Shown one piece after another: positions 1 through 64,000 of a DNA stretch of 64,000 bases. A program made the translations under genes and the position numbers. The notes under the pieces are model-generated. The model made no database searches. It was not told where the DNA came from and saw only the letters and a program-made list of their open reading frames with translations. The DNA is taken from assembly GCA_021787475.1 (NCBI GenBank), contig JAJYLW010000009.1, positions 7,722 to 71,721 on the forward strand, in the 5' to 3' direction. Every line of letters begins with the position of its first letter. The first letter of the stretch is position 1. Origin of the DNA: Actinomycetes bacterium (GTDB lineage: Bacteria; Actinomycetota; Thermoleophilia; BMS3ABIN01).

Positions 1-89
1 TCTGCGACCATGCCGCGGGACGCGTATGCAGCCATTCTGACAGCCGGCACAGTCGCGTTTTCGTCCGCGTGGTTCGGCGCTAGCAGATC

Positions 90-944
90 TCAGGAAATAT
101 ACTTCCCGATTATATCCTTAAGCTTCGCCTTGGTCGCCGCCGGGATCGCCTCCGGCGCCGTCATCACCCCATACTGCATGGCGTCCTTGCAGCCGCAGTC
201 GCGGCTTTCGGGAATGCGCGGCACCGCCATTTCAATGATTTTCTTCGCCATGTCAACGTTCCTGTTCATGGTCTCGATCACCTGGGCGATGGTCACATCT
301 TCTTCGCCCTCGTACCAGCAATCATAGTCAGTGGCAAGCGCCATCGTCGCGTAGCAGATCTCGGCTTCACGCGCCAGCTTGGCTTCCTGCAGGTTTGTCA
401 TGCCAATCACGTCCACGCCCCAGCTGCGGTACAGCCGGGCCTCGGCCCGGGTGGAAAACTGCGGCCCTTCCATGCAGAGGTAGGTTCCTCCTTCATGAAT
501 AGTGGCGCCGGCGTCGCGGCCGGCCTGGACCAGGAGCGGCGAAAGATCGGGACAGACAGGATCGGCAAAGGCAATATGGGCCACGCAACCAGCGCCAAAA
601 AAAGTCGAGCGCCGCTGCCGGGTGCGGTCGATGAACTGGTCGGGAATGACGATGTCTCCCGGCCTGATCTCCTCCTTCATGCTGCCGACGGCGCTGGCGG
701 AGATGATCCATTCCACGCCCAGTTGCTTCAGCGCCAGGATGTTGGCCTGAAACGGCAGGTCGGTGGGCATGATCCGGTGGCCCTTGCCGTGCCGGGGCAG
801 GAAGCAGACCTCGCGCGCGGCGATCTTGCCGATCGCGATGGCGTCGCTGGGGTCGCCAAATGGCGTGGTTACCTTTTCCTCCTGCGGGTTTTCCAGCAGT
901 TCGTAAAAGCCCGAGCCGCCGATGACTCCGATTCTGCCGACCAT
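90..944 (-). CDS. mtnP: S-methyl-5'-thioadenosine phosphorylase
   Basis: 284-aa ORF with the PNP/MTAP fold signature (GVIGGSGFY N-terminus, purine nucleoside phosphorylase family I), similar along its length to MTAP. Confidence 0.85.
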   Translation of the reverse strand: MVGRIGVIGGSGFYELLENPQEEKVTTPFGDPSDAIAIGKIAAREVCFLPRHGKGHRIMPTDLPFQANILALKQLGVEWIISASAVGSMKEEIRPGDIVIPDQFIDRTRQRRSTFFGAGCVAHIAFADPVCPDLSPLLVQAGRDAGATIHEGGTYLCMEGPQFSTRAEARLYRSWGVDVIGMTNLQEAKLAREAEICYATMALATDYDCWYEGEEDVTIAQVIETMNRNVDMAKKIIEMAVPRIPESRDCGCKDAMQYGVMTAPEAIPAATKAKLKDIIGKYIS

Positions 945-1095
945 GGGAACTCCTGAAATAGGTTGATCAGACAGCGTGAAAGTATATCAAAACCCGGACT
1001 TTGGATATTGAACTTTGGATTTTGGAAAGACTTAAAAAGGTTTGGATTTCTTCAATGGACGCATTTGTTAAGTCGAATCTAAATATTGCCATTGC

Positions 1096-2280
1096 TTGGG
1101 AGGGTTCTTGAAGGGATGGCGGCCGCTTCGGCCAACTTTTTCTGGATTCGGTTTTGTTTTGCCCGTTCTTTTTCTGCTTTTTTTCGCGGACGCGTGCGGA
1201 AGCCGCCCTGCAGCTGAAGTAAAAACCGGCGCCGGCACATCGACTGCCGGCTTTCACAGCGTCGTCATCGAAGATCATACTCTCACCTTGCCTGACGGCT
1301 TTACCATCTCCCGCTGGGTGAGCGGCCGTGGCGGTTTGCGGATGATGGCTGTCACCGGCGACGGCTACCTGTTGGTGACCGAGATGGATAAAGGGAACGT
1401 GCTTGCCTTCCGCCTTGCCGACAGGCAGCCGGAGGCCGTGACGGTCGTCAGCGGCCTCGAGAATCCCTCGGGAATCGCCGTACAGGCAGGCTTCGTTTAC
1501 GTAGCCGAGACCTCAAAAATTACACGTTATCAATATTTTGGCAACGGAAAAATCGGCGCCGGCGAGGTGATCGTCCCCGATCTGCCCGCCGACGGCGAAC
1601 ATATCACCCGCACCATCGGCGTCGGTCCCGATAACCGGCTGTATGTGACAGTTGGCAGCAGCTGCAACGTTTGCAAGGAAGATGACCCGCGGCGGGCGGC
1701 GATGTCGCGCTACAACCTCGACGGCAGCGGCGGCCGGGTCATTGCCACCGGCCTGCGCAATACGGTTGGCTTCACCTGGCAGCCCGGGTCCGGTCAGATC
1801 TGGGGGGTTGACAACGGCCGCGACAACCTGGGCGACAACCTGGCGCCGGACGAGGTTAACGTAATTCAGCCGGGCCGGAATTACGGCTGGCCTTACTGCT
1901 TCGGCGACCGCGTTGCCGACCCGGCGTTCTCCGGCAAGGAAGGTTTTTGCCGGGCGAGCGAGCCGCCAGTCCTGGAGCTGCAGGCCCATTCGGCGCCCCT
2001 TGGCCTGCGTTTCCTCGCTGACCCGTCCTGGCCGCTGGCCTGGCAGGGCAACCTGTTTATCGCCTTCCATGGGTCCTGGAACAAGACCGTTCCCACCGGT
2101 TACAAGGTGGTACGGGTGGACGACGCGCACAGAGTGAGCGATTTTATTACCGGCTGGCTGGACGAGTCGACAGGCCAGGCTTGGGGCCGTCCTGTTGATA
2201 TAATATTTGCTACAGGTAAAATGTATATCTCCGACGATTCGAGCGGTTCGATATACGAAGTGCGAAAGATCGGCGCCTGA
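1096..2280 (+). CDS. PQQ-dependent sugar dehydrogenase / sorbosone dehydrogenase-family beta-propeller protein, secreted
   Basis: 394 aa with an N-terminal hydrophobic signal (a Cys-containing, lipobox-like end). Beta-propeller motifs typical of soluble glucose/sorbosone dehydrogenases (GLENPSGIA, GPDNRLYV). Confidence 0.6.
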   Translation: MGGFLKGWRPLRPTFSGFGFVLPVLFLLFFADACGSRPAAEVKTGAGTSTAGFHSVVIEDHTLTLPDGFTISRWVSGRGGLRMMAVTGDGYLLVTEMDKGNVLAFRLADRQPEAVTVVSGLENPSGIAVQAGFVYVAETSKITRYQYFGNGKIGAGEVIVPDLPADGEHITRTIGVGPDNRLYVTVGSSCNVCKEDDPRRAAMSRYNLDGSGGRVIATGLRNTVGFTWQPGSGQIWGVDNGRDNLGDNLAPDEVNVIQPGRNYGWPYCFGDRVADPAFSGKEGFCRASEPPVLELQAHSAPLGLRFLADPSWPLAWQGNLFIAFHGSWNKTVPTGYKVVRVDDAHRVSDFITGWLDESTGQAWGRPVDIIFATGKMYISDDSSGSIYEVRKIGA

Positions 2281-2328
2281 ATTTTGACCGTTGCGCCAAA
2301 TACTCCGGGTGCGGAAGGAGGCTAATCT

Positions 2329-2718
2329 ATGAATGAAGAGAAGGAGGCCCCCCCAGGCGATGTGGAGGATGCCGGTGCTGATGACCTGTCAGGCCTGTCT
2401 GAGGAGGAGCTGCGCCAGAAGATCGAGGAGCAGATCCGCAAACAGTCGGTTGCCGATGTGCTGGTGCAGTTTATGGCAAGCCTCAGCAATCTTGCCTACT
2501 TAAAGATGGGCCTGACCGACGACACGAAAGACATCAAGGACATCGGTCAGGCGCGCCTGGCGATTGACAGCTTTAAGGCGCTGCTGGACGCCGCCGGCGG
2601 ACGCATGGCCGAACAGGACAGAAACGCGCTTTCCGGCGCCCTTGCCAGCATGCAGCTGACTTTTGTCAAGCTGCTCCCGGCTGAGGAGAAAAAAAAGCAA
2701 GAGGAAGGAAAAAAATAG
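2329..2718 (+). CDS. DUF1844-like acidic/lysine-rich small protein
   Basis: 129 aa with a VLVQFMASLSNLAYLKMGL core typical of DUF1844. RBS GGAGG lies upstream. Confidence 0.5.
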   Translation: MNEEKEAPPGDVEDAGADDLSGLSEEELRQKIEEQIRKQSVADVLVQFMASLSNLAYLKMGLTDDTKDIKDIGQARLAIDSFKALLDAAGGRMAEQDRNALSGALASMQLTFVKLLPAEEKKKQEEGKK

Positions 2719-3059
2719 CCGCCCATGGCCGAACCGCTTGACAGGGACCTTCCCCCTCTTTCCGAGGGAGCATGCCGGTATCTTTTCAAGGACAAGGCCC
2801 GGTACCGGACCGCCCGCGAGATCTGGCTTTGCATCAAGGACGAGCGCTTCTCCGAGGTGTCGCGCCAGAAGGGAAAGAAATGCCTTCAAGGCAAGTGGTG
2901 CCAGAGATAATGACGAGTGTCGAGTGTCGAATTAAAATCTTGATCAATTCCCGTTTGCATTCGATTGCTTGATGGTTTCATTCGACATCCGGCATTCGGC
3001 ATACGAAGCTTTTTTATCTAAAGTCCAGAATCCAGGATCCAATAGCCGGTTTTAGACAT

Positions 3060-4261
3060 ACCTGCTCGTGCTCGGCCTGCTGCTGGGGGCGGGTGCGTTG
3101 CTTTCCGGCGTTGCTCACCGCAGCATCCTGTCGCTGGCCATCTTCTTCCTGTTCGCAGGCCTGATTCTGGAAAGCCAAGGATTCGGCGTGATCTCGCTTT
3201 AGCCCCGTTCAGAGTTCGTGCAACGGGTGACCGAGCTTACCCTGATTGTCGTTCTCTTCGTTGACGGCCTCGATGTGGAGGAGGCGGCGCTCAGGCGCAC
3301 TGGCATGTGCCATTCCGGTCGCTGGTGATCGCGATGCGCACCGCCTGGCTGATCGCGGCCGCTTCTTTCTTGCTGCTGGGGCTCTCCTGGACGCAGGCAT
3401 TTTTACTGGGCGCCCTGCTCAGCCCGACCGACCCGGTGCTGACATCCTCAGTCGTGAGCTACCGCAAGATTCCTCTAAGGATCAGGAGCAGCCTCAACCT
3501 GGAGTCGGGTTTTAACGACGGGCTGGCGCCGCCGGCCGTGCTGATATTTGCCACTGCCCTTCAGGCAGGCGGCAGGGTCTGGTGGCATTCATGGCCCAGG
3601 ATCTGGGCATTGGCGTCGCCGTTGGCCTAGCCAGCGCTTTCCTGGCTGTCAGGATTGTGGGGCTGTTCCGGTGGCGGTTGACGCTCGCGCCGCGTTACCA
3701 GACGCTTTATGCCTTTTCTGTTGCCCTTTCCCTTTACGGGGTTGCGAAGCTGCTCGGAGGCAACGGCTTCATTAGCGTTTACATCGCCGGCATCCTGATG
3801 GCCGGCCTCGCTCCGCGGCAGGCGGAGACTTTTTCCCGCTTCAGCCGCGACGCCTCTGAAATCCTTAAGTTGTCTACTTTTGTTATTTTTGGCAGCTTGC
3901 TGCTCTTCGGCCAGCTGTTTGCCGGCGGCGTCCGCTGGCTGCTGCTCGCGGCTTTTGTCATCTTTCTGGCGCGCACGCTGGCGCTGCTGCCGTCGCTGGC
4001 CGACACAAGGCTGGAGTGGCCGGAGCGGTTTTTCGTGGCCTGGTTCGGCCCAAGGGAGTCGCATGCATTGCCTACTCGCTGCTGGTGCTGAGCATGAACA
4101 TCAATGACGGCAAGACAGTGTTCCGGTTGACGGCTTTGGTTGTGTTTGCCTCAATCATCCTGCACAGCGCGTCGGACACCCCGCTGGCAAATCTTTTCGG
4201 ATCACGCCACGAGCGGCAAGTCAGGGCTTCCCATCCTGCATCATCGCCGCAAACTCACTGA
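3060..4261 (+). pseudogene. NhaP/CPA1-type Na+/H+ antiporter, disrupted by several frameshifts/stops, no start codon
   Basis: Cation/proton antiporter motifs (LSPTDPV, ESGFNDGLAPP, TM helices) are spread over at least four overlapping reading frames (3060-3200, 3307-3630, 3582-4091, 4016-4261). No ATG/GTG precedes the first TM segment. Confidence 0.6.
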
Positions 4262-5198
4262 CTATTGCCGGATCCCATTGCCGGCCGGCCTCGTGCTCAA
4301 GCGTGCCGAGAGCCTGGCTTCGCGACATTGGCGGCCGGTAAGGACGGGGCGAGGTCATGGCGTCGTAAGCGTCGACGACCGAAATCACCCGCGCCTCGAC
4401 GGGAATCTCACTGCCGACCAGGTGGTCGGGATAGCCTTTGCCGTCGAAGCGCTCCTGATGATGGCGGATGACGGTCAAGAGAAGATTGGCCGACCGGAGC
4501 GGCCGCACTATCTTTTCGCCGATGGCGGGATGATCCTGAACGACGACCAGTTCCTTCGTTGACAAAGGGCCCGGTTTTTGCAGAATGGATTCGCTGATGC
4601 CGATCTTGCCAATGTCGTGAAGGATGCCGGCATTGCGGATGACATCTTGCTGTTCGGGCGACAGATTCAGCCTTTTTGCCAGCCTGACGCCGTACTCGGA
4701 AACACGCTCGGAATGGCCGCGCGTGTAGGGATCGCTGGCCTCGATTGCCAGGGCGAGAGAATAGATGACGTCGCGGGCGCTCTCCAGATCTTCATTTAAA
4801 TGCTTCGTTCGCAGCAATGATTTTACCCTTATCAAAAGCTCCATCTTGTCAATGGGTTTGGAAAGAAACTCATCCGCGCCGGCTTCGAACCCCTTCACTT
4901 TGTCATCAATTTCCTGAAGCGCCGTCAACAACATGACAGGGATGCGGCGGGTCTCGTCGCCGGCCTTGATCTTGCGGCAGGCCTGGTAGCCGTTTACACC
5001 GGGCATCATCACATCGAGAATAACCAGGTCGGGAAGCCCGGCGCCGGAATCCTTGCTGTCCAGAATCTCAAGCGCCTCAGTGCCGCCATAGGCACTGATT
5101 ACCTTGTAGCCGGCCCCGGCAAGGTAGGCTTCCAGCAGCTGCACATTGGGCACGTTATCGTCGACAATTAATATTCTGTCCTGGTCGTTGGTCGTCAT
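4221..5198 (-). CDS. response regulator with HD-GYP domain (c-di-GMP phosphodiesterase-type)
   Basis: REC domain (ILIVDDN...[11 protein letters not shown]...K) followed by HD...GYP motifs ([16 protein letters not shown]). The start MTTNDQ at 5198 overlaps the upstream kinase stop (ATGA). Confidence 0.85.
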
Positions 5199-7171
5199 CT
5201 GCCTTCCCCGGCTGCTGCGCCGCCCGGACCTTTCTGCCGCGCCTGATGAAGCGAATGGCTCTCCAGCCGGCAAATCAGATCCTGTTTTGACACCGGCTTG
5301 ACAAAATAATCGAAAGCGCCCATATCCATGCCGCGGCGGCTCCTTTCAAGTATTGTAATAATAATAACGGGAATTGCGCTGGTCCCGGGATCGGTCTTTA
5401 GCTGCCTGAGCGCTTCCCAGCCGTCTATCCGGGGCAGCAGAATATCAAGCGTGATCGCGTACGGACTCAGCTCGCGGGCCAGCGCGAGCGCCTGCGCGCC
5501 GTCGAAGGCGCGCGCAACCCGGAAACCTGCCTCGCCGAGCCAGAGGCCAATCAGCTCGCTGGTTTGGGGGTCATCCTCGGCGACCAGCACCAGCCGCTGG
5601 CCGGGAGCCTCCTCTGGCCCGATCTCGGGCTCGAGAATGCCGGCGGCCGCGGGCTGGTCTGACGCCCGCCGCTTGCCTGGCGTCAGCGGCAGCGTAAAGG
5701 AAAACCGGCTTCCCTGGCCCAGCTTGCTCTCAACGCGAATGGCGCCGCCATGCAGCTCGACCAGTTTCTTTGTCAGCGCCAGCCCTACCCCGGTTCCCTC
5801 GAAACGGCGGGCATGATCACTTTCCAGCTGCTTGAACTCGCTGAATATTTTTTTCTGGTCCTCAGAGCTGATGCCGATGCCGGTGTCAGCGACCCAGATC
5901 TCGATCATGCCGCCGCGGGCCCCGGCGCCAATGGTGACGCGCCCCCCCGCCGGCGTAAATTTGATCGCGTTGCTGACAAGATTATACAGGATGCGTTTGA
6001 CTTTGGCGGCGTCGGCCCGCACCAGCGGCAGTGCCTCGGGGGCCTTGACTTCCAGCCAGATGCTCTGCCGGGCGGCAAACGGGTGTCCCAGCTTGCGCAC
6101 GTCCTCCATTAACTGGGGAACGGAGAGGTCTTCTTTGACCAAGTCCGGGTTGTCGGAGCCAACGGCGGCCAGGTCGAGAATGTTGTTGACCAATTGCAAT
6201 AAATGATGGCCACTGGTCTCAATATTGGTCAGATATTTCTGCTGGTCTTCACGCCCGTCTCCGGCTTGTTCCCGGAGCAACTCCGAAAAGCCGATGATGG
6301 CGTTAAGCGGCGTGCGCAACTCGTGGCTCATTACCGACAGGAATTCTGATTTGAGCCGGTTGGCCTCCTGCAGGTTCAGGTTGACTTGCTGCAGGTTCCG
6401 TTGGGATTCTTCCAGATTGTCCGCCATTTTATTGAAACTGGTTGCCAGGCCGCCAATCTCATCACGGGAGCTGACATTCACGCGCCGGCTCAGGTCGCCG
6501 CCGGACATTTTGCCGATGGTGGCGACCACCTTTTTCAGAGGCTTGATGACGGTCATGTGCAGCGAGACGCCCAAAACCAGCAGCAGCGCCGCCAGCCCCG
6601 GAATAAAGAAGCCGACCATTCGCAGCACGTCGCTCCTGATTGCCTCGTGGACGTCCGCCATTGAGGTTGACACGAGTACGGCGCCGCGAAGCGGGCTTGA
6701 GGAGCCGTGGCATTTCTGGCAGGTAGGCGCGTTTGGCAGCGGCGTCACGTTGACAAGGTACCGCTGACCGCCGCGCTCTTGATAAAACTGGGAGCGGCTG
6801 CCGGAGCCGAGCACGTCAAGGACCTGCTCTACCGGCCGGGCGCCGGTGTCGTCGGAGCCGGCAAAGACTTCCTTGCCCTGGGTCGAGAAAATCTGGATGC
6901 GGTCCACGGCCGGGGCGCGTCTCAGGTTTTCGAGGTCTGTCGTCACACCGGGGCCTTCGCCTGCCAGCATTGCGTTCTGGATTGCGCTGACAACCTGTGA
7001 GGTGAGGCTGGCGGTGTGTTCTTCTTTTTGCGCAGTCAGGTCATTTGCGTGAGCACGGATGTCAAAAAAAGTAAAGATGATGGATCCTATCAAGATGACC
7101 GACATGGTCAGCCCCAGGATCTTGACTTCCAGGCTCTCCCGGAACCAGCTGATGAAGCCGGGCGGCTTCAT
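5195..7171 (-). CDS. hybrid sensor histidine kinase (TM, periplasmic domain with CxxCH, HAMP, HisKA, HATPase, C-terminal REC)
   Basis: H-box [13 protein letters not shown] boxes, and a C-terminal receiver (LVAEDD...D...K). The periplasmic segment between two TM helices contains CQKCH. Translationally coupled to the HD-GYP regulator. Confidence 0.85.
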
Positions 7172-7804
7172 CTGGAACGGGAGAAAACGGACGGCATAGA
7201 GAGGCCGAAAACAGGCCGGCCGCGGAGGACGGCGGCCGGAAATTCCTCTTGAGATGGCCTCTTTACCGCAGTTGCCATTGCTGCCCCCAAAATGGGGAAT
7301 AACAATATCACAATCAGCAGAATCAGGCGGGCTTGTTTTTGCGGCCCCCCGGGCCCCGTGTTAGACTTTGTCATTTGCGGGACAGAAAAAGTATAGCACA
7401 CAGGAATTAATACAATCTCCGAGCGTGGTACTTCTAAGAGCCTGTCCCAGTAGGCAATTCGTAGCGAGGCTTTTGCGGCCGCCTCCGCCTGACAGCAGAC
7501 GGGAATTTGCGAAATTGTTTGTTTTCTGACAAGGAAATAAATGTGAGGCCGTTTATCAATGGCGGTGGCAATGAGTTCCCGGCGCTGATACGCAACTCGA
7601 TAGCAAAAAAACAGTTCAACTGGCGGGCGCATCAGCCCGGCCGCCGCTATATGTCCCAAATCGGGGGATAAGGGCAGGGGCACAGCATGCCGTGCCCCTG
7701 CCCTTCGTTGCACGTTTAACGTTTCATGTTTAACGTGGGGAAAAGCCATCTTCTCAATCCTTGAAACATTAAACACAAAACGTGAAACTTTAAAATGCAG
7801 ATGA

Positions 7805-9916
<2,112 letters not shown>

Positions 9917-10065
9917 AAGACAAGACCGCCTCACTTGACCGGGGGCGTCGGGGTGCCCTCTCCGTACTTGCTGTATTTGTCGTCGATCTTTTGCCTGATG
10001 TCCTTGATTGGTATTCCCTGTGAGTTCCACCGGAGCACGTCCAGTGCGATATTCACACAAATGTC

Positions 10066-10419
10066 TCAGCCGGCCCCGTGATTGTCAAAAATCACGTTCT
10101 GGCCGTTTCGCGACTTAACGAAACAATCAAGGTTGTTCCTGTGCCCGGCCTCCTGGCCGCAGCCGCAGTAACACGGCACCTGGCTGAGCAGATCCGGGCG
10201 CTCCAGCGCAAACCGGTAGGCCGTGGCCGCATCCTTTGGCGCCGTGGGGTCATAAACAAAGGCCGGCAACTGAATCGCCGCCGCGGTGGCGGACCACTTC
10301 ACATTCGGGAGGGCGGAGCTGCCGTTGCCGCCGCATGAGACCAGCACTGCCGCCGCTGCGGCGGCCAGGCCGGCGCCCAGCGCAGCGAGCAGGATTTTTC
10401 TTCCGTTCAAATTCACCAC
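10066..10419 (-). CDS. PCYCGC-motif lipoprotein
   Basis: 117 aa with a signal peptide, lipobox LVSC and a PCYCGCG motif (PCYCGC domain family). Confidence 0.6.
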   Translation of the reverse strand: MVNLNGRKILLAALGAGLAAAAAAVLVSCGGNGSSALPNVKWSATAAAIQLPAFVYDPTAPKDAATAYRFALERPDLLSQVPCYCGCGQEAGHRNNLDCFVKSRNGQNVIFDNHGAG

Positions 10420-10538
10420 CTTCCCGCAACTTGCAGGCGCAAACCGAGCCTTTTACTACAAACAATAGTATAACAATTGAAAAGCGCCCCGGCAAAGCCG
10501 GGGCGCTGGCTTAATGATCGTGGCAGGCTCTCAAGCCG

Positions 10539-11717
10539 TCAATATATAGTCACCGTGACCGTCCTGGTGCCCCAGGCGTAGGCTTGAGAGCAGGGAAGCC
10601 AAACATCAATGCGGTTGCCGACGATGGCGCCGCCTGTATCGGCGGCGATGGCGTCGCCGTATCCAGAGACATGCACGCGTGAGCCAAGGGGAATGACATT
10701 AGGGTCAACGGCGATAATTCCCGGGCCGGCCGGCATGCCGGTGGCGGTGCTGCCGGCCATGCAGTAGGCGGTGGCGACAACGGTGATGCTCGCCCCTGTC
10801 GCCGGTGGCGGCGAATAATTCCCGGCCGCGCTGCCGCCATCGCCGGCGGCATTGCCGGCGGCATTGCTGGCAGCGGCGGCGGCCTGGGCCTGCTGCTGGC
10901 TCATTTTGGCCTCGATGCTGGCAGCCTGTGACTGCAACTGAGCAAGCTGGGCGTCATTTGCCTGCTTCCGGCCCTGAATGGTGTCAACGACGCTCTGTTG
11001 CTGCTGGCGGGCGGTCACAAGGCCTTGCCGGGCGCTGCTCAAGTTCTGAACCAGGCTGTTTAATTCCTGCTCGTTTGCCGACAGGCTGCCGAGGTTGTCC
11101 TCGACCGATTTTTTTGCATCATTGATGGAATTGATCAGCTGCTGGTCGCTTTCGGCAATCTTGTTGATTGCATCAACGCGGTTGAGGAATTCCGAAAAAT
11201 TCTCGGAGTCCATTACTACGCCAAGGTAATTGCTGTTGTCACTTTTGTACGTTCCCCGGAGGCGCTGGGCCAGCACCGCCTGGCGATCGGCCAACTCCTG
11301 CTTGACCTGGGCAAGGCGGCTTTGCTGCGCCTGAACTTCCGCCTCGACCTGGACCTGCCGCTGCTGGACGCTGCCTATCTCGCTGCTATAGTGGTTCACC
11401 TTGCTGTCCACCGACACCAGGTCGGTGAGCGCCTGACGGTAATTTTGATCCAACTGCTGCGACTGGTTCTCAAGGCCGCCAATTTGCTGGTTGGTTGAGT
11501 CCAGCTCGTCAGAAGCCGCCGGGGAAGAAGGAATTATAAAGAATGAGAGGGAAAGAGTGAGAAAAAAAAGTATCGAAACTGGCAGTGAGCATCTTTGTTT
11601 AACGAATTTGTTTAAAAAACCGGCAGAAATAATGTCCTCCAGATGCCGTTTACAGAACAGGGAGGGAACTGCATTTCCCCACTCCCAGGCAAAAAACACC
11701 GGGAAAAAGGATAACAA
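10539..11717 (-). CDS. secreted coiled-coil protein with C-terminal 3D (RlpA-like DPBB) domain, probable cell-wall hydrolase/binding protein
   Basis: Long Q/A-rich coiled coil, then a C-terminal 3D-domain signature (GYGDAIAADTGGAIVGNRIDVW). The true start is probably downstream of the annotated Met (signal peptide LPVSILFFLTLSLSF). Confidence 0.6.
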   Translation of the reverse strand: MLSFFPVFFAWEWGNAVPSLFCKRHLEDIISAGFLNKFVKQRCSLPVSILFFLTLSLSFFIIPSSPAASDELDSTNQQIGGLENQSQQLDQNYRQALTDLVSVDSKVNHYSSEIGSVQQRQVQVEAEVQAQQSRLAQVKQELADRQAVLAQRLRGTYKSDNSNYLGVVMDSENFSEFLNRVDAINKIAESDQQLINSINDAKKSVEDNLGSLSANEQELNSLVQNLSSARQGLVTARQQQQSVVDTIQGRKQANDAQLAQLQSQAASIEAKMSQQQAQAAAAASNAAGNAAGDGGSAAGNYSPPPATGASITVVATAYCMAGSTATGMPAGPGIIAVDPNVIPLGSRVHVSGYGDAIAADTGGAIVGNRIDVWLPCSQAYAWGTRTVTVTIY

Positions 11718-11965
11718 TTTCCAAAAAATGCCGCAATTTGCTTGATTGCCCCCACTTTCATGACCAAGCCGGCCTAAAAGCCAGCGAAGTGTGGACTATA
11801 GCATCCTCAAATCAATGATGCAAGCCCCTTTGTGCCGTATGTCTCTTGGCTTGAAATTGCAAAGCCTGGAATTATCTCTGTGTTTTGAAAACTGCACTTT
11901 CGGATAAAAAAGATTTGTTGTCAAACCCCCTTCACTTTGGGGGGGAGGGGTGAGAGGAAGCCCCC

Positions 11966-12559
11966 TTGAACTGGAAGCTTCTGATAACCGCCTTTATCAC
12001 CCTGGTCGTTATTATTGACCCGGTCGGAAACGCGCCCGTTTACCTGGTGCTGACACGTGACAGCAGCGGCGCAGCGCGCCGCCGGTTTGCCAACCAGGCG
12101 GTGCTGGCGGCGGCGGCGGTTATCTTCGCGTTCGCCTTCTTTGGTCATTACGTTCTGGACTACCTGGGCGTTTCTCTTGAAAGCCTGATGGTTGCCGGCG
12201 GCGTGCTGCTGGGGATAGTGGCGCTTGACATGATGAAAGGTAAAGTTACTCCTGGAGAGCCGCGAGGCGCCAATGTCGCCCTGGTGCCACTGGGGACGCC
12301 ACTTCTAGCCGGCCCCGGCGCCATCGTGGCCGCCATGCTGCTGATGGGAAGGTCAGGCGCCACCGACAAGGCAGTGGCCGCTGCCGGAATCCTGGCGGCT
12401 CTGGCCGTCGTCTGGGCGGCGCTGAGGCTGGCTGGCCCTCTGATTAAGCTGCTAAAGGCCACCAGCGTGGACCTGCTGACGCGGGTGATGGGAATCCTGC
12501 TGGCGGCCATCGCGGTGGAGTTCATTCATCAGGCCGTGGCCAGTTGGGCGTCGCGTTAA
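11966..12559 (+). CDS. marC: MarC family (UPF0056) integral membrane protein
   Basis: 197 aa with six TM segments and the N-terminal ITLVVIIDPVGNAPVYL signature of MarC. Confidence 0.75.
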   Translation: MNWKLLITAFITLVVIIDPVGNAPVYLVLTRDSSGAARRRFANQAVLAAAAVIFAFAFFGHYVLDYLGVSLESLMVAGGVLLGIVALDMMKGKVTPGEPRGANVALVPLGTPLLAGPGAIVAAMLLMGRSGATDKAVAAAGILAALAVVWAALRLAGPLIKLLKATSVDLLTRVMGILLAAIAVEFIHQAVASWASR

Positions 12560-12626
12560 GACTGACGGAAAACAGAGGCGCCTATGGCGCCTCTGTTTTC
12601 CTTGATACAGGCGTGTGCCTGACGTT

Positions 12627-14570
12627 TTACTGCCGTTTCACCTCTTTGGCGCAGCTGGGGCAGAACCTGGCGTCCGCCGGCAGCGGATGACCGCAGTGAA
12701 CGCAGAACCTGGGCATTTCCTCAGCCTCCCCTTCAGGCTGTGCGCCAGTTTCTGCTGCCGCAGCCTCGGCCGGCTCGGGAACCGCCGCCAGGTTTGCCTT
12801 GCTCACTTCCTCCGTTGGCGCCTCAACTTCCTTGGGCGCAACCGATCCGGCGATGAAGGCCGGCTTCCCTTCCGCAGGCGCATCTGGCGCCCGGGTTTCC
12901 GAAGAACCACCGGCAGAAGGGCCGGCTTCGGGTATCGGCCCGGTTCCCTCGCCTGTCATTCCCGGAGCAGCGGCCGCTTCCGGAACCACCTTGAACGGCC
13001 CTGAAGGAGCCGGCCTGGCTTCGGTCTGCGGCTCGGCCTTGGCTGTGACGCCGCCTGCCGGAGCAACAGGGCCTGACTGCGATGAACCCGCGTTCGGAGC
13101 CGTGGGCGCATGCGTTGCCGCCGTTGCTCCGGTGCCGCCTCCCAGTCTCGACTTGACCAGGAAGAATCCGCTGGCGCCGATGGTGCCTAGGGCGCACAGG
13201 CCCAGCGCGATCATCAGGTACATCGGATACGGGAACACAGGCTCGTCCTGGCCGGCGCTGATCTTGGCCGTCGTGTCCGAGATCATGCCGGCAACGTACG
13301 GGAAGGCCGGATTAGCGTCGGCGATCTGCTTCAGCTTGTCCTTGGCGGCGCTGTAGTGATGCAGCGCATACAGGTCAACCGCCTCGTGGTACGTCTTGGT
13401 GAGTTCCCCTTGGGTCGGCTTGACGTTGGTCTGTGAGAGGAACTCGTTGATAACGGTGGTGGGGACGGCGAAGTTAAATCCCTGCACCGCCTGGGGAGTG
13501 CCGCCGGGACTGTTTGCGGCATCATTTACACTGCCAAAGGTAGTGATGCCAATTACCTGGCCCTGGCTATTGAACAGCGGCCCGCCGCTGTTGCCGTTCG
13601 AGATGGCGGCGTCTGTCTGCAGCACTTCCCAGCCCTCCGGCATTGTCTTGCGGCCGCTGATGCTGCCCACCGTCAGTGACGGTTTTACGTTTTCATCAGA
13701 TTGCTTGAGCGCGGGATTGAACGTTGCCGCCGCCGGATAGCCCAGGGCGATAGCCTGCTGGCCGTCCTGGACGGCCTTGTCATCGCCAAACGAGACCGTC
13801 GGCAGGTTGGTGGCATCCACCTTGAGTACGGCGACGTCCTTGCCGGGGATGGCGTCGCCGGCCTTGATTATCTGCAACGGCGTCCCTTTCTGCTCCGTCG
13901 TGCCACCCGGAGCCGCCACGCCCATGTACATCACGCTTTGCGAGGAAGGATTCTGCACGGTCATGTTCCGGGCATAGACGGTGGCGATCGCCGCCGAGAG
14001 TTTCTGCGTCTGATCGCTGGTGAGCGTCACGTTGTAGCCTTCAGAGTTGAGACCCTGGGTGAAGCCGGTGACAAATTTATTGACAAGGTCGCTTAATCCT
14101 ACCTGGGCCAGCATCTGCTTCAGTTCAGCGTCAGTCTTTTTGACCACGTGTGCATTTGTGACCATGTATCCATCAGGAGTGACAATGATGCCGGAACCGG
14201 ACTCGGCCGCCTGTACTGGAACGGACGTGCTGCCTGCGCCGGGAACAATATAGTCCTGCGGATTGGTGAGGACTTCGTTGATGGCTGCCTGCACTGCATC
14301 ATTCTCGTTGGCGATGGCGCCGGTCTGCACCATCGGCAGCAGCTTGTTGACCAGCTTCTGCTCGTCAAGGGCCAGATTGGGGACGGTAATGTTTGCTTTC
14401 CAGGTTGTCTCGATGTACGTCGTCCCCGGTTTGTTGTAATCAGCCACCTTGGGAGGATCCATTGCCGTGGTGCGCCCGGCGCTGTGCAGCCCCAGCAAAA
14501 GCAGCACGGCAAATGCCAGCGTAAACGCAACCGCCGCTCCTCTGATTGACAACATCACCCATTTCTTCAT
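12627..14570 (-). CDS. membrane-anchored trypsin-like serine protease with C-terminal cytoplasmic zinc ribbon
   Basis: Signal-anchor, S1/HtrA-like catalytic motif GNSGGPLFNSQGQVIGITTFG, a second TM helix, a Pro/Ala/Glu-rich disordered tail and a terminal CVHCGHP...CPSC zinc ribbon. Confidence 0.7.
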   Translation of the reverse strand: MKKWVMLSIRGAAVAFTLAFAVLLLLGLHSAGRTTAMDPPKVADYNKPGTTYIETTWKANITVPNLALDEQKLVNKLLPMVQTGAIANENDAVQAAINEVLTNPQDYIVPGAGSTSVPVQAAESGSGIIVTPDGYMVTNAHVVKKTDAELKQMLAQVGLSDLVNKFVTGFTQGLNSEGYNVTLTSDQTQKLSAAIATVYARNMTVQNPSSQSVMYMGVAAPGGTTEQKGTPLQIIKAGDAIPGKDVAVLKVDATNLPTVSFGDDKAVQDGQQAIALGYPAAATFNPALKQSDENVKPSLTVGSISGRKTMPEGWEVLQTDAAISNGNSGGPLFNSQGQVIGITTFGSVNDAANSPGGTPQAVQGFNFAVPTTVINEFLSQTNVKPTQGELTKTYHEAVDLYALHHYSAAKDKLKQIADANPAFPYVAGMISDTTAKISAGQDEPVFPYPMYLMIALGLCALGTIGASGFFLVKSRLGGGTGATAATHAPTAPNAGSSQSGPVAPAGGVTAKAEPQTEARPAPSGPFKVVPEAAAAPGMTGEGTGPIPEAGPSAGGSSETRAPDAPAEGKPAFIAGSVAPKEVEAPTEEVSKANLAAVPEPAEAAAAETGAQPEGEAEEMPRFCVHCGHPLPADARFCPSCAKEVKRQ

Positions 14571-14791
14571 CTTCGCTCCTTCGATTGAAAATTAGCCCTT
14601 AATTTTTTAAGCGCCTTTAAAGTTTTTTTCGGCGGGAAAATGGGGATCAATAGGATTTTTCACCGCAACTTTTAATTGGAGGTTAAGCCCTTCCCTTAAA
14701 ATTCTTTCGTCAAAAAGAGCTGCCTTTGGAGGGTTTTCAAATAAGAGGCTTGATTAACAACGTGCCGGAACTGGCATGATTTCCTGTCTTC

Positions 14792-15397
14792 TCAGAATGG
14801 TTCTGCCACGGGGAGGGGCGGCGTAGCCTCCTCCTTGGCAGCCGCGCCGGCAATGCGGCCGTGCTCGAGGCGGATAATGCGGCCTACGGCCTCGCCAACG
14901 CCGGGATCATGGGTGACGATAATCAGGGTTATCCCATGCTCGTGAAGCTTTTTAAACAGCTGCATTACCGCCAGTTCGTTTTCCTCATCTAGGTTGCCGG
15001 CGGGCTCGTCCGCCAGCAGGATCCTGGGCTCGTTGATTAGCGCCCGGGCAATACAGACGCGCTGCTGCTCGCCGCCTGACAGCTGCGCGGGCAGATGGTC
15101 GAGACAGTGGCCCAGGCCGAAACGTTCAAGGGCGTCCCGCGCCTCGCCGGCGTCCGGCATGCTGTGAAAGTACTGCGACAGCATGACATTCTCGACCGCG
15201 CTCAGGTAAGGGATCAGGTGAAATTGCTGAAAGACCAGGCCCACCGCCTCCCGGCGGTACTTGGCCAGCTGCGACTCGGAAAGGCCGGCCAGTTCCAGTC
15301 CATCGACTGTCACCGAACCGGAGGTGGGGGAGTCCAGTCCGCAGATGACGTTAAGCAGCGTCGATTTGCCTGAACCGGAGGGGCCCATAATAGACAT
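14792..15397 (-). pseudogene. ABC transporter ATP-binding protein (FtsE/LolD-like), 5'-truncated
   Basis: Walker A GPSGSGKST starts at residue 5. The roughly 30 N-terminal residues are missing and an in-frame stop lies 9 codons upstream. Signature LSGGEQQRV, Walker B ILLADEP and H-loop are present. No permease partner follows. Confidence 0.5.
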
Positions 15398-15550
15398 CCA
15401 CTCACTATCGAGATAGGCAGATTAATACCTTGGCAAAAATAAGAGCAATCTAATAAACAGGATATGTCAATACTATGAATTTGGATGCGGGTGAAATTCC
15501 TGGTGAAATTGTCACTTAAGAAGAACGAGGAGGAACGGGAGTGATTCGTA

Positions 15551-15578
15551 AAAAAGCGCGCCCGACGGCGCGCTTTTG
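15551..15578 (-). terminator. Rho-independent terminator of clpB
   Basis: On the minus strand, GCGCGCC-GTCG-GGCGCGC hairpin followed by TTTTT, 25 nt after the clpB stop. Confidence 0.7.
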
Positions 15579-15603
15579 GTCAAAAAGGAATAGTTAAGTG
15601 GTG

Positions 15604-18222
15604 TTACTGTACTTTGGCTTCCACCGGCTCCGGCACGGTAATGGCGCTGAAGACGAGGTGATCGTCCCCTGCATCCACCTCAACGGTCTGCCCTTCGCGA
15701 AACTCGCCTTTAAGCAGCCTGAGCGCCAGCACGTCCTGGATCTGCTTCTGGATCAGGCGTTTTAAGGGCCTGGCGCCGTAAGCCGGATCATAGCCCTCGC
15801 GGGCTAGGTAATCCTTGGCTGAATCAGTCAGCACGATGCCGATTCCCCGGTCTGACAGCAGCCGGCCCATGTCGCGCACCTGGATGTCAACAATCCAGCG
15901 CAATTGCTCCTCGTCAAGGCGGTGGAAAATGATGATGTCGTCCACCCGGTTGAGAAACTCCGGTTTGAAGTGGGCCTTCATCGCTTCCTCGACCCGCCGC
16001 TTCATCTCATCCTCGCCGCCGGCTCCCAACTCGGTGATGAACTGGCTGCCGATATTTGACGTCATGATGATGACGGCGTTCTTGAAATCAACCGTGCGCC
16101 CGTGGCCGTCAGTGAGCCGGCCTTCATCCATGATCTGCAACAGGACATTGAAAACCTCCGGGTGCGCCTTCTCGATCTCGTCCAGCAGCAGCACAGTGTA
16201 GGGGCGGCGCCGGACCGCCTCGGTCAAATATCCGCCCTCTTCATAACCGACGTAACCAGGCGGGGCGCCGATCAGCCTGGAGACGGTATGCTTCTCCTGA
16301 AACTCCGACATATCGATGCGGACCATCGCTTTTTCGTCGTCGAACATGAACTCTGCCAGCGCCTTGGCCAGCTCGGTCTTGCCGACTCCGGTTGGCCCCA
16401 GGAAGATGAAAGATCCGTAGGGACGGTTGGGGGCGCTTAAGCCCGCGCGCGCGCGACGCATGGCGTTGGAGACGGCAGCGATGGCCTCGTCCTGGCCGAC
16501 CACGCGCTCGTGCAGCCTGTCCTCCATGTAGATCAGTTTCTCGACTTCGCCTTCCATCAGCTTTGAAACGGGAACGCCGGTCCACTTGCTGACAACCTCG
16601 GCAACGTCCTCTTCATCTACCTCTTCCTTTAGCATCTTGGTGTCTTTTTGCAGCTCGGCCAGGTGCTCGTTCTCAGCGGCAATCTCCTTGGTCAACTCGC
16701 CTGTCTTGCCGTAGCGCAGCTCCGCCGCCCGGGTAAGGTCGCCTTCGCGCTCGGCGCGCTCGGCATCGGTCTTTGCCTGCTCCAGATCCTCCTTCAGGGC
16801 GCGGATCTTCTGGATCGACTCCTTCTCGTTTGTCCAGTGCGCCTTCATCCGGCCTGACTTTTCCTTTAGCTCAGCCAGTTCTTCCTTCACCCGGGAGCGG
16901 CGCTCCCGGGAAGCCTTGTCTTTTTCCTTCTTCAGCGCCCGGTCCTCGATCTCAAGCTTCTTGATGCGGCGCTCAACGACGTCGATCTCGGTGGGCATGC
17001 TGTCAATCTCAATCCGCAGGCGGGAACTGGCCTCGTCGATTAGGTCAATTGCCTTGTCGGGCAGGAAGCGGTCAGAGATATAGCGGTGGGAGAGCATTGC
17101 CGCCGCCACCAGGGCCGCATCCTGGATGCGGACACCGTGATGAACTTCGTAGCGCTCCTTCAGGCCGCGCAGGATCGCGATGGTATCCTGCACGCTCGGC
17201 TCGCCCACAAACACCGGCTGGAAGCGGCGCTCCAGGGCGGCGTCTTTTTCCACATATTTGCGGTACTCATCAAGGGTGGTCGCACCGACGGCCCTGAGCT
17301 CGCCCCGGGCCAGCATCGGCTTTAGCATGTTTGATGCGTCAATCGATCCCTCGGCGGCGCCGGCGCCAACAAGGGTATGCATTTCATCAATGAAGAGGAT
17401 GACCCTGCCTTCCGACTCCTGGATCTCCTTCAGCACCGCCTTGAGCCGGTCCTCAAATTCGCCCCGGTATTTGGAGCCGGCCACCAGCGAGCCGACATCG
17501 AGGGCCACTACCCGTTTGTCCTTCAGGCTTTCCGGCACATCTCCATCGACGATCCGCTGCGCCAGGCCCTCAACCAGCGCCGTTTTGCCCACACCGGGAT
17601 CCCCGATCAGGACCGGATTGTTTTTGGTCCGGCGCGACAGCACCTGGATCACGCGGCGGATTTCATCGTCGCGGCCAATGACGGGATCCAGCTTGCCGCA
17701 GCGCGCCTGCTCAGTAAGATCGCGCCCGTACTGCTCCAGCGGCTGGAACTTTGCTTCCGGATTTGGGTCGGTGACGCGCTGGCTGCCACGGATCTCCTGC
17801 AGCGCCGCCATCAGCCTCTCTTTGCTGACGCCCAACTGTCCTAGAACCCGGGCGGCAGCGCCGTCAGTTTCTACCGCCGCCAGCAGCAGATGCTCAGTAC
17901 TGACATAATCATCTTTCAGCTGTCTCGCCAGCGCCTCGGCGCGATCAAGCAACTGGCCCAAGGCGCGGCTTACATAGGCCTGCTGCCCGGCGGGGCCGCT
18001 CACCTTTGGCATACTATTGATTGCTGCCTCGAGTCCGGCGGCGATGGCCTCCGGGCTCGCGCCCAGCTTCTGAAGCACCGGTACGACGATGCCTTCGCTT
18101 TTCCGAACCAGCGCCAATAGCAAATGCTCCGGCTCAATCTGCTGCTGGCCGCCTGACTGCGCCAGCTTCTGTGCGTCCGCCAGAGCTTCCTGTGATTTAA
18201 TTGTCAGTTTTTCCGGTTGCAT
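15604..18222 (-). CDS. clpB: ATP-dependent chaperone ClpB
   Basis: 872 aa with two AAA+ modules ([17 protein letters not shown]), the middle coiled-coil domain and the Clp N domain. Confidence 0.97.
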
Positions 18223-18663
18223 AATAAAAAAAATTCAAGAGGATATTTCCGGCCGGTACCGGTCAACCATCTCTTATCCTCTCACAGCTCTTGACGGCTG
18301 CAGATCTTGATGTGACCGGAAGGAGCCTCGCAAACAATCAGCCGGTAAAGCTTCCTCAAGCTTCTTATCCCGGCTCACTGTTTGCAAAGCCAACCTGAAC
18401 CTATCCTCCTGAATATCACATCCACCTTGGTCATTTACATCGCCTCTTCGACTCGCCCACTCGCCCTTTTTCCTTCTATATATTAGACATATTTTCCTGG
18501 GAAAGGGTTCCAATCGTCAAAGACAAATTACCTGCAAAATGACACAATTACAAGTTGACTTAGTTATGACAGCCCTCATTCTACAGCCTCGGTCATAATC
18601 TATCAAACCATAAGTAAAGAAATCTTATAACCTAAGACTCAAATAATTGGCAAAAGTTTCAGA

Positions 18664-19860
18664 TTAGTAGCGCAGCCGGGCGGCTATTTTTTCCGCCTGC
18701 GCTAGTGAGGCATTTCCGGGAGGGACTTCAATAACGACCGCATCCTGGCGAACGGCCAGCTCCTCTGCTTCTTCAACAATATCGTTAACGGCCTGCATTT
18801 TGGTTCGGCACGAAGGACAGCTCTCTTCCCCGAATTCGATTGTGTTGCAGCCGGGGCAGCGCCGCCCCGGTTTCGCATAGCCGCTTTCAACAATGAGCAG
18901 GTCAACCCGCCGCTCGTTCAGCGCCGCCAGAACATCGTCGAGACCGCCAACATAGGTTTTGCCCGCCGCCAGCTCTGGCCCCAGCGAAGCAAGCAGGGCT
19001 TCCTGCTCCCGGGCCCGGATTCCCTCTTCGATGGCCTCGACCTTTCCCCGGATCTCGTTTGCGTCCGCGCTGATGTCGATATTAAACCTGCCGGCGAGCC
19101 TTTCTTTTAAATAGGGGTGGAGAACTTTTTCCAATTCTGGCCACAAATCTTCAGATATGCCAACAACGAGCAGGTCCAGCGATTTCTCCTGGAAGAAAGC
19201 AAGCGCTGCGTCTCCCGCTTTCTTGAGATGGTTGCGCACCTGGAGTTGGTGACGCCGCTGCAGCTTGGCCTGTTCCCAGCCTCCCTGCGAATGGTGCTTG
19301 AGAACCATATCGAATATCTCGCTGTTCTCGGAGATCTCGCCGGCGTAATGCTCCAGCAGCCGGGCCGTTTCCTTGCTCGCCAGAAGCACGCCAAAGCGGC
19401 GATGACGCGAGAGCATCCGGGCCAGCGGCGCCAAGCGCGGCTTCAGGTCAACGAAGAGGCGGTTTTTTACCGGGACTTTCAGCGGCTGCACCTGCCACAA
19501 CCCCCGGGTGCGGCATGAAAAGATTATCAGCCCGCGGGCCCCTTCCCGCCTAAACTCTAGGGCCAGGAACTCCCCCACCGCCTGCAGGTCGGCGTCCATC
19601 TCTTCAAGCTGGTCCTTGCTGAAGCCCGGATTCTCGGCCGCCGTTCTCCGGGCTTCGTGCACCATGAAGCCGTACTCGGCTTCGTAGTCCCCCCTGCGGG
19701 CATAGCGGGATCCATCCACATTAAGATAGAGGCTCACCACCGGATGCCCGCCGGCGGCATTATCAAACTGCGGGTACTGGATAACTGATTTTGGATATTG
19801 GATGAATCTCACCCCCGCTGAAAGCCGGTTTACGAACCCAGGACGCATTACTTTACTCAC
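18664..19860 (-). CDS. release-factor-like (baeRF/Host_attach family-like) protein with C-terminal zinc ribbon
   Basis: 398 aa with an eRF1/Pelota-like central region (HSQGGW... motif) and a terminal CPGC...CPSC ribbon. Family assignment is from memory of motif patterns, not a search. Confidence 0.35.
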   Translation of the reverse strand: MSKVMRPGFVNRLSAGVRFIQYPKSVIQYPQFDNAAGGHPVVSLYLNVDGSRYARRGDYEAEYGFMVHEARRTAAENPGFSKDQLEEMDADLQAVGEFLALEFRREGARGLIIFSCRTRGLWQVQPLKVPVKNRLFVDLKPRLAPLARMLSRHRRFGVLLASKETARLLEHYAGEISENSEIFDMVLKHHSQGGWEQAKLQRRHQLQVRNHLKKAGDAALAFFQEKSLDLLVVGISEDLWPELEKVLHPYLKERLAGRFNIDISADANEIRGKVEAIEEGIRAREQEALLASLGPELAAGKTYVGGLDDVLAALNERRVDLLIVESGYAKPGRRCPGCNTIEFGEESCPSCRTKMQAVNDIVEEAEELAVRQDAVVIEVPPGNASLAQAEKIAARLRY

Positions 19861-19883
19861 ATTATTGCCGCGGGAAGGCTTTT

Positions 19884-20735
19884 TTAGCCCTGAACCGGCC
19901 CAGAAGCTTCAAGACCTTCCTTTTTAAGCAGCTCGCGCAGGGCGGCGAGGCCGACTTCAAGTTGGTCTTCTGTTGGCTCGCGGGTAGTGATGAAGGATTG
20001 CAGGCCCCCGCCTGCCGATGTCAGCAGTTTCGCCCAGACATTTCCGGGGTTGCGGCCGGCCCAATGAATCATCTCCATTGCGCCTGAGAAGCTAAGGATG
20101 CCGACTCCAAGCCGGGCGGCCTGGCTCTGCCTGCCAAGGAACCGCCGGGCGATGGCGTTGCCGACGGTCATCAGCGCCAGCGCCGGCCCGATAATGTTTG
20201 AGCCGCAGCGGACATGCTCGGACCTTGCCTTCAGGGCGGTTTGCTCGTCAAGTGAGCCTGATTTTTCATAGGCGTTTATTGACTTATGTTCTGCCGCGTG
20301 GTACTGTATGGCGCGCGAGCGGCGCAGCGCCACCAGGGACGGCAGCATCGCCAGCATCGCCATTGCCGTTTCTTCCAGCAGCGGCGGCAGGCTTTTCTTG
20401 GAATTTTTTAACGCCATTGTTCCCAGGGCGCTGACAGACAGGGACGCCATTAGCAGTGGCGAACGGAATAGTGCCGGCAGCTGTCCACCGTGGGCGTGGG
20501 CGTCGGGAAGAATTGTGACGGCGTCAGTCAGGCTCGCCAGCCCGCGCAGCAGCGGCACTTTCTTCAGTATGTCGGAACGGGCCAGCCCTTTTTTCTCTCC
20601 CGAGGAAACATTAATGCTGCCATCCTCGTTGCGGATCGCCATCGACCAGAAGCGGGGCGTCTGGAAGAGGACACCGTTTTCCATAGCCATGCCGCCGATG
20701 CGGATTTTTTTTCCGGCTCGATCATTGTTTGTCAT
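19884..20735 (-). CDS. DUF1385 (YqhQ-like) protein
   Basis: 283 aa with the IRIGGMAMENGVLFQTP motif characteristic of DUF1385. Lies immediately upstream of, and co-oriented with, the release-factor-like gene. Confidence 0.6.
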   Translation of the reverse strand: MTNNDRAGKKIRIGGMAMENGVLFQTPRFWSMAIRNEDGSINVSSGEKKGLARSDILKKVPLLRGLASLTDAVTILPDAHAHGGQLPALFRSPLLMASLSVSALGTMALKNSKKSLPPLLEETAMAMLAMLPSLVALRRSRAIQYHAAEHKSINAYEKSGSLDEQTALKARSEHVRCGSNIIGPALALMTVGNAIARRFLGRQSQAARLGVGILSFSGAMEMIHWAGRNPGNVWAKLLTSAGGGLQSFITTREPTEDQLEVGLAALRELLKKEGLEASGPVQG

Positions 20736-20812
20736 GCGGCCACCTCAGTTCACGAAAATAAGTTCCCGCATGTGTGCGGGTTTACACCTCATCACCAAAG
20801 CCGGAACCAATA

Positions 20813-20818
20813 TATAAT
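20813..20818 (+). promoter_or_regulatory. -10 box (TATAAT) positioned for a leaderless malic enzyme mRNA
   Basis: TATAAT ends 7 nt before the ATG at 20825. There is no SD sequence in between. Confidence 0.35.
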
Positions 20819-20824
20819 ATTTTC

Positions 20825-22072
20825 ATGCGCACTGACGAGCGACGAACACCACTTGAGCAGGAAGCGCTTGAGCGCCACCGTGAGTGGCGCGGCAAGCTTT
20901 CGATTGACAGCAAGGTGCCAGTATCAGACCAGCATGCGCTTGCAATCGCATACACCCCCGGTGTGGCCGCGCCCTGCCGCCAGATCGCCGCAGATCCGCG
21001 GCTGATTGACGAGTATACCGGCCGCTGGAACACGGTTGCCGTCGTCAGCGACGGCTCGGCCGTGCTCGGACTGGGGAATATCGGCGCCCGGGCCTCACTG
21101 CCGGTAATGGAGGGCAAGGCCGTCCTCTTTAAAACGTTCGGTGGCGTGGACGCTTTTCCGGTCTGCATTGACAGCCAGAAGATTGATGACATCGTCCGGA
21201 CCGTGCGGCTGCTGGAGCCGAGTTTTGGCGGCGTCAACCTGGAGGATATCGCGGCGCCCAACTGCTTCGAGATCGAGCGGCGCCTTTCCAAGACCTGCGA
21301 TATTCCCATTTTTCATGACGATCAGCATGGGACCGCCGTGGTCGTACTGGCGGCGGCAATCAATGCCTGCCGCGTCACGGGGCGCCGGATTGAGGATTTG
21401 AGAATAGTTATCAACGGCGCCGGCGCCGCCGGCATCACAATTGCGAGGATATTCCGCGCCGCCGGAGTTGCCGAGATTCTGCTCTGCGATTCAAACGGGA
21501 TTATCGGAATGCACCGTAATGACCTCAACGCCGCTAAGCAGGAGCTGGCAGGCTGGACAAATCCGGACAGGAAAGAGGGCGGGCTGGCCGAAGCAATGCG
21601 GGGCGCCAGCCTTTTTGTCGGCGTTTCCGTGGCGGGGATGGTTAGCACCGCCATGGTGGCTTCCATGGCCAAGCGCCCGCTCGTGTTCGCGATGGCCAAT
21701 CCCGATCCGGAAATCCTGCCGGAGGCGGCGCTGGCGGCCGGCGCGGCCGTAGTGGCGACCGGGCGCAGCGATTTTCCCAACCAGGTAAACAACGTGCTCG
21801 GCTTTCCGGGCATCTTCCGCGGCGCCTTGGACGTGCGCGCCGGCGCCATCAACCTGGAGATGAAGCTGGCCGCCGCCGGCGCGCTCGCCGAACTGGTCGG
21901 TGATAATCTCAGCGAGGATTACATTATTCCGAGGCCGTTTGACCTACGAGTCGCGCCGGCCGTGGCGGCGGCTGTGGCCGGTGCGGCGGTAAAAAGCGGC
22001 GTTGCCCGCCGGCCTCGCCGCCCTGAAGAAGTGGCTGCGGGCGCCCGCAGCCTCCTCGGCCTGAAGGACTGA
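20825..22072 (+). CDS. maeB: NAD(P)-dependent malic enzyme (malate dehydrogenase, decarboxylating)
   Basis: Conserved AYTPGVAAPC, GLGNIG and NGAGAAG motifs. There is no PTA domain. The start MRTDERR aligns with YtsJ/MaeB N-termini; the longer ORF start at 20774 is probably an extension. Confidence 0.9.
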   Translation: MRTDERRTPLEQEALERHREWRGKLSIDSKVPVSDQHALAIAYTPGVAAPCRQIAADPRLIDEYTGRWNTVAVVSDGSAVLGLGNIGARASLPVMEGKAVLFKTFGGVDAFPVCIDSQKIDDIVRTVRLLEPSFGGVNLEDIAAPNCFEIERRLSKTCDIPIFHDDQHGTAVVVLAAAINACRVTGRRIEDLRIVINGAGAAGITIARIFRAAGVAEILLCDSNGIIGMHRNDLNAAKQELAGWTNPDRKEGGLAEAMRGASLFVGVSVAGMVSTAMVASMAKRPLVFAMANPDPEILPEAALAAGAAVVATGRSDFPNQVNNVLGFPGIFRGALDVRAGAINLEMKLAAAGALAELVGDNLSEDYIIPRPFDLRVAPAVAAAVAGAAVKSGVARRPRRPEEVAAGARSLLGLKD

Positions 22073-22075
22073 AAC

Positions 22076-22921
22076 GTGCGGGAAATCAACACGGCAGCCG
22101 TGACCGGCCTTGTGTCCAGCCTGTACCAGGAGGCAAATTTCTCCCTCCCGGCTGATGTCCTTGCTGCTTTCCGGAACGCCACCCAGTTGGAAAAATCGGA
22201 GCGGGGGCGCAAGGTACTGGAAAGCCTGCTTGAAAACGCGGACATTGCCGCCAGAGGCCGCGTTCCCCTCTGCCAGGACACAGGACTGGCCGTTGTTTTT
22301 GTCCGCATCGGTCAGGACGTCCATCTGAGCGGCAGGCCGCTTGCGGAAGCGGTGAATGAGGGTGTTGCCCGGGCGCAAAAGGAAGGCTGCCTGCGCGCCT
22401 CGGTAGTTAACAGCCCCTGCCTGCGAAGGGAAAATACAGGTGACAACACACCGGCAGTCATTCACGAGGAGATTGTCCCCGGCGAAGCCTTTGATATTGC
22501 CGTGCTTCCCAAAGGGGCGGGCAGCGAGAACATGAGCCGCCTGCGAATGCTAAGGCCCGCGGATGGTTTAACAGGGGTTATTAACTTTGCGGTTGAAACG
22601 GTGGAAGCCGCCGGCGCCCAGCCCTGCCCCCCCGTTTTCCTGGGCGTTGGCGTGGGCGGGACAATGGACCGGGCCGCGGGCCTCAGCAAGCAGGCGTTGC
22701 TGCGGCCGGCGGGCAAGGCCCATACCGACCCGGAGCTGGCGGCAGTGGAGCAAGAGATCCTTGAGCGTGTCAATGCCGTTGGCATCGGACCCGCCGGCCT
22801 GGGCGGCACGGTCACCTGTCTTGGCGTGGCGCTGGAAGAAGTTCCATGCCATATTGCTTCTTTGCCGGTGGCGGTCAACATCCAATGCAATTGTGCCCGC
22901 CGGGCAAGCGGCAGTTTATAA
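22076..22921 (+). CDS. fumA: class I fumarate hydratase, alpha (N-terminal) subunit
   Basis: Fe-S hydro-lyase tartrate/fumarate alpha-type with the CQDTG motif. Confidence 0.85.
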   Translation: MREINTAAVTGLVSSLYQEANFSLPADVLAAFRNATQLEKSERGRKVLESLLENADIAARGRVPLCQDTGLAVVFVRIGQDVHLSGRPLAEAVNEGVARAQKEGCLRASVVNSPCLRRENTGDNTPAVIHEEIVPGEAFDIAVLPKGAGSENMSRLRMLRPADGLTGVINFAVETVEAAGAQPCPPVFLGVGVGGTMDRAAGLSKQALLRPAGKAHTDPELAAVEQEILERVNAVGIGPAGLGGTVTCLGVALEEVPCHIASLPVAVNIQCNCARRASGSL

Positions 22922-22932
22922 GGTGATGTTTT

Positions 22933-23487
22933 ATGGCAGTTAAGTTAAAACCACCGCTATTGGTTGGCGATGTTACAAGCCTCCGCGCCGGCGATGAAGT
23001 CCTGATAACGGGGGTCATTTACACTGCCCGGGATGCCGCCCACCGGAGACTGGCGGAGTTAATCGAACACCGGCGGGACTTGCCGCTGGAGCTGGAGGGC
23101 CAAGTGATCTATTATACGGGGCCGACGCCGCCATCGCCCGGGCGCCCCACCGGCTCGGCAGGCCCCACGACCAGTTCGCGCATGGACCCCTTTACACCTG
23201 CGATTCTGTCGCGTGGCGTCAGGGCGCTTATCGGCAAGGGCGAGCGCAGCCAAACGGTGGTTGAAGCCCTGCAAAGCCACGGCGCCGTTTATCTGGCAGC
23301 AGTCGGAGGAGCGGGGGCGCTCTTGGCGGAAACGGTTATCGCCGCCGAGCCCGTCGCCTACCGGGAACTGGGGCCGGAGGCCATTTACCGTTTTCGGGTA
23401 AAGGATTTCCCCGCTGTTGTGGTAAATGACGCCCACGGCGGCGATCTGTTCCGGTCCGGTCGTGATCGCTACCGGCGCCGGTCTTGA
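22933..23487 (+). CDS. fumB: class I fumarate hydratase, beta (C-terminal) subunit
   Basis: 184 aa with the GDEVLITGVIYTARDAAH pattern of the beta subunit. Directly follows the alpha subunit. Confidence 0.85.
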   Translation: MAVKLKPPLLVGDVTSLRAGDEVLITGVIYTARDAAHRRLAELIEHRRDLPLELEGQVIYYTGPTPPSPGRPTGSAGPTTSSRMDPFTPAILSRGVRALIGKGERSQTVVEALQSHGAVYLAAVGGAGALLAETVIAAEPVAYRELGPEAIYRFRVKDFPAVVVNDAHGGDLFRSGRDRYRRRS

Positions 23488-23724
23488 TTTCGGGCATCCG
23501 GCCCGAGCTGATCGGCACAATCTTCCGGCTAGGCAACTTTCCCCAGTTTGCTTGGTGAATTATTCTCAAATTTGAACTGACAAATCCTGACTATTTTTGT
23601 ATACTAATAGTGTTCCATTAGGTCTCAATTAAATGCCATCGGGTGCGATAACTCTCTTATCCCGGAAATTGCCTTAACAGCAGACAGAATGGTGACCAGC
23701 AAGAATCTGCGAATCGAGTAATAG

Positions 23725-24444
23725 ATGCCCGACAAGACAATCCTGATAGCAGACGGAAGACCGGACGCGCTCCAGTTTGCGAAAGAATGCTTTATTGAAG
23801 CCGGCTACCGTGTGCTTACCGCTGCCGATGGCGCCGCTGTCAGGCAAATTGCCCACGAAGAGCGCCCGGATGCAATCATGATTGACTTCGATATCGATGG
23901 GTGTGACATCTGCAAGGGCCTCAAAAATGATAAAGGCTTCAAATACGTTCCGGTGATTCTCACAAACGATAAATCTTCCCCCGAAGACGCTGTGGCCGGT
24001 TTTGAGGCCGGCGCCCATGATTATTTGATAAAGCCGTTTGAGAACAAAGACGAGACGCTCGCCAGGCTGGGAGCAGCGGTCCGGATCAAGCTGACTTATG
24101 ATCACCTGCTTAACAAGAACAGGAAGCTGGAGGCGCTGGCAAAGCATATTCGCGCCGCGATGCAGCGCTACCAGCAGCCGGGCGCGCCGGCGGCCAACGG
24201 TTACACGGATGAAGAGGACCTAAACGACGGCGACGGGATGGCGCGGCTGACCCGTCGCGAGATGGAGATTCTTGCGCTGCTGGCCCGAGGCCTGAGCAAC
24301 GAAGTTATCTCGAAACAGCTCTATATCAGCCCTACGACGACGCGCAATCATATCCAGAACATTCTTGGCAAGCTTGGAGTGCACAGCAAGCTCGAAGCCG
24401 TCGCCAGCGCCGTCCGGGCGGGATATATTGATTTTGCCGGCTAG
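23725..24444 (+). CDS. response regulator, REC + LuxR-type HTH (NarL/FixJ family)
   Basis: N-terminal receiver (ILIADG...IMIDFDIDG...K) and C-terminal GerE/LuxR HTH (LTRREMEILALLARGLSNEVISKQLYISPTTTRNHI). Confidence 0.85.
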   Translation: MPDKTILIADGRPDALQFAKECFIEAGYRVLTAADGAAVRQIAHEERPDAIMIDFDIDGCDICKGLKNDKGFKYVPVILTNDKSSPEDAVAGFEAGAHDYLIKPFENKDETLARLGAAVRIKLTYDHLLNKNRKLEALAKHIRAAMQRYQQPGAPAANGYTDEEDLNDGDGMARLTRREMEILALLARGLSNEVISKQLYISPTTTRNHIQNILGKLGVHSKLEAVASAVRAGYIDFAG

Positions 24445-24522
24445 ATCCTGGCATCGCTTCAAACAAGAAAGCTATCTCCGCAGAACAGTCCTGAGCATCA
24501 ATTGGCGTTTGAGTAGAGGCGC

Positions 24523-24561
24523 AACAAAAGGGGCACGGCATGCCGTGCCCCTTCCTTTTTC
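24523..24561. terminator. bidirectional Rho-independent terminator between convergent genes
   Basis: Perfect 26-bp palindrome AAGGGGCACGGCA|TGCCGTGCCCCTT flanked by an A-run upstream and CTTTTTC downstream. Confidence 0.7.
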
Positions 24562-24579
24562 TAACGATATGTCTTTGCC

Positions 24580-25260
24580 TCACGCAGCGCGGCGGTACGT
24601 CCGCTGCGGCTCGGCCTCCTCCTCTTGACTGCCACGCCTCATGCTCATCCTTGCGTTAAGCGACGTCGCTCCAATCCAGCCGCCCAGGACGGCGGTGACA
24701 AGGCTGGCGATAGCGCCCGCCAGGAACCAGCCGTTCATGGTGCTGGCCATGGTCCCGGCCAGAGTTACATCCGGCGGAGTGATGGCCGTGGCATTAGGCA
24801 CGTATGCCTTCAGCAGGGATGTGGCATTAATGCCAAAGCCCAGGGTTCCACTGAATCCAAAGATCCCCAGAGTGATGCCGGCGACAATTACCAGCCCCCA
24901 GGTGGTCATTCCCTGCCAGAGACCGTTGAGGGATACCGGCGTCTTCTCCAGCCCGGCGGCCATCAGCGCACCGATGAAGGTCGCGACGGCGGCGCTTGCC
25001 GCAACCCAGACCCCCACTGAATTGATGATGCCGTTCAGGCCGGCCAGTGAGGCCTTGGATGAGGCGCCCACGCCCAGAAAGCCACCAAATGCAACAAACA
25101 ACAACTGCAGGGCCAGGGCCACCAGCACACCTGCGACAATTGCTCCGCCGCTGATGTGTTTGCGAAACACCCCAACGGCGCTTGCCAGCGGCTCATTGTA
25201 TTCTTGATACCAGCCGGGACGGTTTTCACTGACCGCTTCTTGTTTTCTGCTTGCTTCCAT
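24580..25260 (-). CDS. glycine-rich integral membrane protein of unknown function
   Basis: 226 aa with about 5 TM helices. Strong SD (AAGGGAGG) 6 nt before the ATG. Confidence 0.5.
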   Translation of the reverse strand: MEASRKQEAVSENRPGWYQEYNEPLASAVGVFRKHISGGAIVAGVLVALALQLLFVAFGGFLGVGASSKASLAGLNGIINSVGVWVAASAAVATFIGALMAAGLEKTPVSLNGLWQGMTTWGLVIVAGITLGIFGFSGTLGFGINATSLLKAYVPNATAITPPDVTLAGTMASTMNGWFLAGAIASLVTAVLGGWIGATSLNARMSMRRGSQEEEAEPQRTYRRAA

Positions 25261-25435
25261 TTTTTGCCTCCCTTCTGTCTTTTAAATAGTTTCCTATAGC
25301 TCAAATGCTGACCATTTTTTCGATGGTTAAACCACCAATTTGATTTTTTCACTATTTTTTAGGAAAAAAGCCGCCGTTGTCGGCCTGCCGGTGCAAGCAG
25401 CGCAAGACCTGGCTATAACGAGCATAGGCATTGGA

Positions 25436-25441
25436 GGTATA
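25436..25441 (+). promoter_or_regulatory. candidate -10 box for ssrA
   Basis: TATAAT lies 28 nt upstream of the mature tmRNA 5' end; the precursor would be trimmed by RNase P. Confidence 0.4.
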
Positions 25442-25469
25442 ATAAATAATGTAAAGTACAGAATCCGTT

Positions 25470-25827
25470 TGGGGGCGACCTGGTTTCGACGGGGTCTATC
25501 TGGACGGGAGCAGCAAGCCGAGCTTCCGGCGGGCTCGTAAAACTGCCGGAAACCTAAAGTAAACGCAGACAATAATCTAGCGTTAGCCGCTTAATTTAAG
25601 CGGCTCATCGCCCCCGGCTGACCGCGGCCGGGACCAGCGGTGTCAGATAGCGGCCTATGCCGCCGCAGCCGCCTCTCGCCGCGGCGTGCGAAGCTTTAGA
25701 GAGGCTGGCAGACCGGATCCGGTCTTCGCGGAGCCGGCGCGCGAGACTTAAAAAGCGAAGACTAAGCTTGTAGCGGCTCCCCTTCGGGTGGCTTCGGACG
25801 CGGGTTCGATTCCCGCCGCCTCCACCA
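25470..25827 (+). ncRNA. ssrA: transfer-messenger RNA (tmRNA)
   Basis: 5' GGGGGCGACCUGGUUUCGACGGGG with a G3:U wobble acceptor. 3' T-arm/acceptor GGACGCGGGTTCGATTCCCGCCGCCTCCACCA. Internal tag reading frame GCA GAC AAT AAT CTA GCG TTA GCC GCT TAA, giving (A)DNNLALAA. A TATAAT -10 lies at 25436-25441. Confidence 0.95.
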
Positions 25828-25836
25828 TCATTCGCA

Positions 25837-25850
25837 CCTCTGAAAATGCC
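25837..25850. repeat. target-site duplication, left copy (CCTCTGAAAATGCC)
   Basis: 14 bp identical to 40535-40548, each directly abutting a terminus of the inverted repeats. Confidence 0.8.
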
Positions 25851-26307
25851 GGGGTATAGGGATGTGCAAAGCGTGGACCACCTGTGACAAATGATACTAT
25901 GTGTGCTGAACCCCTGCTCTTGCGAGGTCTTTTGATTCACCAGTAGGTCTATGTTATGGTGGCGGATGGTTGACTTGCGGCTTGCTAGTTGATACATAAA
26001 GATGTAAGTGCTAGTTTGGTAAGTCAGTGGGGTGAGTGGTGTTCTGGTCGCAACCGCAGGATATCGGGACTGGTTCAACTTCGCCTGCCACCAAGCAAGG
26101 CCCGCAGGTAGCCCGGTCTCTTCGGGTGCAGAAGCTTCGAGAAGTAGGGATTAGGTTGGCCGGGATAGCATTGGGCTGGTAGGCAATGCGTAGGACCAGT
26201 CTTGACCCCATTGGAGCCACCCCGTTCATGTCCAGGACGTTGCAGCTAGTCTTGTTTGACATCATTACATTTTGTAAGGTGATTGGAGCTACCCGCTCAC
26301 GACCAGG
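25851..26307. repeat. left terminal inverted repeat (TIR-L)
   Basis: Inner 115 bp (26193-26307) are about 98% identical to the reverse complement of 40135-40250. The terminal 40 bp match the reverse complement of 40495-40534. The middle part is more diverged and carries indels. Confidence 0.8.
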
Positions 26308-26355
26308 ATCCAAACCGCAATTTACTGTCCCAGGAAACCCGACCACATCTTTCCT

Positions 26356-26754
26356 CTATTTATTGAGGATCAAACAATAATCTTCCCACTTAAGATCCAG
26401 AAGAAATTGATATTTCTCTTCTAATTCTCTTGTACGTCCTTGAAAATATATTTCCCTAATATCATTGTCTGATAAATTCCTGAAATCGTTACAAATCGAC
26501 TGGTAATAAAGCTTCGATATTTCGTATTTATTGTCAGCTGGTTGAACAAAAAGAAGATTTTTAAAATCTAATATTAAAATCCAATAATCTATGAATCTTT
26601 CACCCGTTGCTTGGCTTAAAACAGAGATCAAAAGGTCTTTAATAAGACGTGACCAAGTGCATTTCCCCACAATGCAAACAACATAATGACCGACGGGTAT
26701 TTCATCCCTTGTGGCAATTTGAAGTTCACCATATTTTAAGCCCCGTGATTTCAA
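26356..26754 (-). CDS. hypothetical protein (AT-rich cargo)
   Basis: 132-aa ORF with low GC relative to its surroundings. Confidence 0.35.
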   Translation of the reverse strand: MKSRGLKYGELQIATRDEIPVGHYVVCIVGKCTWSRLIKDLLISVLSQATGERFIDYWILILDFKNLLFVQPADNKYEISKLYYQSICNDFRNLSDNDIREIYFQGRTRELEEKYQFLLDLKWEDYCLILNK

Positions 26755-26757
26755 CAG

Positions 26758-27426
26758 CTAAGATAAAGAAATCAAGCGCTGAACTAAAATAGGAGTGATA
26801 AGTCCCTCGATGAGACCTGCAATTATAAAAAGGAAAATTATTAAAGGAAATACTTTCAGGCTATGGTTATAAATTTCTTTTATCTTCTCTTTGAATGCTA
26901 CGTTATTCCTTTTCATCAAAATTGTCGGCGCTCTAAGGGTTAAACTTGTTGTCAGTATAATTGCTGGTACTTCAAATAATAGATGAGGCAAAGCTAATGG
27001 AAACAGATAACCATGAACACCAACACCCGAAATTAATCCCCAATTTACCCCCAGATCAAAGCCAATAATACTTGCTTTAAATAAACCCACTAAGGCAGTA
27101 ATTGGAATTGGTGAAGTCAACACTAAGAAAAAACTTGTTCCGACATTCTTAGAAATCGTCATATATGTTTGGGGCTGTTTATCCCAAGAATCATAAAAGC
27201 TACTAAGAATATTTCTGGTATCTTCCCTGGTTTGGTTTTGTTTATTATCAATATCATATGGAATATTGCCGGGCGTGTTAATTAAATTAATTGCTTCTTT
27301 TTGATTATTAATATTACTTATTCTGGCTTGAAGCTGACCGCTTAAGTATCCAAGAAATATGGTAACGAAAAATAAGATCCCAGCAATTATGATTAATATT
27401 CTATCTTGTTTGATAGCATGAATCAT
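26758..27426 (-). CDS. SpoIIM/DUF95-like integral membrane protein
   Basis: 222 aa with multiple TM helices. The C-terminal GVHGYLFPLALPHLLFEVPAIILT pattern resembles the DUF95/SpoIIM family. Confidence 0.4.
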   Translation of the reverse strand: MIHAIKQDRILIIIAGILFFVTIFLGYLSGQLQARISNINNQKEAINLINTPGNIPYDIDNKQNQTREDTRNILSSFYDSWDKQPQTYMTISKNVGTSFFLVLTSPIPITALVGLFKASIIGFDLGVNWGLISGVGVHGYLFPLALPHLLFEVPAIILTTSLTLRAPTILMKRNNVAFKEKIKEIYNHSLKVFPLIIFLFIIAGLIEGLITPILVQRLISLS

Positions 27427-27442
27427 TGTTAACTTCTAATTA

Positions 27443-27709
27443 TTACGAGAGTGAACTCAATAAATATTCTATCTGACTAGGGAGATCTCTTAATTCTTGC
27501 TGTACGGCTTTTTTATCCGCGTCAGGCAAAGCGCCGTAAGTATAATCATATATATCTTTTCCAATCTTATAAGAATTTTGAAGAGCATCCGGATTTGGGT
27601 AACATTGTTCTTCTTGTTCGGCGCATGCGGCCCTGTAATAATTTTCCTCCGGGAGGCATAACGGCGATTCTTCGCCTTCATTCGTCGGATTTTGACTCTG
27701 TTGATTCAC
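27443..27709 (-). CDS. small acidic Cys-containing hypothetical protein
   Basis: 88-aa ORF co-oriented with the neighbouring AT-rich genes. Confidence 0.3.
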   Translation of the reverse strand: MNQQSQNPTNEGEESPLCLPEENYYRAACAEQEEQCYPNPDALQNSYKIGKDIYDYTYGALPDADKKAVQQELRDLPSQIEYLLSSLS

Positions 27710-27814
27710 AGACCACTTCTAAGTCTATGATTCTACGAACTTAAGAACTAATAAAACCTGGCAAGCCATGGACTCAGAACATGAATGTGGTGGTGCTTAA
27801 ACTAGCATTCCCGG

Positions 27815-30778
27815 TCAGCCGATGACAACTGCGGTAAGGGCCTTCCGCAGCTTGTTCACTGTGGCTGCCCCAGGCTCAACTTTACCTGCCAGAAAACGCA
27901 GCACGGTACTGTGTGAAAGTCCTGCCGCCCGGGCCACTCTCCGCACTCCGTGCTTCCTGCAGACAATCGCCACCCGCTCTTGTAGCTCAGTGAGACTGCC
28001 GCCCGCTGCCCCGTACCTGATCTGCGCCTCTGGGTCCTCGCCGGTCAGTGAGCGTTCCTCCCAGCGATTGGCTTCCTTACCAATATATTGAATGCCGTTT
28101 ACGTCCGGCACCCGAATATGACGGCGGCGAAGCAAACCCGCCTCTGTGTAATCGCCGCCAATAAACTTCGTCTCCGGGTGCAGGTGGTAACGGACAAGAG
28201 CCTGTAGGTAAGTCTTGAGAAGCTCAGGAGTGACAGTCTCGCCAGTGTCCCGGTCAAAGCAATGCCTCACTGCAACTGCCGGGTCGGGATCAAAAGGTGA
28301 GACAGCCCGGGGCGATTGGGCCGTTTGCTGCCGCTTGTGCTTGCCGCCTCGGGAATCGAGTTCTACACAATTAAGCTGGGCGGCACTCCTGGCCTGATAG
28401 GCATTAAGAAAACCGAACGGGCGCACCTGCTGAGCATATGGCTTGCCCTTGTTGAAAGTGTCAAACCAGTGAAGAAGCCTCGGGCAGGTGGCCGCATAAC
28501 GGCTAAGCGCTACCGCGTCAAAGCCTGGCAGGCAGTCCAATTCGACTATCTGAAGGTGACCGGCAAGCGCTGCTTGGACAATTAGATACCAGAGATCATA
28601 CTGCCAGCGCTGAGTGCCAATCTCTAAGAGCGCCAGCCGGGGGGCTGGGACCCGGTCCGGCGCTTTCGCTTCCGGGTAGGGCGGCTGCAGGTGACCGAGG
28701 CCGTGGGCCGATGCCTTGCGCAGGACGGGCCTGCCGTCCGCGCCGATGTTAAAGAGAGCGTACCGCTTATCAGAGACTGCAAAGCAGTAAAGCGCTTCCG
28801 GCAGCCGGCCATCGAGGCTATAGTTCGCATCTTCCAGCTTGAACAGCTCGTCACCTGAGGTGTAGGGGTTAAGCTGTTCAAACCAGCCGCGTACGCGCTT
28901 AGTCCGCTTGTAAAACTCCTCCTCAGGCATACCCTGCGGGCAGGCCAGGGCCATGCTGTCGGTATCGCAAAAAGCCCAGCCGAGGCCCTCCTGCTCGGCC
29001 AAGGCCTCAACGACTCCCAGCATCAGCCGCGCCGCTCCCGTGGTCAGGGTGGCGAGCAATGGGTGAAAGTAACGGCCCGGCTCCTCAATGCTCGCCAGCT
29101 TCGCGGTACGCGGAGTCTCATCGCCGCCAAAGTAGACCTGTTCTTTCTGGCGGGCATAATCTTGCACATTCAGCTCGACGAAGATACCGTAGCAGCTGGA
29201 GTTGGCAACGATCTTCATCGCCAGCTGTTCGCTCGCCAGTCGTTCACGTTCTGATTCATTATTGCAGCTGCGCATCTGCTGCTTGACGCTGGAGCGCAGC
29301 TCAATCAATTTGAGGTAAAAATCATCCTTAGCGGGATCGATGCGGTAGTCAGGATTTCCCAAGATGTCAATCAGCTTTAGGCCCGGCTGCTGGCCCCGGG
29401 GGGTAAAGGCCAGCGCCCTGAGAATCTTCGGCGTCTTCCCAGTAAGCAGCTTGGAAACAAAAACGTCGGCCAGGGTGAACCAGAGCGGCTCTTTACTGGT
29501 CAGGTAATTAAGGCCGATCGAGTAGGCGGGGCTGCTATCGTCGTAGGCGCTACGCACCGGCAGGAGGTCAGCGTCTGCTTCGACCCGGGCGAGCACAGCC
29601 AGCTTGGCCCACGTCTCGGGGCGGGCCAGGTCGCTGAGCTTAAGGTTATCAACTATTGCTTGGGTCTCGGCGGTTGCTTCTCTCCAGTGGGCGCCGGTGG
29701 CGGTGACAAAGCGCCAGAGCCCCATGAGAACCGAGACAGTCGGGTACATCGAGAGAAAGTCGCAGTAGGCAACCTGAGAGACAACCCGCCTGAGGTGCAC
29801 TTCGGAGCGGCCGCCAAAGTAGCTTGCCATGATGATGCCTATAAGTTCGGGTGGTACGTCGGGCTGCAACTCGCGCCATGGTTTGACCCCCATCTCGCGC
29901 AGGCAGGCCTTGCCAATCGACGCCTCGCTCAGGATTGCCGAGACCGGTGTGGCGGCAAGCTTGAAACCCTCGTAACGGGCGGCGAGGAGCTGGGAGCACT
30001 CGAAGGTCACCTCAACGTCATTGCGCAGGTAGCCGAGGTAATTAGCGGTTAGCTCCCGGCCGTGTTCGGCCTCGGTCTTTTGATGTTTTGTGCCCAGCAA
30101 ACGGGCCAGTGAGGCCAGCGAATGCGAGCTGCCGGTCAGGGCAGCCGCCAGCGAGCGCACATCTGAAAAGAAGCCGCGCCTGGGGGGCCGCCGGTGGCGA
30201 CGCCGTCTCATGGAGCGGGCACTCCGCTGGCCGCCTGGGGCGGCGAAGTCGATCAGAGATGCGGTCCGCGACAGATGCTTGATGCGAACAGGCGGCCAGT
30301 TCTCGCTTAATGTCAGGGAGAAACCACCGCCCATCTTTTTACCCTTGGCTGGTCCATGCTTTATTGCCAGCCGGGAGAGGTCAAAAGGGAGATTGAAGCC
30401 GATAATCAGCGCATTTAACAGGTATGCCTGGCGGTAAAATATCGCCTCAATGAACTCGCTGACTGTTCTTAGCTTGAGGTCGTGGCGGCGGGCATAGCCC
30501 AGCAGGCGCCGGCGCTCTTTACTATTCAAGGCTTTTGGGTCAAAAAAGAGACCTTCCTCAACTAGTTCTTTCTTTTTGCGCAACTGGTAGCAACCTACCC
30601 GCAGCCGCTGCTCGGCGGTAGTCGTTGTCTCAGTATCGAATATGAGTGAGTAATCAGAAGGACCCAAGGGGGCGCTTCCCTCGTTGTTTGTAGTGGTCAT
30701 TTGACTGCCATTTCCGGTTTGTGGCACTGCGTAGGCACGCAGGGCGATTGGCTGCTCTATAGGTGCTGGCACTTTCAT
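27815..30778 (-). CDS. polB: family B DNA polymerase (casposon PolB) with 3'-5' exonuclease domain and C-terminal HTH
   Basis: Exo I IFDTETT, Exo II NLPFD, Exo III YLRNDVEV. Pol motif A DFLSMYPT, motif B KIVANSSCYG, motif C FCDTDSMA. C-terminal HTH (GLSHSTVLRFLAG). The start MKVPAP at 30778 overlaps the HNH gene stop (ATGA). Confidence 0.85.
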   Translation of the reverse strand: MKVPAPIEQPIALRAYAVPQTGNGSQMTTTNNEGSAPLGPSDYSLIFDTETTTTAEQRLRVGCYQLRKKKELVEEGLFFDPKALNSKERRRLLGYARRHDLKLRTVSEFIEAIFYRQAYLLNALIIGFNLPFDLSRLAIKHGPAKGKKMGGGFSLTLSENWPPVRIKHLSRTASLIDFAAPGGQRSARSMRRRRHRRPPRRGFFSDVRSLAAALTGSSHSLASLARLLGTKHQKTEAEHGRELTANYLGYLRNDVEVTFECSQLLAARYEGFKLAATPVSAILSEASIGKACLREMGVKPWRELQPDVPPELIGIIMASYFGGRSEVHLRRVVSQVAYCDFLSMYPTVSVLMGLWRFVTATGAHWREATAETQAIVDNLKLSDLARPETWAKLAVLARVEADADLLPVRSAYDDSSPAYSIGLNYLTSKEPLWFTLADVFVSKLLTGKTPKILRALAFTPRGQQPGLKLIDILGNPDYRIDPAKDDFYLKLIELRSSVKQQMRSCNNESERERLASEQLAMKIVANSSCYGIFVELNVQDYARQKEQVYFGGDETPRTAKLASIEEPGRYFHPLLATLTTGAARLMLGVVEALAEQEGLGWAFCDTDSMALACPQGMPEEEFYKRTKRVRGWFEQLNPYTSGDELFKLEDANYSLDGRLPEALYCFAVSDKRYALFNIGADGRPVLRKASAHGLGHLQPPYPEAKAPDRVPAPRLALLEIGTQRWQYDLWYLIVQAALAGHLQIVELDCLPGFDAVALSRYAATCPRLLHWFDTFNKGKPYAQQVRPFGFLNAYQARSAAQLNCVELDSRGGKHKRQQTAQSPRAVSPFDPDPAVAVRHCFDRDTGETVTPELLKTYLQALVRYHLHPETKFIGGDYTEAGLLRRRHIRVPDVNGIQYIGKEANRWEERSLTGEDPEAQIRYGAAGGSLTELQERVAIVCRKHGVRRVARAAGLSHSTVLRFLAGKVEPGAATVNKLRKALTAVVIG

Positions 30779-31287
30779 AGTTCGGCCCCCCGGCCAGTGA
30801 GCATGTTGGGAAGGCCCAGCGCCTCCCACCAGCGCGGCCCGTGCCGCTTGCGCATGCACTTTTCGAGTGCCTCAAGCCAGGCAATCACCGGAGCAAGAAG
30901 ACGCTCGGCGATCATCACCAGCCAGTCGCGGGCGCTGCGCAGGTTGGCGGCGGCCCGGAGCGCTGGACTACCCTCGGGGTTTCGGCGCGTCTCTTCGGGC
31001 CAGTCAACCTTGTAGTCATCCATAACGCGGTGGTCATTCGCGGCCATCGTAACCTCCATCTTTGGATTGTTTTTACGGCCGGCGGGGTGGTGGCGCTCTA
31101 CAGTGGAGCGCCCCTGCTGAGCGCACCTGTGCTCATAGCACTTGATATTGAGGTACGCGCCGGTCAGAGCCCGCCAATCACTCTCGCCGCAGCCGGGCAC
31201 ACTGCAGTGTGGACTCCGGGTGCCGAGGCGCTCGAAGGCATCTTCGGCGCGGGCCTCGGCGTTTGAGGGAAGTAACCTCTTTGTCAT
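30775..31287 (-). CDS. HNH endonuclease
   Basis: Cys-rich C..C ... ERHHPAGRKNNP ... pattern typical of HNH nucleases. Translationally coupled to polB. Confidence 0.6.
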   Translation of the reverse strand: MTKRLLPSNAEARAEDAFERLGTRSPHCSVPGCGESDWRALTGAYLNIKCYEHRCAQQGRSTVERHHPAGRKNNPKMEVTMAANDHRVMDDYKVDWPEETRRNPEGSPALRAAANLRSARDWLVMIAERLLAPVIAWLEALEKCMRKRHGPRWWEALGLPNMLTGRGAEL

Positions 31288-31306
31288 CGCTATCTCCTTT
31301 TTGTTG

Positions 31307-31888
31307 TTAAGCTACGATTTTGTAGACGTCCTGGAAGGATTCTGTCTGGGTTTCGGTAAGCCGGTAAAGGACGTTTTCGCGTGTCTCAAAAGGGTGGAAC
31401 TGGCCGCCGGCGTCCATCACCCCCTGGCCGGCGAACTCTTTCAGGGGAGCGGGGTCGTTACTGTCGAGAAACTGTCCCACTGCCGCCATATAGCGGCCTG
31501 CTAGTTGGGCCGAGTCGTAGTCGGGCAGAATGACGATCAGTTCACGCCCACGCGAGTAGATAAGCATCTGGCGCCGGCGAGCATCGGGGCCGACCTTCCA
31601 GCGGGCTTGCTCCTTGCGCCCTACGCCGGTGCGCACCAGGTAAGAGCGCAGTCGCTCAGGGGCGACGTGCAGGCGCCTGGCGGCGGCTGAAAGCGACTCG
31701 TCCTCGCGCACCTGCTTAAGCCCTTCTTCAAGCTCAGGGTCCCACGGGCGCGCTTTGATGATCTGGGACGTGTAGGGTTCGTGATGACGAGGATGACCGC
31801 GGGCCTGGGAGCGCGAGAGTCCCTTCGCTTGCCCGCGTTTGATCCGGCGGGCATACTCGCCTTTGTAGTCGCGCTTGCGGCGGGCCAT
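31307..31888 (-). CDS. hypothetical basic protein
   Basis: 193 aa with an Arg/Lys-rich N-terminus, in the polB operon. Confidence 0.4.
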   Translation of the reverse strand: MARRKRDYKGEYARRIKRGQAKGLSRSQARGHPRHHEPYTSQIIKARPWDPELEEGLKQVREDESLSAAARRLHVAPERLRSYLVRTGVGRKEQARWKVGPDARRRQMLIYSRGRELIVILPDYDSAQLAGRYMAAVGQFLDSNDPAPLKEFAGQGVMDAGGQFHPFETRENVLYRLTETQTESFQDVYKIVA

Positions 31889-31942
31889 CAGGACTCACCG
31901 CCCGCACCTTGCGTTGACAAGCACTGACCATTGCGATAGTAG

Positions 31943-32776
31943 TTACTCAAGACGAACCTCCCGCTTATAGGTGGTGGAGTTTGTCGATTGGGCCTGTGCG
32001 GAGGTGGTGCTCCGCACGGGCCGTTTTTTATTGCTCGGGCTGCCTCGCTGGCTGGCCTGCCCGCCGCGCTTGGGATGAGGCTGTGGTTGCCGTGAAAGTC
32101 GCCAGCGCCAGCTAGGATCGAGCACGTAGGCGTAGCGGTGTTTGGGCGGGCTTTTGCGCGCGACGATGGCCAAACCGGTGCGCCTAAGGTGAGCGACCGA
32201 GCCCGTGCCGAACCTGCCGGAAGCACTGCGGGGATGGATGCGAACGCCGTTAAGCTCGAAGTAGCGCTCCGGCTCGGTGGCACCGAGGTAAAGCCAGCCC
32301 GCGGCCTGGTAGATTGTCCCCACATGACCGGCGGCCGGGTCGGCGAAGCTCACGAGCAGCTTGTAGCTGCCCTCTCGGCGCAGCTTGCGCAGGATCAGTG
32401 AGAGCACCCGGCTTTCGTTATTGGGCGGCAGACCGTCGGCCATCCAGAAGCGGGCCAGGGTAGCGACGTCGGCGGGACGTGCCCCGGCCAGCAGGTGGTG
32501 GGCCTGGCGGGCACCGGCCGTGAAGACGCAGGCGCCCACCAGCTCGGAGCCGAGGTTCACGGTGTAGCAGCAGCGAACGACACCCGGCATTGAGTGCAGG
32601 TAGTGACACTTAACGACGAGGCTGCGCACGGCTGCGGCAGGCACGCGCTTAACCCGCAGGCTGCGTAATATGGAGCGGCCGGTCGGGACTCGAACCCGCG
32701 CCTCCTCGCTGGTGGGGCGAGGCGTCCTGCCATTAGACGACGGCCGCAGGGGATGCGCTGGGGGTGCAGGCTTCAC
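31943..32776 (-). CDS. putative GNAT-fold Mom-like DNA-modification protein (tentative)
   Basis: Motif pattern HYLHSMPG...ELVGACVF...LVSFADPAAGHVGTIYQAAGWLYLG recalls Mom-like acyltransferases. This is from memory and no search was run. Confidence 0.3.
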   Translation of the reverse strand: MKPAPPAHPLRPSSNGRTPRPTSEEARVRVPTGRSILRSLRVKRVPAAAVRSLVVKCHYLHSMPGVVRCCYTVNLGSELVGACVFTAGARQAHHLLAGARPADVATLARFWMADGLPPNNESRVLSLILRKLRREGSYKLLVSFADPAAGHVGTIYQAAGWLYLGATEPERYFELNGVRIHPRSASGRFGTGSVAHLRRTGLAIVARKSPPKHRYAYVLDPSWRWRLSRQPQPHPKRGGQASQRGSPSNKKRPVRSTTSAQAQSTNSTTYKREVRLE

Positions 32777-33618
32777 GCCTCGGTCACCTCACAGCCGAGT
32801 TCTTCGGCCACGGCCAAAACGTTGCGCGATCTGGTGGCAAGACGCTCTGCCAGCTCGGCGGCTTCTTTGCCTCCGAACACAGCTCTTAAGGCCTCGGCTG
32901 CAGTGGAAGCGGTTTCCCAGCCCTCGAAGCTCTCGCCGTCATCCAGGGCTACGGCAAGGCGCTTAAAGTAGTGCGCCAGGCGGCGCTGCTCGCGGCGCTC
33001 TTTGGCCGTAAACAAACGGTCAACAAGGCTCTCCTGCTCGGCGGGTAGCTCACCGCGCGGGCGAGCAGACGGCGGCGTAAAGGCAACACCGCTGCGACTG
33101 ACGCGCTGCTCGGTTACCGGGATTGTTGCCTTGACTTCCAGTTCTTGCCGCAAACCTGCCACGGTCGTCGGCGAGAGGGCCGTTAGCCGGGCAACCTCCA
33201 GATTGGAGACGGCGGCGTTGTCCTTAAGCAGGCGCTCGGCTTCGCCGCGCCGATCGGCGAGCGTCAGCGGCCGGCCGTGAACGGTATTGAGGGCAAAGGC
33301 CAAAGCTCGCAGGTCGTCGCCTGCGGGTAGTTCGTGAACCGCGACAGGGACTTTTTCGAGGCTGAGGTTTTGCGCGGCTGCGTACCGGTGGAAGCCATCG
33401 ACAAGCACATAACCGCCACGCTTAACGACGATAAGAGGCGGCCAAGCCTTGGGGTTTTCCTCAAGGGCTTGGACGTGACCATAGTCCAGTCCTGCGATGC
33501 GTGGCTGGAGGGTGGGATCGACGAGAATGCGCCCCAGGGGCAGGTCAATGGTAGTGGCAATCTGTGTCTGCATATCATTCACACCTCTTCTGCAATTGGG
33601 TTGTATTTCAATTTTCAT
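32773..33618 (-). CDS. ParB-like nuclease (ParB/Srx N-terminal domain) protein
   Basis: The N-terminal domain carries the ParB/sulfiredoxin catalytic-loop signature (LIVVKRGGYVLVDGFHRYAAA). First gene of the minus-strand operon ending with polB. Confidence 0.55.
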   Translation of the reverse strand: MKIEIQPNCRRGVNDMQTQIATTIDLPLGRILVDPTLQPRIAGLDYGHVQALEENPKAWPPLIVVKRGGYVLVDGFHRYAAAQNLSLEKVPVAVHELPAGDDLRALAFALNTVHGRPLTLADRRGEAERLLKDNAAVSNLEVARLTALSPTTVAGLRQELEVKATIPVTEQRVSRSGVAFTPPSARPRGELPAEQESLVDRLFTAKERREQRRLAHYFKRLAVALDDGESFEGWETASTAAEALRAVFGGKEAAELAERLATRSRNVLAVAEELGCEVTEA

Positions 33619-33705
33619 GGCTATGTTTTGCCATACCGGCGAGCGAATGCCTAGAGTCCCGAAGAAGTCGATACGGTTCGCGATAGGGTGTAAAATGAAT
33701 CAATA

Positions 33706-34896
33706 ATGAATGAATACGTGACAGATGAGGATGGTCATACAAAAAGGGAGCTGCTTGAACTGGGCCGCCAGCTTGGGGCCAGCGAGAAGCAGTTCGACCG
33801 TTGGCGTCGCGCACAGCTCCTACCGCCCCCAATCAGTCATCGCTCGCTTGGCCGCGGCAAGGGGTCCGTGTCGATCTATCCGCCTGGCACGTCAAAGCAA
33901 CTACGTCGCCTGTGCGAGCTTCACTGCGCGCCGTCGCTAATCAAGAAGGAGCGGCGTCTCCTGTTCCTTGCCTGGAAGCTCTGGTGGGAGGGTTACGATA
34001 TTCCGGCTTTGCGCGTGCGCGAGTTTCTTGCCAAGCACGTCGTGAACAGCTTCGACAGCGACGTAGAAGCAGCCCGCGCGATGAGCCCCGAGCAACGCCA
34101 GGTGACCGTTCACGAGTTGGCAACTAAACCGCTCGGCCGGCATCCGGGGCCGCTTGGCAAGGCACGCGGCCATTTACGGGGCAACATGCGCGACTTCCTC
34201 GCACTCCTCTTCACGATGGTCGATGGGAACGTAATCACCAGCGACCCAGAGAGCTTGCGGTTGCTGGAAAAGGCGAGCGGCTTGGAACGGGGACGCACAG
34301 ATACCTGGTGTGGTCAGCCTTTGCTCACCGATGAGAAGAATCACATCCCAGACACGATCGTTGCTGCTCTAATGCCCCTGCTGGATGGATCGTTGACACA
34401 ACGTGTCGAGCAGATGAGCGATGCCGAGCTTTGCGAGGCACGCCAAACCGCGCAGCGATGGTGGAATGGTGTCACCGTGATGGCTCGCTTTGGCCGAGAC
34501 GCGAGGGGCAAGGGCGGGTTTGGTCTGGGCGACTTTCTCTACGCGCCTAGCAATCCTCGCGAACAGGCAGCTTGGTGCCTCATGTTCGGCATGTTAAACG
34601 AAGCCGCGACCAACAACAGCGCGGTGGCGGACATCTTTCGCACCTTCTTCACCGCGCTTGAGACTTTTGCCGCGAACTATCCATTGGTGGAGGCGGGCCG
34701 CGAGGTCGAGCCGTTCCGTGAACTGCTCAGCCCTGCGCGAATCGAACAGGTGACTGCCGATCCCGACAAGATGCCTGAACATCTCCGCGAAATTCGCCGG
34801 ACAAGGTTCCACAAGCCGGATGCAGCAGAGGCATTTACAAGAGCGATAGTGGCAGCCCAGAAGCGGCTGGATGATAAGACGAAGGGGAACTTCTAA
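33706..34896 (+). CDS. hypothetical protein (possible N-terminal HTH)
   Basis: 396-aa ORF divergent from the ParB-like gene and immediately upstream of cas1. Confidence 0.4.
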   Translation: MNEYVTDEDGHTKRELLELGRQLGASEKQFDRWRRAQLLPPPISHRSLGRGKGSVSIYPPGTSKQLRRLCELHCAPSLIKKERRLLFLAWKLWWEGYDIPALRVREFLAKHVVNSFDSDVEAARAMSPEQRQVTVHELATKPLGRHPGPLGKARGHLRGNMRDFLALLFTMVDGNVITSDPESLRLLEKASGLERGRTDTWCGQPLLTDEKNHIPDTIVAALMPLLDGSLTQRVEQMSDAELCEARQTAQRWWNGVTVMARFGRDARGKGGFGLGDFLYAPSNPREQAAWCLMFGMLNEAATNNSAVADIFRTFFTALETFAANYPLVEAGREVEPFRELLSPARIEQVTADPDKMPEHLREIRRTRFHKPDAAEAFTRAIVAAQKRLDDKTKGNF

Positions 34897-34959
34897 CAAC
34901 AACAAACGCCCCCGCGACGCAGCCACGTCCGGGGGCATGGCACACGGAGGTAAGTCCGC

Positions 34960-36351
34960 ATGCAGAAACATGATACACCCACCGCCGAACGTCTCGACGG
35001 CCGCCGCAGCGTCGAACGCGATCCCCGCATCTGTCAGAACTGCGGTTGTGAGTTTATCCCCAAGCGTCAGACCAAAGGACTCTTCTGTTCTGTCCGTTGC
35101 TACCGCCTCTGGTGGGGTCAAAACGGTCAGGCAGAAGCGTCAAAGAAGGGACTCGCCAAGCTAGAAGAGCTGCAAGCGGCCGGTAAAGACCCCCGTGCCA
35201 GCCAGCAAGCAACCTGGAAGCGGCGCATGGCTTTTCGCAACTCGGCCCTGACGATGGCTGAAGATGAACACGAAACCGACGATTTCCTGTGGGCTGAGCG
35301 AGGCCAATACTGGCAAGAACAGGTTGAACCCAAAGCTAAGAAAGTAATTTCGTACCGTCGCCATGAGCGAAAGCCCCTCATTCTTAACGGCCACGGCCTG
35401 CGAATGCATGTAAATTATGGCAGCCTCGTTGTCAGGCACGGCTTTACACACTACCCGCAGGCAGCGCGTGAGCAGAGGTTCTTTCCAGGCGATCCCAAAC
35501 TTCCGAGCCGCATCATTCTTCTTTCTACAAATGGATCACTCTCGCTTGACGTGGTCCGCTGGCTTTCCGAGCAGCGCGTGTCACTTGTGATGCTGGACTA
35601 CCGGGGGCGGGTTGTAAGCGTCCTTGGTACTGAGACTACGTCTGCCGATCTTGCCCTACGGCGGGCACAGATCGAAGCTATAACCAACGGACGCGGGCTT
35701 GTGCTTGCTCGCTCGCTGATTGAGCAAAAACTTGCGGCTTCGATTACAACCCTGGAGACTCTGCCAGCATCGGAAGTAAAGGAATCCGCGATTAAACGCA
35801 TTACGGCTTTGCTTAAACAGCTACAGGCAAAACCGCCCCAATCAATCGATGACCTGCGTCATCTTGAAGCTTGGGCAGCGATCCCTTATTTTGGTGCATG
35901 GCGGGCGGTTGAGCTTCGTTGGAAGGGCACGGCAAGGAAACCGATCCCTCCAGAATGGAGACGCATTGGCGTGCGCCAAGACTTCCTCCGGCGGACGAAC
36001 CGTCATGCGCACCACCCGGTAAACACATTGCTTAACTATGGCTACGCCTTGCTCGAAAGTCAGGTGCGCATTGCGCTTGCTGAGGTCGGCCTCGATCCAA
36101 CGATCGGCTACCTGCATGTCTGTCAGGCGGGGCGGGATTCTTTTATCTACGATCTTATGGAGCCCTATCGGCCGGTAGTGGACCGCGACGTGCTTGGGTT
36201 TGTCAGGTCGCAGACCTTTACGCCCAGGGACTTCGTGATCGATAAAAAGGGGGTGTGCCGGCTTCATCCAGAGCTGGCACGGCTGGTGGCGTCGCTCGCC
36301 TCTGAAGCGGTCGCTTCGCTGCAGCTTGAGATAGGCACGTTGAGGGAATAG
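34960..36351 (+). CDS. cas1: Cas1-family integrase (casposase) with N-terminal zinc ribbon
   Basis: Cas1 hallmarks HPVNTLLNYGYALLESQVRIALAEVGLDPTIGYLH and RDSFIYDLMEPYRPVVD (catalytic His and Glu). N-terminal CQNCGC...CSVRCY ribbon. SD GGAGG is 9 nt upstream. No cas2 or CRISPR repeats are present. Confidence 0.85.
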   Translation: MQKHDTPTAERLDGRRSVERDPRICQNCGCEFIPKRQTKGLFCSVRCYRLWWGQNGQAEASKKGLAKLEELQAAGKDPRASQQATWKRRMAFRNSALTMAEDEHETDDFLWAERGQYWQEQVEPKAKKVISYRRHERKPLILNGHGLRMHVNYGSLVVRHGFTHYPQAAREQRFFPGDPKLPSRIILLSTNGSLSLDVVRWLSEQRVSLVMLDYRGRVVSVLGTETTSADLALRRAQIEAITNGRGLVLARSLIEQKLAASITTLETLPASEVKESAIKRITALLKQLQAKPPQSIDDLRHLEAWAAIPYFGAWRAVELRWKGTARKPIPPEWRRIGVRQDFLRRTNRHAHHPVNTLLNYGYALLESQVRIALAEVGLDPTIGYLHVCQAGRDSFIYDLMEPYRPVVDRDVLGFVRSQTFTPRDFVIDKKGVCRLHPELARLVASLASEAVASLQLEIGTLRE

Positions 36352-36644
36352 CAGCTTGCAACTCGCACTGCAGCCCAAAGAGATCTGCAATCCTAACTTG
36401 ATGAGTGCTGCTACCGGGTTCAACCCGCGAAAACAAAGAATCGATCTCTTCATCAGGGTTTGAACCGTTGCGCCCGTTTCACAGAGCCGTTAACATATGC
36501 ACAATTAACTGTTTCCTAATGGAATTGGATGATCAGTTAAACAATTTATCAAGAATTGTTTTTAATTGGCAGTGATATATTTGCAGGTAAGCGACTCCCG
36601 GCTCCAATGATGTGAAGTCCGTCAAACTCGAATGAGAGAACTAG

Positions 36645-37202
36645 ATGGCCAAAACAAAAAGAAGACTCTTCCTCGCCAGCGCTACAATTCTTGGCGTGGG
36701 CGTTGGAGCCGTGTTCGGGTCCATCGCCTTCTCCGCCCATCATGATGCTGGGAAAGGTCCAGTCATCTCTGACCAAACCGACATGCTTAGCACTAAAATA
36801 ACGCCAGCGAGCGCCACTGGCTACCTGACAAGTGTGGCAGGTAAATCCTGGGTCATATTCCTGGACCCCGCTGGCGGAACCGTTGACGCCACCAGTTACT
36901 CTAACGCCGACACACTTGGCAACGGTGGAGAGGTAAAGGTGAACGTCGAACATGGAACTGTCTCCGGCTACGGCGAGACAGTTGATTTCATTGGTATCAA
37001 CGTGGCAGGGCTTAATTCCTGCCCATGTCGAGCGCTCACCGACGGATCAAACTTGCAAATCCTGATTCCAACCAAAAACGAACTGCTGGAGACGCTCACT
37101 TTCTACCCGTCAAGCGTCGCCGCTTACAACAGCGCAGTCTCAGGGTTGAACGCGAGAGCTGCACGGGTCAACCAAGACCGCCAGCATGGAGCCAATGATT
37201 AA
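36645..37202 (+). CDS. secreted protein with twin-arginine (Tat) signal
   Basis: KRRLFLASATILGVGVGA N-terminus. 185 aa in the AT-rich segment. Confidence 0.45.
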   Translation: MAKTKRRLFLASATILGVGVGAVFGSIAFSAHHDAGKGPVISDQTDMLSTKITPASATGYLTSVAGKSWVIFLDPAGGTVDATSYSNADTLGNGGEVKVNVEHGTVSGYGETVDFIGINVAGLNSCPCRALTDGSNLQILIPTKNELLETLTFYPSSVAAYNSAVSGLNARAARVNQDRQHGAND

Positions 37203-37346
37203 CAAAATCATTATATGAGGGAGTTTCACTCTCATGATTTCAACCTCTATTCTTTAGTGTCAGCTATTCAGGCTAGAACAAGGTATATACATATCCGGAG
37301 CTAGTTGATATTATCTTTATTCGTTTTTTTTGTCTAGTGCCGGGCG

Positions 37347-38429
37347 GTGATTACATGGATCATCAGTTGCTTGCCGGTTGCCTTCAGCCAATGCATAACT
37401 CTCAACTTATCTTTATTCCTTTCCGCGGAGGTTTCAGCCAAAATGTCTATTTTTGATGGATTTCGTGGAGCGGATTATTGGATTAAGAGGGGCAAGGAAG
37501 CAGCTAACAATTACAACTTCGAAGCTGCAAACGCTTGTTTTAAACGAGTCCTTCAAAAAGAACCCGAAAACCTCTCGGCTTTATTTAAGAGTGCTTCTTG
37601 TCACATTGAGAATAACCAACTTGGGCAAGCGCTTGAGCTAATCGATAAATGCATCAAACTTGATCCCGCGAATGTCCTTTATAAACAGAAGAAAGGTAAG
37701 GTTCTTGAAGCCCAAGAGAACTACGTGGATGCCATCAAATGGTATGAAACAAACATCGCCGAGAAACCAGAAATTTTACAAGTGTGGTGGGGACATAAGG
37801 CTTTATGCCTGAAGAAATCTGGGAAGCAAGCTGAAGCTGTAGAATGGCTAAATGAATGTTTGGACGAGGATCCAAATTTTGACTTTGGATACTATCTTAT
37901 TGCGAATTTCCTTCATGATGAAGAAAAGTATGATGAGGCGGTGAGTTTCTATGAGAGAGCCGTAAGCCTGCATGGTGAAGCCGAGGGACCATCATTGCTC
38001 AATATGGCCGATTGCTTTGTTAATCTTGACAAAGATAATAAGGCAATCTCTTGCTTGGACATCGTTATTGATAAAAATCCTGAGCATCCAGCAGCATGGC
38101 GTGAAAAAGCCTTCATGTTAGAGAAACTTGGACACTCTGAAGAAGCTATCACTTGCTTTGACAAATTAATTTCCCTTACACCGAAATCGGCCAGCTCCGG
38201 CCCAATGGGCATCGGATGGTATCTGTGCCACAAAGGAGATTGCCTTCAGAAACTGGGGCTTCTAAGTCAGGCCCACGATTGCTTTATCGAAGCATCCAGA
38301 ATTGATTTCATTTTAGTCCAGGCTCATATTGCCTCCAAGTCGGAAGCAGAGCTGTCAGAAATAGGTTTTGCACAGACTCCTATAACTAACCTGAGTGAAA
38401 ATCAGTTCAGATACCTGACGGGAAGGTAA
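37347..38429 (+). CDS. TPR-repeat protein
   Basis: Multiple tetratricopeptide repeats. The real start is probably MSIFDGF at about 37443. Confidence 0.6.
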   Translation: MITWIISCLPVAFSQCITLNLSLFLSAEVSAKMSIFDGFRGADYWIKRGKEAANNYNFEAANACFKRVLQKEPENLSALFKSASCHIENNQLGQALELIDKCIKLDPANVLYKQKKGKVLEAQENYVDAIKWYETNIAEKPEILQVWWGHKALCLKKSGKQAEAVEWLNECLDEDPNFDFGYYLIANFLHDEEKYDEAVSFYERAVSLHGEAEGPSLLNMADCFVNLDKDNKAISCLDIVIDKNPEHPAAWREKAFMLEKLGHSEEAITCFDKLISLTPKSASSGPMGIGWYLCHKGDCLQKLGLLSQAHDCFIEASRIDFILVQAHIASKSEAELSEIGFAQTPITNLSENQFRYLTGR

Positions 38430-38631
38430 ACATGGGTCTTTTTAGTAAATTCTTAAACCAACCAAACAGAGACAAATCTGAAGAATTCAACCTTAGAGCA
38501 TGCCAGCTAGAAGGTGATGATAAAATGACATTAGGCCAGGATCATTAGCAAGCGGAGATAACAAAGGTGGCATTAGTCTTTGGGACGTGAAAGATCTTTT
38601 CTAGGGTTGCTACCAATGAGGTCGTGATCAA

Positions 38632-38934
38632 ATGAAAAGGCTGATTTACATTTTGTTAACCTTTTTGCAGCTTCCGGCGGTTTTAATGGTCGGGGCATTA
38701 AATATCGTTGAAGGTCTATTCGTGGCGAGCGGATGTATCGGTTTTTTGGTTATAACCATTACCTTAGGCGTCGTCGGGGGAATTATTTTCGTTTTCGGGA
38801 TGGTTTTGTTGTTTGGCTTGGTCAGAGCGGTCATGATTCCATACGTCAATCTTCTTGAAAGGGTAAAAATGAATCTCAAAAGTAGCCCAAAAATAAAAAA
38901 TATGAATGAGTATCTATTTGAGGATGAGCGGTAA
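38632..38934 (+). CDS. small membrane protein (2 TM)
   Basis: 100-aa hydrophobic ORF. Confidence 0.35.
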   Translation: MKRLIYILLTFLQLPAVLMVGALNIVEGLFVASGCIGFLVITITLGVVGGIIFVFGMVLLFGLVRAVMIPYVNLLERVKMNLKSSPKIKNMNEYLFEDER

Positions 38935-39000
38935 TCAATCATCGTAATCTATGCCGTTTGGCCCAAAATCAGGTTTTCTAAATGGCTTAAAATATTAACC

Positions 39001-39043
39001 TCAGAGTTCGAATACCGTTGCACCGCCCCCATCATCATCAGCT
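39001..39043. repeat. degenerate copy of a tRNA/tmRNA-like 3' end (remnant junction)
   Basis: CTCAGAGTTCGAATACCGTTGCACCGCCCCCATCATCATCAGC is near-identical to 42367-42410. A degenerate R-type TIR terminus (ACAGGTGGTCCACAAGTTGTACATCCCTAT) lies at 39278-39312. Confidence 0.5.
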
Positions 39044-39394
39044 CTTCACCAAGACCCGAGGGTGGCCGCAGAGAGTAGACAGCTATCAATCCGATGACCC
39101 CTATCACGAGCAGAATGATGTCCTTCTTCATGATTTCCCTCCGGTCATGTGATTAAATACGTAACAATTACAAATTGCACATGCGTGTTATTAAGGACAT
39201 AAAAAATACTCCTGAGTGGATATCAAAGTCAATCAATCGGACTGCGACACCCTGGCGGGGTAGCTCAAAGGGAGGGTTACAGGTGGTCCACAAGTTGTAC
39301 ATCCCTATTTTGCCATCAAAAAACCTGTTATTAAGATATTTTTTGAAAGCAATATCGTAAACACTAGGGGCTTCGCACTTTTGGGAAAAAAAAA

Positions 39395-39979
39395 TTATTC
39401 CGAAGCAAAGAAGATATTGTCTAGATCGATGTACTTGTCAACCAATATTGGTAGTCGCTTACTGAGGCCAATTGAAAATGCCGCTAAAAATATGTTCTTT
39501 CCGTTTCGTATCACCTCCTCAATTATAGGAATATAGTCGCCATCGCCCGTAATCAAATATGCTGAATCAAAGTTATCGTTGTATAAATGGTGCAGAATAT
39601 CGATTGTCAGCTTTATATCGACGCCTTTTGCCTTATCTGTCTTTCTAACCTTTTTAAAAATACAAGGTGTCAAATGATTTGGTTTAAACGAGTGTGAATA
39701 TTTGTCAAAATTAAGCTGTTTTATTTCTCTCTCTACATGTTCTATGCGGCTATTATCTCCACTTAAGGATGTATACAGAGTGGCTCTAATTATTTCGTGA
39801 CCCTCATGTGAAATAGCTTCTTTTTTCCAAACATACACATCGTGCTCATGAACAACGTCTGTCTTAGGATTAGATCCTTTATTTAACAGGTGCTGATATC
39901 TGAGCACCATATTTTCACCATCTATAAAAATCATCATTCGCCCTGCGTTAGGGGCAATAGGTCCTCGGTGTAGCATCAT
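39395..39979 (-). CDS. NYN-domain (LabA-like PIN-fold) ribonuclease
   Basis: IFIDGENM...DIKLTIDIL...YLITGDGDYIPIIEE pattern of NYN/LabA domains. Confidence 0.6.
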   Translation of the reverse strand: MMLHRGPIAPNAGRMMIFIDGENMVLRYQHLLNKGSNPKTDVVHEHDVYVWKKEAISHEGHEIIRATLYTSLSGDNSRIEHVEREIKQLNFDKYSHSFKPNHLTPCIFKKVRKTDKAKGVDIKLTIDILHHLYNDNFDSAYLITGDGDYIPIIEEVIRNGKNIFLAAFSIGLSKRLPILVDKYIDLDNIFFASE

Positions 39980-40134
39980 TTTGTTCTAGTCTCCTTACAT
40001 TAAGAGTTTCCGTTAAAGGTCCAGCAGGGCAAAAAATCAGACCAGCGCCTCGCCGAAGATATTTTTAAAAAAAAATTGTGGCGGTTTTTCACTGAAAGAA
40101 AAGATTAAACGAAAATTCCACTCGGTGGCAACGT

Positions 40135-40534
40135 CCTGGTCGTGAGCGGGTAGCTCCAATCACCTTACAAAATGTAATGATGTCAAACAAGACTAGCTGC
40201 AACGTCCTGAACATGAACGGGGTGGCTCCAATGGGGTCAAGATTGGTCCTGTGCATTGCCTCCCAGCCAAATGCTCTCCCAGCCAACCTACTCCCTACTT
40301 CTAGAAGATTCTGTACCCGAATCAGCCTGTGTATCAACTAATAACGAAGACCTCTTTAGTCAACCACATGAACCAAAAACCCCGATAGCGGGATTCAGGC
40401 ACCTCGTATCACTTATCAAGTATTTTAGTTGATAAATAAGTTGTGGTTAGCCAGGACCAGAAGGCGATCGGAAATTGATATTTCTTTGTAACAGTTGTCA
40501 CAGGTGGTCCACGGAATGCACATCCCTATACCCC
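40135..40534. repeat. right terminal inverted repeat (TIR-R)
   Basis: Reverse complement of TIR-L. Ends ...GCACATCCCTATACCCC and is followed by the TSD. Confidence 0.8.
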
Positions 40535-40548
40535 CCTCTGAAAATGCC
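40535..40548. repeat. target-site duplication, right copy (CCTCTGAAAATGCC)
   Basis: Identical to 25837-25850. Confidence 0.8.
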
Positions 40549-40711
40549 TTGAACAAGGCATTTTCCAATGCCCGATATCGTAACAAGCCGGCGGGAATCG
40601 AACTTTCGTTCCCGCAACTCTCATAAAAACGCGAAGCCAAGCCTTATTTTTGGTTGGTGGAATGCTGGCAAATCCGCGGAAGCATTCATAAGATGCCTGC
40701 ATGAAGATATA

Positions 40712-41059
40712 ATGGCTTTCAAAGGGAGCTTCATGGGGAATCTGACAATAAATGAGAAAAAGGCCTTAACTGATTTTCGAAATGTCCTTGTGGCGGACTT
40801 CGGGGCGCTGGACGTTCGTCTTTTCGGATCTCGCGCGCGCGGAGAGGGCGACGAAGAATCGGATCTGGATGTCTTCATCGTCATTCCCAAAATCGACTGG
40901 GCGCTGGAGAAAAAAATTTACGGCCTTTCTTTTGATATCAGTCTGGAACGCGGTGTATTAATTTCTCCGATTCTATACTCTCAGAAGGATATCGAAAATC
41001 CATCCATAATGATTTCGCCTCTTTATAAGACGGTTCAGCGGGAGGGCATGAAGATTTGA
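40712..41059 (+). CDS. minimal nucleotidyltransferase (MntA-like antitoxin)
   Basis: GSRARGEGDEESDLDVFIV, the GSx10DxD NTase motif. Overlaps the downstream HEPN gene by 4 bp. Confidence 0.7.
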   Translation: MAFKGSFMGNLTINEKKALTDFRNVLVADFGALDVRLFGSRARGEGDEESDLDVFIVIPKIDWALEKKIYGLSFDISLERGVLISPILYSQKDIENPSIMISPLYKTVQREGMKI

Positions 41060-41448
41060 ATGATGACCTGAAGAGCCTTGTGGACTACCGGCTTGATGAG
41101 GCCCGCGAATCGATAGAAGAAGCCGTTCTTTTGCTTGAGGGTGGTAAATCACGTGGTGCTTTAAACCGGGCTTATTATGCGATGTTTTATGCGACTCTGG
41201 CGATGCTTGCAATTAAGGAGCTGGGTGCATCAAAGCATTCCGGAGTAATTCGCCTGTTCCACGAACATTACGTGCAGGATGGAACATTCGATAAGGAAAT
41301 TGCACGCTCGCTGAGCATCGCCTTCGATCTAAGGAATAAATCAGATTATCGCGAGCTCACGTCACCTTCCAGCGATGAAGCGCAGGACACTTTGGCAGCG
41401 GCGATCAAGTTTGTGGCCGAGGCAGAGCGGGTCATCGAAATCCCATAA
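41056..41448 (+). CDS. HEPN-domain protein (HepT-like toxin partner)
   Basis: 130-aa all-helical HEPN-like sequence with a TTG start coupled to the NTase gene. The Rx4-6H motif is not obvious, so it may be inactive. Confidence 0.55.
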   Translation: MNDDLKSLVDYRLDEARESIEEAVLLLEGGKSRGALNRAYYAMFYATLAMLAIKELGASKHSGVIRLFHEHYVQDGTFDKEIARSLSIAFDLRNKSDYRELTSPSSDEAQDTLAAAIKFVAEAERVIEIP

Positions 41449-41683
41449 ACGGAATAATCCAGAAGTGCGGAAGGCACTAAGAGCCTGATAAATGGCGAAT
41501 CACAAGATAAAACACAGACGTTATTACTCAAGTTGCGCTCCCTGCAAACCTGATGAATTCTTTCGTACACGTAAGAATAAATACGGCGAAAGATACCGTG
41601 GGTACAAGCAATGGCACACAAGCGAAAAGGACAACTAACCCCCGCGCCCCAATGGTGGAAGCACCTCCGCGATTGGAAGCGGG

Positions 41684-42058
41684 TTGCCAATAAGCGGGAG
41701 CGCAAGGCGGAAAAAGAAGAGATCAAAAAGGATTGAGCCTCCGCGAATTTCTGGAGCCTCCATTACAAATATGAAAAAGAAGATTCCCCTCGACACAAAA
41801 CTTTCCGTCAAGCTGACTGTCCGTGAGCGTAATATTATTCTGGATGAAACTTTTTGCGATCCTCGTTTGGTAAGGCTAGCTTCAGTCGATGGCAAGCATG
41901 TGCTATTTGAATGGTCGCTGGATGAAATAGAAGATGTTCAGGGCTTCGTTGCCGCTGAGGCGAACCATACAGACAACAAACAGCTTGAGACGACGCTAGA
42001 TCGAATATTTCTAAAACTGCAAGTGTACTTGGATAGTTATGATGACCGGGAAGAATGA
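41684..42058 (+). CDS. hypothetical protein
   Basis: 124-aa ORF. The likely start is MKKKIPLD at about 41771. Confidence 0.3.
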   Translation: MPISGSARRKKKRSKRIEPPRISGASITNMKKKIPLDTKLSVKLTVRERNIILDETFCDPRLVRLASVDGKHVLFEWSLDEIEDVQGFVAAEANHTDNKQLETTLDRIFLKLQVYLDSYDDREE

Positions 42059-42308
42059 CAAGAACGAGAAAGTAGTGCCATTCCAACCGCAAGGGCCATT
42101 TAGCCTTGAGGCCAAGAAGCGATGGAACAAAATACCAAAGTGGGCGCAGTCAAGAATATTGGAACATGTCTGGTGTGTTGAATGCCGCGTCGGCGTTTCC
42201 ATCATTCTGGAAACCGCCGAAATGCAGGACGATGATCTTCTCCTTCGAGGAAAATGCAAAACCTGTGGGCATGAAGTCTGCCGCCTCGTTGAACCCGAGG
42301 CTGATTGA
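42039..42308 (+). CDS. small zinc-ribbon protein (CxxC...CxxC)
   Basis: 89 aa with CVEC...CKTCGHEVC. Confidence 0.35.
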   Translation: MMTGKNDKNEKVVPFQPQGPFSLEAKKRWNKIPKWAQSRILEHVWCVECRVGVSIILETAEMQDDDLLLRGKCKTCGHEVCRLVEPEAD

Positions 42309-42366
42309 ACCCCTAATCAATCTGACACGAAGGGATTACCCGCAACAACCGCCTCAAAATATTAAG

Positions 42367-42447
42367 CTCAAAGTTCGAATACCGTTGCACCGCCTCCACC
42401 ATCATTCGCACCTCTGAAAATGCCGGGGTATAGGGATGTGCATTCCG
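42367..42447. repeat. remnant junction: tRNA-like 3' end + TSD-like 14-mer + solo TIR terminus
   Basis: CGCCTCCACCATCATTCGCACCTCTGAAAATGCCGGGGTATAGGGATGTGCA duplicates 25817-25868 (52/52). The continuation ...TTCCGGCGACCAC resembles the inner sequence of TIR-R rather than TIR-L. Confidence 0.6.
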
Positions 42448-42507
42448 GCGACCACTTTTGACCCCCCCACCCATCATCCACTTATCAAGCATTTCTGTCA
42501 TAGTTTT

Positions 42508-42577
42508 GGCTAGCCCCCTGGATTTGATACCGACAAATAGTAACTTTCAATGTGGTATCAAATCCAGGGGGCTAGCC
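42508..42577. repeat. perfect 24-bp-stem inverted repeat (hairpin) with 22-nt loop
   Basis: GGCTAGCCCCCTGGATTTGATACC-N22-GGTATCAAATCCAGGGGGCTAGCC. Confidence 0.8.
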
Positions 42578-42700
42578 AGCCTTCCTTTCCCTCGAAATTT
42601 GCTTGGCATGTTCGGAATAGTGTTTGGAAAGAGCAATTGGAGGAATTGCCGAGCGGAAATCAGACAGGAATAAATAGCAAAATTTGCAGATAAAAAGTAG

Positions 42701-42776
42701 TGGTGGGCGATGGCGGATTTGAACCACCGACCCCCTGCTTGTAAGGCAGGTGCTCTCCCGCTGAGCTAATCGCCCA
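42701..42776 (-). tRNA. tRNA-Val (anticodon TAC)
   Basis: Cloverleaf GGGCGATTAGCTCAGCGGGAGAGCACCTGCCTTACAAGCAGG...GGTTCAAATCC...CGCCCACCA with encoded CCA. Confidence 0.85.
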
Positions 42777-42853
42777 TAAACAGGATGGTGAATGGTGGAC
42801 CCTGGATTGTAGATGTCTACCATCTACCATCCACTATCTGCCGTCTGCTTTTT

Positions 42854-42929
42854 TGGTGCCCCCAGGGGAATTCGAATCCCCGCCGCCGCCTTGAAAGGGC
42901 GGTGTCCTAGGCCACTAGACGATGGGGGC
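42854..42929 (-). tRNA. tRNA-Glu (anticodon TTC)
   Basis: GCCCCCATCGTCTAGTGGCCTAGGACACCGCCCTTTCAAGGCGG...GGGATTCGAATTCCC...GGGGGCACCA. Confidence 0.85.
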
Positions 42930-43034
42930 AAAAACCAGAGGGTGGAGGTAGATTATGGATCGTGGAAAACGATTCTTCACCTCGCGCAGAATGGCAAACT
43001 AGATTCATCCGCCATCCACCATCTGCCATCTGTT

Positions 43035-43110
43035 TGGTGAGCCGTACTGGACTCGAACCAGTGACACCCGGATTAAAAGTCCGGTGCTCTACCAACTGAG
43101 CTAACGGCCC
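43035..43110 (-). tRNA. tRNA-Lys (anticodon TTT)
   Basis: GGGCCGTTAGCTCAGTTGGTAGAGCACCGGACTTTTAATCCGG...GGTTCGAGTCC...GGCTCACCA. Confidence 0.85.
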
Positions 43111-43361
43111 TAAAGCAGATCCTGGATTCTAGACCCTGGATTCTGGGTAGGGCCTTTCATCCGGCATCCAGCATCCGGTTGTTGAGTGTACTATAGCTGC
43201 GCGCCCGCAGCAAAATTGAAACAGCGCCGAGCCACGAAAAGTGTTACCGTATTATCCAATATCCAAGGTCCAACATCCAGCATCCGCTTCACGCTTCACT
43301 TTGCCCCAAAGCGGGGAATATCAAAACGTGATAAACCGGAATCATTTTTAAGCAGGAAAGG

Positions 43362-45410
43362 ATGAATATGGGCGAGACGGAAGACTTGGATCAGCGCTGC
43401 ATCAATACTATCAGGTTTCTGGCGGTGGATGCGGTTCAGAAGGCCAACTCCGGGCATCCGGGCATGCCGATGGGCGCAGCTCCGATGGCGTACGTCCTTT
43501 GGACCAAATTCCTTAAATACGATCCTGATGATCCTCACTGGCCCAACCGGGACCGGTTTATCCTTTCCGCCGGGCATGCCTCCATGCTGCTATATGCGCT
43601 ACTCTACCTGACCGGGTACAAAAACATGACAATGGAGCAGATCAGGAGCTTCCGCCAGTTCGGCAGCATTACGCCGGGCCATCCCGAGAGCCTGCTGGCG
43701 GACGGCATCGAGGTGACGACGGGGCCGCTCGGCCAAGGATTTGGCAACGGCGTGGGCATGGCCATTACTGAGCGCTACCTGGCCGCGCTTTACAACACGC
43801 CCGATCACAATATCAGTGACCATTACACTTATGCCATCACCAGCGATGGGGACCTGATGGAGGGGATCTCGTCCGAGGCGGCCTCAATCGCCGGCCACCT
43901 GGGCCTGGGCAAGCTCGTTTACCTATATGACGACAACCATGTTTCCATCGAGGGCAGCACGAATCTGGCGTTCACCGAGGACCGCGGCCGCCGCTTCGAG
44001 GCTTACGGCTGGCACGTGGAGCATGTTGAGGACGGCAACGATCTGGCCGAGATCGAGACGGCAATTGAGGCGGCAAGGCTGGAGCTGGAGCGGCCTTCCC
44101 TTGTCATCGTCCGCACCCATATCGGCTACGGCAGCCCCCACAAGCAGGACACTGCCGCCGCCCACGGGGAGCCGCTGGGAGCCGAGGAAGTGAAGCTGAC
44201 GAAAGAGGCGCTGGGATGGCCGTTGGAGCCGGAGTTCCTCGTGCCGGATGACGTGCTCGCTCATTTCCGGGAGGCGAGAAGCAGGGGAAAACTGCTTAAT
44301 GGCGAATGGCAGAGCCGCTTCTCTGCCTTCGAGCAGGACATGCCCGAGGAGGCGTCCCGCTTTCGGGCGGCGCTAAAAAAGGAACTGCCAAAAGGCTGGG
44401 ATGACAGCCTGCCTGCGTTTGAGCAGAAGGATGGGCCTCTGGCCACCCGGGTGGCATCGGGCAAATGCATCAATGCGCTGGCGCCAAAGCTGCCCCAGTT
44501 GCTAGGGGGATCGGCGGACCTGGCGCCGTCAACGATCACCCTGATCGAGGGCGGGGGTGATTTCGAGCCGGGCCAAGTTGGACGCAACTTTCATTTCGGC
44601 GTGCGGGAGCACGGCATGGGCGCCATAGTCAACGGCATGGCCCAGCATGGCGGCGTCATCCCTTACGGAGCCACCTTTCTGATTTTCTCCGATTACATGC
44701 GGGCTTCGATCAGGATCGGGGCACTGCAGCAGGCGCCTGCCATCTGGATATTCACGCATGACAGCATCGGCCTGGGAGAGGACGGCCCCACCCACCAGCC
44801 GGTTGAGCACCTGATGTCGCTGCGGGCGATGCCGGGGCTCGTTTTGATCCGCCCCGCCGACGCCCGTGAGACAGCCGCAGCTTGGCGCGCGGCAATAAAG
44901 CTGTACGGGCGCGGCGTGCCGGTGGCAATGGCGCTCACCCGTCAGAAGCTTCCGGTGCTGGAGGAGGCGAACACGGCCGGCGCGGCCAGGGGAGCGTATG
45001 TAATCACGGAGGCGGAGGGCGGCAGCGGCGCTATGGACGTCATCCTGATTGCCACCGGGTCGGAAGTGCACGTGGCCCTGGAAGCGAAACAATTGCTTCA
45101 GGAAAGAAAAGTTCAGGCGCGCGTCGTCAGCATGCCCAGCTGGGAGCTGTTTGAGGAGCAAGATGAGTCGTACCGCGAGTCAGTTTTGCCGTCCCGGGTG
45201 ACCGCCCGCGTCTCCGTGGAGGCTGGGGCCACCTTTGGCTGGAGCCGGTACGCAGGCGACAGCGGCGTCTCGGTGGGAATCGACCGCTTCGGCGCCTCGG
45301 CTCCGGGGGATGTTGTCATGGACAAGCTGGGCATCAACGCCGCAAATGTGGCGTCTCGCGCTCTGGAGCTGGTCGCGCACGAGCCGGGAAAGGCGGCGTG
45401 GGATCTGTAG
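43362..45410 (+). CDS. tkt: transketolase
   Basis: 682 aa with the N-terminal TPP-binding signature ([18 protein letters not shown]) and the transketolase pyrimidine and C-terminal domains. Confidence 0.95.
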
Positions 45411-45461
45411 GGCGCGCATGCTGTGCCCCAACGGCTCCGAAAGCCGGCGCTGCTTGGGAAC

Positions 45462-47003
45462 CTAATGCAAGAAGTGGCGCACTTTGGTGAAGATCATGGC
45501 GACGTCGCGGTCATCGCAGACTTTGATCGCTTCCTCGTCGCGGTTGGCCCCCCCTGGCTGGATGACGCAGGTGACGCCCCGTGAGATAAGCAAGTCCAGA
45601 GCATCGGTAAAAGGGAAAAATGCGTCAGAACCGCATGAAGCGGCCTCGAGGTCATCCTGAGCCTTGTGCAGCGCCAGATTTGCGGCGTCAACCCGGCTCA
45701 TCTGACCGGCGCCGATGCCGGCGGTCGCCAGGCCTTTGGCGACGACAATTGCGTTTGAGCGGGCATGCTTGGCTACGCGCCAGGCAAACAGGGCGTCGCC
45801 CCACTCGTCTTCGCTCGGATGGCGCCTGGTGACGACCTTCATGTTCTCGCGCTCGTCGATGCCGGAATCCTTGTCCTGAACCAGCATGCCGCCCATGACG
45901 CGCTTGTAATCCGGCTCCCCGGTAACAGCCTTACGGCGCTCTTCATTGACCAGCAGCCTGATTCGGGGTTTTTTGGTCAGAATCTCGACCGCCTCGGCAG
46001 TGAAGCCGGGGGCGACCAGCACCTCGATAAACTTCTTCGCCATCGGCTCGGCAAGCTCTTCGTCAATGATCCTGTTGACGGCCACGACCGAGCCGAAGGC
46101 GCTGATCGGGTCGGCCGCCCAGGCTTTTCGGTAAGCGCGGACGATGTCTTCGGCCACGGCGACGCCACACGGGTTGTTATGCTTGATGACGACGGCCGCG
46201 GGCAGCGAGAACTCCCGCAGCAGCTCGCGGGCGCTGTTCAAGTCGAGCAGATTGTTAAATCCGAGCTCGATGCCGTGCAGTTGGGTGACGCGGCTGAGCA
46301 GGTGGCGGCGGGCGGCGACCTCGGCGTAATATGCGGCCCGCTGGTGAGGGTTTTCGCCATACCGGAGCGGCTGCACTCTCTCGAAGTCCAGCAGCATGAA
46401 GGGAGGAAAATCGTCGGCGCCCTCGCTGAACCAGTTGGCGATCACGGTGTCGTAGTGGGCGATGCTGTGGAATGTCTGCGTCGCCAGCCGCCGCAGCGTC
46501 GCCGCGCTCAGCTGATTGTCGTTTGACTTCATTTCCTCAATGACGTCAGGATAGCTGCGCGGATCGGTTACCACGGCGACGCTCTTGAAATTCTTGGCCG
46601 CCGCCCGCACCATTGTCGGCCCGCCGATGTCAATGTTTTCAATAATCTCTTCCTCGCTGACGCCACGCCGGCCGGAAACCTCCTCGAAAGGATACAGATT
46701 AACTACCACCATATCAATTGGCTTGATGCTATGCTCCTTCAGTGTCAGCATGTGCTGGTGCTTGTCGCGGTCGGCCAGCAGCGCGGCGTGGATGTGGGGA
46801 TGGAGCGTCTTGACGCGGCCGTCAAGAATCTCGGGGAAGCCGGTGACATCGCTGATGGGAATGACGTTTACGCCATTTTCCGCAAGGAAGCTGGCGGTGC
46901 CGCCGGTGGAGATGATCTCCACTCCCAGGTCCGCCAACGACTGCGCGAATTTATCGAGGCCGATCTTGTTGGAAACAGAGATGAGCGCGCGTTTGACTTT
47001 CAA
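45462..47003 (-). CDS. purH: bifunctional AICAR formyltransferase / IMP cyclohydrolase
   Basis: MGS-like N-domain (ALISVSNKIGL..., GGTASFL) and AICARFT domain. Confidence 0.95.
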   Translation of the reverse strand: MKVKRALISVSNKIGLDKFAQSLADLGVEIISTGGTASFLAENGVNVIPISDVTGFPEILDGRVKTLHPHIHAALLADRDKHQHMLTLKEHSIKPIDMVVVNLYPFEEVSGRRGVSEEEIIENIDIGGPTMVRAAAKNFKSVAVVTDPRSYPDVIEEMKSNDNQLSAATLRRLATQTFHSIAHYDTVIANWFSEGADDFPPFMLLDFERVQPLRYGENPHQRAAYYAEVAARRHLLSRVTQLHGIELGFNNLLDLNSARELLREFSLPAAVVIKHNNPCGVAVAEDIVRAYRKAWAADPISAFGSVVAVNRIIDEELAEPMAKKFIEVLVAPGFTAEAVEILTKKPRIRLLVNEERRKAVTGEPDYKRVMGGMLVQDKDSGIDERENMKVVTRRHPSEDEWGDALFAWRVAKHARSNAIVVAKGLATAGIGAGQMSRVDAANLALHKAQDDLEAASCGSDAFFPFTDALDLLISRGVTCVIQPGGANRDEEAIKVCDDRDVAMIFTKVRHFLH

Positions 47004-47091
47004 TTGGACCTCCCCAGCGATGTCTCTGAAACTAATAACATTGATAGCCCTCCCCCGATCCCCTCACGTGGGAATCAAAAATCATCGAAAA

Positions 47092-47751
47092 TTATGGCTT
47101 TCCTGAACAAACAATGACCCGGCGCGGGTTATTTTCATCGATGCTGACGCGGCCGGCGGCGATCAGCTCGATTGCCTGCGGCAGCAGCCGGTGCTCGACC
47201 GCGTGAATCCGGGCGGCCAGGCTCTCAACCGTGTCATTATATGCTATGTCCACGGCTTCTTGTAGAATGACGGGACCGGTGTCGGTGCCTTCGTCAACAA
47301 AATGGACGGTGACGCCGGTGATGCGGACGCCGTAGGCGAGGGCCTCCTCGATGCCATGGGCGCCGGGAAAAGACGGCAGCAGCGCCGGATGCAGGTTGAT
47401 GACGCGCAGGGGGAAGCGCTCCAGCAGGGCCGCCGTCATCACCCGCATGTATCCGGCCATCACCACCAGCTTCACACCCCGGCGCTCCAGTTCGGCGGCG
47501 ATGGCAAGGTCGTGCTCACGGCGGCCGGCATATTCCTCAGGCTTAATGACAGCGGCGGGAATGCCGGCCTGCTCCGCCCGTTTAAGGCCGTAGGCGTCCG
47601 GCCTGTCGCTGATAGCCACGGCCACCTCGATCTCCGCCGGTCCCTGGTGCAGTTTGTCAATGATGCTCTGCAGATTGGTGCCGGAGCCGGAGACCAGCAC
47701 TCCCAGGCGAAAGGCGCTGCGCCGTCTTTGGTCTTTCAGCTCAACCGCCAT
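47092..47751 (-). CDS. purN: phosphoribosylglycinamide formyltransferase
   Basis: RLGVLVSGSGTNLQSIID... followed by the formyl-transferase N-domain. Start MAVELKD at 47751 overlaps the purM stop; the longer ORF up to 48000 is an upstream extension inside purM. Confidence 0.9.
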   Translation of the reverse strand: MAVELKDQRRRSAFRLGVLVSGSGTNLQSIIDKLHQGPAEIEVAVAISDRPDAYGLKRAEQAGIPAAVIKPEEYAGRREHDLAIAAELERRGVKLVVMAGYMRVMTAALLERFPLRVINLHPALLPSFPGAHGIEEALAYGVRITGVTVHFVDEGTDTGPVILQEAVDIAYNDTVESLAARIHAVEHRLLPQAIELIAAGRVSIDENNPRRVIVCSGKP

Positions 47752-48706
47752 TGACAAATTCAAACCTGTTTTCGCCGGCCTGGACGCTGCCGATCGCCAC
47801 TGCGCCCGGCACCGCCGCCAGCGCTTTTTGCCGGCAACCGGCGGGGACAACGGCAGCGTAGCCGATTCCCACGTTAAAGGTGCGGCGCATCTCGGCGACA
47901 TCCACATTCCCCAGCCGCTCCAGCAGGGCGAACAGGGGTGGCGGCTGCCAGGCGGAAAGATCGACGCGGGCCTTGAGCCCGTCCGGGATGGCGCGGGCAA
48001 TGTTTTCCGCGAGGCCGCCGCCGGTGATATGGGCCATCGCGCGCACCCTGCAGGCGGCCATTAACGCTTTCACCTGGGAGGTGTAGATCACGGTTGGCTC
48101 CAGCAGGATGTCGCCAGCGCGGCCCAGCCCCGGCAGCTCGTCATCATAGGAAATTCTGTTGACCTCAAGTATTTTTCTGACCAGCGAGAAGCCATTGCTG
48201 TGGATGCCGCTTGATGGCAGGCCGATAATGACATCGCCGGCCCTTACTCCGCCGGGCTCGACAAGCTTCTCCTTCTCCACCACCCCAACGGCAAAACCGG
48301 CCAGGTCGAACTGGCCGCCTCGGTAAAGGTCGGGCATCTCCGCCGTCTCCCCGCCCAGAAGGGCGCAGCCGGCGCGGCGGCAACCCTCGGCGACGCCCTC
48401 AACCAGCGCCGCCGCTTTCTCGGGGTCAAGCCGGCCCACGGCCAGGTAGTCAAGGAAGAAGAGCGGCTGGGCGCCGGTGGTGATAAGGTCATTTACAGAC
48501 ATGGCGACCAGGTCGATGCCGACGCTGCCGTAACGGCCCATCGCCTCGGCGACAAGCACCTTGGTGCCGACGCCGTCGGTGGCGGCCGCCAGCACGGGCA
48601 TTTTCATCTCGGGCGGCTCGACCAGACCGGCAAATCCGCCCAGCCCGCCGATAACGCGGACATTGCCGGCGGTAGAGGCAACTGCGGCGCTGATCCGCCT
48701 TACCAC
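47741..48706 (-). CDS. purM: phosphoribosylformylglycinamidine cyclo-ligase (AIR synthetase)
   Basis: GGLGGFAGL and AIRS C-domain motifs. Homology (LDYAGAGVSIDAGAEVV) continues about 20 codons upstream of the GTG at 48706 without a canonical start, overlapping the purF 3' end. Confidence 0.85.
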   Translation of the reverse strand: MVRRISAAVASTAGNVRVIGGLGGFAGLVEPPEMKMPVLAAATDGVGTKVLVAEAMGRYGSVGIDLVAMSVNDLITTGAQPLFFLDYLAVGRLDPEKAAALVEGVAEGCRRAGCALLGGETAEMPDLYRGGQFDLAGFAVGVVEKEKLVEPGGVRAGDVIIGLPSSGIHSNGFSLVRKILEVNRISYDDELPGLGRAGDILLEPTVIYTSQVKALMAACRVRAMAHITGGGLAENIARAIPDGLKARVDLSAWQPPPLFALLERLGNVDVAEMRRTFNVGIGYAAVVPAGCRQKALAAVPGAVAIGSVQAGENRFEFVNGG

Positions 48707-48771
48707 CTCGGCGCCGGCGTCAATGCTGACGCCCGCGCCGGCGTAGTCAAGACGGCCTTTCCCGCCGCCGC

Positions 48772-50241
48772 TTATGCTACCGGCTCCTTTTTGACGCTGG
48801 CCCCGGGGGCGTCCCGCTCCACCTGCTCGAACCGGTGCTTGCTTCCCCTGACATCTTCCGGGATGTCAATGGGGTAACGGCCGGTGAAGCAGGCGCGGCA
48901 GAAGCGCTCCGGCGGCAGCCCCACCGCCCGCTGCAGCCCATCCAGGGTAATGTATTCCAGCGAAGTCGCGCCCACATGGCGGCGGATCCCGTCAATGTCT
49001 TTCTCCGACGCGATCAGCTCCGTGGTGGTGGAGGTGTCGATGCCAAAGAAGCAGGGATGGGTTATCGGAGGTGAGCTGATGCGCAGATGCACCTCCCTGG
49101 CGCCGGCCGCGAACAGCATCTGCACGATCTTGCTGGTGGTGTTGCCGCGGACGATGGAATCGTCGACGACCACCAGCCGCTTGCCCTTGATCAACTCGGC
49201 CAGCGGATTGAGCTTGACGCGGATGCCGTGCTGGCGCAGATCCTGGTCCGGCTGGATAAAAGTGCGGCCCACATAACGGTTCTTGATCAGGCCCTCGCCG
49301 TAAGCGATGCCGCTTTCCCGGGCAAAGCCGATGGCGGCGGGCGTGCCGGTGTCGGGAATGGGGATCGCCATGTCGGCATCGACCGGAAACTCGCGCGCCA
49401 GTTCCTCGCCCATGCGGTTGCGGATGCGCGACACGGTCTGTCCCTCGATCATCGAGTCGGGCCGGGCGAAATAGATGAACTCAAAGATGCACAACCCCTG
49501 GTCGCGGGCCGGCGGCACCACCTGATGCAACTCCATCTTCCCCGGCTTAAGCACAACCATCTGGCCAGGCTCCACTTCCTGGACAAAGCTGGCGCCAACG
49601 ATGTCAAGGCCGCAGCTCTCGGACGCGATCATGAAATTGCCGTCTTCCAGCCTGCCAACGCAGAGCGGCCGCACCCCCCAGGGATCACGGAACCCGACCA
49701 CGACTCCCTGGCTCAGGAGCACCACCGAGAAGGCGCCGCTGATCTGAGGCATTACCGCCGCCACCGCGGCCGGGATGTCCGGCGCCGGGTTGGTGGCGAT
49801 CAGCGCCGCCAGCAACTCGCTGTCGCTGGTGGTGGTGAATTTGACATCATGGCCGGAAAGTAATTGTCTCAGCTCAGCCGTGTTGACGATATTGCCGTTG
49901 TGCGCCAGGGCGACCGTGTGCCCGTCGCGGACGTGGCAGACAGGCTGGGCGTTGCACCAGCGCGTCGAGCCGGTGGTGGAGTAGCGGACGTGGCCGATAG
50001 CCGCCTGCCCCGAGAGGCTTTTCAGCGTCTCTTCCTTGAAGACCTGTGACACGAGGCCCATGTCTTTAAAGACGGTCAGGTGGCCGTTGTCGGAGACAGC
50101 GATGCCGGCGCTCTCCTGGCCGCGGTGCTGCAGGGCAAACAGGGAGAAGAAGGCCAGCCGGCTGACGTCGCGCCCTGGGGCGCTTAAGCCGACGATGCCG
50201 CAGGCTTCTTCTGGCTTGTCATGTTCAAGAACTATGGCCAC
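48772..50241 (-). CDS. purF: amidophosphoribosyltransferase
   Basis: 11-residue propeptide, then the catalytic CGIVG. Ntn-GATase domain + PRTase domain + C-terminal Cys cluster (Fe-S type). Confidence 0.95.
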   Translation of the reverse strand: MAIVLEHDKPEEACGIVGLSAPGRDVSRLAFFSLFALQHRGQESAGIAVSDNGHLTVFKDMGLVSQVFKEETLKSLSGQAAIGHVRYSTTGSTRWCNAQPVCHVRDGHTVALAHNGNIVNTAELRQLLSGHDVKFTTTSDSELLAALIATNPAPDIPAAVAAVMPQISGAFSVVLLSQGVVVGFRDPWGVRPLCVGRLEDGNFMIASESCGLDIVGASFVQEVEPGQMVVLKPGKMELHQVVPPARDQGLCIFEFIYFARPDSMIEGQTVSRIRNRMGEELAREFPVDADMAIPIPDTGTPAAIGFARESGIAYGEGLIKNRYVGRTFIQPDQDLRQHGIRVKLNPLAELIKGKRLVVVDDSIVRGNTTSKIVQMLFAAGAREVHLRISSPPITHPCFFGIDTSTTTELIASEKDIDGIRRHVGATSLEYITLDGLQRAVGLPPERFCRACFTGRYPIDIPEDVRGSKHRFEQVERDAPGASVKKEPVA

Positions 50242-50283
50242 AACGCCTCATACTCGTATGCCCGCATCCATACCAGATCCGTG

Positions 50284-52515
50284 TCAGCTTCCGGCGGGCG
50301 CGTCGTTTCCGGCAACAATCGCCTCCAGCGAAGCCTCCCACGCTCGCTTTATCTGCGCCAGGGGGACGTCAACCAAAGCGGCGCCGCCGGCGTTGATTGA
50401 AAGCCGGCCGCCGCCGGTCCGGCCGATTTGTTTCAGCGGCAGGCCGTCTGCCAGCTCAAGCAGCGGCTCCAGGCTGGCCGCCGCCGTTGTTATCACAATC
50501 AGCCCCGGCGCCTCCCCGAACAGGAGGATGTCTGGCCGCCGGCTGCTGTCCAGCTCGATGGCGGCGCCGATGCCGCCCGCGATTGCCGATTCGGCGAGGC
50601 AACAGGCCAGGCCGCCGTCGCTGACGTCATGGGCGCTTTTTGCCAGTCCCTTGATGATAGCTTCTCTGACCAGCGATTGCACCTTTTTTTCCAACTCAAG
50701 GTCAACGTCGGGGATCCGCCCCGCCACTTCGCCGTGAATGCGGAGTTGGTACTCGGAACCGTCCACCGCCGGCCGGGCGCCACCGAGCAGCAGGACGGCG
50801 TCGCCCTCGTCCTTGAAGGCGTGGGTCTGGATCCGGCTGACATCTTCCACCAGGCCCATCATGCCGATGACCGGGTTGGGATAGATCGCCTTGCCGAAGC
50901 TCTCGTTGTAAAAGCTGACATTTCCGCCGGTGACCGGCGTCCCCAGCGCCTGGCAGGCTTCCCTCATGCCGGCGACGGCCTCCTTGAATTGATGGTAGAT
51001 GCCGCCCTTTTCCGGATTGCCAAAATTGAGGCAGTTGGTGATCGCCAGCGGCCGCGCCCCGACACAGGCGAGGTTGCGCGCCGCTTCAGCGACAACGGCG
51101 CGGGCGCCCCGGCGCGGATCAAGGTAGCAACGGCGGCCGTTGCCGTCGGTGGTAAACGCCACGCCGCGCTTTTGGCCCTTAATGCGCAGCACCGCCGCCT
51201 CGCCGCCCGGCCAGAGGGCGTTGTTGGTCTGCACCATATGGTCGTACTGCTGCCAGACCCAGCGGCGGGAGCAAATATTGGGCGACGCCAGCAGCGTCAG
51301 CAACGTCTGGTTCAGATCGGCCGGCTGCGGGTAGCGATCCTCACCCAGGGGCTCGTCCACCTCATGGGAGGGCCGCAGCGGCTCGACTACGTAAGTCGGC
51401 GCTTCATCAACGAGGGCCGCCACCGGCATGTCGCCGATGAGCTCGCCGGCGTTAAAGATGCGCAGGCGGCCGCTTGCCGTCGCCTGCCCGACGACAGTGG
51501 CGTCCAGGTCCCACCTGGCGCAGACTTCATTGACCGAATCTTCGTTATGTGGTTCAACGCAGGCGAGCATCCGCTCCTGCGACTCGGAGATCATGATCTC
51601 GAAAGGCTCCATGCCTTTCTCCCGCAGCGGCACCCGCGAGATATCAAGGTCGATGCCGGCGCCGCCTTTGCTGGCCATCTCGCTGGCGGAGCTGGAAAGG
51701 CCGCCGGCGCCCAGATCCTGGAGCCCGACCAGCAGACCCCGGTCCCGCATCTCGAGGCACGCCTCCAGCAATTTCTTTTCCGTGAAGGGATCGCCCACCT
51801 GCACGGTGGGGCGCTTCTCCTCGGCCGTCTCGTCAAACTCGGCCGAAGCGAGCACGCTGGCGCCGCCAATGCCGTCGCGGCCAGTGGCTGAGCCAATCAA
51901 AAAAATCAGGTTGCCCTCGCCGCTGGCCGAGGCTTTGAGGATGCCACCGTGCCGGACGAGGCCGACGCACATGACGTTGACAAGGCAGTTGTCCTCGTAG
52001 GAGTCCTCAAAGTGGATTTCGCCGCCGATGGTGGGGATGCCCATGCAGTTGCCGTAGGCGGCGACGCCGGCTACCACTCCCTCGAGCAGGAACCGCTGGC
52101 GCGCCTTGGCCAGTGAGCCGAAATGGAGCGGGTCGAGGCAGGCGATCGGCCGCGCCCCCACGGCGAAAATGTCACGGACGATGCCGCCGATGCCGGTGGC
52201 CGCCCCCTGGAACGGCTCAATTGCGGAAGGATGGTTGTGGCTCTCGATCTTCATGGCTATGGCAAAGTCGTCGCCGATGTCAATGATGCCGGCGTTCTCG
52301 CCCGGCCCCTGGAGGATGCAGTCGCCGCCAACGGGAAGGCCCTTGAGAAGCGGCCGCGAGTGCTTGTAACCGCAGTGCTCGCTCCACATCAGCGAGAAGA
52401 TAGCGAGCTCGACATAGCTGGGCTCACGGCCGAGGCGCGAGCAGATATCATCATATTCTGAGGCCCTCAGGCCCAGCAGCTCGTAGGCGGGTTTGGAACC
52501 GGCTTTATTGGTCAT
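50284..52515 (-). CDS. purL: phosphoribosylformylglycinamidine synthase II (large subunit)
   Basis: 743 aa with duplicated AIRS-like domains typical of small-type PurL. Confidence 0.95.
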   Translation of the reverse strand: MTNKAGSKPAYELLGLRASEYDDICSRLGREPSYVELAIFSLMWSEHCGYKHSRPLLKGLPVGGDCILQGPGENAGIIDIGDDFAIAMKIESHNHPSAIEPFQGAATGIGGIVRDIFAVGARPIACLDPLHFGSLAKARQRFLLEGVVAGVAAYGNCMGIPTIGGEIHFEDSYEDNCLVNVMCVGLVRHGGILKASASGEGNLIFLIGSATGRDGIGGASVLASAEFDETAEEKRPTVQVGDPFTEKKLLEACLEMRDRGLLVGLQDLGAGGLSSSASEMASKGGAGIDLDISRVPLREKGMEPFEIMISESQERMLACVEPHNEDSVNEVCARWDLDATVVGQATASGRLRIFNAGELIGDMPVAALVDEAPTYVVEPLRPSHEVDEPLGEDRYPQPADLNQTLLTLLASPNICSRRWVWQQYDHMVQTNNALWPGGEAAVLRIKGQKRGVAFTTDGNGRRCYLDPRRGARAVVAEAARNLACVGARPLAITNCLNFGNPEKGGIYHQFKEAVAGMREACQALGTPVTGGNVSFYNESFGKAIYPNPVIGMMGLVEDVSRIQTHAFKDEGDAVLLLGGARPAVDGSEYQLRIHGEVAGRIPDVDLELEKKVQSLVREAIIKGLAKSAHDVSDGGLACCLAESAIAGGIGAAIELDSSRRPDILLFGEAPGLIVITTAAASLEPLLELADGLPLKQIGRTGGGRLSINAGGAALVDVPLAQIKRAWEASLEAIVAGNDAPAGS

Positions 52516-52575
52516 AAGTTCCGGGTTCCGAGGTCCGGGTTCCAGGTTGCTGTGGGATAGTTACGCTTTTGGCTG

Positions 52576-53310
52576 TCATGTTCTCGCCTGCGTGATGCTG
52601 TTGATTATCGATGCAAAGACGCCGCGGCCGTCGGCGCCGCCGACAACCGGGTCGCAGACCCGCTCTGGATGGGGCATGAGGCCGAAAACGTTGCCCTCCC
52701 GGTTGCAGACGCCGGCGATATTCGCCAGCGATCCGTTCGGGTTGGCTTCCTTTGTGGCACTGCCAGATTCGTCACAATACCTGACAACGATCTGTTTATG
52801 CTGCTCCAGCGACGCCAGCCCCGGCGCGTCGATGAAATAATTTCCTTCCATGTGGGCGATCGGCACCCTGATAACTTGACCTTGATTATACTTGTTTGTA
52901 AAAGGCGTGGTTGCATTTTCCACCCGTAGGCTGACCAGCCGGCAGACAAACTTGAGCGCTTGATTGCGGTGTATGGCGCCTGGAAGCAGCCCCGACTCCA
53001 GCAGGATCTGGAAACCGTTGCAAATACCGATCACGAGGCCGCCGTCCGCCGCGAATCGCGTCACTGCCTCCATAATCGGAGAGAAACGGGCGATGGCGCC
53101 CGAGCGCAGGTAATCGCCGTAGGAAAAGCCGCCGGGAAGGATGACGCAGTCAAGCCCGTCCAGCCCGGTGTCCTTGTGCCAGAGGTAGCGGGCGGCGGCG
53201 GCGGCAAACGTGCCGACGGCGTCATGGCTGTCTGCGTCGCAGTTGGAGCCGGGGAAGATGACGACCCCAAAGCGGACGGTCCTAGTTTCAGTCTGTGGCA
53301 GGGTGGACAA
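52576..53310 (-). CDS. purQ: phosphoribosylformylglycinamidine synthase I (glutaminase)
   Basis: Class I GATase with catalytic Cys (GICNGFQIL) and His/Glu. Confidence 0.9.
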   Translation of the reverse strand: MSTLPQTETRTVRFGVVIFPGSNCDADSHDAVGTFAAAAARYLWHKDTGLDGLDCVILPGGFSYGDYLRSGAIARFSPIMEAVTRFAADGGLVIGICNGFQILLESGLLPGAIHRNQALKFVCRLVSLRVENATTPFTNKYNQGQVIRVPIAHMEGNYFIDAPGLASLEQHKQIVVRYCDESGSATKEANPNGSLANIAGVCNREGNVFGLMPHPERVCDPVVGGADGRGVFASIINSITQART

Positions 53311-53316
53311 TTCCGT

Positions 53317-53553
53317 CTAATCGGGCACGAGCTCGAACTTAAAATCCTCGATAATCGGGTTGGCGAGAAGCTTCTTGCACATCTTGTCCACTTCATCAGA
53401 GCCGTCACGGCCGGAAAGGTCAAGCTCGATGTACTTCCCCACGCGCACATTGGCGACGCCCCCGAAACCCAGCGCCGGCAGAGCGTGCTCGATGGCGGCG
53501 CCCTGGGGATCGAGGATTCCCTTTTTAGGTGTGATATATACCTTGGCCTTCAC
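53317..53553 (-). CDS. purS: phosphoribosylformylglycinamidine synthase PurS subunit
   Basis: VKAKVYITPKKGILDPQG... PurS signature. Likely GTG start at 53553, preceded by GGGAGG. The longer ORF to 53649 is an extension. Confidence 0.85.
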   Translation of the reverse strand: MKAKVYITPKKGILDPQGAAIEHALPALGFGGVANVRVGKYIELDLSGRDGSDEVDKMCKKLLANPIIEDFKFELVPD

Positions 53554-53654
53554 GCACTCCTCCCAAGTCCTGTCATCCTGAGCCAAAGGCGAATGATCTC
53601 GGGTTTCCGAGCCCGGGATTCTTCGCCGCAAATGCGGCGCGGATGACACGTTGT

Positions 53655-54356
53655 CTATTTTTCCACCCGCTTCAGCATCTCCGCGTAAGCTTCTTCGACG
53701 TCGCCCAGGTCGCGGCGGAAGCGGTCTTTGTCCAGCTTCTTTTTTGTGTTTGCATCCCAGAACCTGCAGGTGTCGGGGCTGATCTCGTCGCCAAGGACGA
53801 TATTGCCCGCGCTGTCTTTTCCAAACTCAAGCTTGAAGTCAACAAGCATCACCCCGCGCTCGGCAAAGAACCCTGTCAGGACGGAATTGACCTTGAGGGC
53901 CAGCCGCTTGATCTCGTCCAGCTCGCCGCCGCTTACCAGCCCCAGCTCCGCGATATGGGCGTCGGTGATAAGCGGGTCGCTGAGGGAGTCGTCCTTGAGG
54001 AAAAACTCCAGCAGCGGCGCCTTCAGGGGGGCGCCCTCCTCGAAGCCGAGCCGCTTGCAGATGGAGCCGGCGGCAAAATTGCGGACCACCACCTCCACCG
54101 GAAACATCTCAAGCTTCCGGCAAAGGAGGGTATCGTCGAAGATCTGGTCCAACAGCTGGGTGGCGATGCCGTTCTCCTCCAGCAGCCGGAAAAGGATGGC
54201 GGAGATCCGGGCGTTGCGGACGCCCTTGCGGACGATCTGGCCTTTCTTCTTGCCGTCAAAGGCGGTTGCGTCATCCTTGAATTGCTGCGCCACCTCATCC
54301 GGGTTCTCCGTCGCCCAGACGATCTTGGCTTTGCCTTCGTATAATTTTTGTGTCAT
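53655..54356 (-). CDS. purC: phosphoribosylaminoimidazole-succinocarboxamide synthase
   Basis: 233 aa with N-terminal MTQKLYEGKAKIVW and SAICAR synthetase motifs. Confidence 0.95.
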   Translation of the reverse strand: MTQKLYEGKAKIVWATENPDEVAQQFKDDATAFDGKKKGQIVRKGVRNARISAILFRLLEENGIATQLLDQIFDDTLLCRKLEMFPVEVVVRNFAAGSICKRLGFEEGAPLKAPLLEFFLKDDSLSDPLITDAHIAELGLVSGGELDEIKRLALKVNSVLTGFFAERGVMLVDFKLEFGKDSAGNIVLGDEISPDTCRFWDANTKKKLDKDRFRRDLGDVEEAYAEMLKRVEK

Positions 54357-54499
54357 TAATAAAACCCCGTTTATCGTTGAACGTTTAACGTTTCACGAAA
54401 ACAAAAAATGCGCCCTCCAGGAACCTACTTCGTACCTGTTTTGCAATGCCTCTTTGCCGGTTTTTTGCTCTGCACACTTTAAACGTTAGACGTGAAACG

Positions 54500-55801
54500 T
54501 CAAACGATAAGTTTTTCCAGCCGCTGGAATACAGCGTCGATGTTATTCAGGTAGCGGGAGGGGTCGAAGCAGCTTTCCAGCTCCGCTTCGGTGAGGGACG
54601 CCCTGACAGTTTCGTCTTTAAGCAGCAGGTCTTTGAAGCTGGTCTGGTCCTGCCAGGCCATCATGGCGGCGGCCTGGACGGCGCGGTAGGCCTCCTCGCG
54701 GGAGAGCCCCTTGTCAATTAATTTTAGCAGAACCGACTGGGAGAAGACCAACCCGTGGCTGACCCGGAGGTTGGCCAGCATCCGCTCGGGGTAGACCGCC
54801 AGGCCCTCCATCACTTCCGCCCATTTATGAAGCATGTAGTCAAGCAGAATCGTGCTGTCCGGCAGGATGACGCGCTCGGCTGAGGAATGGGAGATGTCGC
54901 GCTCGTGCCAGAGGGCGTTGTTCTCCAGCGCCGCCATGGCGTTGGCGCGGATGATACGGGCCTGCCCGCACATGCGCTCGCTGATGATCGGGTTGCGCTT
55001 GTGCGGCATCGCCGATGAGCCTTTCTGGCCCGGCCGGAACGGCTCCTCCGCCTCCCGCACCTCGGTGCGCTGCAGGTGGCGCACCTCGGTGGCCATTTTC
55101 TCGATGGTGCCGGCAATAACGGCCAGCGTGGCCATCAGCATGGCGTGCCGGTCCCGCTGGATCACCTGCGTCGAGGCCGGCGCCGGCGCCAGACCCAGTT
55201 TATGGCACACTTCTCCCTCAATGTCAGGAGGAATCATGGCGTAGGTCCCGACCGCCCCCGAAATCTGCCCGACCGCGACTTCCTCGCGGGCCCGCTCCAG
55301 GCGCTTGATTCCACGGGCCACCTCGAAGCACCAGACGGCCACCTTGAGGCCAAAGGTAACCGGCTCGGCGTGGATGCCGTGGCTGCGGCCAATCATCACC
55401 GTATTCCGGTGCTCAAAGGCGCGCTTCTTCAGCATCCCGAGCAAGTGGCGCAGGTCCAGCAGCAGGATGTCGCCGGCCTCCTTTAGCTGCAGCGCCAGGC
55501 CGGTGTCGAGCATGTCCGAAGACGTCATGCCGTAATGGATATAGCGGGAGGCATCGCCGACATGCTCGCCGACGTTGGTGAGGAAGGCAATCACATCATG
55601 CCGCGTTTCTTTTTCAATCTCACAAACGCGGGTGACGTCGAAGGCAGCCTTCTCCTTGATCTCGGCCAGCGCCCCGGCCGGGATCAGCCCCCGCTTGGCC
55701 CAGGCTTCGCAGACGGCGATCTCCACCTTGAGCCAGGTCGCCAGCCGGTGCTCGTCGGTCCAGACGGCCGCCATTCCAGGGCGTGAGTATTTGGCAATCA
55801 T
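54500..55801 (-). CDS. purB: adenylosuccinate lyase
   Basis: Fumarate-lyase signature [11 protein letters not shown]. Start [10 protein letters not shown]; the ORF extension to 55855 is unlikely to be translated. Confidence 0.93.
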
Positions 55802-56060
55802 TGCGGGCCTATTATTTAACGAACCTGGGCCGGCGTCCAGCCCGAAATCTGTCAAGCGATGATAAGTTTTTTTTATGAGAAATGAATGGCTATGTTCAGC
55901 CTGGCCGGGTTTGCCTGTTTCCGGTTTCGGTTTCCTGTTTCCGGTTCTGGCCTCTAGCTGGAAACGTGAAACAGAAAACTTAATGCAAAACGTGCATAAC
56001 GTTTCCGTGGATGAGGTATGGAAAAGACAAATGTCCGTTTACCAAGGAGGCGAACTTATA

Positions 56061-56543
56061 ATGGCTACCGAAAAGGCAAACTTTGGCGCCGGCTGCTTCT
56101 GGGGCGTGCAGGAGGCTTTTGATGCAGTCGACGGCGTCGTCAGGACAACTGCCGGCTATTCCGGCGGCATGATTGACAGCCCCTCTTACGAGGACGTCTC
56201 GACAGGACAGACCGGCCATGCCGAGACAGTGCTGGTGGAATACGATCCGGCGAAAATCTGTTACGAGGAACTGCTGGCGAAATTCTGGGAGATCCACGAC
56301 CCGACGACGAAGGACCGCCAGGGTCCCGACATCGGCAATCAGTACCGCTCCGTCATCTTTTACTTTACGCCTGAGCAAGAGCAGGCGGCGACAAAGTCGA
56401 TGAAAGAACTGGAGGAGTCCGGCAAATACCGGCAGGGGAAATACCTGCGTCCGATCGTGACCGAGATTCTGGCCGCCGGCCCGTTCTACCCGGCAGAAGA
56501 TTATCACCAGCATTATTTTGAGAAGCGCCGGGCGGCCAGCTGA
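56061..56543 (+). CDS. msrA: peptide methionine sulfoxide reductase MsrA
   Basis: GAGCFWG active site. Start MATEKANF has AGGAGG 10 nt upstream; the longer ORF from 55875 is an upstream extension. Confidence 0.9.
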   Translation: MATEKANFGAGCFWGVQEAFDAVDGVVRTTAGYSGGMIDSPSYEDVSTGQTGHAETVLVEYDPAKICYEELLAKFWEIHDPTTKDRQGPDIGNQYRSVIFYFTPEQEQAATKSMKELEESGKYRQGKYLRPIVTEILAAGPFYPAEDYHQHYFEKRRAAS

Positions 56544-56600
56544 GCCGGGGCCGGTTGAGCGGGGCTGGCCAAGCCGACAGCCGCCGCCTTGGCCGCCGGA

Positions 56601-57050
56601 CTAGACCGCCAAAATCTTTGCCGCCATGATGGCCGCGTTTTTAGCGCCGTTGATCGCCATGCAGGCGACGGGAACACCGGGCGGCATCTGGGCAACGGAA
56701 AGCAGCGAGTCCAGCCCCCCCAGTGCCTGGGTCTGGATGGGCACGCCAATTACCGGCAGGGTGGTGAAAGAGGCAATCACGCCCGGCAGCGCCGCCGCCA
56801 TGCCGGCGCCGGCGATGATTACCTTCAGGCCGCGGCCGGCGGCCGCTTCCGCGTAAGCCTCCAGCTGCTTAGGGTCGCGGTGGGCGCTGATAACGCTGAC
56901 TTCGTAAGGAATTTCCATCTTGTCAAGTTCATCGCAGGCGGGCTGCATCGCCTCGCGGTCGGACTCGCTGCCCATCACGATCCCCACCAGCGCCTCGCCC
57001 TCTCCGGCCGCGTCAAGCAGCGGCTCCAGCTCTTCCAGCGTTTCGGTCAT
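56601..57050 (-). CDS. purE: N5-carboxyaminoimidazole ribonucleotide mutase
   Basis: 149 aa with the GSESD and AGGAAHLPG-like motifs of PurE. Confidence 0.93.
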
Positions 57051-58345
57051 GCGGGCCTCCCGGTAAGATTTCCCTCCGCCTCCGCCGGCTCTGCGGCAAT
57101 GTCATGACGGAACTGCATCCCGTCAAAATTTACCTTGGCCACGGCGTCATACGCCTTTTGACGCGCCGCTTTAAAAGTGTTGTCAAGAGCGCTGACGGCA
57201 AGCACGCGGCCGCCGGCGGTAAAAAACCTTCCATCGGCCTCGGCCGTGCCGGCGTGGCAAACCTCGACGCCGGGAAGGCCGCCGTCGAGGCCGAGGCCGC
57301 TGATCTCATCTCCTTTGCTGGATGACAGCGGATAACCTGCCGAAGCGATAATTACGGTGACGCAGCGCTCCCGGCGCCAGCGCAGCCGCTGCCGGGCCAG
57401 CGTTCCTTCGGCGCAGGCCAGCATCAGCTCGATCAGGTCATTTTCCAGCCGGGGCAGAATTGCCTGGGTTTCCGGGTCGCCAAAGCGGACGTTGAACTCC
57501 AGCACTTGGGGGCCGCTGTCGGTCAGCATCAGGCCTGCGTAAAGAACCCCCCGGAAATCAATGCCACGTTTCTGTAGTTCCGCAACGACGGGACGGTGCA
57601 CCGTTTCAATTATTTCCTCAGCGAGGGCCTCAGGCACACGCGGCACCGGGCTGTAGCAACCCATGCCGCCGGTGTTGGGGCCGCGGTCGCCGTCGTAAAT
57701 GCGCTTGTAATCCTGAGCCGGCTCCAGCGGCAGGATGTTTTCGCCGTCGCAGAGGGCCAGCACCGAACATTCATGCCCAATCAGGCACTCCTCCACCAGA
57801 ACTTCAAGGCCGGCCGCGCCGAAAGAGCGTTCCACAAAACAGCGCACAAGGGCGTCGCGCGCCTGCTCGGGCTGCTCCGCGATGATGACGCCCTTGCCTG
57901 CCGCCAGGCCATTGGCCTTGATGACAACAGGAAAGAGGCCGTCTTCGATGTGGGCGGCGGCGGCGGCGTACTCGCTGAAGCGGGAATAACCGGCGGTCGC
58001 CACCCCGGCGGCGTCCATGATTTCCTTGGCGAAGCCCTTGCTACCCTCTAGCATCGCCGCCTCGCGCCCGGGGCCAAACACCTTGAAGCCTTCCGCCCGA
58101 AGCGCGTCGGCAAGGCCGGCGCAGAGCGGCGCTTCCGGACCGATGACAACCAGGCCGGGGCTTGTCTTCCGGGCAAGCCCGGCAATTCCCCCGATGTCAG
58201 TATCGGTAACCGGATGACAAACCGCCTGCCGGGAAATGCCGGCGTTGCCGGGGGCGCAGTGGACCTCCGACACCAGGCCGCTGGCCGCAGCTTTTTTAAC
58301 GATGGCGTGCTCGCGCCCTCCCGAGCCGACAACAAGGACCCGCAA
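57047..58345 (-). CDS. purD: phosphoribosylamine-glycine ligase
   Basis: 432 aa with the ATP-grasp GARS N/A/C domains. Overlaps the purE start. Confidence 0.95.
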
Positions 58346-58571
58346 CTCTTCTCCTTAAGTGATGTTTTGACCGCCGCTATTTTATCTTTCCCCGGAACAA
58401 CGCTCAAGAAGCAGATGGTGATTAAGCGGATGCTGTATGCTGGATGGTGGCCAATCGAATAACGATAAAAAGCGGATGGTGGATGGTGGATAACCCAAAA
58501 CCCAACCCCCAGAAAAGAACAAATAATAGCGTATTTGGAAATTCCGGCTTGCTGACTATAATGACCTCATT

Positions 58572-59669
58572 ATGAAGCTGGGGATTATCGGACTGCCCAA
58601 CTGTGGCAAAACAACCATCTTTAATGCGCTCACTGGCCAGAGCGCGCCGGCGGCTCCCTTCCCCAACCCCTTGGGAACAGAGCGCCACGTCGGCGTCATC
58701 CGCGTGCCCGATGCGCGACTTGACCGGCTGGCGGAAATGTACAAGCCTCGCAAGACGACCTGGGCGGAGGTCACCTGCGTGGACATTACCGGCTTCTCGC
58801 GGGGAATCTCGGCCAGCAAGCAAAAGGCGGCGGTTTTTAACGATGTCCGGGATATGGACGCCGTCATTCACGTGGTGCGGGCATTTGCAGACCCGGCTAT
58901 CGCTCACCCGGATGGGGCCGTCGATCCTGCCGCCGACGCCGCCGCCCTGGAACTGGAGCTGGTCTTTAGCGACCTGGAGCTGGTGGAGACGCGGCTGGAG
59001 CGCATCGCCGCCTCGATAAAGAAAGGCGTTGGCGGGGACCTTGAAGCTGAAAAGGCGACGCTGGAAAAGTGCCGCGGCCAACTGGAGGAGGAAAAGCCGC
59101 TTCGCAACCTTGGGCTGAGCGAAGGCGAGCGCGCCGCCACAAGCTCGCTTCAGTTCACCTCGGCGAAGCCGGAACTGATTGTGCTTAACGTCGGCGAGGA
59201 CGACATCGCCAGCCCCGCCACGGCAGCGGCTCTGGCGAATCTGGAAGATTTCTACCGGGGCAAGGACGCCCAGGTCTTTTCCCTTTCCGGCAAGATCGAA
59301 ACAGAACTGTCACAGCTGGAGCCGGAGGAGGCAAAGCTTTTCCTCGACGATCTCGGAATCGCCGAGCCGGCGATGAACCGGGTCATCCGCGAGGCCTACG
59401 CGCTGCTGGGGCTGGTTTCATTTCTGACCGCCGGCGAAGATGAAGTAAAGGCATGGACGATTCAGAAGGGGACGCCGGCATTAAAAGCCGCCGGCAAGAT
59501 CCATTCCGACATCGAGCGGGGCTTCATCCGAGCGGAAGTTGTCAGTTACGAAGACCTGATGGCCGCCAGCTCATTGGCCAGGGCCCGCGACGCCGGCGCG
59601 GTGAGGCTGGAGGGAAAAGACTATATAGTCAAGGACGGGGATATCATCAACTTCAGGTTTAATGTGTGA
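58572..59669 (+). CDS. ychF: ribosome-binding ATPase YchF (Obg-like)
   Basis: GIIGLPNCGKTT P-loop, C-terminal TGS domain. Confidence 0.93.
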   Translation: MKLGIIGLPNCGKTTIFNALTGQSAPAAPFPNPLGTERHVGVIRVPDARLDRLAEMYKPRKTTWAEVTCVDITGFSRGISASKQKAAVFNDVRDMDAVIHVVRAFADPAIAHPDGAVDPAADAAALELELVFSDLELVETRLERIAASIKKGVGGDLEAEKATLEKCRGQLEEEKPLRNLGLSEGERAATSSLQFTSAKPELIVLNVGEDDIASPATAAALANLEDFYRGKDAQVFSLSGKIETELSQLEPEEAKLFLDDLGIAEPAMNRVIREAYALLGLVSFLTAGEDEVKAWTIQKGTPALKAAGKIHSDIERGFIRAEVVSYEDLMAASSLARARDAGAVRLEGKDYIVKDGDIINFRFNV

Positions 59670-59699
59670 AACCCCCGAGTTCCGGGTTCGTAATCCCTG

Positions 59700-59879
59700 T
59701 TAAATCTTCCCCGAACGGAAAAGTTGCTGCAAACGGCGGCTGCGCTCCGGGAGGAATTTGTTTACGAAGGCATTTGCTTCCTCGAGCCACTCCAGCTTCT
59801 GCCTGGCAGTCAGCCGGCTAAACCGGCGTATTTGCTCAATGGTGACGTAATAGTTGTAACCTTTTCCTGATTCAGTCAT
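59700..59879 (-). CDS. small protein (59 aa) coupled to the upstream nucleotidyltransferase pseudogene
   Basis: ATG overlaps the stop of the upstream gene (ATGACTGA). Sequence MTESGKGYNYYVTIEQIRRFSRLTARQKLEWLEEANAFVNKF... Falls below the 60-aa cutoff of the ORF track. Confidence 0.35.
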   Translation of the reverse strand: MTESGKGYNYYVTIEQIRRFSRLTARQKLEWLEEANAFVNKFLPERSRRLQQLFRSGKI

Positions 59880-60384
59880 CGCCTTGCCGCCCTCCGGCCT
59901 GCTCGACTTTCTTCAAGGCCCTGACGTCTGCCAGATCCTCCTGCCGGCCCAGCCCCGACTTGATCTCTATCAGATGCCTCACGGAGGCCACCTTTATTAT
60001 CAGGTCCTCAGACTGGAGCTCGGCCCGGTCGCCATACATTTCCTTAAAATCAATAACCGGATCGAGGACAAGGTCCACTTCCATATACGGAACTGTGGCC
60101 GCGCTGCTCTGAAATGTCAACGCCTTCAGGTTTTTCTCTTCGATTCATTTGGTCCACGCGCCGCCATCGGCCAGCTCCGTCGGAACAATCAGAGTCGAAG
60201 GTTTGAGCCCTGCGGACTTCATCGCCTCCAGGAAAGACTTTAAATTTTCAGGCGAAAAATCAATCACGATATCCATATCCCCGGTCATCCGGGGAACGCC
60301 GTGAAGAATAATTGCGACGCCGCCAACAACCAGGTAGCGCGTACCTTGAGTTTACAAAGCCCTCAAAACTTCTTCGTAAAACAT
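59872..60384 (-). pseudogene. nucleotidyltransferase-fold protein gene interrupted by two in-frame stop codons
   Basis: A single frame reads MFYEEVLRAL-TAA-TQGTRYLVVGGVAIILHGVPRMTGDMDIVIDFSPENLKSFLEAMKSAGLKP...WTK-TGA-IEEKNLKALTFQSSAATVPYMEVDLVLDPVIDF...GDD, with a TAA at 60352-60354 and a TGA at 60145-60147. Confidence 0.55.
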
Positions 60385-60423
60385 TCCGGATCCTCGATAA
60401 TCCGCTGGCCGTAAAAAACCGGG

Positions 60424-61725
<1,302 letters not shown>

Positions 61726-61879
61726 CTATTTTGCGATTTTCTTTTCAAACATTCCCAGACGACATGACCGCTGAAATAAAAAGGGCCGAATTCTTCCTTG
61801 TATTGGCTCATCACGATTTTTCAGATTATATCACCGGCGGCGAAAGAAGATTGCCGGCATGTCAAAAGCAGGGAAAGAT

Positions 61880-63295
61880 TTAACGGCAGGCCAGCTTCTC
61901 CGAAACTGCCCGGGCCGCCACGACGCCCGAGGCGGCGGCCTGCACAAGGCCGCGGGTGACGCCGGCGCCGTCGCCAACAGCATAGAGGTTCTTCACCTTC
62001 GTCTCCAGTGACTTGCTCAGCTTCAGCCGAGCCGAGTAGAACTTTACCTCGACGCCGTATAGCAGCGTCTCGCGCGCGTTGACGCCCGGCACAAGCTCGT
62101 CCATTGCTTCAAGCATGTCAAGAATATTGCGGAGGTGGCGGAAGGGCAACACAAAGGAAAGGTCGCCGGGGGTGCATTTCATCAACGTCGGCCGCACGGT
62201 GCTGCGCTCCAGGCGGGCCGTCGTTGTCCTCTGGCCGATCTGCAGGTCGCCGAGGCGCTGCACGATGATGTCTTCGCCCAGCAAGTTGGCCAGCCGGGCG
62301 ATGGAGCGCCCGTAGGAAAGCGGATCCTTGAACGGCTCCGTGAACCTGGTGCTGACCAGCAACGCAAAGTTGGTATAACCGGAGCCATGGTCGCTGTAGC
62401 TGTGGCCGTTGACGGTGATCACCTCGCCGTAAGCCTCCTTGGAGACATAGCCCTCCGGGTTCATGCAGAAAGTGCGCACCTGATCCTCAAACGTCTTTGA
62501 GTAATGCAGCAGCTTGGCCTCGTAGAGAGCGTCCGTCAACGGCTTCATGATCAACGATGGCACCTCAACTCTGACGCCGATGTCAACAGCATTGTTGATC
62601 ATGCCGATGCCGAGCGCCTGCGCCTGGCCGGCGAACCAGTTCGCGCCTTCCCGGCCGGGAGCGGCAATGACCGCCCCGGCCGTGATCGCAGTTCCGTCCT
62701 CCAGCTCAACACCGGCCGCCGCGCCGGACTCAACCAGGATCCCGCCCACCGGCGTGCGCGTCGCCACCTCAACCTTGCCGTCCAGGTCGTCGCGCATCGC
62801 CTGCAGCACCGCGGGGCAGCGGTCGGTGCCCATATGACGGATGGGGTCGGCGATCAACTTAAGGCCGGCAAGCATGGCCCGCTGCCGGATTTCCTCGACA
62901 AGGTCGCGGTCGGCGCCGTGGACGTGGTGGGGGGCGCCGAACTTGAGGAAGACCTTGTCAACATAGTCAATCAGCCGGACAAGCTCTCGCTGACCGACAA
63001 ACTCCGCCAGCCAGCCGCCCACTTCCGGCGACAGCGTCAGTTTGCCATCGCTGAAGGCGCCGGCGCCGCCCCAGCCGCATGTGATCGAGCACGGGCGGCA
63101 GCCAATCTCGCAGCCGGCCAGGCGCTCCCCCCGGACTGGGCATTTGCGCTTTGCCATCTCAAAACCCTTCTCCAGGACAAGCACCCGCCAGCCATTTTTG
63201 CGGGTAAGCTCCAGCGCGGCAAAGATGCCGGCAGGTCCGGCGCCAATGATGACGGCGTCATACTTCTCTTTGCTAAATTTGTGGCGGGGAGTCAC
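61880..63295 (-). CDS. FAD-dependent oxidoreductase (COG2509-like, Cys-cluster containing)
   Basis: N-terminal Rossmann FAD motif YDAVIIGAGPAGIFAA, Cys-rich segment CPVRGERLAGCEIGCRPCSITCGWGGAG, and C-terminal FAD-binding GDGAG. Confidence 0.65.
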   Translation of the reverse strand: MTPRHKFSKEKYDAVIIGAGPAGIFAALELTRKNGWRVLVLEKGFEMAKRKCPVRGERLAGCEIGCRPCSITCGWGGAGAFSDGKLTLSPEVGGWLAEFVGQRELVRLIDYVDKVFLKFGAPHHVHGADRDLVEEIRQRAMLAGLKLIADPIRHMGTDRCPAVLQAMRDDLDGKVEVATRTPVGGILVESGAAAGVELEDGTAITAGAVIAAPGREGANWFAGQAQALGIGMINNAVDIGVRVEVPSLIMKPLTDALYEAKLLHYSKTFEDQVRTFCMNPEGYVSKEAYGEVITVNGHSYSDHGSGYTNFALLVSTRFTEPFKDPLSYGRSIARLANLLGEDIIVQRLGDLQIGQRTTTARLERSTVRPTLMKCTPGDLSFVLPFRHLRNILDMLEAMDELVPGVNARETLLYGVEVKFYSARLKLSKSLETKVKNLYAVGDGAGVTRGLVQAAASGVVAARAVSEKLACR

Positions 63296-63453
63296 ACTGC
63301 ATATTCTATCAAAGCAGGCTGATGCCGGCGCCGCCCGGGCGCATTGGCGTCAACTTCAACCGGGCAGCAACAGCACGGCTGCCAGAGCCAGAAGCAAGGC
63401 CAGCGGCGCCAGCCAGCCGGCGGCCTCAGCGGGAAAAAATCTCACCGGGGCAC

Positions 63454-63741
63454 CTATGCCTTGATGTCTGCGATCAGCTGGTCGACAGGCACAGCCGGCA
63501 TTGTTTGCAGCTGCACCGATCCCCGCGAGCCAATCTCCACTGACATCTTCACGATAGCGTCGTTGTTATCCGCTTCCAGGATGTTGACAAAATCATACTG
63601 CCCCAGCACCGCGTACTGGGCCAGCACCTTGACGCCCATGCCCTCCAGGTCGTGGTTGACCTCCTTGATTCGCTCCGGATTATTCTTGATTGTCTTGCTA
63701 CCCTCATCCGTCAGTTTGCTCAGCGCAACGTAGACAGGCAT
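63454..63741 (-). CDS. GYD-domain protein
   Basis: 95 aa in the GYD family pattern (ILEADNNDAIVKMSVEIGSRGSV). Confidence 0.55.
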   Translation of the reverse strand: MPVYVALSKLTDEGSKTIKNNPERIKEVNHDLEGMGVKVLAQYAVLGQYDFVNILEADNNDAIVKMSVEIGSRGSVQLQTMPAVPVDQLIADIKA

Positions 63742-63900
63742 GCCTTCTCCTTTCTTCAGGGGTTGACATCAATTCCCGCGCGGGGGAAAGCGTCTGCAGC
63801 ACGAAAGACAAACTACCCACAAGCGGGCTGGCTTAATCTCCGGCGTGATGCGGTATAGAATTGTTTATAGCCGCGTTACGAGTCTGATGAGGAGTTCCTG

Positions 63901-64000
63901 ATGCCGGATCCGGCGAAACCCCTCCTGAAAATAATCCAGTTTACCGATCCATACTGCACCTGGTGCTGGGGATCCGAGCCGGTCATGCGGCACATTGAGA
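63901..64000 (+). CDS. DsbA-like thioredoxin-fold protein, 5' partial (runs off the window)
   Basis: MPDPAKPLLKIIQFTDPYCTWCWGSEPVMRHIE with a CxxC active site. Confidence 0.5.
   Translation, partial: MPDPAKPLLKIIQFTDPYCTWCWGSEPVMRHIE

Follow-up and report, generated by a model that had tools for sequence, protein, structure and literature searches.

A bacterial casposon beside an intact ssrA gene, with target choice probably guided by the tRNA-like 3' end

Introduction

Archaeal casposons of family 2 are found at tRNA genes, with AciBoo-C1 at tRNA-Pro and the Methanosarcina mazei elements at tRNA-Leu, and tandem insertions at one site are known (PMC5137440, PMC6614799, PMC6977970). The casposases of A. 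boonei (PMC6614799) and M. mazei (PMC6977970) set the precedent for target recognition by a leader and a ruler. The analogy to Tn7, in which a conserved gene serves as landmark, was drawn for casposons by Krupovic et al. 2014. The bacterial elements NitAL212-C1, AceAut-C1 and HenMar-C1 are placed in family 3 in the accessible part of PMC4046053, and the accessible part of PMC6614799 describes bacterial casposons only as lying in "intergenic regions" and does not mention tmRNA. In the literature searched, publications that name both casposons and tmRNA draw no link between the two.

The tmRNA gene is known as a target of other mobile DNA. The ssrA-GIs of Dehalococcoides target the single-copy tmRNA gene at its 3' end without disrupting it, and they occur in tandem arrays in which direct repeats of the 3' end of ssrA mark the boundaries (PMC3146451). 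They integrate by serine recombinases (DsiB/DsiA) inside the T-loop with a 20-bp direct repeat, and their 'integration module' encodes a ParB-domain protein and a Mom homologue that has a tRNA-like gene in its first 150 bp (PMC3146451). Here we describe a casposon next to ssrA in an Actinomycetes bacterium and compare its position with those of its relatives.

Results

We analyzed a stretch of 64,000 nucleotides, hereafter the window. An earlier note on this DNA had placed a casposon insertion in the 3' flank of ssrA, with the TSD starting 10 nt past the encoded CCA. The features at this site are:

25471..25827, + strand: ssrA (tmRNA), intact, with encoded CCA end and tag ADNNLALAA (ARAGORN; Rfam RF00023, 183.2 bits, model positions 1-374 of 374)
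25828..25836, + strand: 9-nt spacer TCATTCGCA from CCA to TSD (read from the sequence; equal spacing in nine other junctions)
25837..25850, + strand: TSD copy 1, CCTCTGAAAATGCC, the 5' half of the empty-site hairpin (sequence and repeat scan)
40535..40548, + strand: TSD copy 2, the same 14-mer (sequence and repeat scan)

The gene ends given by ARAGORN and RF00023 bear out the proposed position, the first TSD base being the 10th base past the ssrA CCA. Since both ARAGORN and the covariance model end the gene at the CCA (25827), ssrA is untouched by the insertion, as had been claimed. The tag frame and the G3:U pair, described in the note as preserved, are readable as ADNNLALAA and in the acceptor stem GGGGGCG/CGCCUCC (sequence and covariance-model alignment). 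The 14-nt repeat needed a correction of its frame: the exact repeat is CCTCTGAAAATGCC; CTCTGAAAATGCCG, which is offset from it by one base, has no copy at the right end. Three exact copies of the 14-mer exist in the window (25837-25850, 40535-40548 and 42411-42424); in a scan allowing up to two mismatches 0.69 matches were expected by chance, and at least three matches were found in 3 of 100 shuffles. All three copies abut casposon termini, namely GGGGTATAGGG... at 25851 and at 42425 and ...CCCTATACCCC ending at 40534.

The element between the two TSD copies, casposon A, spans 25851-40534 (~14.7 kb) and carries Cas1, PolB, Mom and ParB:

25851..25897, + strand: left terminal inverted repeat (TIR), starting GGGGTATAGGG; 47 nt, 89% complementary to 40488-40534 (repeat search)
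26121..26308, no strand assigned: left arm of a 188-nt subterminal inverted repeat, 94%, partner 40134-40321 (repeat search)
27815..30859, - strand: family-B DNA polymerase, 1014 aa (Pfam PF00136, 23.4 bits at a cut-off of 23; PF03175 weak, below cut-off)
31943..32776, - strand: Mom-family protein (Pfam PF25680, 9.1e-43)
32674..32747, - strand: tRNA-like gene inside the 5' end of mom (Rfam RF00005 at 44.3 bits against a gathering score of 29)
32773..33618, - strand: protein with ParB N-terminal domain (Pfam PF02195 weak, 0.0015; NCBIfam parB_part weak)
34960..36351, + strand: casposase, 463 aa, a Cas1 with N-terminal CxxC...CxxxC zinc ribbon (Pfam Cas_Cas1, 1.7e-48)
40488..40534, + strand: right TIR, ending ...CCCTATACCCC (repeat search and sequence)

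The element has the hallmarks of a casposon. Its TIRs (47 nt at 89%) are bounded by a direct TSD in the expected range of ~14-15 bp, which is exact over 14 bp at both termini. It encodes a family-B DNA polymerase, recognized by a PF00136 score just over the cut-off together with its motifs: all Exo I-III and Pol A/B/C motifs can be read in the translation (FDTET, FDLSR, YLRND, DFLSMYP, KIVANSSCYG, CDTDS), and the 1014-aa ORF had no PDB and no NCBIfam match. The same polB gene lies at the same position in five relatives (L070, L193, L197, L199 and L202; L numbers denote the loci compared). Finally, its Cas1-family integrase is linked neither to cas2 nor to a CRISPR array. None of the CRISPR-subtype NCBIfam models reached its cut-off against the casposase, no CRISPR or tandem array was found in the 20-46 kb part of the window, and Pfam gave no Cas2 match among the scanned ORFs of the element. 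Cys25, Cys28, Cys43 and Cys47 of the casposase are conserved in 34 homologues. Its best match among solved structures is PDB 6opm (1e-30), which we take to be the structure of the M. mazei casposase.

Homologues of the Mom protein carry the name 'Mom family adenine methylcarbamoylation protein'. The tRNA-like gene within mom is also present in L070, L193, L288 and L292, and the position of parB next to mom is conserved in relatives. No site-specific recombinase was detected in the Pfam-scanned ORFs between 25.8 and 42.7 kb (all ORFs of at least 120 aa plus three shorter ones).

Four empty ssrA sites of relatives (L091, L113, L114 and L159) can be aligned, base by base, to the reconstructed empty site of the window. 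They retain the CCA, 9 nt and a YCTCNGAAAATGCC-like 14-mer, in agreement with the prediction of the earlier note, and in all four the 14-mer forms the 5' half of a terminator-like hairpin, which in the window lies at the far end of casposon A:

40540..40565, + strand: terminator-like hairpin GAAAATGCCTT-GAAC-AAGGCATTTTC, rebuilt at the distal TSD (fold; kept in empty sites and junction modules)

The reconstructed empty site folds at -15.1 kcal/mol (z = -3.6). With just four T in its tail, the hairpin in the window escaped a simple terminator scan, which also gave no substitute terminator downstream of ssrA within the casposon end. Because the 14-mer makes up the 5' half of the hairpin behind ssrA, the insertion leaves the gene whole but parts it from this terminator-like hairpin, which is restored only with the distal TSD copy.

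Beyond casposon A, the target occurs once more:

40549..42389, + strand: cassette-like segment between two junction halves, with a nucleotidyltransferase and HEPN pair and one further ORF (Pfam; module alignment)
42390..42424, + strand: third copy, consisting of the last 12 nt of ssrA, the 9-nt spacer and the 14-mer; identical to 25816-25850 (repeat search)
42425..42505, + strand: older casposon end stub L'', sharing 91.8% identity with the far end of the L072 casposon

The third copy lies within an exact 53-nt direct repeat (25816-25868 = 42390-42442) that takes in the last 12 nt of ssrA. The repetition of CCGCCTCCACCA plus 23 nt at 42390-42424 is of the type that bounds ssrA islands; in our interpretation it bounds a small cassette and not the casposon. 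The third copy belongs to a type of ~110-nt junction module that in relatives makes up arrays of 1-3 kb gene cassettes. Such modules are arranged in tandem in L078, L102 and L178; L078 has five junctions 949-1527 nt apart, and its cassettes encode SnoaL, RelE/HTH and ParE. No integrase was found in the available DNA of these arrays, and their comparison with integrons covers the repeat architecture. The cassette-like segment in the window has an inverted T-arm-like motif at its start (40586-40606) and 37 module-specific nt at its end (42353-42389). These 37 nt upstream of the third copy were considered as the decayed T-arm of a second ssrA and rejected, as they show no T-stem pairing and recur in many junction modules. 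The DNA immediately past ssrA is itself within a repeated cassette-junction module and so may not be plain chromosomal flank. The L'' stub follows a module with only the last 12 nt of ssrA and no real T-arm; either a T-arm is unnecessary or the stub has been displaced.

Related casposons, with Cas1 proteins 62-80% identical, lie 23-24 nt past the ssrA CCA in three other lineages, one of them in the opposite orientation. In L072, the casposon sits inverted at an ssrA with the same tag and has the TSD ACAGAAAAAATGCC at both ends. Because its host is a relative of the window host (83% amino-acid identity in fumarase, 93% identity in tmRNA) and the casposon points the other way, we regard it as an independent insertion at the same site. 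The ssrA of L070/L071 adjoins smpB, and only one end of the L070 element could be located. [quoted passage not shown] The equal offset is seen for casposons next to ordinary tRNA genes, for tRNA-Ile (L003), tRNA-Ala (L019) and tRNA-Val (L016 and L292), and one more casposon adjoins a tRNA-like 3' fragment (L202). In all ten junctions the gap from the encoded CCA is 23-24 nt, and spacers and TSDs are unrelated between groups. The geometry shared by independent lineages and in both orientations is CCA, 9 nt, a 14-15-bp TSD and the terminus GGGGTATAG. Unrelated TSDs at a constant offset point to a ruler that counts from the tRNA-like 3' end, and the recurrence at ssrA and tRNA genes alike lends support to the earlier idea of a tRNA-like gene as the landmark. 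In the sequences compared across the wider clade, the conserved feature is the distance from the CCA, not the 14-mer. It appears that casposons of this group seek out the ends of tRNA-like genes and leave these genes undamaged.

Some relatives do not lie beside tRNA-like genes, among them L004 (TSD TCAGACCGCCGGGG), L197 and the Nitrosomonas NitAL212-type elements; L197/L198 has the ends GGGGTAGAGC and no tRNA-like flank. L003 and L019 share a nearly identical 23-nt flank despite their different tRNAs, which is unexpected for independent chromosomal flanks, and their TSD spans the loop and the 3' half of a hairpin, not its 5' half. The casposon ends of L199-L201, L288/L289 and L002 lie beyond the available DNA, so these loci carry no junction information. 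L203 was likewise uninformative, with only a doubtful 'permuted tmRNA' call.

A survey of species-representative genomes with a Cas1 profile yielded 68 loci, mostly more distant casposons or short contigs, in which ARAGORN found no tmRNA; the ssrA-adjacent cases were recovered solely by exact-protein look-up of the nearest Cas1 homologues. The same profile recovered NitAL212-type ends in L022, L026, L027 and L033. Scanning IMG/VR for CCACCA-N23-24-GGGGTATAG gave 83 matches, all chance or tRNA-tRNA junctions and none a casposon. A metagenome scan returned empty sites and junction modules, with no further occupied site among the matches listed.

Discussion

Our preferred explanation, to which we assign a probability of roughly three in four, is that casposon A is an apparently intact bacterial casposon related to family 3, sited at an ssrA-proximal junction, and that its position would be explained by a tRNA-like end as landmark together with a ruler. 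For the zinc-ribbon Cas1 casposase, the tRNA-like 3' end (T-arm, acceptor strand and CCA) probably serves as a leader-like landmark. The first transesterification would take place ~9-10 bp beyond the CCA, followed by the second at a further 14-15 bp, with the duplicated sequence mattering little, and gap repair would duplicate the 14-mer. An earlier casposon may have used the same target and left the remnant at 42390-42505. Then either a small cassette with its own ssrA 3' end and target would have inserted at ssrA and pushed the older casposon distally, or the older casposon would have landed directly in a cassette junction. Casposon A would subsequently have entered the regenerated ssrA-proximal target. 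The recognition determinants proposed here are deduced from natural insertions.

We considered how else the position might have come about. It could be incidental, with casposons entering AT-rich intergenic DNA and one of them happening to lie near ssrA. Family 3 casposons are indeed listed as 'intergenic' in the accessible parts of PMC4046053 (Table S1) and PMC6614799, and some relatives have no tRNA-like neighbour; yet ten junctions share the 23-24-nt offset from an encoded CCA, and each of the three exact 14-mer copies is found at a casposon terminus. The 14-mer scan and the ten-junction offset table already contradict chance adjacency, to which we give hardly any credence. More can be said for a casposase that recognizes the 14-mer or the hairpin (a palindromic terminator) itself, ssrA being an incidental neighbour. 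Every junction module, even one without a T-arm, and all ssrA empty sites conserve the 14-mer with its hairpin, the older stub sits at such a T-arm-less module, and in the window as in L070 and L072 the TSD is the hairpin's 5' half. However, the TSDs of L193 at ssrA and of the tRNA-adjacent relatives (TTTGATACCGTTCTT, YTTCGACAACGTTT, CCTTGCGCCCCGCC, TCTCTCCTCACCGGG) are unrelated, and these elements still keep 23-24 nt from the CCA, the TSD of L003 and L019 covers the loop and 3' half of a hairpin, and the A. boonei casposase tolerates the loss of most of the TSD segment (PMC6614799). Recognition of the 14-mer itself is an improbable account.

A recombinase-type ssrA-specific island is another conceivable cause. 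The 53-nt repeat would then represent attL/attR of a 16.6-kb island that carries the casposon as cargo. This idea draws on the tandem arrays that the same junction module forms in L078, L102 and L178, and on a large serine recombinase encoded 1.7 kb past the far end of the L072 casposon. Such an island would not, however, produce an exact 14-bp duplication abutting both casposon termini, nor does it account for the CCA, 9-nt and TSD geometry that is seen in both orientations at ssrA and again beside ordinary tRNA genes, and the Pfam-scanned ORFs at 25.8-42.7 kb contain no recombinase. As the cause of the position we hold it to be quite improbable. The two mechanisms are compatible, in that a recombinase-type insertion of a cassette probably explains the third copy but not the casposon junctions.

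With a landmark and a ruler as the preferred reading, we tentatively suggest, as a possibility we hold to be rather less than even, that in this bacterial lineage the ssrA 3' flank is a shared, self-regenerating landing pad for ruler-type casposons and integron-like cassettes, with exchange of backbones between casposons and ssrA islands. If so, Cas1 would read a tRNA-like 3' end as 'leader' and duplicate a 14-15-bp unit 9 bp on, half of a palindromic terminator, and bacteria would have in this a natural parallel to the leader-repeat recognition of CRISPR adaptation. The 1-3 kb cassettes with ~110-nt junctions would each bear the last 12 nt of ssrA and a casposon target; because cassette junctions carry this target, casposons could land at any junction and gain cassettes as cargo. 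The common ParB/Mom/embedded-tRNA module would then reflect exchange between Cas1- and recombinase-based competitors for ssrA. The recurrent natural target (CCA, 9-nt spacer, 14-15-bp unit), available as empty and occupied sites, makes integration by a bacterial casposase testable, and would extend the "leader plus ruler" logic of CRISPR adaptation to bacteria and tmRNA. Casposons would join the known traffic at ssrA and coexist there with cassette-like islands. For annotation, casposons and islands recorded as "intergenic" merit a check against unannotated tmRNA and tRNA genes.

Casposon A resembles family 2 in its Cas1 casposase and PolB, its TIRs and 14-15-bp TSD, and in its site specificity at the 3' end of a tRNA-like gene, family 2 being guided by an upstream 'leader' within the gene. 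The landmark use is alike but the geometry is different: in family 2 the TSD takes in the final 4-7 nt of the tRNA gene, whereas in all ten junctions, that of casposon A included, it starts 9 nt past the CCA. The motif recognized in family 2 lies 8-14 bp upstream of the TSD, the T-loop at casposon A ~26-32 bp upstream. Casposon A further differs in its bacterial host, in that tmRNA can serve as landmark, and in the N-terminal zinc ribbon of its casposase as opposed to the C-terminal HTH of the family 2 enzyme; its Cas1 is 25-32% identical to archaeal matches. Identity to the Cas1 of Nitrosomonas elements is 30-36%, and casposon A shares with NitAL212-C1, as far as the accessible part of PMC4046053 describes it, the bacterial host, the terminus GGGGTAT (GGGGTATGTTAAC...), the 14-bp TSD and a zinc-binding domain fused to Cas1. 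Host, Cas1 identity, GGGGTAT terminus, 14-bp TSD and N-terminal zinc motif are indirect signs of a putative affinity to family 3, a clade defined by Cas1 phylogeny. Unlike casposon A, published family 3 members are given as 'intergenic' with no tRNA or tmRNA landmark in the accessible parts of PMC4046053 and PMC6614799, and these parts make no mention of a ParB, Mom and embedded-tRNA module.

The ssrA-GIs possess the same ParB/Mom/embedded-tRNA trio as the casposons described here, a likeness matched via the published description; the search with the casposon Mom returned no named Dehalococcoides protein among the 120 matches listed. Casposon A differs from ssrA-GIs by its Cas1 casposase, its position 9 nt past the CCA, the 14-bp TSD, the inverted ends and PolB, and the ORFs scanned at 25.8-42.7 kb encode neither a serine nor a tyrosine site-specific recombinase. 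Tn7, which uses the glmS 3' end (attTn7) through TnsD, is similar in having an essential gene as landmark, a fixed downstream distance, no damage to the gene and possible tandem occupancy, but employs a DDE transposase with TnsABCD, a 5-bp TSD and a protein-coding landmark. CRISPR spacer integration is similar in its Cas1-family integrase, its leader-anchored first and ruler-defined second cut, the duplication of a partly palindromic unit and the repeated use of the leader-proximal copy. Casposons differ from it in acting without Cas2, in forming no short-spacer array and in inserting elements of 10-15 kb.

ssrA is left intact by the insertion

Both ARAGORN and the Rfam tmRNA model place the tmRNA gene ssrA at the same position, with a full-length Rfam match (model positions 1-374, 183.2 bits) and an encoded CCA at the 3' end. 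The features at this locus are:

25471-25827 (+), ssrA
25837-25850, 14-mer, first copy
25851-40534, casposon A, a Cas1-encoding element (14,684 bp between termini)
40535-40548, 14-mer, second copy
42411-42424, 14-mer, third copy

After the CCA follow a 9-nt spacer (TCATTCGCA), the 14-mer CCTCTGAAAATGCC and the casposon terminus GGGGTATAGGGATGTG..., and the far junction reads ...CACATCCCTATACCCC, again CCTCTGAAAATGCC, then TTGAACAAGGCATTTTCC. These three exact copies of the 14-mer are the only ones in the whole window, and each is abutted by a casposon terminus. An earlier note had claimed that the target-site duplication (TSD) starts 10 nt past the CCA; indeed, the first duplicated base is the tenth base after it. 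As also claimed, the insertion leaves the gene intact, since both tools end it at the CCA (25827), and keeps the tag frame (ADNNLALAA, ARAGORN and Rfam) and the G3:U pair, which we read from the sequence in the acceptor stem GGGGGCG/CGCCUCC. The observation is thus confirmed, and its interpretation, ssrA as a landmark, is supported.

Empty sites carry the target as a hairpin arm

We scanned metagenomes for the pattern CCGCCTCCACCA-N17-AATGCC and found at least four genuine ssrA 3' ends whose target is unoccupied (L091, L113, L159 and L114; L-numbers denote contexts from other genomes or metagenomes). Taking the casposon and one of the TSD copies out of the window gives a reconstructed empty site; all four can be aligned with it position by position, and they keep a 14-mer like that of the window. 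L091 also has the same tag as the window and a tmRNA that is 89.7% identical. In the empty sites the 14-mer (YCTCNGAAAATGCC) forms the 5' side of the hairpin GAAAATGCCTTG...CAAGGCATTTTTT, so that casposon insertion splits a terminator-like structure (reconstructed window site: -15.1 kcal/mol, z = -3.6). In the window, the distal TSD copy (40540-40565) is the one place where the hairpin is whole, and a search downstream of ssrA gave no substitute terminator. A simple terminator scan does not flag the window's hairpin because its tail has only four T; most relatives have six.

Gene content of casposon A

Casposon A has a terminal inverted repeat of 47 nt (89% complementarity) and a subterminal one of 188 nt (94%). 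Its Cas1 (463 aa, Pfam match 1.7e-48) reaches the cut-off of none of the CRISPR-subtype models. The best match among solved structures is 6opm, which we take to be the M. mazei casposase entry. A 1014-aa protein, PolB, gives weak Pfam PolB matches, but the full set of family-B exonuclease and polymerase motifs can be read in its translation. The element further encodes Mom-family and ParB-N proteins (Pfam), several conserved proteins without known domains and, at both ends, low-GC cargo (SpoIIM-like, TPR and NYN proteins). The order PolB, 170 aa, 193 aa, Mom, ParB, ~390 aa, Cas1 is kept in relatives. We found no cas2 among the scanned ORFs of the element, no CRISPR array in window 20-46 kb, and no serine or tyrosine recombinase in window 25.8-42.7 kb (Pfam, ORFs of at least 120 aa plus three shorter ones). 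The terminus GGGGTAT and a 14-bp TSD are common to casposon A and the family 3 casposon NitAL212-C1 (PMC4046053 supplement), and the conserved CxxC...CxxxC motif at the Cas1 N-terminus fits the report of a zinc-binding domain in NitAL212-C1 (PMC4046053). On these sequence features, we provisionally assign casposon A to family 3.

The casposon core from PolB to Cas1 (28001-36000) has a host-like GC content of about 60%, and the cargo flanks and cassette region (26001-28000, 37001-43000) have 40-49%, which suggests that the core is a long-standing resident or has been ameliorated and that the cargo arrived recently. The low-GC right-hand cargo (TPR and NYN genes) holds both a decayed junction-module copy at 38986-39047 and an extra right-end-like terminus at 39276-39308 (85% to the left terminal inverted repeat, last ACCCC missing). 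The two copies suggest that cargo was captured, its source being either a tandem casposon or the cassette region at ssrA.

Related casposons keep the distance to the CCA

A Cas1 search returned 600 homologues, and the decisive evidence came from the surroundings of the closest ones. L072 (Cas1 80% identical) comes from a host akin to that of the window (fumarase 83% amino-acid identity, tmRNA 93%); its ssrA has the same gene neighbours, encoding a response regulator, fumarase and malic enzyme. Its junction reads CCA, TCATTTCCC, ACAGAAAAAATGCC, GGGGTATAGGGATGTGCA, with the 14-mer repeated at the far end. The L072 casposon lies in the opposite orientation relative to ssrA, which makes its insertion independent of that in the window. 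In a Thermoleophilia MAG (L070/L071, Cas1 80% identical), where smpB adjoins ssrA, the junction is CCA, TTGTTCGCA, CCTCTGAGAATGCC, GGGGTATAGGGATAGGCA. In L193-L196 (Cas1 70% identical, protein on 22 contigs, tag AENRTLALAA) it is CCA, CACTGCCAT, TTTGATACCGTTCTT, GGGGTATAGGG, with a 15-mer repeated at the other end. Other elements of the group keep this distance from ordinary tRNA genes, and one is found next to a tRNA-like 3' fragment:

L003, tRNA-Ile
L019, tRNA-Ala
L016 and L292, tRNA-Val
L202, tRNA-like 3' fragment

The gap from CCA to terminus is 23 or 24 nt in all ten junctions tabulated. More distant relatives (L004, L197 and Nitrosomonas NitAL212-type elements) do not obey this rule.

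The 23 nt between CCA and casposon match at 21 of 23 positions in L003 (14373-14395) and L019 (8254-8276), although these near-identical flanks sit at different tRNAs in different MAGs. Back-to-back termini with one 14-15-nt unit between them, for example CTATACCCC-AGGGAAATCGTGAC-GGGGTATAG, occur at L012 14725/14741, L193 18801/18816 and L290 10681/10696 (= L291 13661/13676); here casposons stand in tandem, in the order repeat, insert, repeat, and share a single TSD copy. At L072 the casposon beside ssrA (3484-13080) measures only 9.6 kb. It retains Cas1 and the 193-aa and 386-aa genes without PolB, Mom or ParB, contains part of an IS1595-type transposase as well as long inverted repeats that repeat-protein genes form inside it (217 nt at 93%), and is probably a derivative that has decayed or is non-autonomous. 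Past its far end, at 377-1813, lies a gene for a large serine recombinase.

A proposed landmark and ruler

The sequences show a staggered-cut duplication of 14-15 bp, inverted ends, an intact landmark gene, a constant CCA offset, use of both orientations and reuse of the site. We infer that the tRNA-like 3' end serves the casposase as its leader; the first cut would be placed about 9-10 bp beyond the CCA, and the second would be fixed by the geometry of the enzyme itself. The main rival is that the casposase reads the 14-mer or the hairpin. This would account for the ssrA cases and for the junction modules described below, but it fits neither L193 nor the tRNA cases, and spacers and TSDs are unrelated in sequence from one junction group to another. 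A tRNA-like leader, with the second cut set by the enzyme's geometry, would agree with the A. boonei casposase, which requires a leader motif and the dinucleotide at the leader-TSD border while most of the TSD is dispensable (PMC6614799), and with that of M. mazei, which requires the TSD plus 30 bp of tRNA-Leu (PMC6977970). In archaeal casposons the final 4-7 nt of the gene fall within the TSD (PMC4046053, PMC6977970), whereas here nothing of ssrA is lost, not even the CCA, and the cut falls some 26-32 bp away from the T-loop.

A tRNA-like gene is embedded in mom

A tRNA-like gene lies within the first ~100 nt of mom, which adjoins the ParB-domain gene:

31943-32776 (-), mom
32674-32747 (-), tRNA-like gene (RF00005, 44.3 bits)
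Relatives, tRNA-like gene in mom: L070 7938-8014; L193 8245-8321; L288 7740-7816; L292 7677-7753

The window match scores above the Rfam gathering threshold, yet it was absent from the whole-window run at that threshold, was detected only in a small-region E-value run and was missed by ARAGORN, which labels the relatives tRNA-Val or tRNA-Gly. The published description of Dehalococcoides serine-recombinase ssrA islands lists ParB, Mom and an embedded tRNA in their 'integration module' (PMC3146451). Going by that description, the trio is common to these islands and the casposons.

A casposon stub and junction modules

The third 14-mer copy belongs to an exact 53-nt direct repeat (25816-25868 = 42390-42442) in which the terminal 12 nt of ssrA are followed by the spacer, the 14-mer and the outermost 18 nt of a casposon end. 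What begins at 42425 is no more than a stub, some 80-100 nt long, that shares 91.8% identity with the far end of the L072 casposon, against 70.6% with the window's own left end. The 37 nt upstream of the 12 ssrA nucleotides are not T-arm and recur, partly decayed, at 38986-39047 within casposon A. In the metagenome scan, this arrangement is part of a widespread junction module of about 110 nt, AGAGTTCGAATA[CG]CGTTGCA + CCGCCTCCACCA + 9 nt + 14-mer + hairpin + ...AGCCGGCGGGAATCGAACTTT. The modules of the arrays measure about 110-140 nt; besides the terminal 12 nt of ssrA and the hairpin, they contain a motif resembling an inverted T-arm. Modules stand in tandem, with units of 1-3 kb between them:

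Window 42353-42424 and 40535-40606, module parts
Window 40549-42389, one cassette unit (nucleotidyltransferase and HEPN pair)
L078 5652-10741, five junctions spaced 991, 949, 1478 and 1527 nt (cassettes: SnoaL, RelE/HTH, ParE, Lcl)
L102 and L178, two junctions each
L087, L094, L095, L106, L153, L166, L174, L180 and L190, further modules

Such arrays resemble integrons, or else tandem ssrA islands in miniature; the DNA available for them showed no recombinase. In the simplest history, an L072-type casposon would have taken the ssrA target, a cassette with its own ssrA 3' end and target would then have entered at ssrA and pushed it distally, and casposon A would have entered the regenerated proximal target. 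It is equally possible that the older casposon inserted directly into the distal junction. The stepwise history resembles the tandem ssrA islands of Dehalococcoides, which have ssrA 3'-end repeats at their borders and in some cases no integrase of their own (PMC3146451).

A perfect 25-bp inverted repeat with a 22-nt loop (42507-42531/42554-42578) is placed exactly where stub homology to the L072 element stops, ~120 nt ahead of the 3' end of a tRNA-Val gene (42701). The tRNA-Val, tRNA-Glu and tRNA-Lys genes at 42701-43110 (-) converge on ssrA, so the mobile region of 25.8-42.7 kb lies between facing tRNA-like 3' ends. No casposon end was found at +10 of this tRNA-Val.

Relation to known systems

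The ssrA gene is a classical integration site for recombinase-based elements (PMC3146451; Williams 2002, as cited elsewhere). For archaeal family 2 casposons, adjacency to tRNA genes was already known (PMC6614799, PMC6977970). Bacterial family 3 casposons are listed in published accounts as intergenic (PMC4046053, PMC6614799). The five papers found to mention both casposons and tmRNA draw no connection between them, and among the 30 matches listed, out of 64, for casposon papers from 2020-2026, no title or abstract deals with the target sites of bacterial casposons. What is added to a known type of insertion is thus a clade of bacterial casposons with a tRNA-like landmark, in which both the offset and the gene used are new. 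This is unsurprising in principle, yet the site offers a defined natural target for biochemical work on bacterial casposases. The ssrA flank is also unexpectedly busy, with cassette arrays, casposon relics and a ParB/Mom/embedded-tRNA module as in ssrA islands of the recombinase type.

Follow-up and report, generated by a model that had tools for sequence, protein, structure and literature searches.

A Probable Bacterial Casposon Lies Downstream of ssrA at a Distance Shared with Its Relatives

Introduction

The question raised by this locus is what the 14,684 bp downstream of the tmRNA gene ssrA represent, and by what means they came to lie there. A first-pass annotation of the window (the whole stretch of 64,000 nucleotides analysed) had interpreted the region as a casposon. 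Casposons are self-replicating transposons whose insertion relies on a Cas1 enzyme. The superfamily was described in 2014 (PMC4046053). Its family 3 comprises the bacterial elements NitAL212-C1, HenMar-C1, StrAlb-C1 and AceAut-C1 (Krupovic 2014, PMC4046053; Krupovic 2016, PMC4779613), and its family 2 the archaeal AciBoo-C1 and the M. mazei casposons, for which casposases have been characterised (PMC5137440, PMC6614799, PMC6977970).

In this study, we examine the boundaries, coding content and relatives of the element and weigh three other accounts of it. The alignments of terminal inverted repeats (TIRs) and target-site duplication (TSD), the casposase-like Cas1 and the existence of empty sites uphold the first interpretation: the element at 25851-40534 is very probably a casposon resembling bacterial family 3, a likeness drawn through published descriptions and the backbone of a Nitrosomonas ureae island.

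Results

Boundaries and Target Site

Computed on the window, the element spans 25851-40534, ends in TIRs and is flanked by a 14-bp TSD. As first annotated, the repeat adjoins both termini, at 25837-25850 and 40535-40548, and proved exact when computed (CCTCTGAAAATGCC); a chance match of a 14-mer at fixed positions has a probability of 4^-14, or about 4e-9. The target-site anchor is ssrA (25471-25827, plus strand), identified by ARAGORN and a full-length Rfam tmRNA match of 183 bits, with the tag peptide ADNNLALAA. A 9-nt spacer (25828-25836, plus), of the same length in relatives L002 and L071, separates its CCA end from the left TSD copy, and the element terminus lies 23 nt beyond that end. 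The duplicated segment therefore begins outside ssrA, 9 nt beyond its CCA, and does not disrupt the gene. The right TSD copy forms, with 40549-40566, the hairpin found after ssrA in empty sites.

The left TIR (25851-26308, plus) opens with the terminus GGGGTATAGGGATGTGCA and the right TIR (40134-40534, minus) ends in ...TGCACATCCCTATACCCC, the outermost 18 nt being identical at both ends. Outer blocks of 47 nt (25851-25897 and 40488-40534) are 89% complementary and inner blocks of 188 nt (26121-26308 and 40134-40321) are 94% complementary, so that the TIRs proposed earlier hold when aligned by computation. The middle of the TIR is unrelated between left and right. Within the element, a third copy of the terminus (39276-39308, minus) is 85% identical to the left terminus and lacks its last 5 nt; no inner-TIR block was found ahead of it. 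A decayed cassette-boundary repeat of the ssrA type also lies inside the element (38986-39047, plus), 90.6% identical to 42353-42405. Given the diverged central third of the TIRs and the third terminus, the mobile unit may be a fused composite.

Beyond the right end, the DNA up to the tRNA cluster is no plain host sequence; it consists of an ssrA-type cassette and the remnant of a second casposon. The cassette (40549-42389, plus), which lies outside the casposon, contains an inverted T-arm-like fragment, an MNT/HEPN toxin-antitoxin pair (40568-41448) and small ORFs. Repeat comparison places a 12-nt second ssrA-end repeat, a 9-nt spacer and a third copy of the 14-mer at 42390-42424 (plus), followed by a solo TIR fragment (42425-42512, plus) that shares 97.6% identity with the L071 left TIR across 83 nt and marks the second casposon as being of that type. 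The cassette boundaries repeat the ssrA end itself, whereas the 14-bp repeat of the casposon lies wholly downstream of ssrA. The third 14-mer with the solo TIR (42411-42512), the internal terminus (39276-39308) and a tRNA-like gene (32674-32747) had been missed in the first reading.

Predicted Casposase and Polymerase

The predicted casposase of 463 aa (34960-36351, plus) consists of an N-terminal Cys4 zinc ribbon and a Cas1 domain, without a C-terminal HTH. The ORF matches Pfam Cas_Cas1 at E 1.7e-48 and carries the motifs NYGY..GLDP..GYLH and DLMEPYRP; E303, H386 and D398/E401 are invariant in the homologue alignment. Its best PDB match is 6opm (1e-30 with the single sequence, 2e-40 with the family profile), the casposase of M. 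mazei (PMC6977970). It matches the Cas1 of the N. ureae PolB-linked island at 2e-60, whereas plasmid CRISPR Cas1 proteins are at most 34% identical (E 6e-19 or weaker); by sequence comparison, it is nearer the Cas1 of PolB-linked islands than CRISPR Cas1. Scanning the ORFs of the window turned up no cas2, and the window contains no CRISPR-like repeat array. The original identification of a Cas1 homologue is thus borne out, and its closest profile match is to a casposase.

The 987-aa product of 27815-30778 (minus) is assigned by profiles, fold and its N. ureae match to the primer-extending class of family-B DNA polymerases (PolB), with a C-terminal HTH. Its sequence gives weak hits (Pfam DNA_pol_B, 3e-5; PHROG DNA polymerase, 1.2e-10). 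All PDB matches of its AlphaFold model (pLDDT 84, pTM 0.83) are family-B polymerases, with E values down to 7e-14; the folds of Pol alpha, archaeal PolB and Pol II score between 7e-14 and 1e-11. The predicted fold confirms a divergent family-B polymerase. The Exo I-III and Pol A/B/C residues, which the first-pass annotation had described as intact, are invariant in 28 homologues (D48/E50, N129/D133, Y250/D254, D340/Y345, K522/N526/Y530/G531 and D605-T-D-S608). The protein shares 34% identity with the polymerase encoded in the Cas1-PolB island of N. ureae (E 6e-141). As also noted before, PolB is coupled, by translation, to the upstream ORF for a conserved 170-aa protein (30775-31287, minus), which overlaps its start through ATGA. 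This protein, in which C28, C33, H67, N84 and H86 are invariant, is possibly a degenerate HNH nuclease: a distant homologue in L079 shows the pattern CxxC..HH..N..CxxCH and matches Pfam HNH weakly (E 0.023). Structure and profile searches with the 170-aa protein were uninformative as to HNH.

Accessory Module and Cargo

All seven core ORFs of the element are intact and their catalytic residues conserved; no integrase or recombinase was found among its scanned ORFs. A conserved core protein of 193 aa (31307-31888, minus) has no match in Pfam or PHROG and keeps its position in L002, L071, L072, L076 and L079. Alongside it lie genes for a Mom-family DNA-modification protein (31943-32776, minus; Pfam Mom, 9.1e-43; PHROG Mom-like, 1.6e-40) and a ParB N-terminal-domain protein (32773-33618, minus; PHROG ParB-like, 5.7e-14; a weak Pfam ParB_N match, 1.5e-3). 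Inside the 5' end of the Mom ORF is a tRNA-like gene (32674-32747, minus; Rfam tRNA, 44.3 bits, E 1e-6), which folds as a cloverleaf with the anticodon CAC and C at position 33, has a computed consensus cloverleaf, and is kept in L002, L004 and L072; the true Mom start is probably just 3' of it. The ParB-like, tRNA-like and Mom-like module probably protects the element DNA from restriction. The gene complement had been called unusual, but this module is already known from Dehalococcoides ssrA islands (PMC3146451). Upstream of cas1, a 396-aa protein (33706-34896, plus) is conserved in position and variable in sequence, with equivalents of 209-390 aa in relatives; Pfam, PHROG and further profile searches gave no family match.

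The left cargo (26356-27709, minus) has a low GC content (0.36) and encodes a 132-aa protein, a SpoIIM-like membrane protein (26758-27426; Pfam SpoIIM, 1.9e-15) and an 88-aa protein; no nucleotide match to it was found in relatives. The right cargo, also of low GC (36645-38934, plus), encodes a 185-aa protein, a TPR protein (37347-38429) and a 100-aa membrane protein, and an NYN-domain (LabA-like) nuclease is encoded at 39395-39979 (minus; Pfam NYN, 5.2e-17; PADLOC NYN, 1.8e-11).

Relatives and Empty Sites

Two metagenomic contigs, L080 and L082, carry an empty site, in which ssrA is followed by a single 14-mer as had been anticipated; their alignments span the junction with 86% and 82% identity, and these closest empty sites come from other species rather than the same population. 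Relatives occupy this position beside ssrA in L002 and L071 (opposite orientation) and in L072 (same orientation), and the duplicated sequences of the three differ. Complete relatives have TSDs of their own (14 bp in L071, 15 bp in L072, 14 bp with one mismatch in L006), and tandem ends in L072 and L014 share 14-15 nt. The distance between the terminus and the tmRNA CCA end is 23 nt in the window element, L002 and L071 but 24 nt in L072; 23 nt also separate the terminus from tRNA-Ile in L005, from tRNA-Ala in L021 and from a tRNA-Val-like end in L018. The terminal sequence GGGGTATAG is conserved in relatives of several phyla. Together these observations speak for mobility. Cas1 and PolB occur together and in the same order in L002, L072, L076, L078, L079 and L024, and the backbone of PolB, small protein and Cas1 is shared with the N. 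ureae island. L071 has decayed, having lost PolB and acquired an IS1595 transposase, and a large serine recombinase lies at the end of its array.

Bacterial casposons had been considered rare, which does not hold in metagenomes, where at least 600 Cas1 and 2,717 PolB homologues were found. Judged from these sequences, the lineage is a large, mostly uncatalogued bacterial group that uses a fixed distance from tmRNA and tRNA genes.

Discussion

The predicted casposase would link each 3'-OH end of the element (...CTATACCCC-3') to one target strand, at positions 14 bp apart, and gap repair would then yield the 14-bp duplication. Target choice would depend on recognition of the 3' end of a tRNA-like gene (ssrA in this case), with cleavage at a constant distance from it. 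The casposase of M. mazei holds a 14-bp target in a clamp and requires upstream tRNA sequence (PMC6977970). The A. boonei and M. mazei casposases serve as the model for these catalytic steps, for a possible part of the N-terminal zinc ribbon in site recognition and for the role of the primer-extending PolB, which presumably copies the element. Low-GC cargo (NYN, TPR, SpoIIM) is carried at both ends. Several observations weigh against a casposon: the Cas1 has no C-terminal HTH, a domain on which the M. mazei enzyme depends (PMC6977970); the central third of the TIRs has diverged, with a third terminus inside the element; the nearest empty sites, at 82-86% identity, belong to other species; and the HNH assignment is tentative.

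The most serious competing account, which we consider unlikely though well worth weighing, is that a former casposon is now an immobile fossil or a fusion of two tandem casposons, so that the boundaries given here would not delimit an autonomous unit. The internal terminus following a decayed ssrA-boundary repeat, the unrelated TIR middles, the decay of L071 and the tandem arrays of relatives all fit this account. Against it stand the perfect TSD, the matching outermost 18 nt, the intact core ORFs with their catalytic residues, and the lack of an inner-TIR block before the internal terminus.

That a site-specific recombinase like those of ssrA islands made the insertion, with the 14-mer as part of an att repeat, is very improbable. 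ssrA is a classic integrase target, direct repeats of its 3' end and a cassette are present at the locus, and a large serine recombinase ends the L071 array. The ParB, tRNA-like and Mom module is likewise typical of Dehalococcoides ssrA islands (PMC3146451). However, the element has no recombinase among its scanned ORFs, and the repeat flanking its TIRs is exactly 14 bp and spares ssrA, the end of which is repeated by the cassette boundaries. The 14-15-bp repeats of relatives, moreover, are unrelated in sequence and occur also beside tRNAs and in both orientations. Least credible of all, to the point of near dismissal, is that Cas1 is left over from a CRISPR adaptation module with PolB as an unrelated neighbour. 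The Pfam label "CRISPR associated protein Cas1" and concordant database names point that way, but the window has no array and no cas2 among its scanned ORFs, the pairing with PolB recurs in order in six relatives, the best solved relative is a casposase, and identity to plasmid CRISPR Cas1 does not exceed 34%.

Comparison with Known Systems

The element shares features with several known systems. Tn7 inserts at attTn7 downstream of glmS by means of a DDE-type transposase and the targeting protein TnsD, and it lacks a polymerase. Like the element, it reads an essential, conserved gene, inserts just downstream without damaging it, and builds islands by repeated use of the site; the Tn7 transposase, however, is unrelated to the Cas1 described here, and its TSD is 5 bp rather than 14 bp.

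The Dehalococcoides ssrA islands (McMurdie 2011, PMC3146451) resemble the present locus in their target, in tandem accumulation downstream, in the arrangement of a ParB-domain protein followed by a Mom homologue, and in a conserved tRNA-like gene of ~76 bp within the first 150 bp of Mom. In contrast, they are integrated within the ssrA T-loop by CcrB-like serine recombinases (DsiA/DsiB), carry 20-bp repeats of the ssrA end in direct orientation at their borders, and lack TIRs, Cas1 and PolB (PMC3146451); their tRNA-like gene is Gly-like, that of the element Val-like. Pipolins (PMC11551731) are likewise bacterial, self-synthesising, PolB-bearing elements beside tRNA/tmRNA genes that gather defence cargo. 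The difference is that they use tyrosine recombinases and direct att repeats, without TIRs, TSDs or Cas1, and a primer-independent piPolB (PMC11551731), whereas the folds matched by the PolB model of the element are those of Pol alpha and archaeal PolB.

With family 2 casposons the element shares the TSD length (14-15 bp), the use of a tRNA-gene 3' end to guide targeting, a similar 3' terminus (M. mazei TATATCCC-3' versus CTATACCCC-3'), tandem insertions, solo TIRs, and 6opm as the best structural relative of its Cas1. Family 2 differs in its archaeal hosts, in a TSD that includes the final 4-7 nt of the tRNA rather than starting 9 nt beyond CCA, and in a Cas1 with an essential C-terminal HTH in place of which the window Cas1 has an N-terminal zinc ribbon. 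Family 3 matches in bacterial host, in a Cas1-solo paired with a primer-extending-type PolB with a C-terminal HTH, in a small protein that occupies the HNH position downstream, in TIRs with a TSD of about 14-15 bp, in the N-terminal zinc-binding domain reported for the Cas1 of NitAL212-C1, and in the backbone order of the Nitrosomonas ureae island. Published family 3 elements are intergenic with no gene-anchored target (PMC4779613), whereas the present lineage lies 23 nt from tmRNA/tRNA ends; the Cas1 of the window element has no C-terminal HTH, and its core adds the ParB, tRNA-like and Mom module.

Boundaries and anatomy of the element

The element occupies 25851-40534 (14,684 bp) and lies downstream of the tmRNA gene ssrA (25471-25827, plus strand), which was called by ARAGORN and scored 183 bits in Rfam. 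A 14-mer, CCTCTGAAAATGCC, stands nine bases past the CCA end of ssrA at 25837-25850. Directly after this left copy the element starts with GGGGTATAGGGATGTGCA, whose reverse complement closes it at 40534. The same 14-mer recurs without a mismatch at 40535-40548, abutting the right terminus, and the chance of finding one 14-mer at two fixed positions is about 4e-9. The 3' ends of the element read ...CTATACCCC-3', also written ...CATCCCTATACCCC-3'. In its terminal inverted repeats (TIRs), 47 nt make up the outer block (89% complementary) and 188 nt the inner block (94% complementary), of which the innermost ~118 nt are almost identical; in the middle part between the blocks, left and right show no relation. 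The computed repeat alignments and the exact 14-mer on both sides confirm the TIRs and a target-site duplication (TSD) of 14 bp that had been proposed from a reading of the sequence alone, at the same positions.

The core of the element is host-like in GC content (0.60, versus 0.59-0.62 in the flanks). The cargo at both ends is low in GC (0.36 and 0.43) and encodes SpoIIM-like, TPR and NYN proteins. No second copy of any core gene was found within the window, and no recombinase among the ORFs scanned. A third TIR terminus, truncated, lies inside the element at 39276-39308. It may be a fusion scar, in which case the element would be two tandem casposons fused, a history that we consider unlikely.

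The casposase, the polymerase and its neighbor

The ORF at 34960-36351 (plus strand) encodes a Cas1 protein (Pfam Cas_Cas1, 1.7e-48). Its top match in the PDB is 6opm, both with the single sequence (1e-30) and with a 31-sequence family profile (2e-40), and this entry is the casposase of M. mazei (PMC6977970). Plasmid CRISPR Cas1 proteins are at most 34% identical to it, and over the Cas1 domain only. The catalytic residues E303, H386 and D398/E401 are invariant across the family, and joining of the TIR ends by Cas1 is predicted for this casposase by analogy. Also conserved is a Cys4 zinc ribbon (C25, C28, C43, C47) in an N-terminal extension of 135 residues. The protein stops about 20 residues past the Cas1 domain and is therefore without a C-terminal HTH of the family-2 type.

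The PolB ORF (27815-30778, minus strand) is highly divergent, matching Pfam DNA_pol_B at 3e-5 and a PHROG DNA polymerase at 1.2e-10. Sequence searches of the PDB gave E ~0.1 with the single sequence and nothing with a 6-sequence profile, so that a comparison of folds was required. With the AlphaFold (AF2) model of PolB (pLDDT 84, pTM 0.83) as the Foldseek query, all top matches were family-B polymerases (E 7e-14 to 1e-11), and the top 50 included Pol alpha, the 9°N, KOD, Pfu and Tgo enzymes, and E. coli Pol II, which are of the primer-extending class. The exonuclease and polymerase motifs are all invariant in 28 PolB homologues, and a C-terminal HTH is present according to both Pfam and PHROG.

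The first-pass annotation had claimed a solitary Cas1 with no cas2 and no CRISPR repeats, to be compared with casposases, and a PolB with intact motifs. These claims hold: the nearest solved structure to the Cas1 is a casposase, cas2 is absent from the ORFs scanned (23.7-47 kb), CRISPR-like repeats are absent from the 64 kb, and the invariance among the homologues and the family-B fold of the model speak for the polymerase.

The gene for a 170-aa protein (30775-31287, minus strand) overlaps the start of PolB by ATGA and occupies the position of the HNH endonuclease gene of family-3 casposons. The protein, a candidate HNH endonuclease, carries an invariant C..C..H..N.H, and a distant homologue has the canonical CxxC..HH..N..CxxCH together with a weak Pfam HNH match (E 0.023). 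The 170-aa protein of the window itself had no match in Pfam (E up to 1), PHROGs or a PDB profile search. Its AF2 model was poor (pLDDT 74, pTM 0.37, below 50 in the motif region), and Foldseek returned no match for it.

A ParB/tRNA-like/Mom module in the core

Between the 170-aa gene and cas1 are genes for a conserved 193-aa protein (31307-31888, minus strand), a Mom-family protein (31943-32776, minus strand; 9e-43), a protein with a ParB N domain (32773-33618, minus strand) and a variable 396-aa protein (33706-34896, plus strand). The 193-aa and 396-aa proteins had no family in Pfam, PHROGs or PADLOC. A tRNA-like gene (32674-32747, minus strand) is nested in the Mom ORF at its 5' end, a short way downstream of the ParB gene; it matches the Rfam tRNA model at 44.3 bits (E 1e-6) and has the anticodon CAC and C33. 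Neither ARAGORN nor a first Rfam gathering scan called this gene, and a narrower Rfam scan detected it. It is kept in three related loci (L002, L004 and L072) with a mean identity of 87% and a consensus cloverleaf fold.

Mom is usually read as shielding element DNA from restriction. In Dehalococcoides, genomic islands specific for ssrA and mobilized by CcrB-like serine recombinases carry an "integration module" in which a ParB-domain protein is followed by a Mom homologue, with a tRNA-like gene of ~76 bp embedded in the first 150 bp of the latter (PMC3146451). The module is therefore common to two mechanistically unrelated kinds of ssrA-targeting elements. As to an earlier description of the gene complement as unusual, the trio itself had already been described from those islands.

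Relatives, abundance and mobility

Homologues of the Cas1 number at least 600 (E up to 1e-10) and those of PolB at least 2,717 (E up to 1e-5), mostly from metagenomes and MAGs. In species-representative genomes the Cas1 family occurs in Actinomycetota, Chloroflexota, Dormibacteraeota, Nitrosomonas, Acetobacteraceae, Armatimonadota and others, the best match among GTDB species representatives being 66% identical. Among MAGs from soil, fresh water and bogs, casposons are common, and they span several phyla. The relatives with Cas1 identities of 64-80% agree in their gene order (PolB, 170 aa, 193 aa, Mom, ParB, variable protein, Cas1) and differ in cargo, which includes a putative AbiC, type IIG and type I restriction-modification genes, and TIR-domain proteins.

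The ssrA position that the element occupies in the window is also the site of three independent relatives. After the CCACCA of ssrA, L002 (a Thermoleophilia MAG; Cas1 80% identical) reads TTGTTCGCA + CCTCTGAGAATGCC, then GGGGTATAGGGAT; L071 (80%) reads TCATTTCCC + ACAGAAAAAATGCC, then GGGGTATAGGG; and L072-75 (70%) read CACTGCCAT + TTTGATACCGTTCTT, then GGGGTATAGGGAC. Relative to the window, L002 and L071 lie in the opposite orientation and L072-75 in the same. The L002 locus was seen over 21 kb, and the far end of its element lies beyond that stretch. The L071 element, complete at 9.6 kb and no longer in possession of a PolB, is flanked by a 14-bp TSD whose sequence is unlike that of the window; its host is akin to the window host, with a tmRNA 92% identical and a left flank syntenic at 76-81%. 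The TSD of L072 is 15 bp, and the complete relatives, L071 and L072 among them, have TSDs of 14, 15 and 14 bp.

A search with a pattern matching only unoccupied sites returned five metagenomic contigs, and in two of these (L080 and L082) a genuine ssrA is followed by the spacer, one 14-mer only and, downstream, the hairpin. An empty site rebuilt from the window flanks can be aligned with both contigs through the junction, at 86% (443 nt) and 82%. This is the arrangement, ssrA followed by one 14-mer, that the first-pass annotation had predicted for a genome lacking the element, and it favors mobility. The view of bacterial casposons as rare, put forward at the same time, does not fit metagenomes, given the counts of Cas1 and PolB homologues.

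Tandem casposon ends stand exactly 14-15 nt apart in L072 and L014. The ends pile up at 15442-18816 in L072-L075 and at 14725-14741 in L014, in the order right end, 14-15 nt, left end. These pile-ups are tandem insertions with a common TSD, like those described for Methanosarcina. In a related locus, L079, a c-di-GMP-I-GGC riboswitch (16919-17001, 62.7 bits) is present in the host flank and has no relation to the casposon.

Insertion at a nearly constant offset from tRNA-like genes

From the CCA end of ssrA to the element terminus there are 23 nt in the window and likewise in L002 and L071; in L072 there are 24. The distance is again 23 nt at a tRNA-Ile (L005), a tRNA-Ala (L021) and a tRNA-Val-like end (L018), and the duplicated sequences are unrelated among these sites. 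The terminus GGGGTATAG(G/C)GA is kept in Cas1 relatives of several phyla, and the end of the element resembles that of the M. mazei casposon, TATATCCC-3' (PMC6977970). The simplest reading of the target data is a leader plus a fixed offset. By this reading, the casposase would recognize the 3' end of a tRNA-like gene as its leader and would integrate 9 nt beyond that end with a stagger of 14-15 bp, the catalytic steps being modeled on known casposases. Published work on archaeal casposases offers a parallel: the duplex clamped by the M. mazei enzyme is 14 bp long, and its specificity depends on ~30 bp of tRNA sequence lying upstream (PMC6977970). Our literature search found no paper linking casposons with tmRNA, and the account of family 3 states that all bacterial casposons insert within intergenic regions (PMC4779613).

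In the window host, ssrA is followed by an 11-bp hairpin (ΔG -15.1 kcal/mol, z -4.5), and the 14-mer forms its 5' arm. A simple terminator scanner missed this hairpin because the T-run is too short in this genome, and folding supports it. Insertion does not require the hairpin, as L072 and the tRNA sites indicate. The 3' half of the ssrA T-arm (25802-25821) has an inverted copy at 40586-40603, about 75 nt past the gene in the empty-site configuration, with the hairpin between the two; the copy is kept in L071, L080 and L082. Its interpretation as a copy of the tRNA-Val end was rejected, as it is part of conserved sequence downstream of ssrA.

Tandem cassettes in the flanking DNA

The DNA from the right TSD to the tRNA-Val/Glu/Lys cluster is not plain host sequence. 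It begins with a cassette (40549-42424) that encodes an MNT/HEPN toxin-antitoxin pair and has ssrA-end boundaries. The segment 42390-42462 repeats 25816-25888, the first 53 nt being identical, and is made up of the final 12 nt of ssrA, the spacer of 9 nt, the 14-mer in a third copy, and a TIR terminus. The TIR fragment (42425-42512, 88 nt) shares 97.6% identity with the left TIR of L071 and is a solo-TIR remnant of a second casposon. Between the fragment and tRNA-Val is a near-perfect palindrome (42507-42578; 72 nt, 83% self-complementary).

L071 also contains the stretch immediately upstream of the repeat (42353-42389), and a decayed copy of it is found inside the casposon at 38986. That decayed boundary repeat (38986-39047) lies 240 nt before the internal TIR terminus, and an independent short assembly, L001, breaks exactly within it. 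The boundary sequence occurs one to three times each in L081, L083 and L084, and in every instance the ssrA end comes next, then the spacer and a 14-mer, and finally the hairpin arm and a T-arm-like fragment in inverted orientation. The repeat that bounds each cassette reads pseudo T-loop, CCGCCTCCACCA, 9 nt, 14-mer, hairpin arm, inverted T-arm-like fragment. Examples of cassettes are 2715-3483 in L071, where the array ends with a large serine recombinase, and a 4.9-kb stretch of L084 with three boundaries. We interpret ssrA in this lineage as trailed by tandem small cassettes with ssrA-end boundaries, an arrangement that resembles the ssrA genomic islands of Dehalococcoides (PMC3146451). Every cassette boundary recreates a potential casposon target, and the second casposon may either have used such a boundary or have been displaced to its position by a later cassette.

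Discussion

The element combines a Cas1 without link to cas2 or CRISPR, a PolB, TIRs, a 14-bp TSD, empty sites and both orientations, which are the features of the casposon superfamily, and we regard it as very probably a casposon. As such it is not categorically new, since casposons, including bacterial ones, have been known since 2014. One possible joint reading, which we offer tentatively, is that it is a well-preserved example of a large uncatalogued bacterial casposon lineage. Its casposase would read the 3' ends of tRNA-like genes (ssrA, tRNA-Ile, tRNA-Ala, tRNA-Val) and integrate at a constant offset of 9 nt with a stagger of 14-15 bp, using an N-terminal zinc ribbon in place of the C-terminal HTH that archaeal casposases need, and the subclade nearest the window would have captured a ParB/tRNA-like/Mom module otherwise known only from serine-recombinase ssrA islands. 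Such a capture hints that the Mom-like enzyme works with a dedicated tRNA, and it is tempting to speculate about aminoacyl-tRNA-dependent DNA modification. ssrA emerges as a landing pad for two mechanistically unrelated kinds of mobile elements that exchange this module.

The element and its relatives provide defined ends (...CTATACCCC-3') and a defined target, the last ssrA or tRNA bases plus 23 nt. They also supply natural variants, whose targets differ in sequence at an equal distance, and a different architecture of DNA-binding domains. With these it becomes testable by what means a Cas1 integrase gauges its distance to a leader-like sequence, which of its domains recognizes that leader, and how this evolved towards recognition of a CRISPR leader and repeat.

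The reference element of casposon family 3, NitAL212-C1, is from the genus Nitrosomonas. A Nitrosomonas ureae contig carries the same backbone as our element, without Mom or ParB: a PolB (34% identity over 933 residues, E 6e-141), two small proteins, a 301-aa protein and a Cas1 (36%, E 2e-60). The Cas1 of the window is 44-46% identical to that of Nitrosomonas MAG loci. The Cas1 of NitAL212-C1 has an N-terminal zinc-binding domain (PMC4046053). Family-3 PolBs are of the RNA/DNA-primed type, related to those of family 2 and not protein-primed, and the fold of our PolB agrees with this; its C-terminal HTH is as described for family-2 PolBs (PMC4046053). Family 3 also has a conserved HTH protein in common with family 2; the core proteins examined for it here, of 193 and 396 aa, matched no family. 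The N. ureae backbone, the primer-extending PolB fold with its HTH, and the zinc-binding domain of Cas1 make membership in family 3 probable. Family-2 casposases, in contrast, have a C-terminal HTH, whereas the Cas1 of the element has an N-terminal zinc ribbon and no such HTH.

Other kinds of elements share single features with this casposon. A CRISPR-Cas adaptation module would have a cas1, as here, but with cas2 and a CRISPR array beside it, and neither was found in the DNA scanned. Pipolins also encode a family-B polymerase, but theirs is a piPolB, accompanied by a tyrosine recombinase and direct att repeats, whereas the element has TIRs, a primer-extending PolB fold and no recombinase among the ORFs scanned. 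Identity as a pipolin or a prophage was rejected, there being no integrase among the ORFs scanned and no match of the PolB in phage records. The ssrA islands of the Dehalococcoides type rely on a serine or tyrosine recombinase and are bounded by repeats of the ssrA 3' end; the element has neither, and the repeat at its flanks is located entirely downstream of ssrA. Against the literature searched, what is new in this casposon is that a bacterial lineage has its target anchored to a gene (ssrA or tRNA) at a fixed offset, together with the casposase's domain architecture, the ParB/tRNA-like/Mom module in a casposon core, and the abundance of the lineage.

Follow-up and report, generated by a model that had tools for sequence, protein, structure and literature searches.

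The locus described here lies in a window of 64,000 nucleotides (the whole stretch of DNA that was analysed) from a Thermoleophilia genome, and raises the question of why an intact casposon beside ssrA, the tmRNA gene, is accompanied by further copies of its own terminus and of a tRNA-like 3' end. A first-pass annotation, made from the sequence alone, had interpreted these copies as scars of repeated or tandem insertions. All five of the sequences that it listed are present, at most a few bases from where it had placed them and far beyond chance expectation. The extra end-copies are genuine, and record at least three rounds in which mobile DNA inserted beside the tmRNA gene. We consider it reasonably probable that the region downstream of ssrA is a hot spot for two kinds of mobile DNA, and that the extra copies are their layered junctions.

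The intact element and its insertion site comprise the following features.

25471-25827, plus strand: ssrA, intact tmRNA gene (ARAGORN; Rfam RF00023, 183 bits, full length)
25837-25850, plus strand: target copy 1, the 14-bp CCTCTGAAAATGCC
25851-40534: present casposon, with left TIR at 25851-25897 and right TIR at 40488-40534
26121-26308 and 40134-40321: subterminal inverted repeat of the present casposon, 188 nt
27815-30859, minus strand: PolB, a family B DNA polymerase of 1014 aa
34960-36351, plus strand: Cas1-family integrase, or casposase (PF01867, E=1.7e-48, 165.6 bits)
40535-40548, plus strand: target copy 2, the target-site duplication of the present casposon

Membership among casposons follows from the Cas1 gene, from the family B DNA polymerase gene, whose Pfam match is weak (PF00136 at 23.4 bits for a cut-off of 23; PF03175 at 20.2 bits, below its cut-off), and from TIRs (47 nt, 89% left versus right) bordered by a perfect 14-bp target duplication (25837-25850 identical to 40535-40548). 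The terminus copy noticed earlier at 40495-40534 is indeed present, but it is not an extra one, being the right TIR of this intact element with a target copy directly after it. The 14-mer target occurs exactly three times in the 64-kb window and the 18-mer terminus also three times, versus 0.04 expected in 64 kb; no fourth terminus or fourth target copy was found within the window, and a scan of a viral collection for the 18-nt terminus gave no matches.

The offset from the 3' end of the RNA gene to the casposon is fixed at 23-24 nt in the window as in L053, L021, L002 and L028. Insertion of casposons of this family takes place 23-24 nt past the 3' end of a tRNA or tmRNA gene and leaves a duplication of 14-15 bp, and at the present locus ssrA supplies the 'leader' with its 3' end. 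In L021, two further termini lie tail-to-head downstream of the intact element at ssrA, with a decayed target between them (18790-18851: right terminus, target, left terminus of the next element). The insertion nearest the leader is the newest both there and in the window. The window itself holds no tandem junction of right terminus, single target and left terminus, the sequence from 40549 onward being a hairpin and a cassette.

The third terminus of the window stands alone, with its neighbours, as follows.

42425-42506, plus strand: solo left-type terminus L' (42425-42462) and remnant of an old casposon
42507-42578, no strand: perfect palindrome with a 25-bp stem, between the relic and tRNA-Val
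42701-42775, minus strand: tRNA-Val

The solo terminus (42425-42462) is preceded by a target copy at 42411-42424. It had been said to continue into sequence resembling the right TIR, and so it does: its bases 19-23 follow the right TIR and not the left, and 42425-42447 agrees with the reverse complement of 40512-40534 at 23 of 23 positions. A sister Thermoleophilia genome (L053/L054) has the window's upstream genes, a tmRNA gene with identical tag peptide and, directly after that gene, the same truncated solo left end: 23 nt past ssrA, GGGGTATAGGGATGTGCATTCC begins. The two relics have in common their truncation point and 45 nt of subsequent sequence, and the sister relic is 91% identical to window 42450-42506, with a deletion of about 340 nt on the window side. 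The sister's site is in the unoccupied, attB state, ssrA being followed by spacer, target and old relic, with no cassette. Comparison with sister genomes, which had been suggested as the way to order the events, places the solo left end as ancestral and indicates that the relic at 42425-42506 predates the divergence of the two genomes. This relic beside ssrA and the tail-to-head junction in L021 bear out the idea of scars left by repeated integration.

The origin of the sequence that precedes the relic is a different matter, and depends on a block present twice.

25816-25850, plus strand: 35-bp block, copy 1, made of the last 12 nt of ssrA, the 9-nt spacer TCATTCGCA and the target CCTCTGAAAATGCC
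42390-42424, plus strand: 35-bp block, copy 2, including the third 14-bp target (42411-42424)

The exact duplicate of ssrA end, flank, target and terminus reported near 42391-42442 was recovered as 53 nt at 42390-42442, 100% identical to 25816-25868, with similarity running on to 73 nt at 90%. Within it, the last 12 nt of ssrA and the 9-nt spacer lead into the 14-bp target, after which come 18 nt of terminus. Because only the 14-bp target is duplicated when a casposon inserts, tandem insertion alone cannot yield this repeat, which requires recombination within the block of ssrA end, spacer and target; the earlier proposal of successive integrations followed by decay is thus right in that one type of site was used repeatedly, but not as an account of the 53-bp duplicate. 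Between its two copies in the window the 35-bp block shows no difference, but spacer and target in the sister genome differ at about 6 of 23 positions, so that either a recent event or gene conversion is needed. As with integrative elements, the insert lies between direct repeats of the ssrA 3' end (the 35-bp block), and the tmRNA gene has kept its full length. Probably, recombination inside these shared 35 bp brought in a cassette, which moved the relic away from ssrA and left a second copy of the target; since the terminal 18 nt of the casposon and of the relic are the same, the repeat was lengthened from 35 bp to an exact 53 bp. For the casposase of A. boonei, the minimal target comprises the duplicated segment together with 18 bp upstream of it (PMC5137440), and the 35-bp block offers 21 bp upstream of its target.

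The cassette and the parts of its boundary are these.

40540-40609, plus strand: right half of the boundary unit, a terminator-like hairpin GAAAATGCC/GGCATTTTC (40540-40565), followed by an inverted box GCCGGCGGGAATCGAAC that resembles the tmRNA T-arm
40549-42389, plus strand: AT-rich cassette, 1.84 kb
40733-41059: nucleotidyltransferase
41056-41448: HEPN, paired with the nucleotidyltransferase
41492-41736: small basic ORFs
41771-42058: further ORF
42039-42308: small CxxC protein
42352-42389: segment X, right end of the cassette

The toxin-antitoxin pair and small Zn-ribbon-type gene noted earlier in 40549-42308 are present, as the nucleotidyltransferase/HEPN pair and the small CxxC protein, in a region of 46-49% GC versus about 60-64% for the host. 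Their assignment to an older, eroded casposon has to be abandoned: homologous cassettes in L055, L056 and L060 form arrays from which casposon termini, Cas1 and PolB are absent. The cassette boundary is a conserved unit of about 135 nt and not a pair of TIRs; it consists, in order, of X, the block, the hairpin and the inverted T-arm box, with a mimic of the tmRNA end ahead of the 9-nt spacer, the 14-bp target and the hairpin. L056 3508-3887 resembles window 42039-42424 (84%) and continues straight into 3874-3976, which resembles window 40535-40638 (84%), and this contiguity of both cassette ends means that 'X, block, hairpin' occurs uninterrupted. Cassette ends joined across the repeat, an attP-type junction, are therefore found in L056 (3508-3976) and also in L060, and further units lie at L056 6085-6219 and at L060 665-798, 2557-2689 and 3509-3638. 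All four arm combinations were found: ssrA with hairpin, ssrA with terminus, X with hairpin and X with terminus.

How the cassette moves is less apparent from its genes. No ORF of 40549-42389 has a tyrosine or serine recombinase domain (Pfam, PHROGs, PADLOC), and neither the cassette nor the sequence beside it yielded a recombinase gene; plain homologous recombination may be the route of exchange. A tmRNA gene is absent from the array contigs of L055, L056 and L060, in the portions examined. The unit has no matches in viral contigs, plasmids or phages, and exact-protein look-ups found no record of the HEPN, nucleotidyltransferase or CxxC proteins. Integron attC sites have the consensus boxes RYYYAAC ... 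GTTRRRY and are served by an IntI integrase. We rejected the unit as an attC site: its ends, AAAGTTCGAAT ... GGAATCGAACTTT, fit neither that consensus nor its box order, and no integrase was seen in the cassette loci examined.

A second set of junction fragments lies inside the present element.

38984-39047, plus strand: copy A, made of X, the decayed last 12 nt of ssrA and TCAT (unit model R1, 45 bits, E=5e-14)
39276-39312, plus strand: decayed right-type terminus R'', once the right end of this element or of a casposon older than it
39313-39382, plus strand: fossil flank of R'', made of a decayed 14-bp target (39313-39326), a decayed hairpin and the ATATCGTAA box
39395-39979, minus strand: NYN-domain gene (Pfam PF01936, E=5e-17), located after the fossil right end and before the right arm of today's element

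The pair of T-arm-like copies described previously was confirmed, copy A (38986-39047) and copy B (42353-42414) agreeing at 85% across 62 nt and at 92% across the 50 nt in the middle (E=1e-12). Rfam does not recognise either one, at E<=1, as part of a tRNA or tmRNA, and their T-loop-like GTTCGAAT lacks a T-stem and stands 5 nt further from the CCA end than it should. A coding origin was likewise dismissed: minus-strand ORFs at 38949-39131 and 42313-42501 share the repeat, but we judged them spurious because the latter crosses terminus and target, and no homology was found between the 100-aa ORF preceding copy A and the CxxC protein preceding copy B. By its sequence, copy A is best described as the left half of a fossil cassette-boundary unit.

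The decayed right-type terminus reported around 39278-39312 was located at 39276-39312, where 39276-39308 is complementary to the left TIR (85% over 33 nt). Its flank aligned with a score of 32 versus 16.8 +/- 3.2 for shuffled sequences, 3 of 3000 shuffles reaching 32; taken alone the flank is a weak match (model R1 positions 57-132, 7.9 bits, E=0.021 within 7 kb). Copy A and R'' with its flank thus appear to be two halves of one older unit, split by an older casposon. Since R'' lies inside the present element beside its former flank, it would record growth of the element and not a neighbouring dead copy, and the NYN-domain gene would be captured flank. A search of 26000-38990 for another fossil right junction gave a chance-level score (14, versus 10-16 for shuffles), and no earlier right-end relic.

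These junctions can be arranged into a history. Casposons of this family enter 23-24 nt past the 3' end of tmRNA or tRNA genes, duplicating 14-15 bp, as seen across the genomes compared. One that inserted beside ssrA before the divergence from the sister decayed to the truncated left end at 42425-42506. The anatomy of the junctions then suggests that the toxin-antitoxin cassette recombined with the chromosome inside the shared 35-bp block, which would put 'ssrA, block, hairpin' at the gene, with 'X, block, old relic' lying 1.9 kb downstream, and so duplicate a complete casposon target. The present casposon, with its perfect duplication, occupies the ssrA-proximal copy of that target; the order of these two steps could equally be reversed, as the same product would arise from a cassette circle with the casposon already in it. 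A like series of events may have happened earlier in the history of the casposon, its older split unit now lying inside the present element. The presence of the two fossil halves there implies that the earlier right end was lost or bypassed, and the element would have adopted a new right end about 1.2 kb further out, absorbing flanking DNA, including the NYN gene, as cargo.

Casposons alone might be invoked instead, with pure tandem insertion and decay leaving 40549 to about 42700, toxin-antitoxin genes included, as the remains of one or more older casposons that newer insertions had pushed downstream. Tandem arrays are documented (PMC4779613, PMC5137440), downstream of the L021 element a right terminus, a decayed target and a left terminus do form a true tandem junction, and the 40549-42700 region is AT-rich, as are casposon arms. 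Such an array would nevertheless leave the last 12 nt of ssrA and the spacer unduplicated, only the 14-bp target being copied; there is no left terminus at 40549, where the sequence completes a hairpin with the target; and the homologous cassettes sit in arrays devoid of Cas1, PolB and termini. The contiguous cassette ends in L056 largely refute this explanation, which we regard as very unlikely. It is also unlikely that a cassette with 'X, block, hairpin' lay already downstream and that a second casposon entered the target of this unit, leaving the terminus at 42425, so that the relic would never have been moved away from ssrA. The unit does hold the full 35-bp block, and is thus probably a complete casposon target (the need for 18 bp upstream being known from A. 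boonei), and the fossil pair of copy A and R'' can also be read as a hit in an X-type unit. However, the truncation point of the window relic and the 45 nt beyond match a sister relic that directly follows ssrA, and the window relic is followed by neither a right terminus nor a second copy of the target nor half of the hairpin.

The arrangement could also reflect the assembly or a mixed population, the 53-bp repeat having been mis-threaded or two states combined, so that the genome would really consist of a chromosome in the ssrA-relic state and a 16.6-kb circle that holds casposon and cassette. The repeat does not reach the length of a read, the alternative threading yields a chromosome with exactly the look of the sister genome, and the Logan contig breaks near 38998-39018 and at the 188-nt repeat. 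We give this little credence: Logan contigs of run SRR13170411 reproduce 34939-40163 base for base at 100% identity, over a span upstream of the 42390 junction, and every junction type has counterparts in other genomes. The circle, moreover, would also hold the 'X, block, left terminus' junction, so that the sequences themselves remain real.

Layered insertion of casposon and cassette can be compared with known systems. Genomic islands at the tmRNA gene carry a displaced copy of the 3' end of that gene. Here too, direct repeats of the ssrA 3' end flank the insert and the proximal gene is intact; unlike those islands, only 12 nt of ssrA are repeated, the block reaches 23 nt past the gene, and there is no integrase. 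In Methanosarcina, tandem casposons and solo TIRs have been described (Krupovic et al. 2016, PMC4779613), and the window resembles them in repeated Cas1-mediated insertion at one specific site by a tRNA-type gene, in 14-bp target duplications, and in inactivated copies and solo terminal repeats beside the target motif. It differs in its bacterial host (Thermoleophilia), in the tmRNA gene as the gene used, in having no direct tail-to-head casposon junction, though L021 has one, and in a fossil junction inside the active element. A closer parallel is casposon MetMaz1FA1A3-C2, co-integrated at tRNA-Leu with the tyrosine-integrase element MetMaz1FA1A3-E1, where the att site of the one overlaps the target of the other (PMC4779613). 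There too, a single RNA gene lends its 3' end to two unrelated mobile elements, the casposon target is overlapped by the att repeat, and the casposon is gene-proximal. Unlike MetMaz1FA1A3-E1, however, the second element here is just 1.84 kb long, has no integrase or replication genes and is one of a family of short cassettes with the conserved unit between them, and the casposon target lies wholly within the att-like repeat instead of overlapping it in part. As in leader-proximal integration by CRISPR Cas1-Cas2 and the A. boonei casposase (PMC5137440), a duplicated segment adjoins an upstream 'leader', here an RNA-gene 3' end, and the leader-nearest insertion is the newest (window, L021); unlike the A. 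boonei case, a 9-nt spacer separates the RNA gene end from the duplicated segment of the predicted target.

This kind of event is already known from archaea, and the window locus is a modest extension of it. The CRISPR adaptation machinery is proposed to descend from casposons, and to our knowledge little is known of bacterial ones. The locus provides a targeting rule at the level of sequence (leader-anchored, 23-24 nt past a tmRNA or tRNA gene, newest copy closest to the gene), a concrete route to cargo in the fossil right junction, where flanking DNA would have been absorbed, and a case of target multiplication, in which a second mobile entity copies the casposon's target. More tentatively, and with considerable doubt, we suggest an undescribed cassette system of Thermoleophilia, in which integrase-less short cassettes, mostly toxin-antitoxin, are arrayed with, between them, conserved palindromic units of about 135 nt that mimic a tmRNA 3' end and terminator, each a complete casposon target. 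If so, the spread of the cassettes would give casposons more places to land, and a casposon switching to a new end would take up cassettes as cargo, in a coupled cassette-transposon cycle. Downstream of the layered junctions, synteny with a further sister genome (L049) picks up exactly at tRNA-Val.

Immediately 3' of the intact tmRNA gene (ssrA) lie, in order, a 9-nt spacer TCATTCGCA, a 14-bp sequence CCTCTGAAAATGCC and a 14.7-kb element. The element encodes a family B polymerase of 1014 aa (Pfam matches weak) and a Cas1 of 463 aa (PF01867, E=2e-48), and the 14-mer recurs exactly at 40535-40548, just past the right repeat; these features identify it as a casposon whose target-site duplication is perfect.

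25471-25827: tmRNA gene (ssrA), intact (ARAGORN; Rfam 183 bits)
25851-25897 and 40488-40534: casposon terminal inverted repeats, 47 nt, 89% complementary

The element also carries a 188-nt subterminal inverted repeat (26121-26308 / 40134-40321), 94% identical as against 89% for the terminal repeats, which holds an internal 23-nt direct repeat (40128-40150 / 40199-40221), is conserved in part in a sister relic (L053 13110-13247) and gave neither a consistent ORF nor an Rfam match. A tRNA-like gene on the minus strand (32674-32747; Rfam tRNA 44 bits, missed by ARAGORN) lies within the casposon about 2 kb upstream of cas1 and overlaps the start of a Mom-family ORF; the equivalent place in relatives holds tRNA-Val(tac) or tRNA-Gly(tcc) (L001 5043-5116, L026 5082-5155, L017 4021-4097, L018 7740-7816).

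Repeat comparison within the window recovered the extra copies of the terminus and of the tRNA-like 3' end listed by the first-pass annotation, save the inverted terminus that it placed at 40495-40534, which is the intact casposon's own right end. The observation itself is secure, and its explanation as layered scars we regard as somewhat favored. A 53-nt stretch is shared without mismatch by 25816-25868 and 42390-42442 (the 42390 junction is known from one assembly), and similarity persists at 90% out to 73 nt. Chance would give 0.04 copies of the 18-nt terminus; the window has three, and also three exact copies of the 14-mer. The third terminus (42425-42462) is oriented rightward, and in its bases 19-23 it agrees with the intact element's right repeat, not the left one. 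Moreover, 38986-39047 and 42353-42414 share 85% identity (92% over the central 50 nt), and the left repeat is 85% complementary to 39276-39308. In an independent Logan assembly (SRR13170411), two contigs correspond to 34939-39018 and 38998-40163 at 100%.

The host is a Thermoleophilia-type actinobacterium, since its transketolase and fumarase have homologues at 83-85% in metagenome-assembled genomes (MAGs), several of them named Thermoleophilia. In one sister genome (L053/L054) the same malic enzyme, fumarase and response regulator genes lie upstream, and its tmRNA encodes an identical tag peptide; there, ssrA is followed by 23 nt, then GGGGTATAGGGATGTGCATTCC, about 380 nt of left arm and a match to window 42450-42506 (91%). 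Globally aligned, window 42390-42531 is the junction at the sister's ssrA with about 340 nt missing; the relic, which has the same truncation point in both, therefore lay directly 3' of ssrA in the common ancestor. This relic, the third terminus, now lies 16.6 kb from ssrA in the window, yet the final 12 nt of ssrA, the spacer and the target still precede it. Past the sister's relic (L053 13400-20846) are a cas1 that is 79% identical in nucleotides but inverted and an IS1595 fragment, with no PolB in that stretch.

Between the window's relic and a tRNA-Val gene, a perfect palindrome (42507-42578; 25-bp stem, 22-nt loop) is unique in the window and among all the relatives' loci compared; since its left arm can be aligned in part to sister sequence past the relic, a local inverted duplication may have produced it. 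Synteny with another sister genome (L049, 9249 onward) starts exactly at tRNA-Val (window 42701 onward), and no ssrA was found there in the 9 kb to the left of that gene. A rearrangement at the old casposon apparently joined the ssrA locus to that of tRNA-Val.

Tandem casposon insertion was rejected as the sole source of the 53-bp repeat: it would duplicate the 14-mer only, and the 21 nt upstream were therefore copied by another process. Homologues of the small CxxC protein (42039-42308), at 81-85%, occur on two contigs, L055 and L056. Window 42039-42424 aligns to L056 3508-3887 (84%), and window 40535-40638 to its unbroken continuation, L056 3874-3976 (84%), so both ends of the 1.84-kb toxin-antitoxin segment in the window (the cassette, 40549-42389) are joined directly elsewhere. 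The boundary is a unit of about 135 nt that opens with X (the cassette's right-end segment, 42352-42389), continues with ssrA's final 12 nt, a variable spacer of 9 nt and the target, which forms the first arm of a 9-bp hairpin, and closes with the hairpin's second arm followed by an inverted tmRNA T-arm-like box. Searches with a model of its sequence found two copies each in L055 and L056 and three in a 3.65-kb contig, L060.

L060 665-798, 2557-2689, 3509-3638: units of about 135 nt
L056 3814-3947, 6085-6219: the same
L055 7466-7599, 9737-9871: the same

The units divide cassettes of 1-2.3 kb encoding Phd/ParE, RelE/HTH and like pairs. Neither casposon termini, Cas1 nor PolB were found in these arrays, nor a tmRNA gene or integrase in the stretches of the contigs examined. 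An RNase T-like protein, an ABC1 kinase and a small CxxC protein are also encoded there. The unit mimics the 3' end and terminator of a tmRNA gene and is a long imperfect palindrome (window 40539-40605, minus strand, against 25804-25850): its right half, on the other strand, resembles the tmRNA T-loop, acceptor end, spacer and target, with 15/15 matches to GTTCGATTCCCGCCG and true tmRNA spacing, while in its left half (X) the spacing is 5 nt longer.

A single reciprocal exchange should yield four arm combinations, and each of them is seen:

ssrA and old terminus: sister L053/L054
X and hairpin: L056, L060
ssrA and hairpin: window, after removal of the casposon and one target copy
X and old terminus: window 42352-42462

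We conclude from these junctions that a recombination event within the 35-bp block common to both (final 12 nt of ssrA, spacer and target) probably brought the cassette in. Such an exchange would have parted the relic from ssrA and duplicated the block; the repeat reads as 53 bp because the first 18 nt of the casposon equal those of the relic. Plain homologous recombination would be an alternative route of entry, and searches with Pfam, PHROGs and PADLOC found no recombinase encoded in any ORF of the cassette. Under entry through the block, the present casposon, which sits in the ssrA-proximal target, could have arrived after the cassette or been carried in upon it.

A further junction lies wholly inside the present element. 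A decayed right-type terminus (39276-39312) is followed by CCATCAAAAAACCT GTTATTAAGATATTTTTT ... ATATCGTAAAC, in register with the target, hairpin and box beside the working right end. The local alignment score of this flank is 32, against 16.8 +/- 3.2 for shuffles; 3/3000 shuffles reach 32, as do 18/2791 random sites in the same AT-rich region. The unit model places 38984-39047 on its positions 2-65 (E=5e-14) and 39309-39381 on positions 57-132 (E=0.021, fifth-best match in 7 kb and weak alone); these matches are thus the left and right halves of one unit, correctly ordered and oriented and separated by about 270 nt, at the end of which stands the right-type terminus. The split unit looks as would be expected after casposon insertion into its target and loss of most of the casposon body. 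Beyond it follow an NYN gene and the present right arm, and the simplest reading is a right-end switch, in which the casposon's ancestor would have taken up a right end further out, absorbing the DNA between. No still earlier right end was found in 26000-38990, and the history is only partly recoverable.

A related casposon (L021, Cas1 70% identical) likewise adjoins a tmRNA gene, is oriented the same way and has a 15-bp duplication; 3.35 kb downstream of its right end, a right terminus belonging to a different subtype is followed by a decayed target of 14 nt and another left terminus, a true tail-to-head junction. At five loci the terminus lies 23-24 nt past the 3' end of an RNA gene:

Window 25828-25850: interval after tmRNA
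L053 12846-12868: interval after tmRNA
L021 847-870: interval after tmRNA
L002 14373-14395: interval after tRNA-Ile
L028 17159-17181: interval after tRNA-Gly

The duplicated 14-15 bp are unrelated from site to site; the pattern suggests that the insertion point is set by distance from the tRNA-like end (a ruler) and not by the sequence that is duplicated. The A. boonei casposase needs, as its minimal target, the segment that becomes duplicated and 18 bp upstream of it (PMC5137440); if this rule holds here, the 35-bp block would be a complete casposon target.

Tandem casposons, inactivated copies, solo terminal repeats, and a casposon sharing one tRNA gene with a tyrosine-integrase element, att and target sites overlapping, have been described in Methanosarcina, and the bacterial (family 3) casposons then known were located in intergenic regions (PMC4779613). 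The events at our locus are of the same kind, in a bacterium and at a tmRNA gene. It adds a partner that is a tiny integrase-less cassette from a repeated family, a cassette boundary unit containing the whole casposon target, and a fossil junction kept inside an active element. Between the intact L021 casposon and the next terminus, the relic segment holds a TIR-domain protein gene (16331-17887); this gene, with the NYN and nucleotidyltransferase/HEPN genes of the window, suggests that such hot spots gather defence-type genes.
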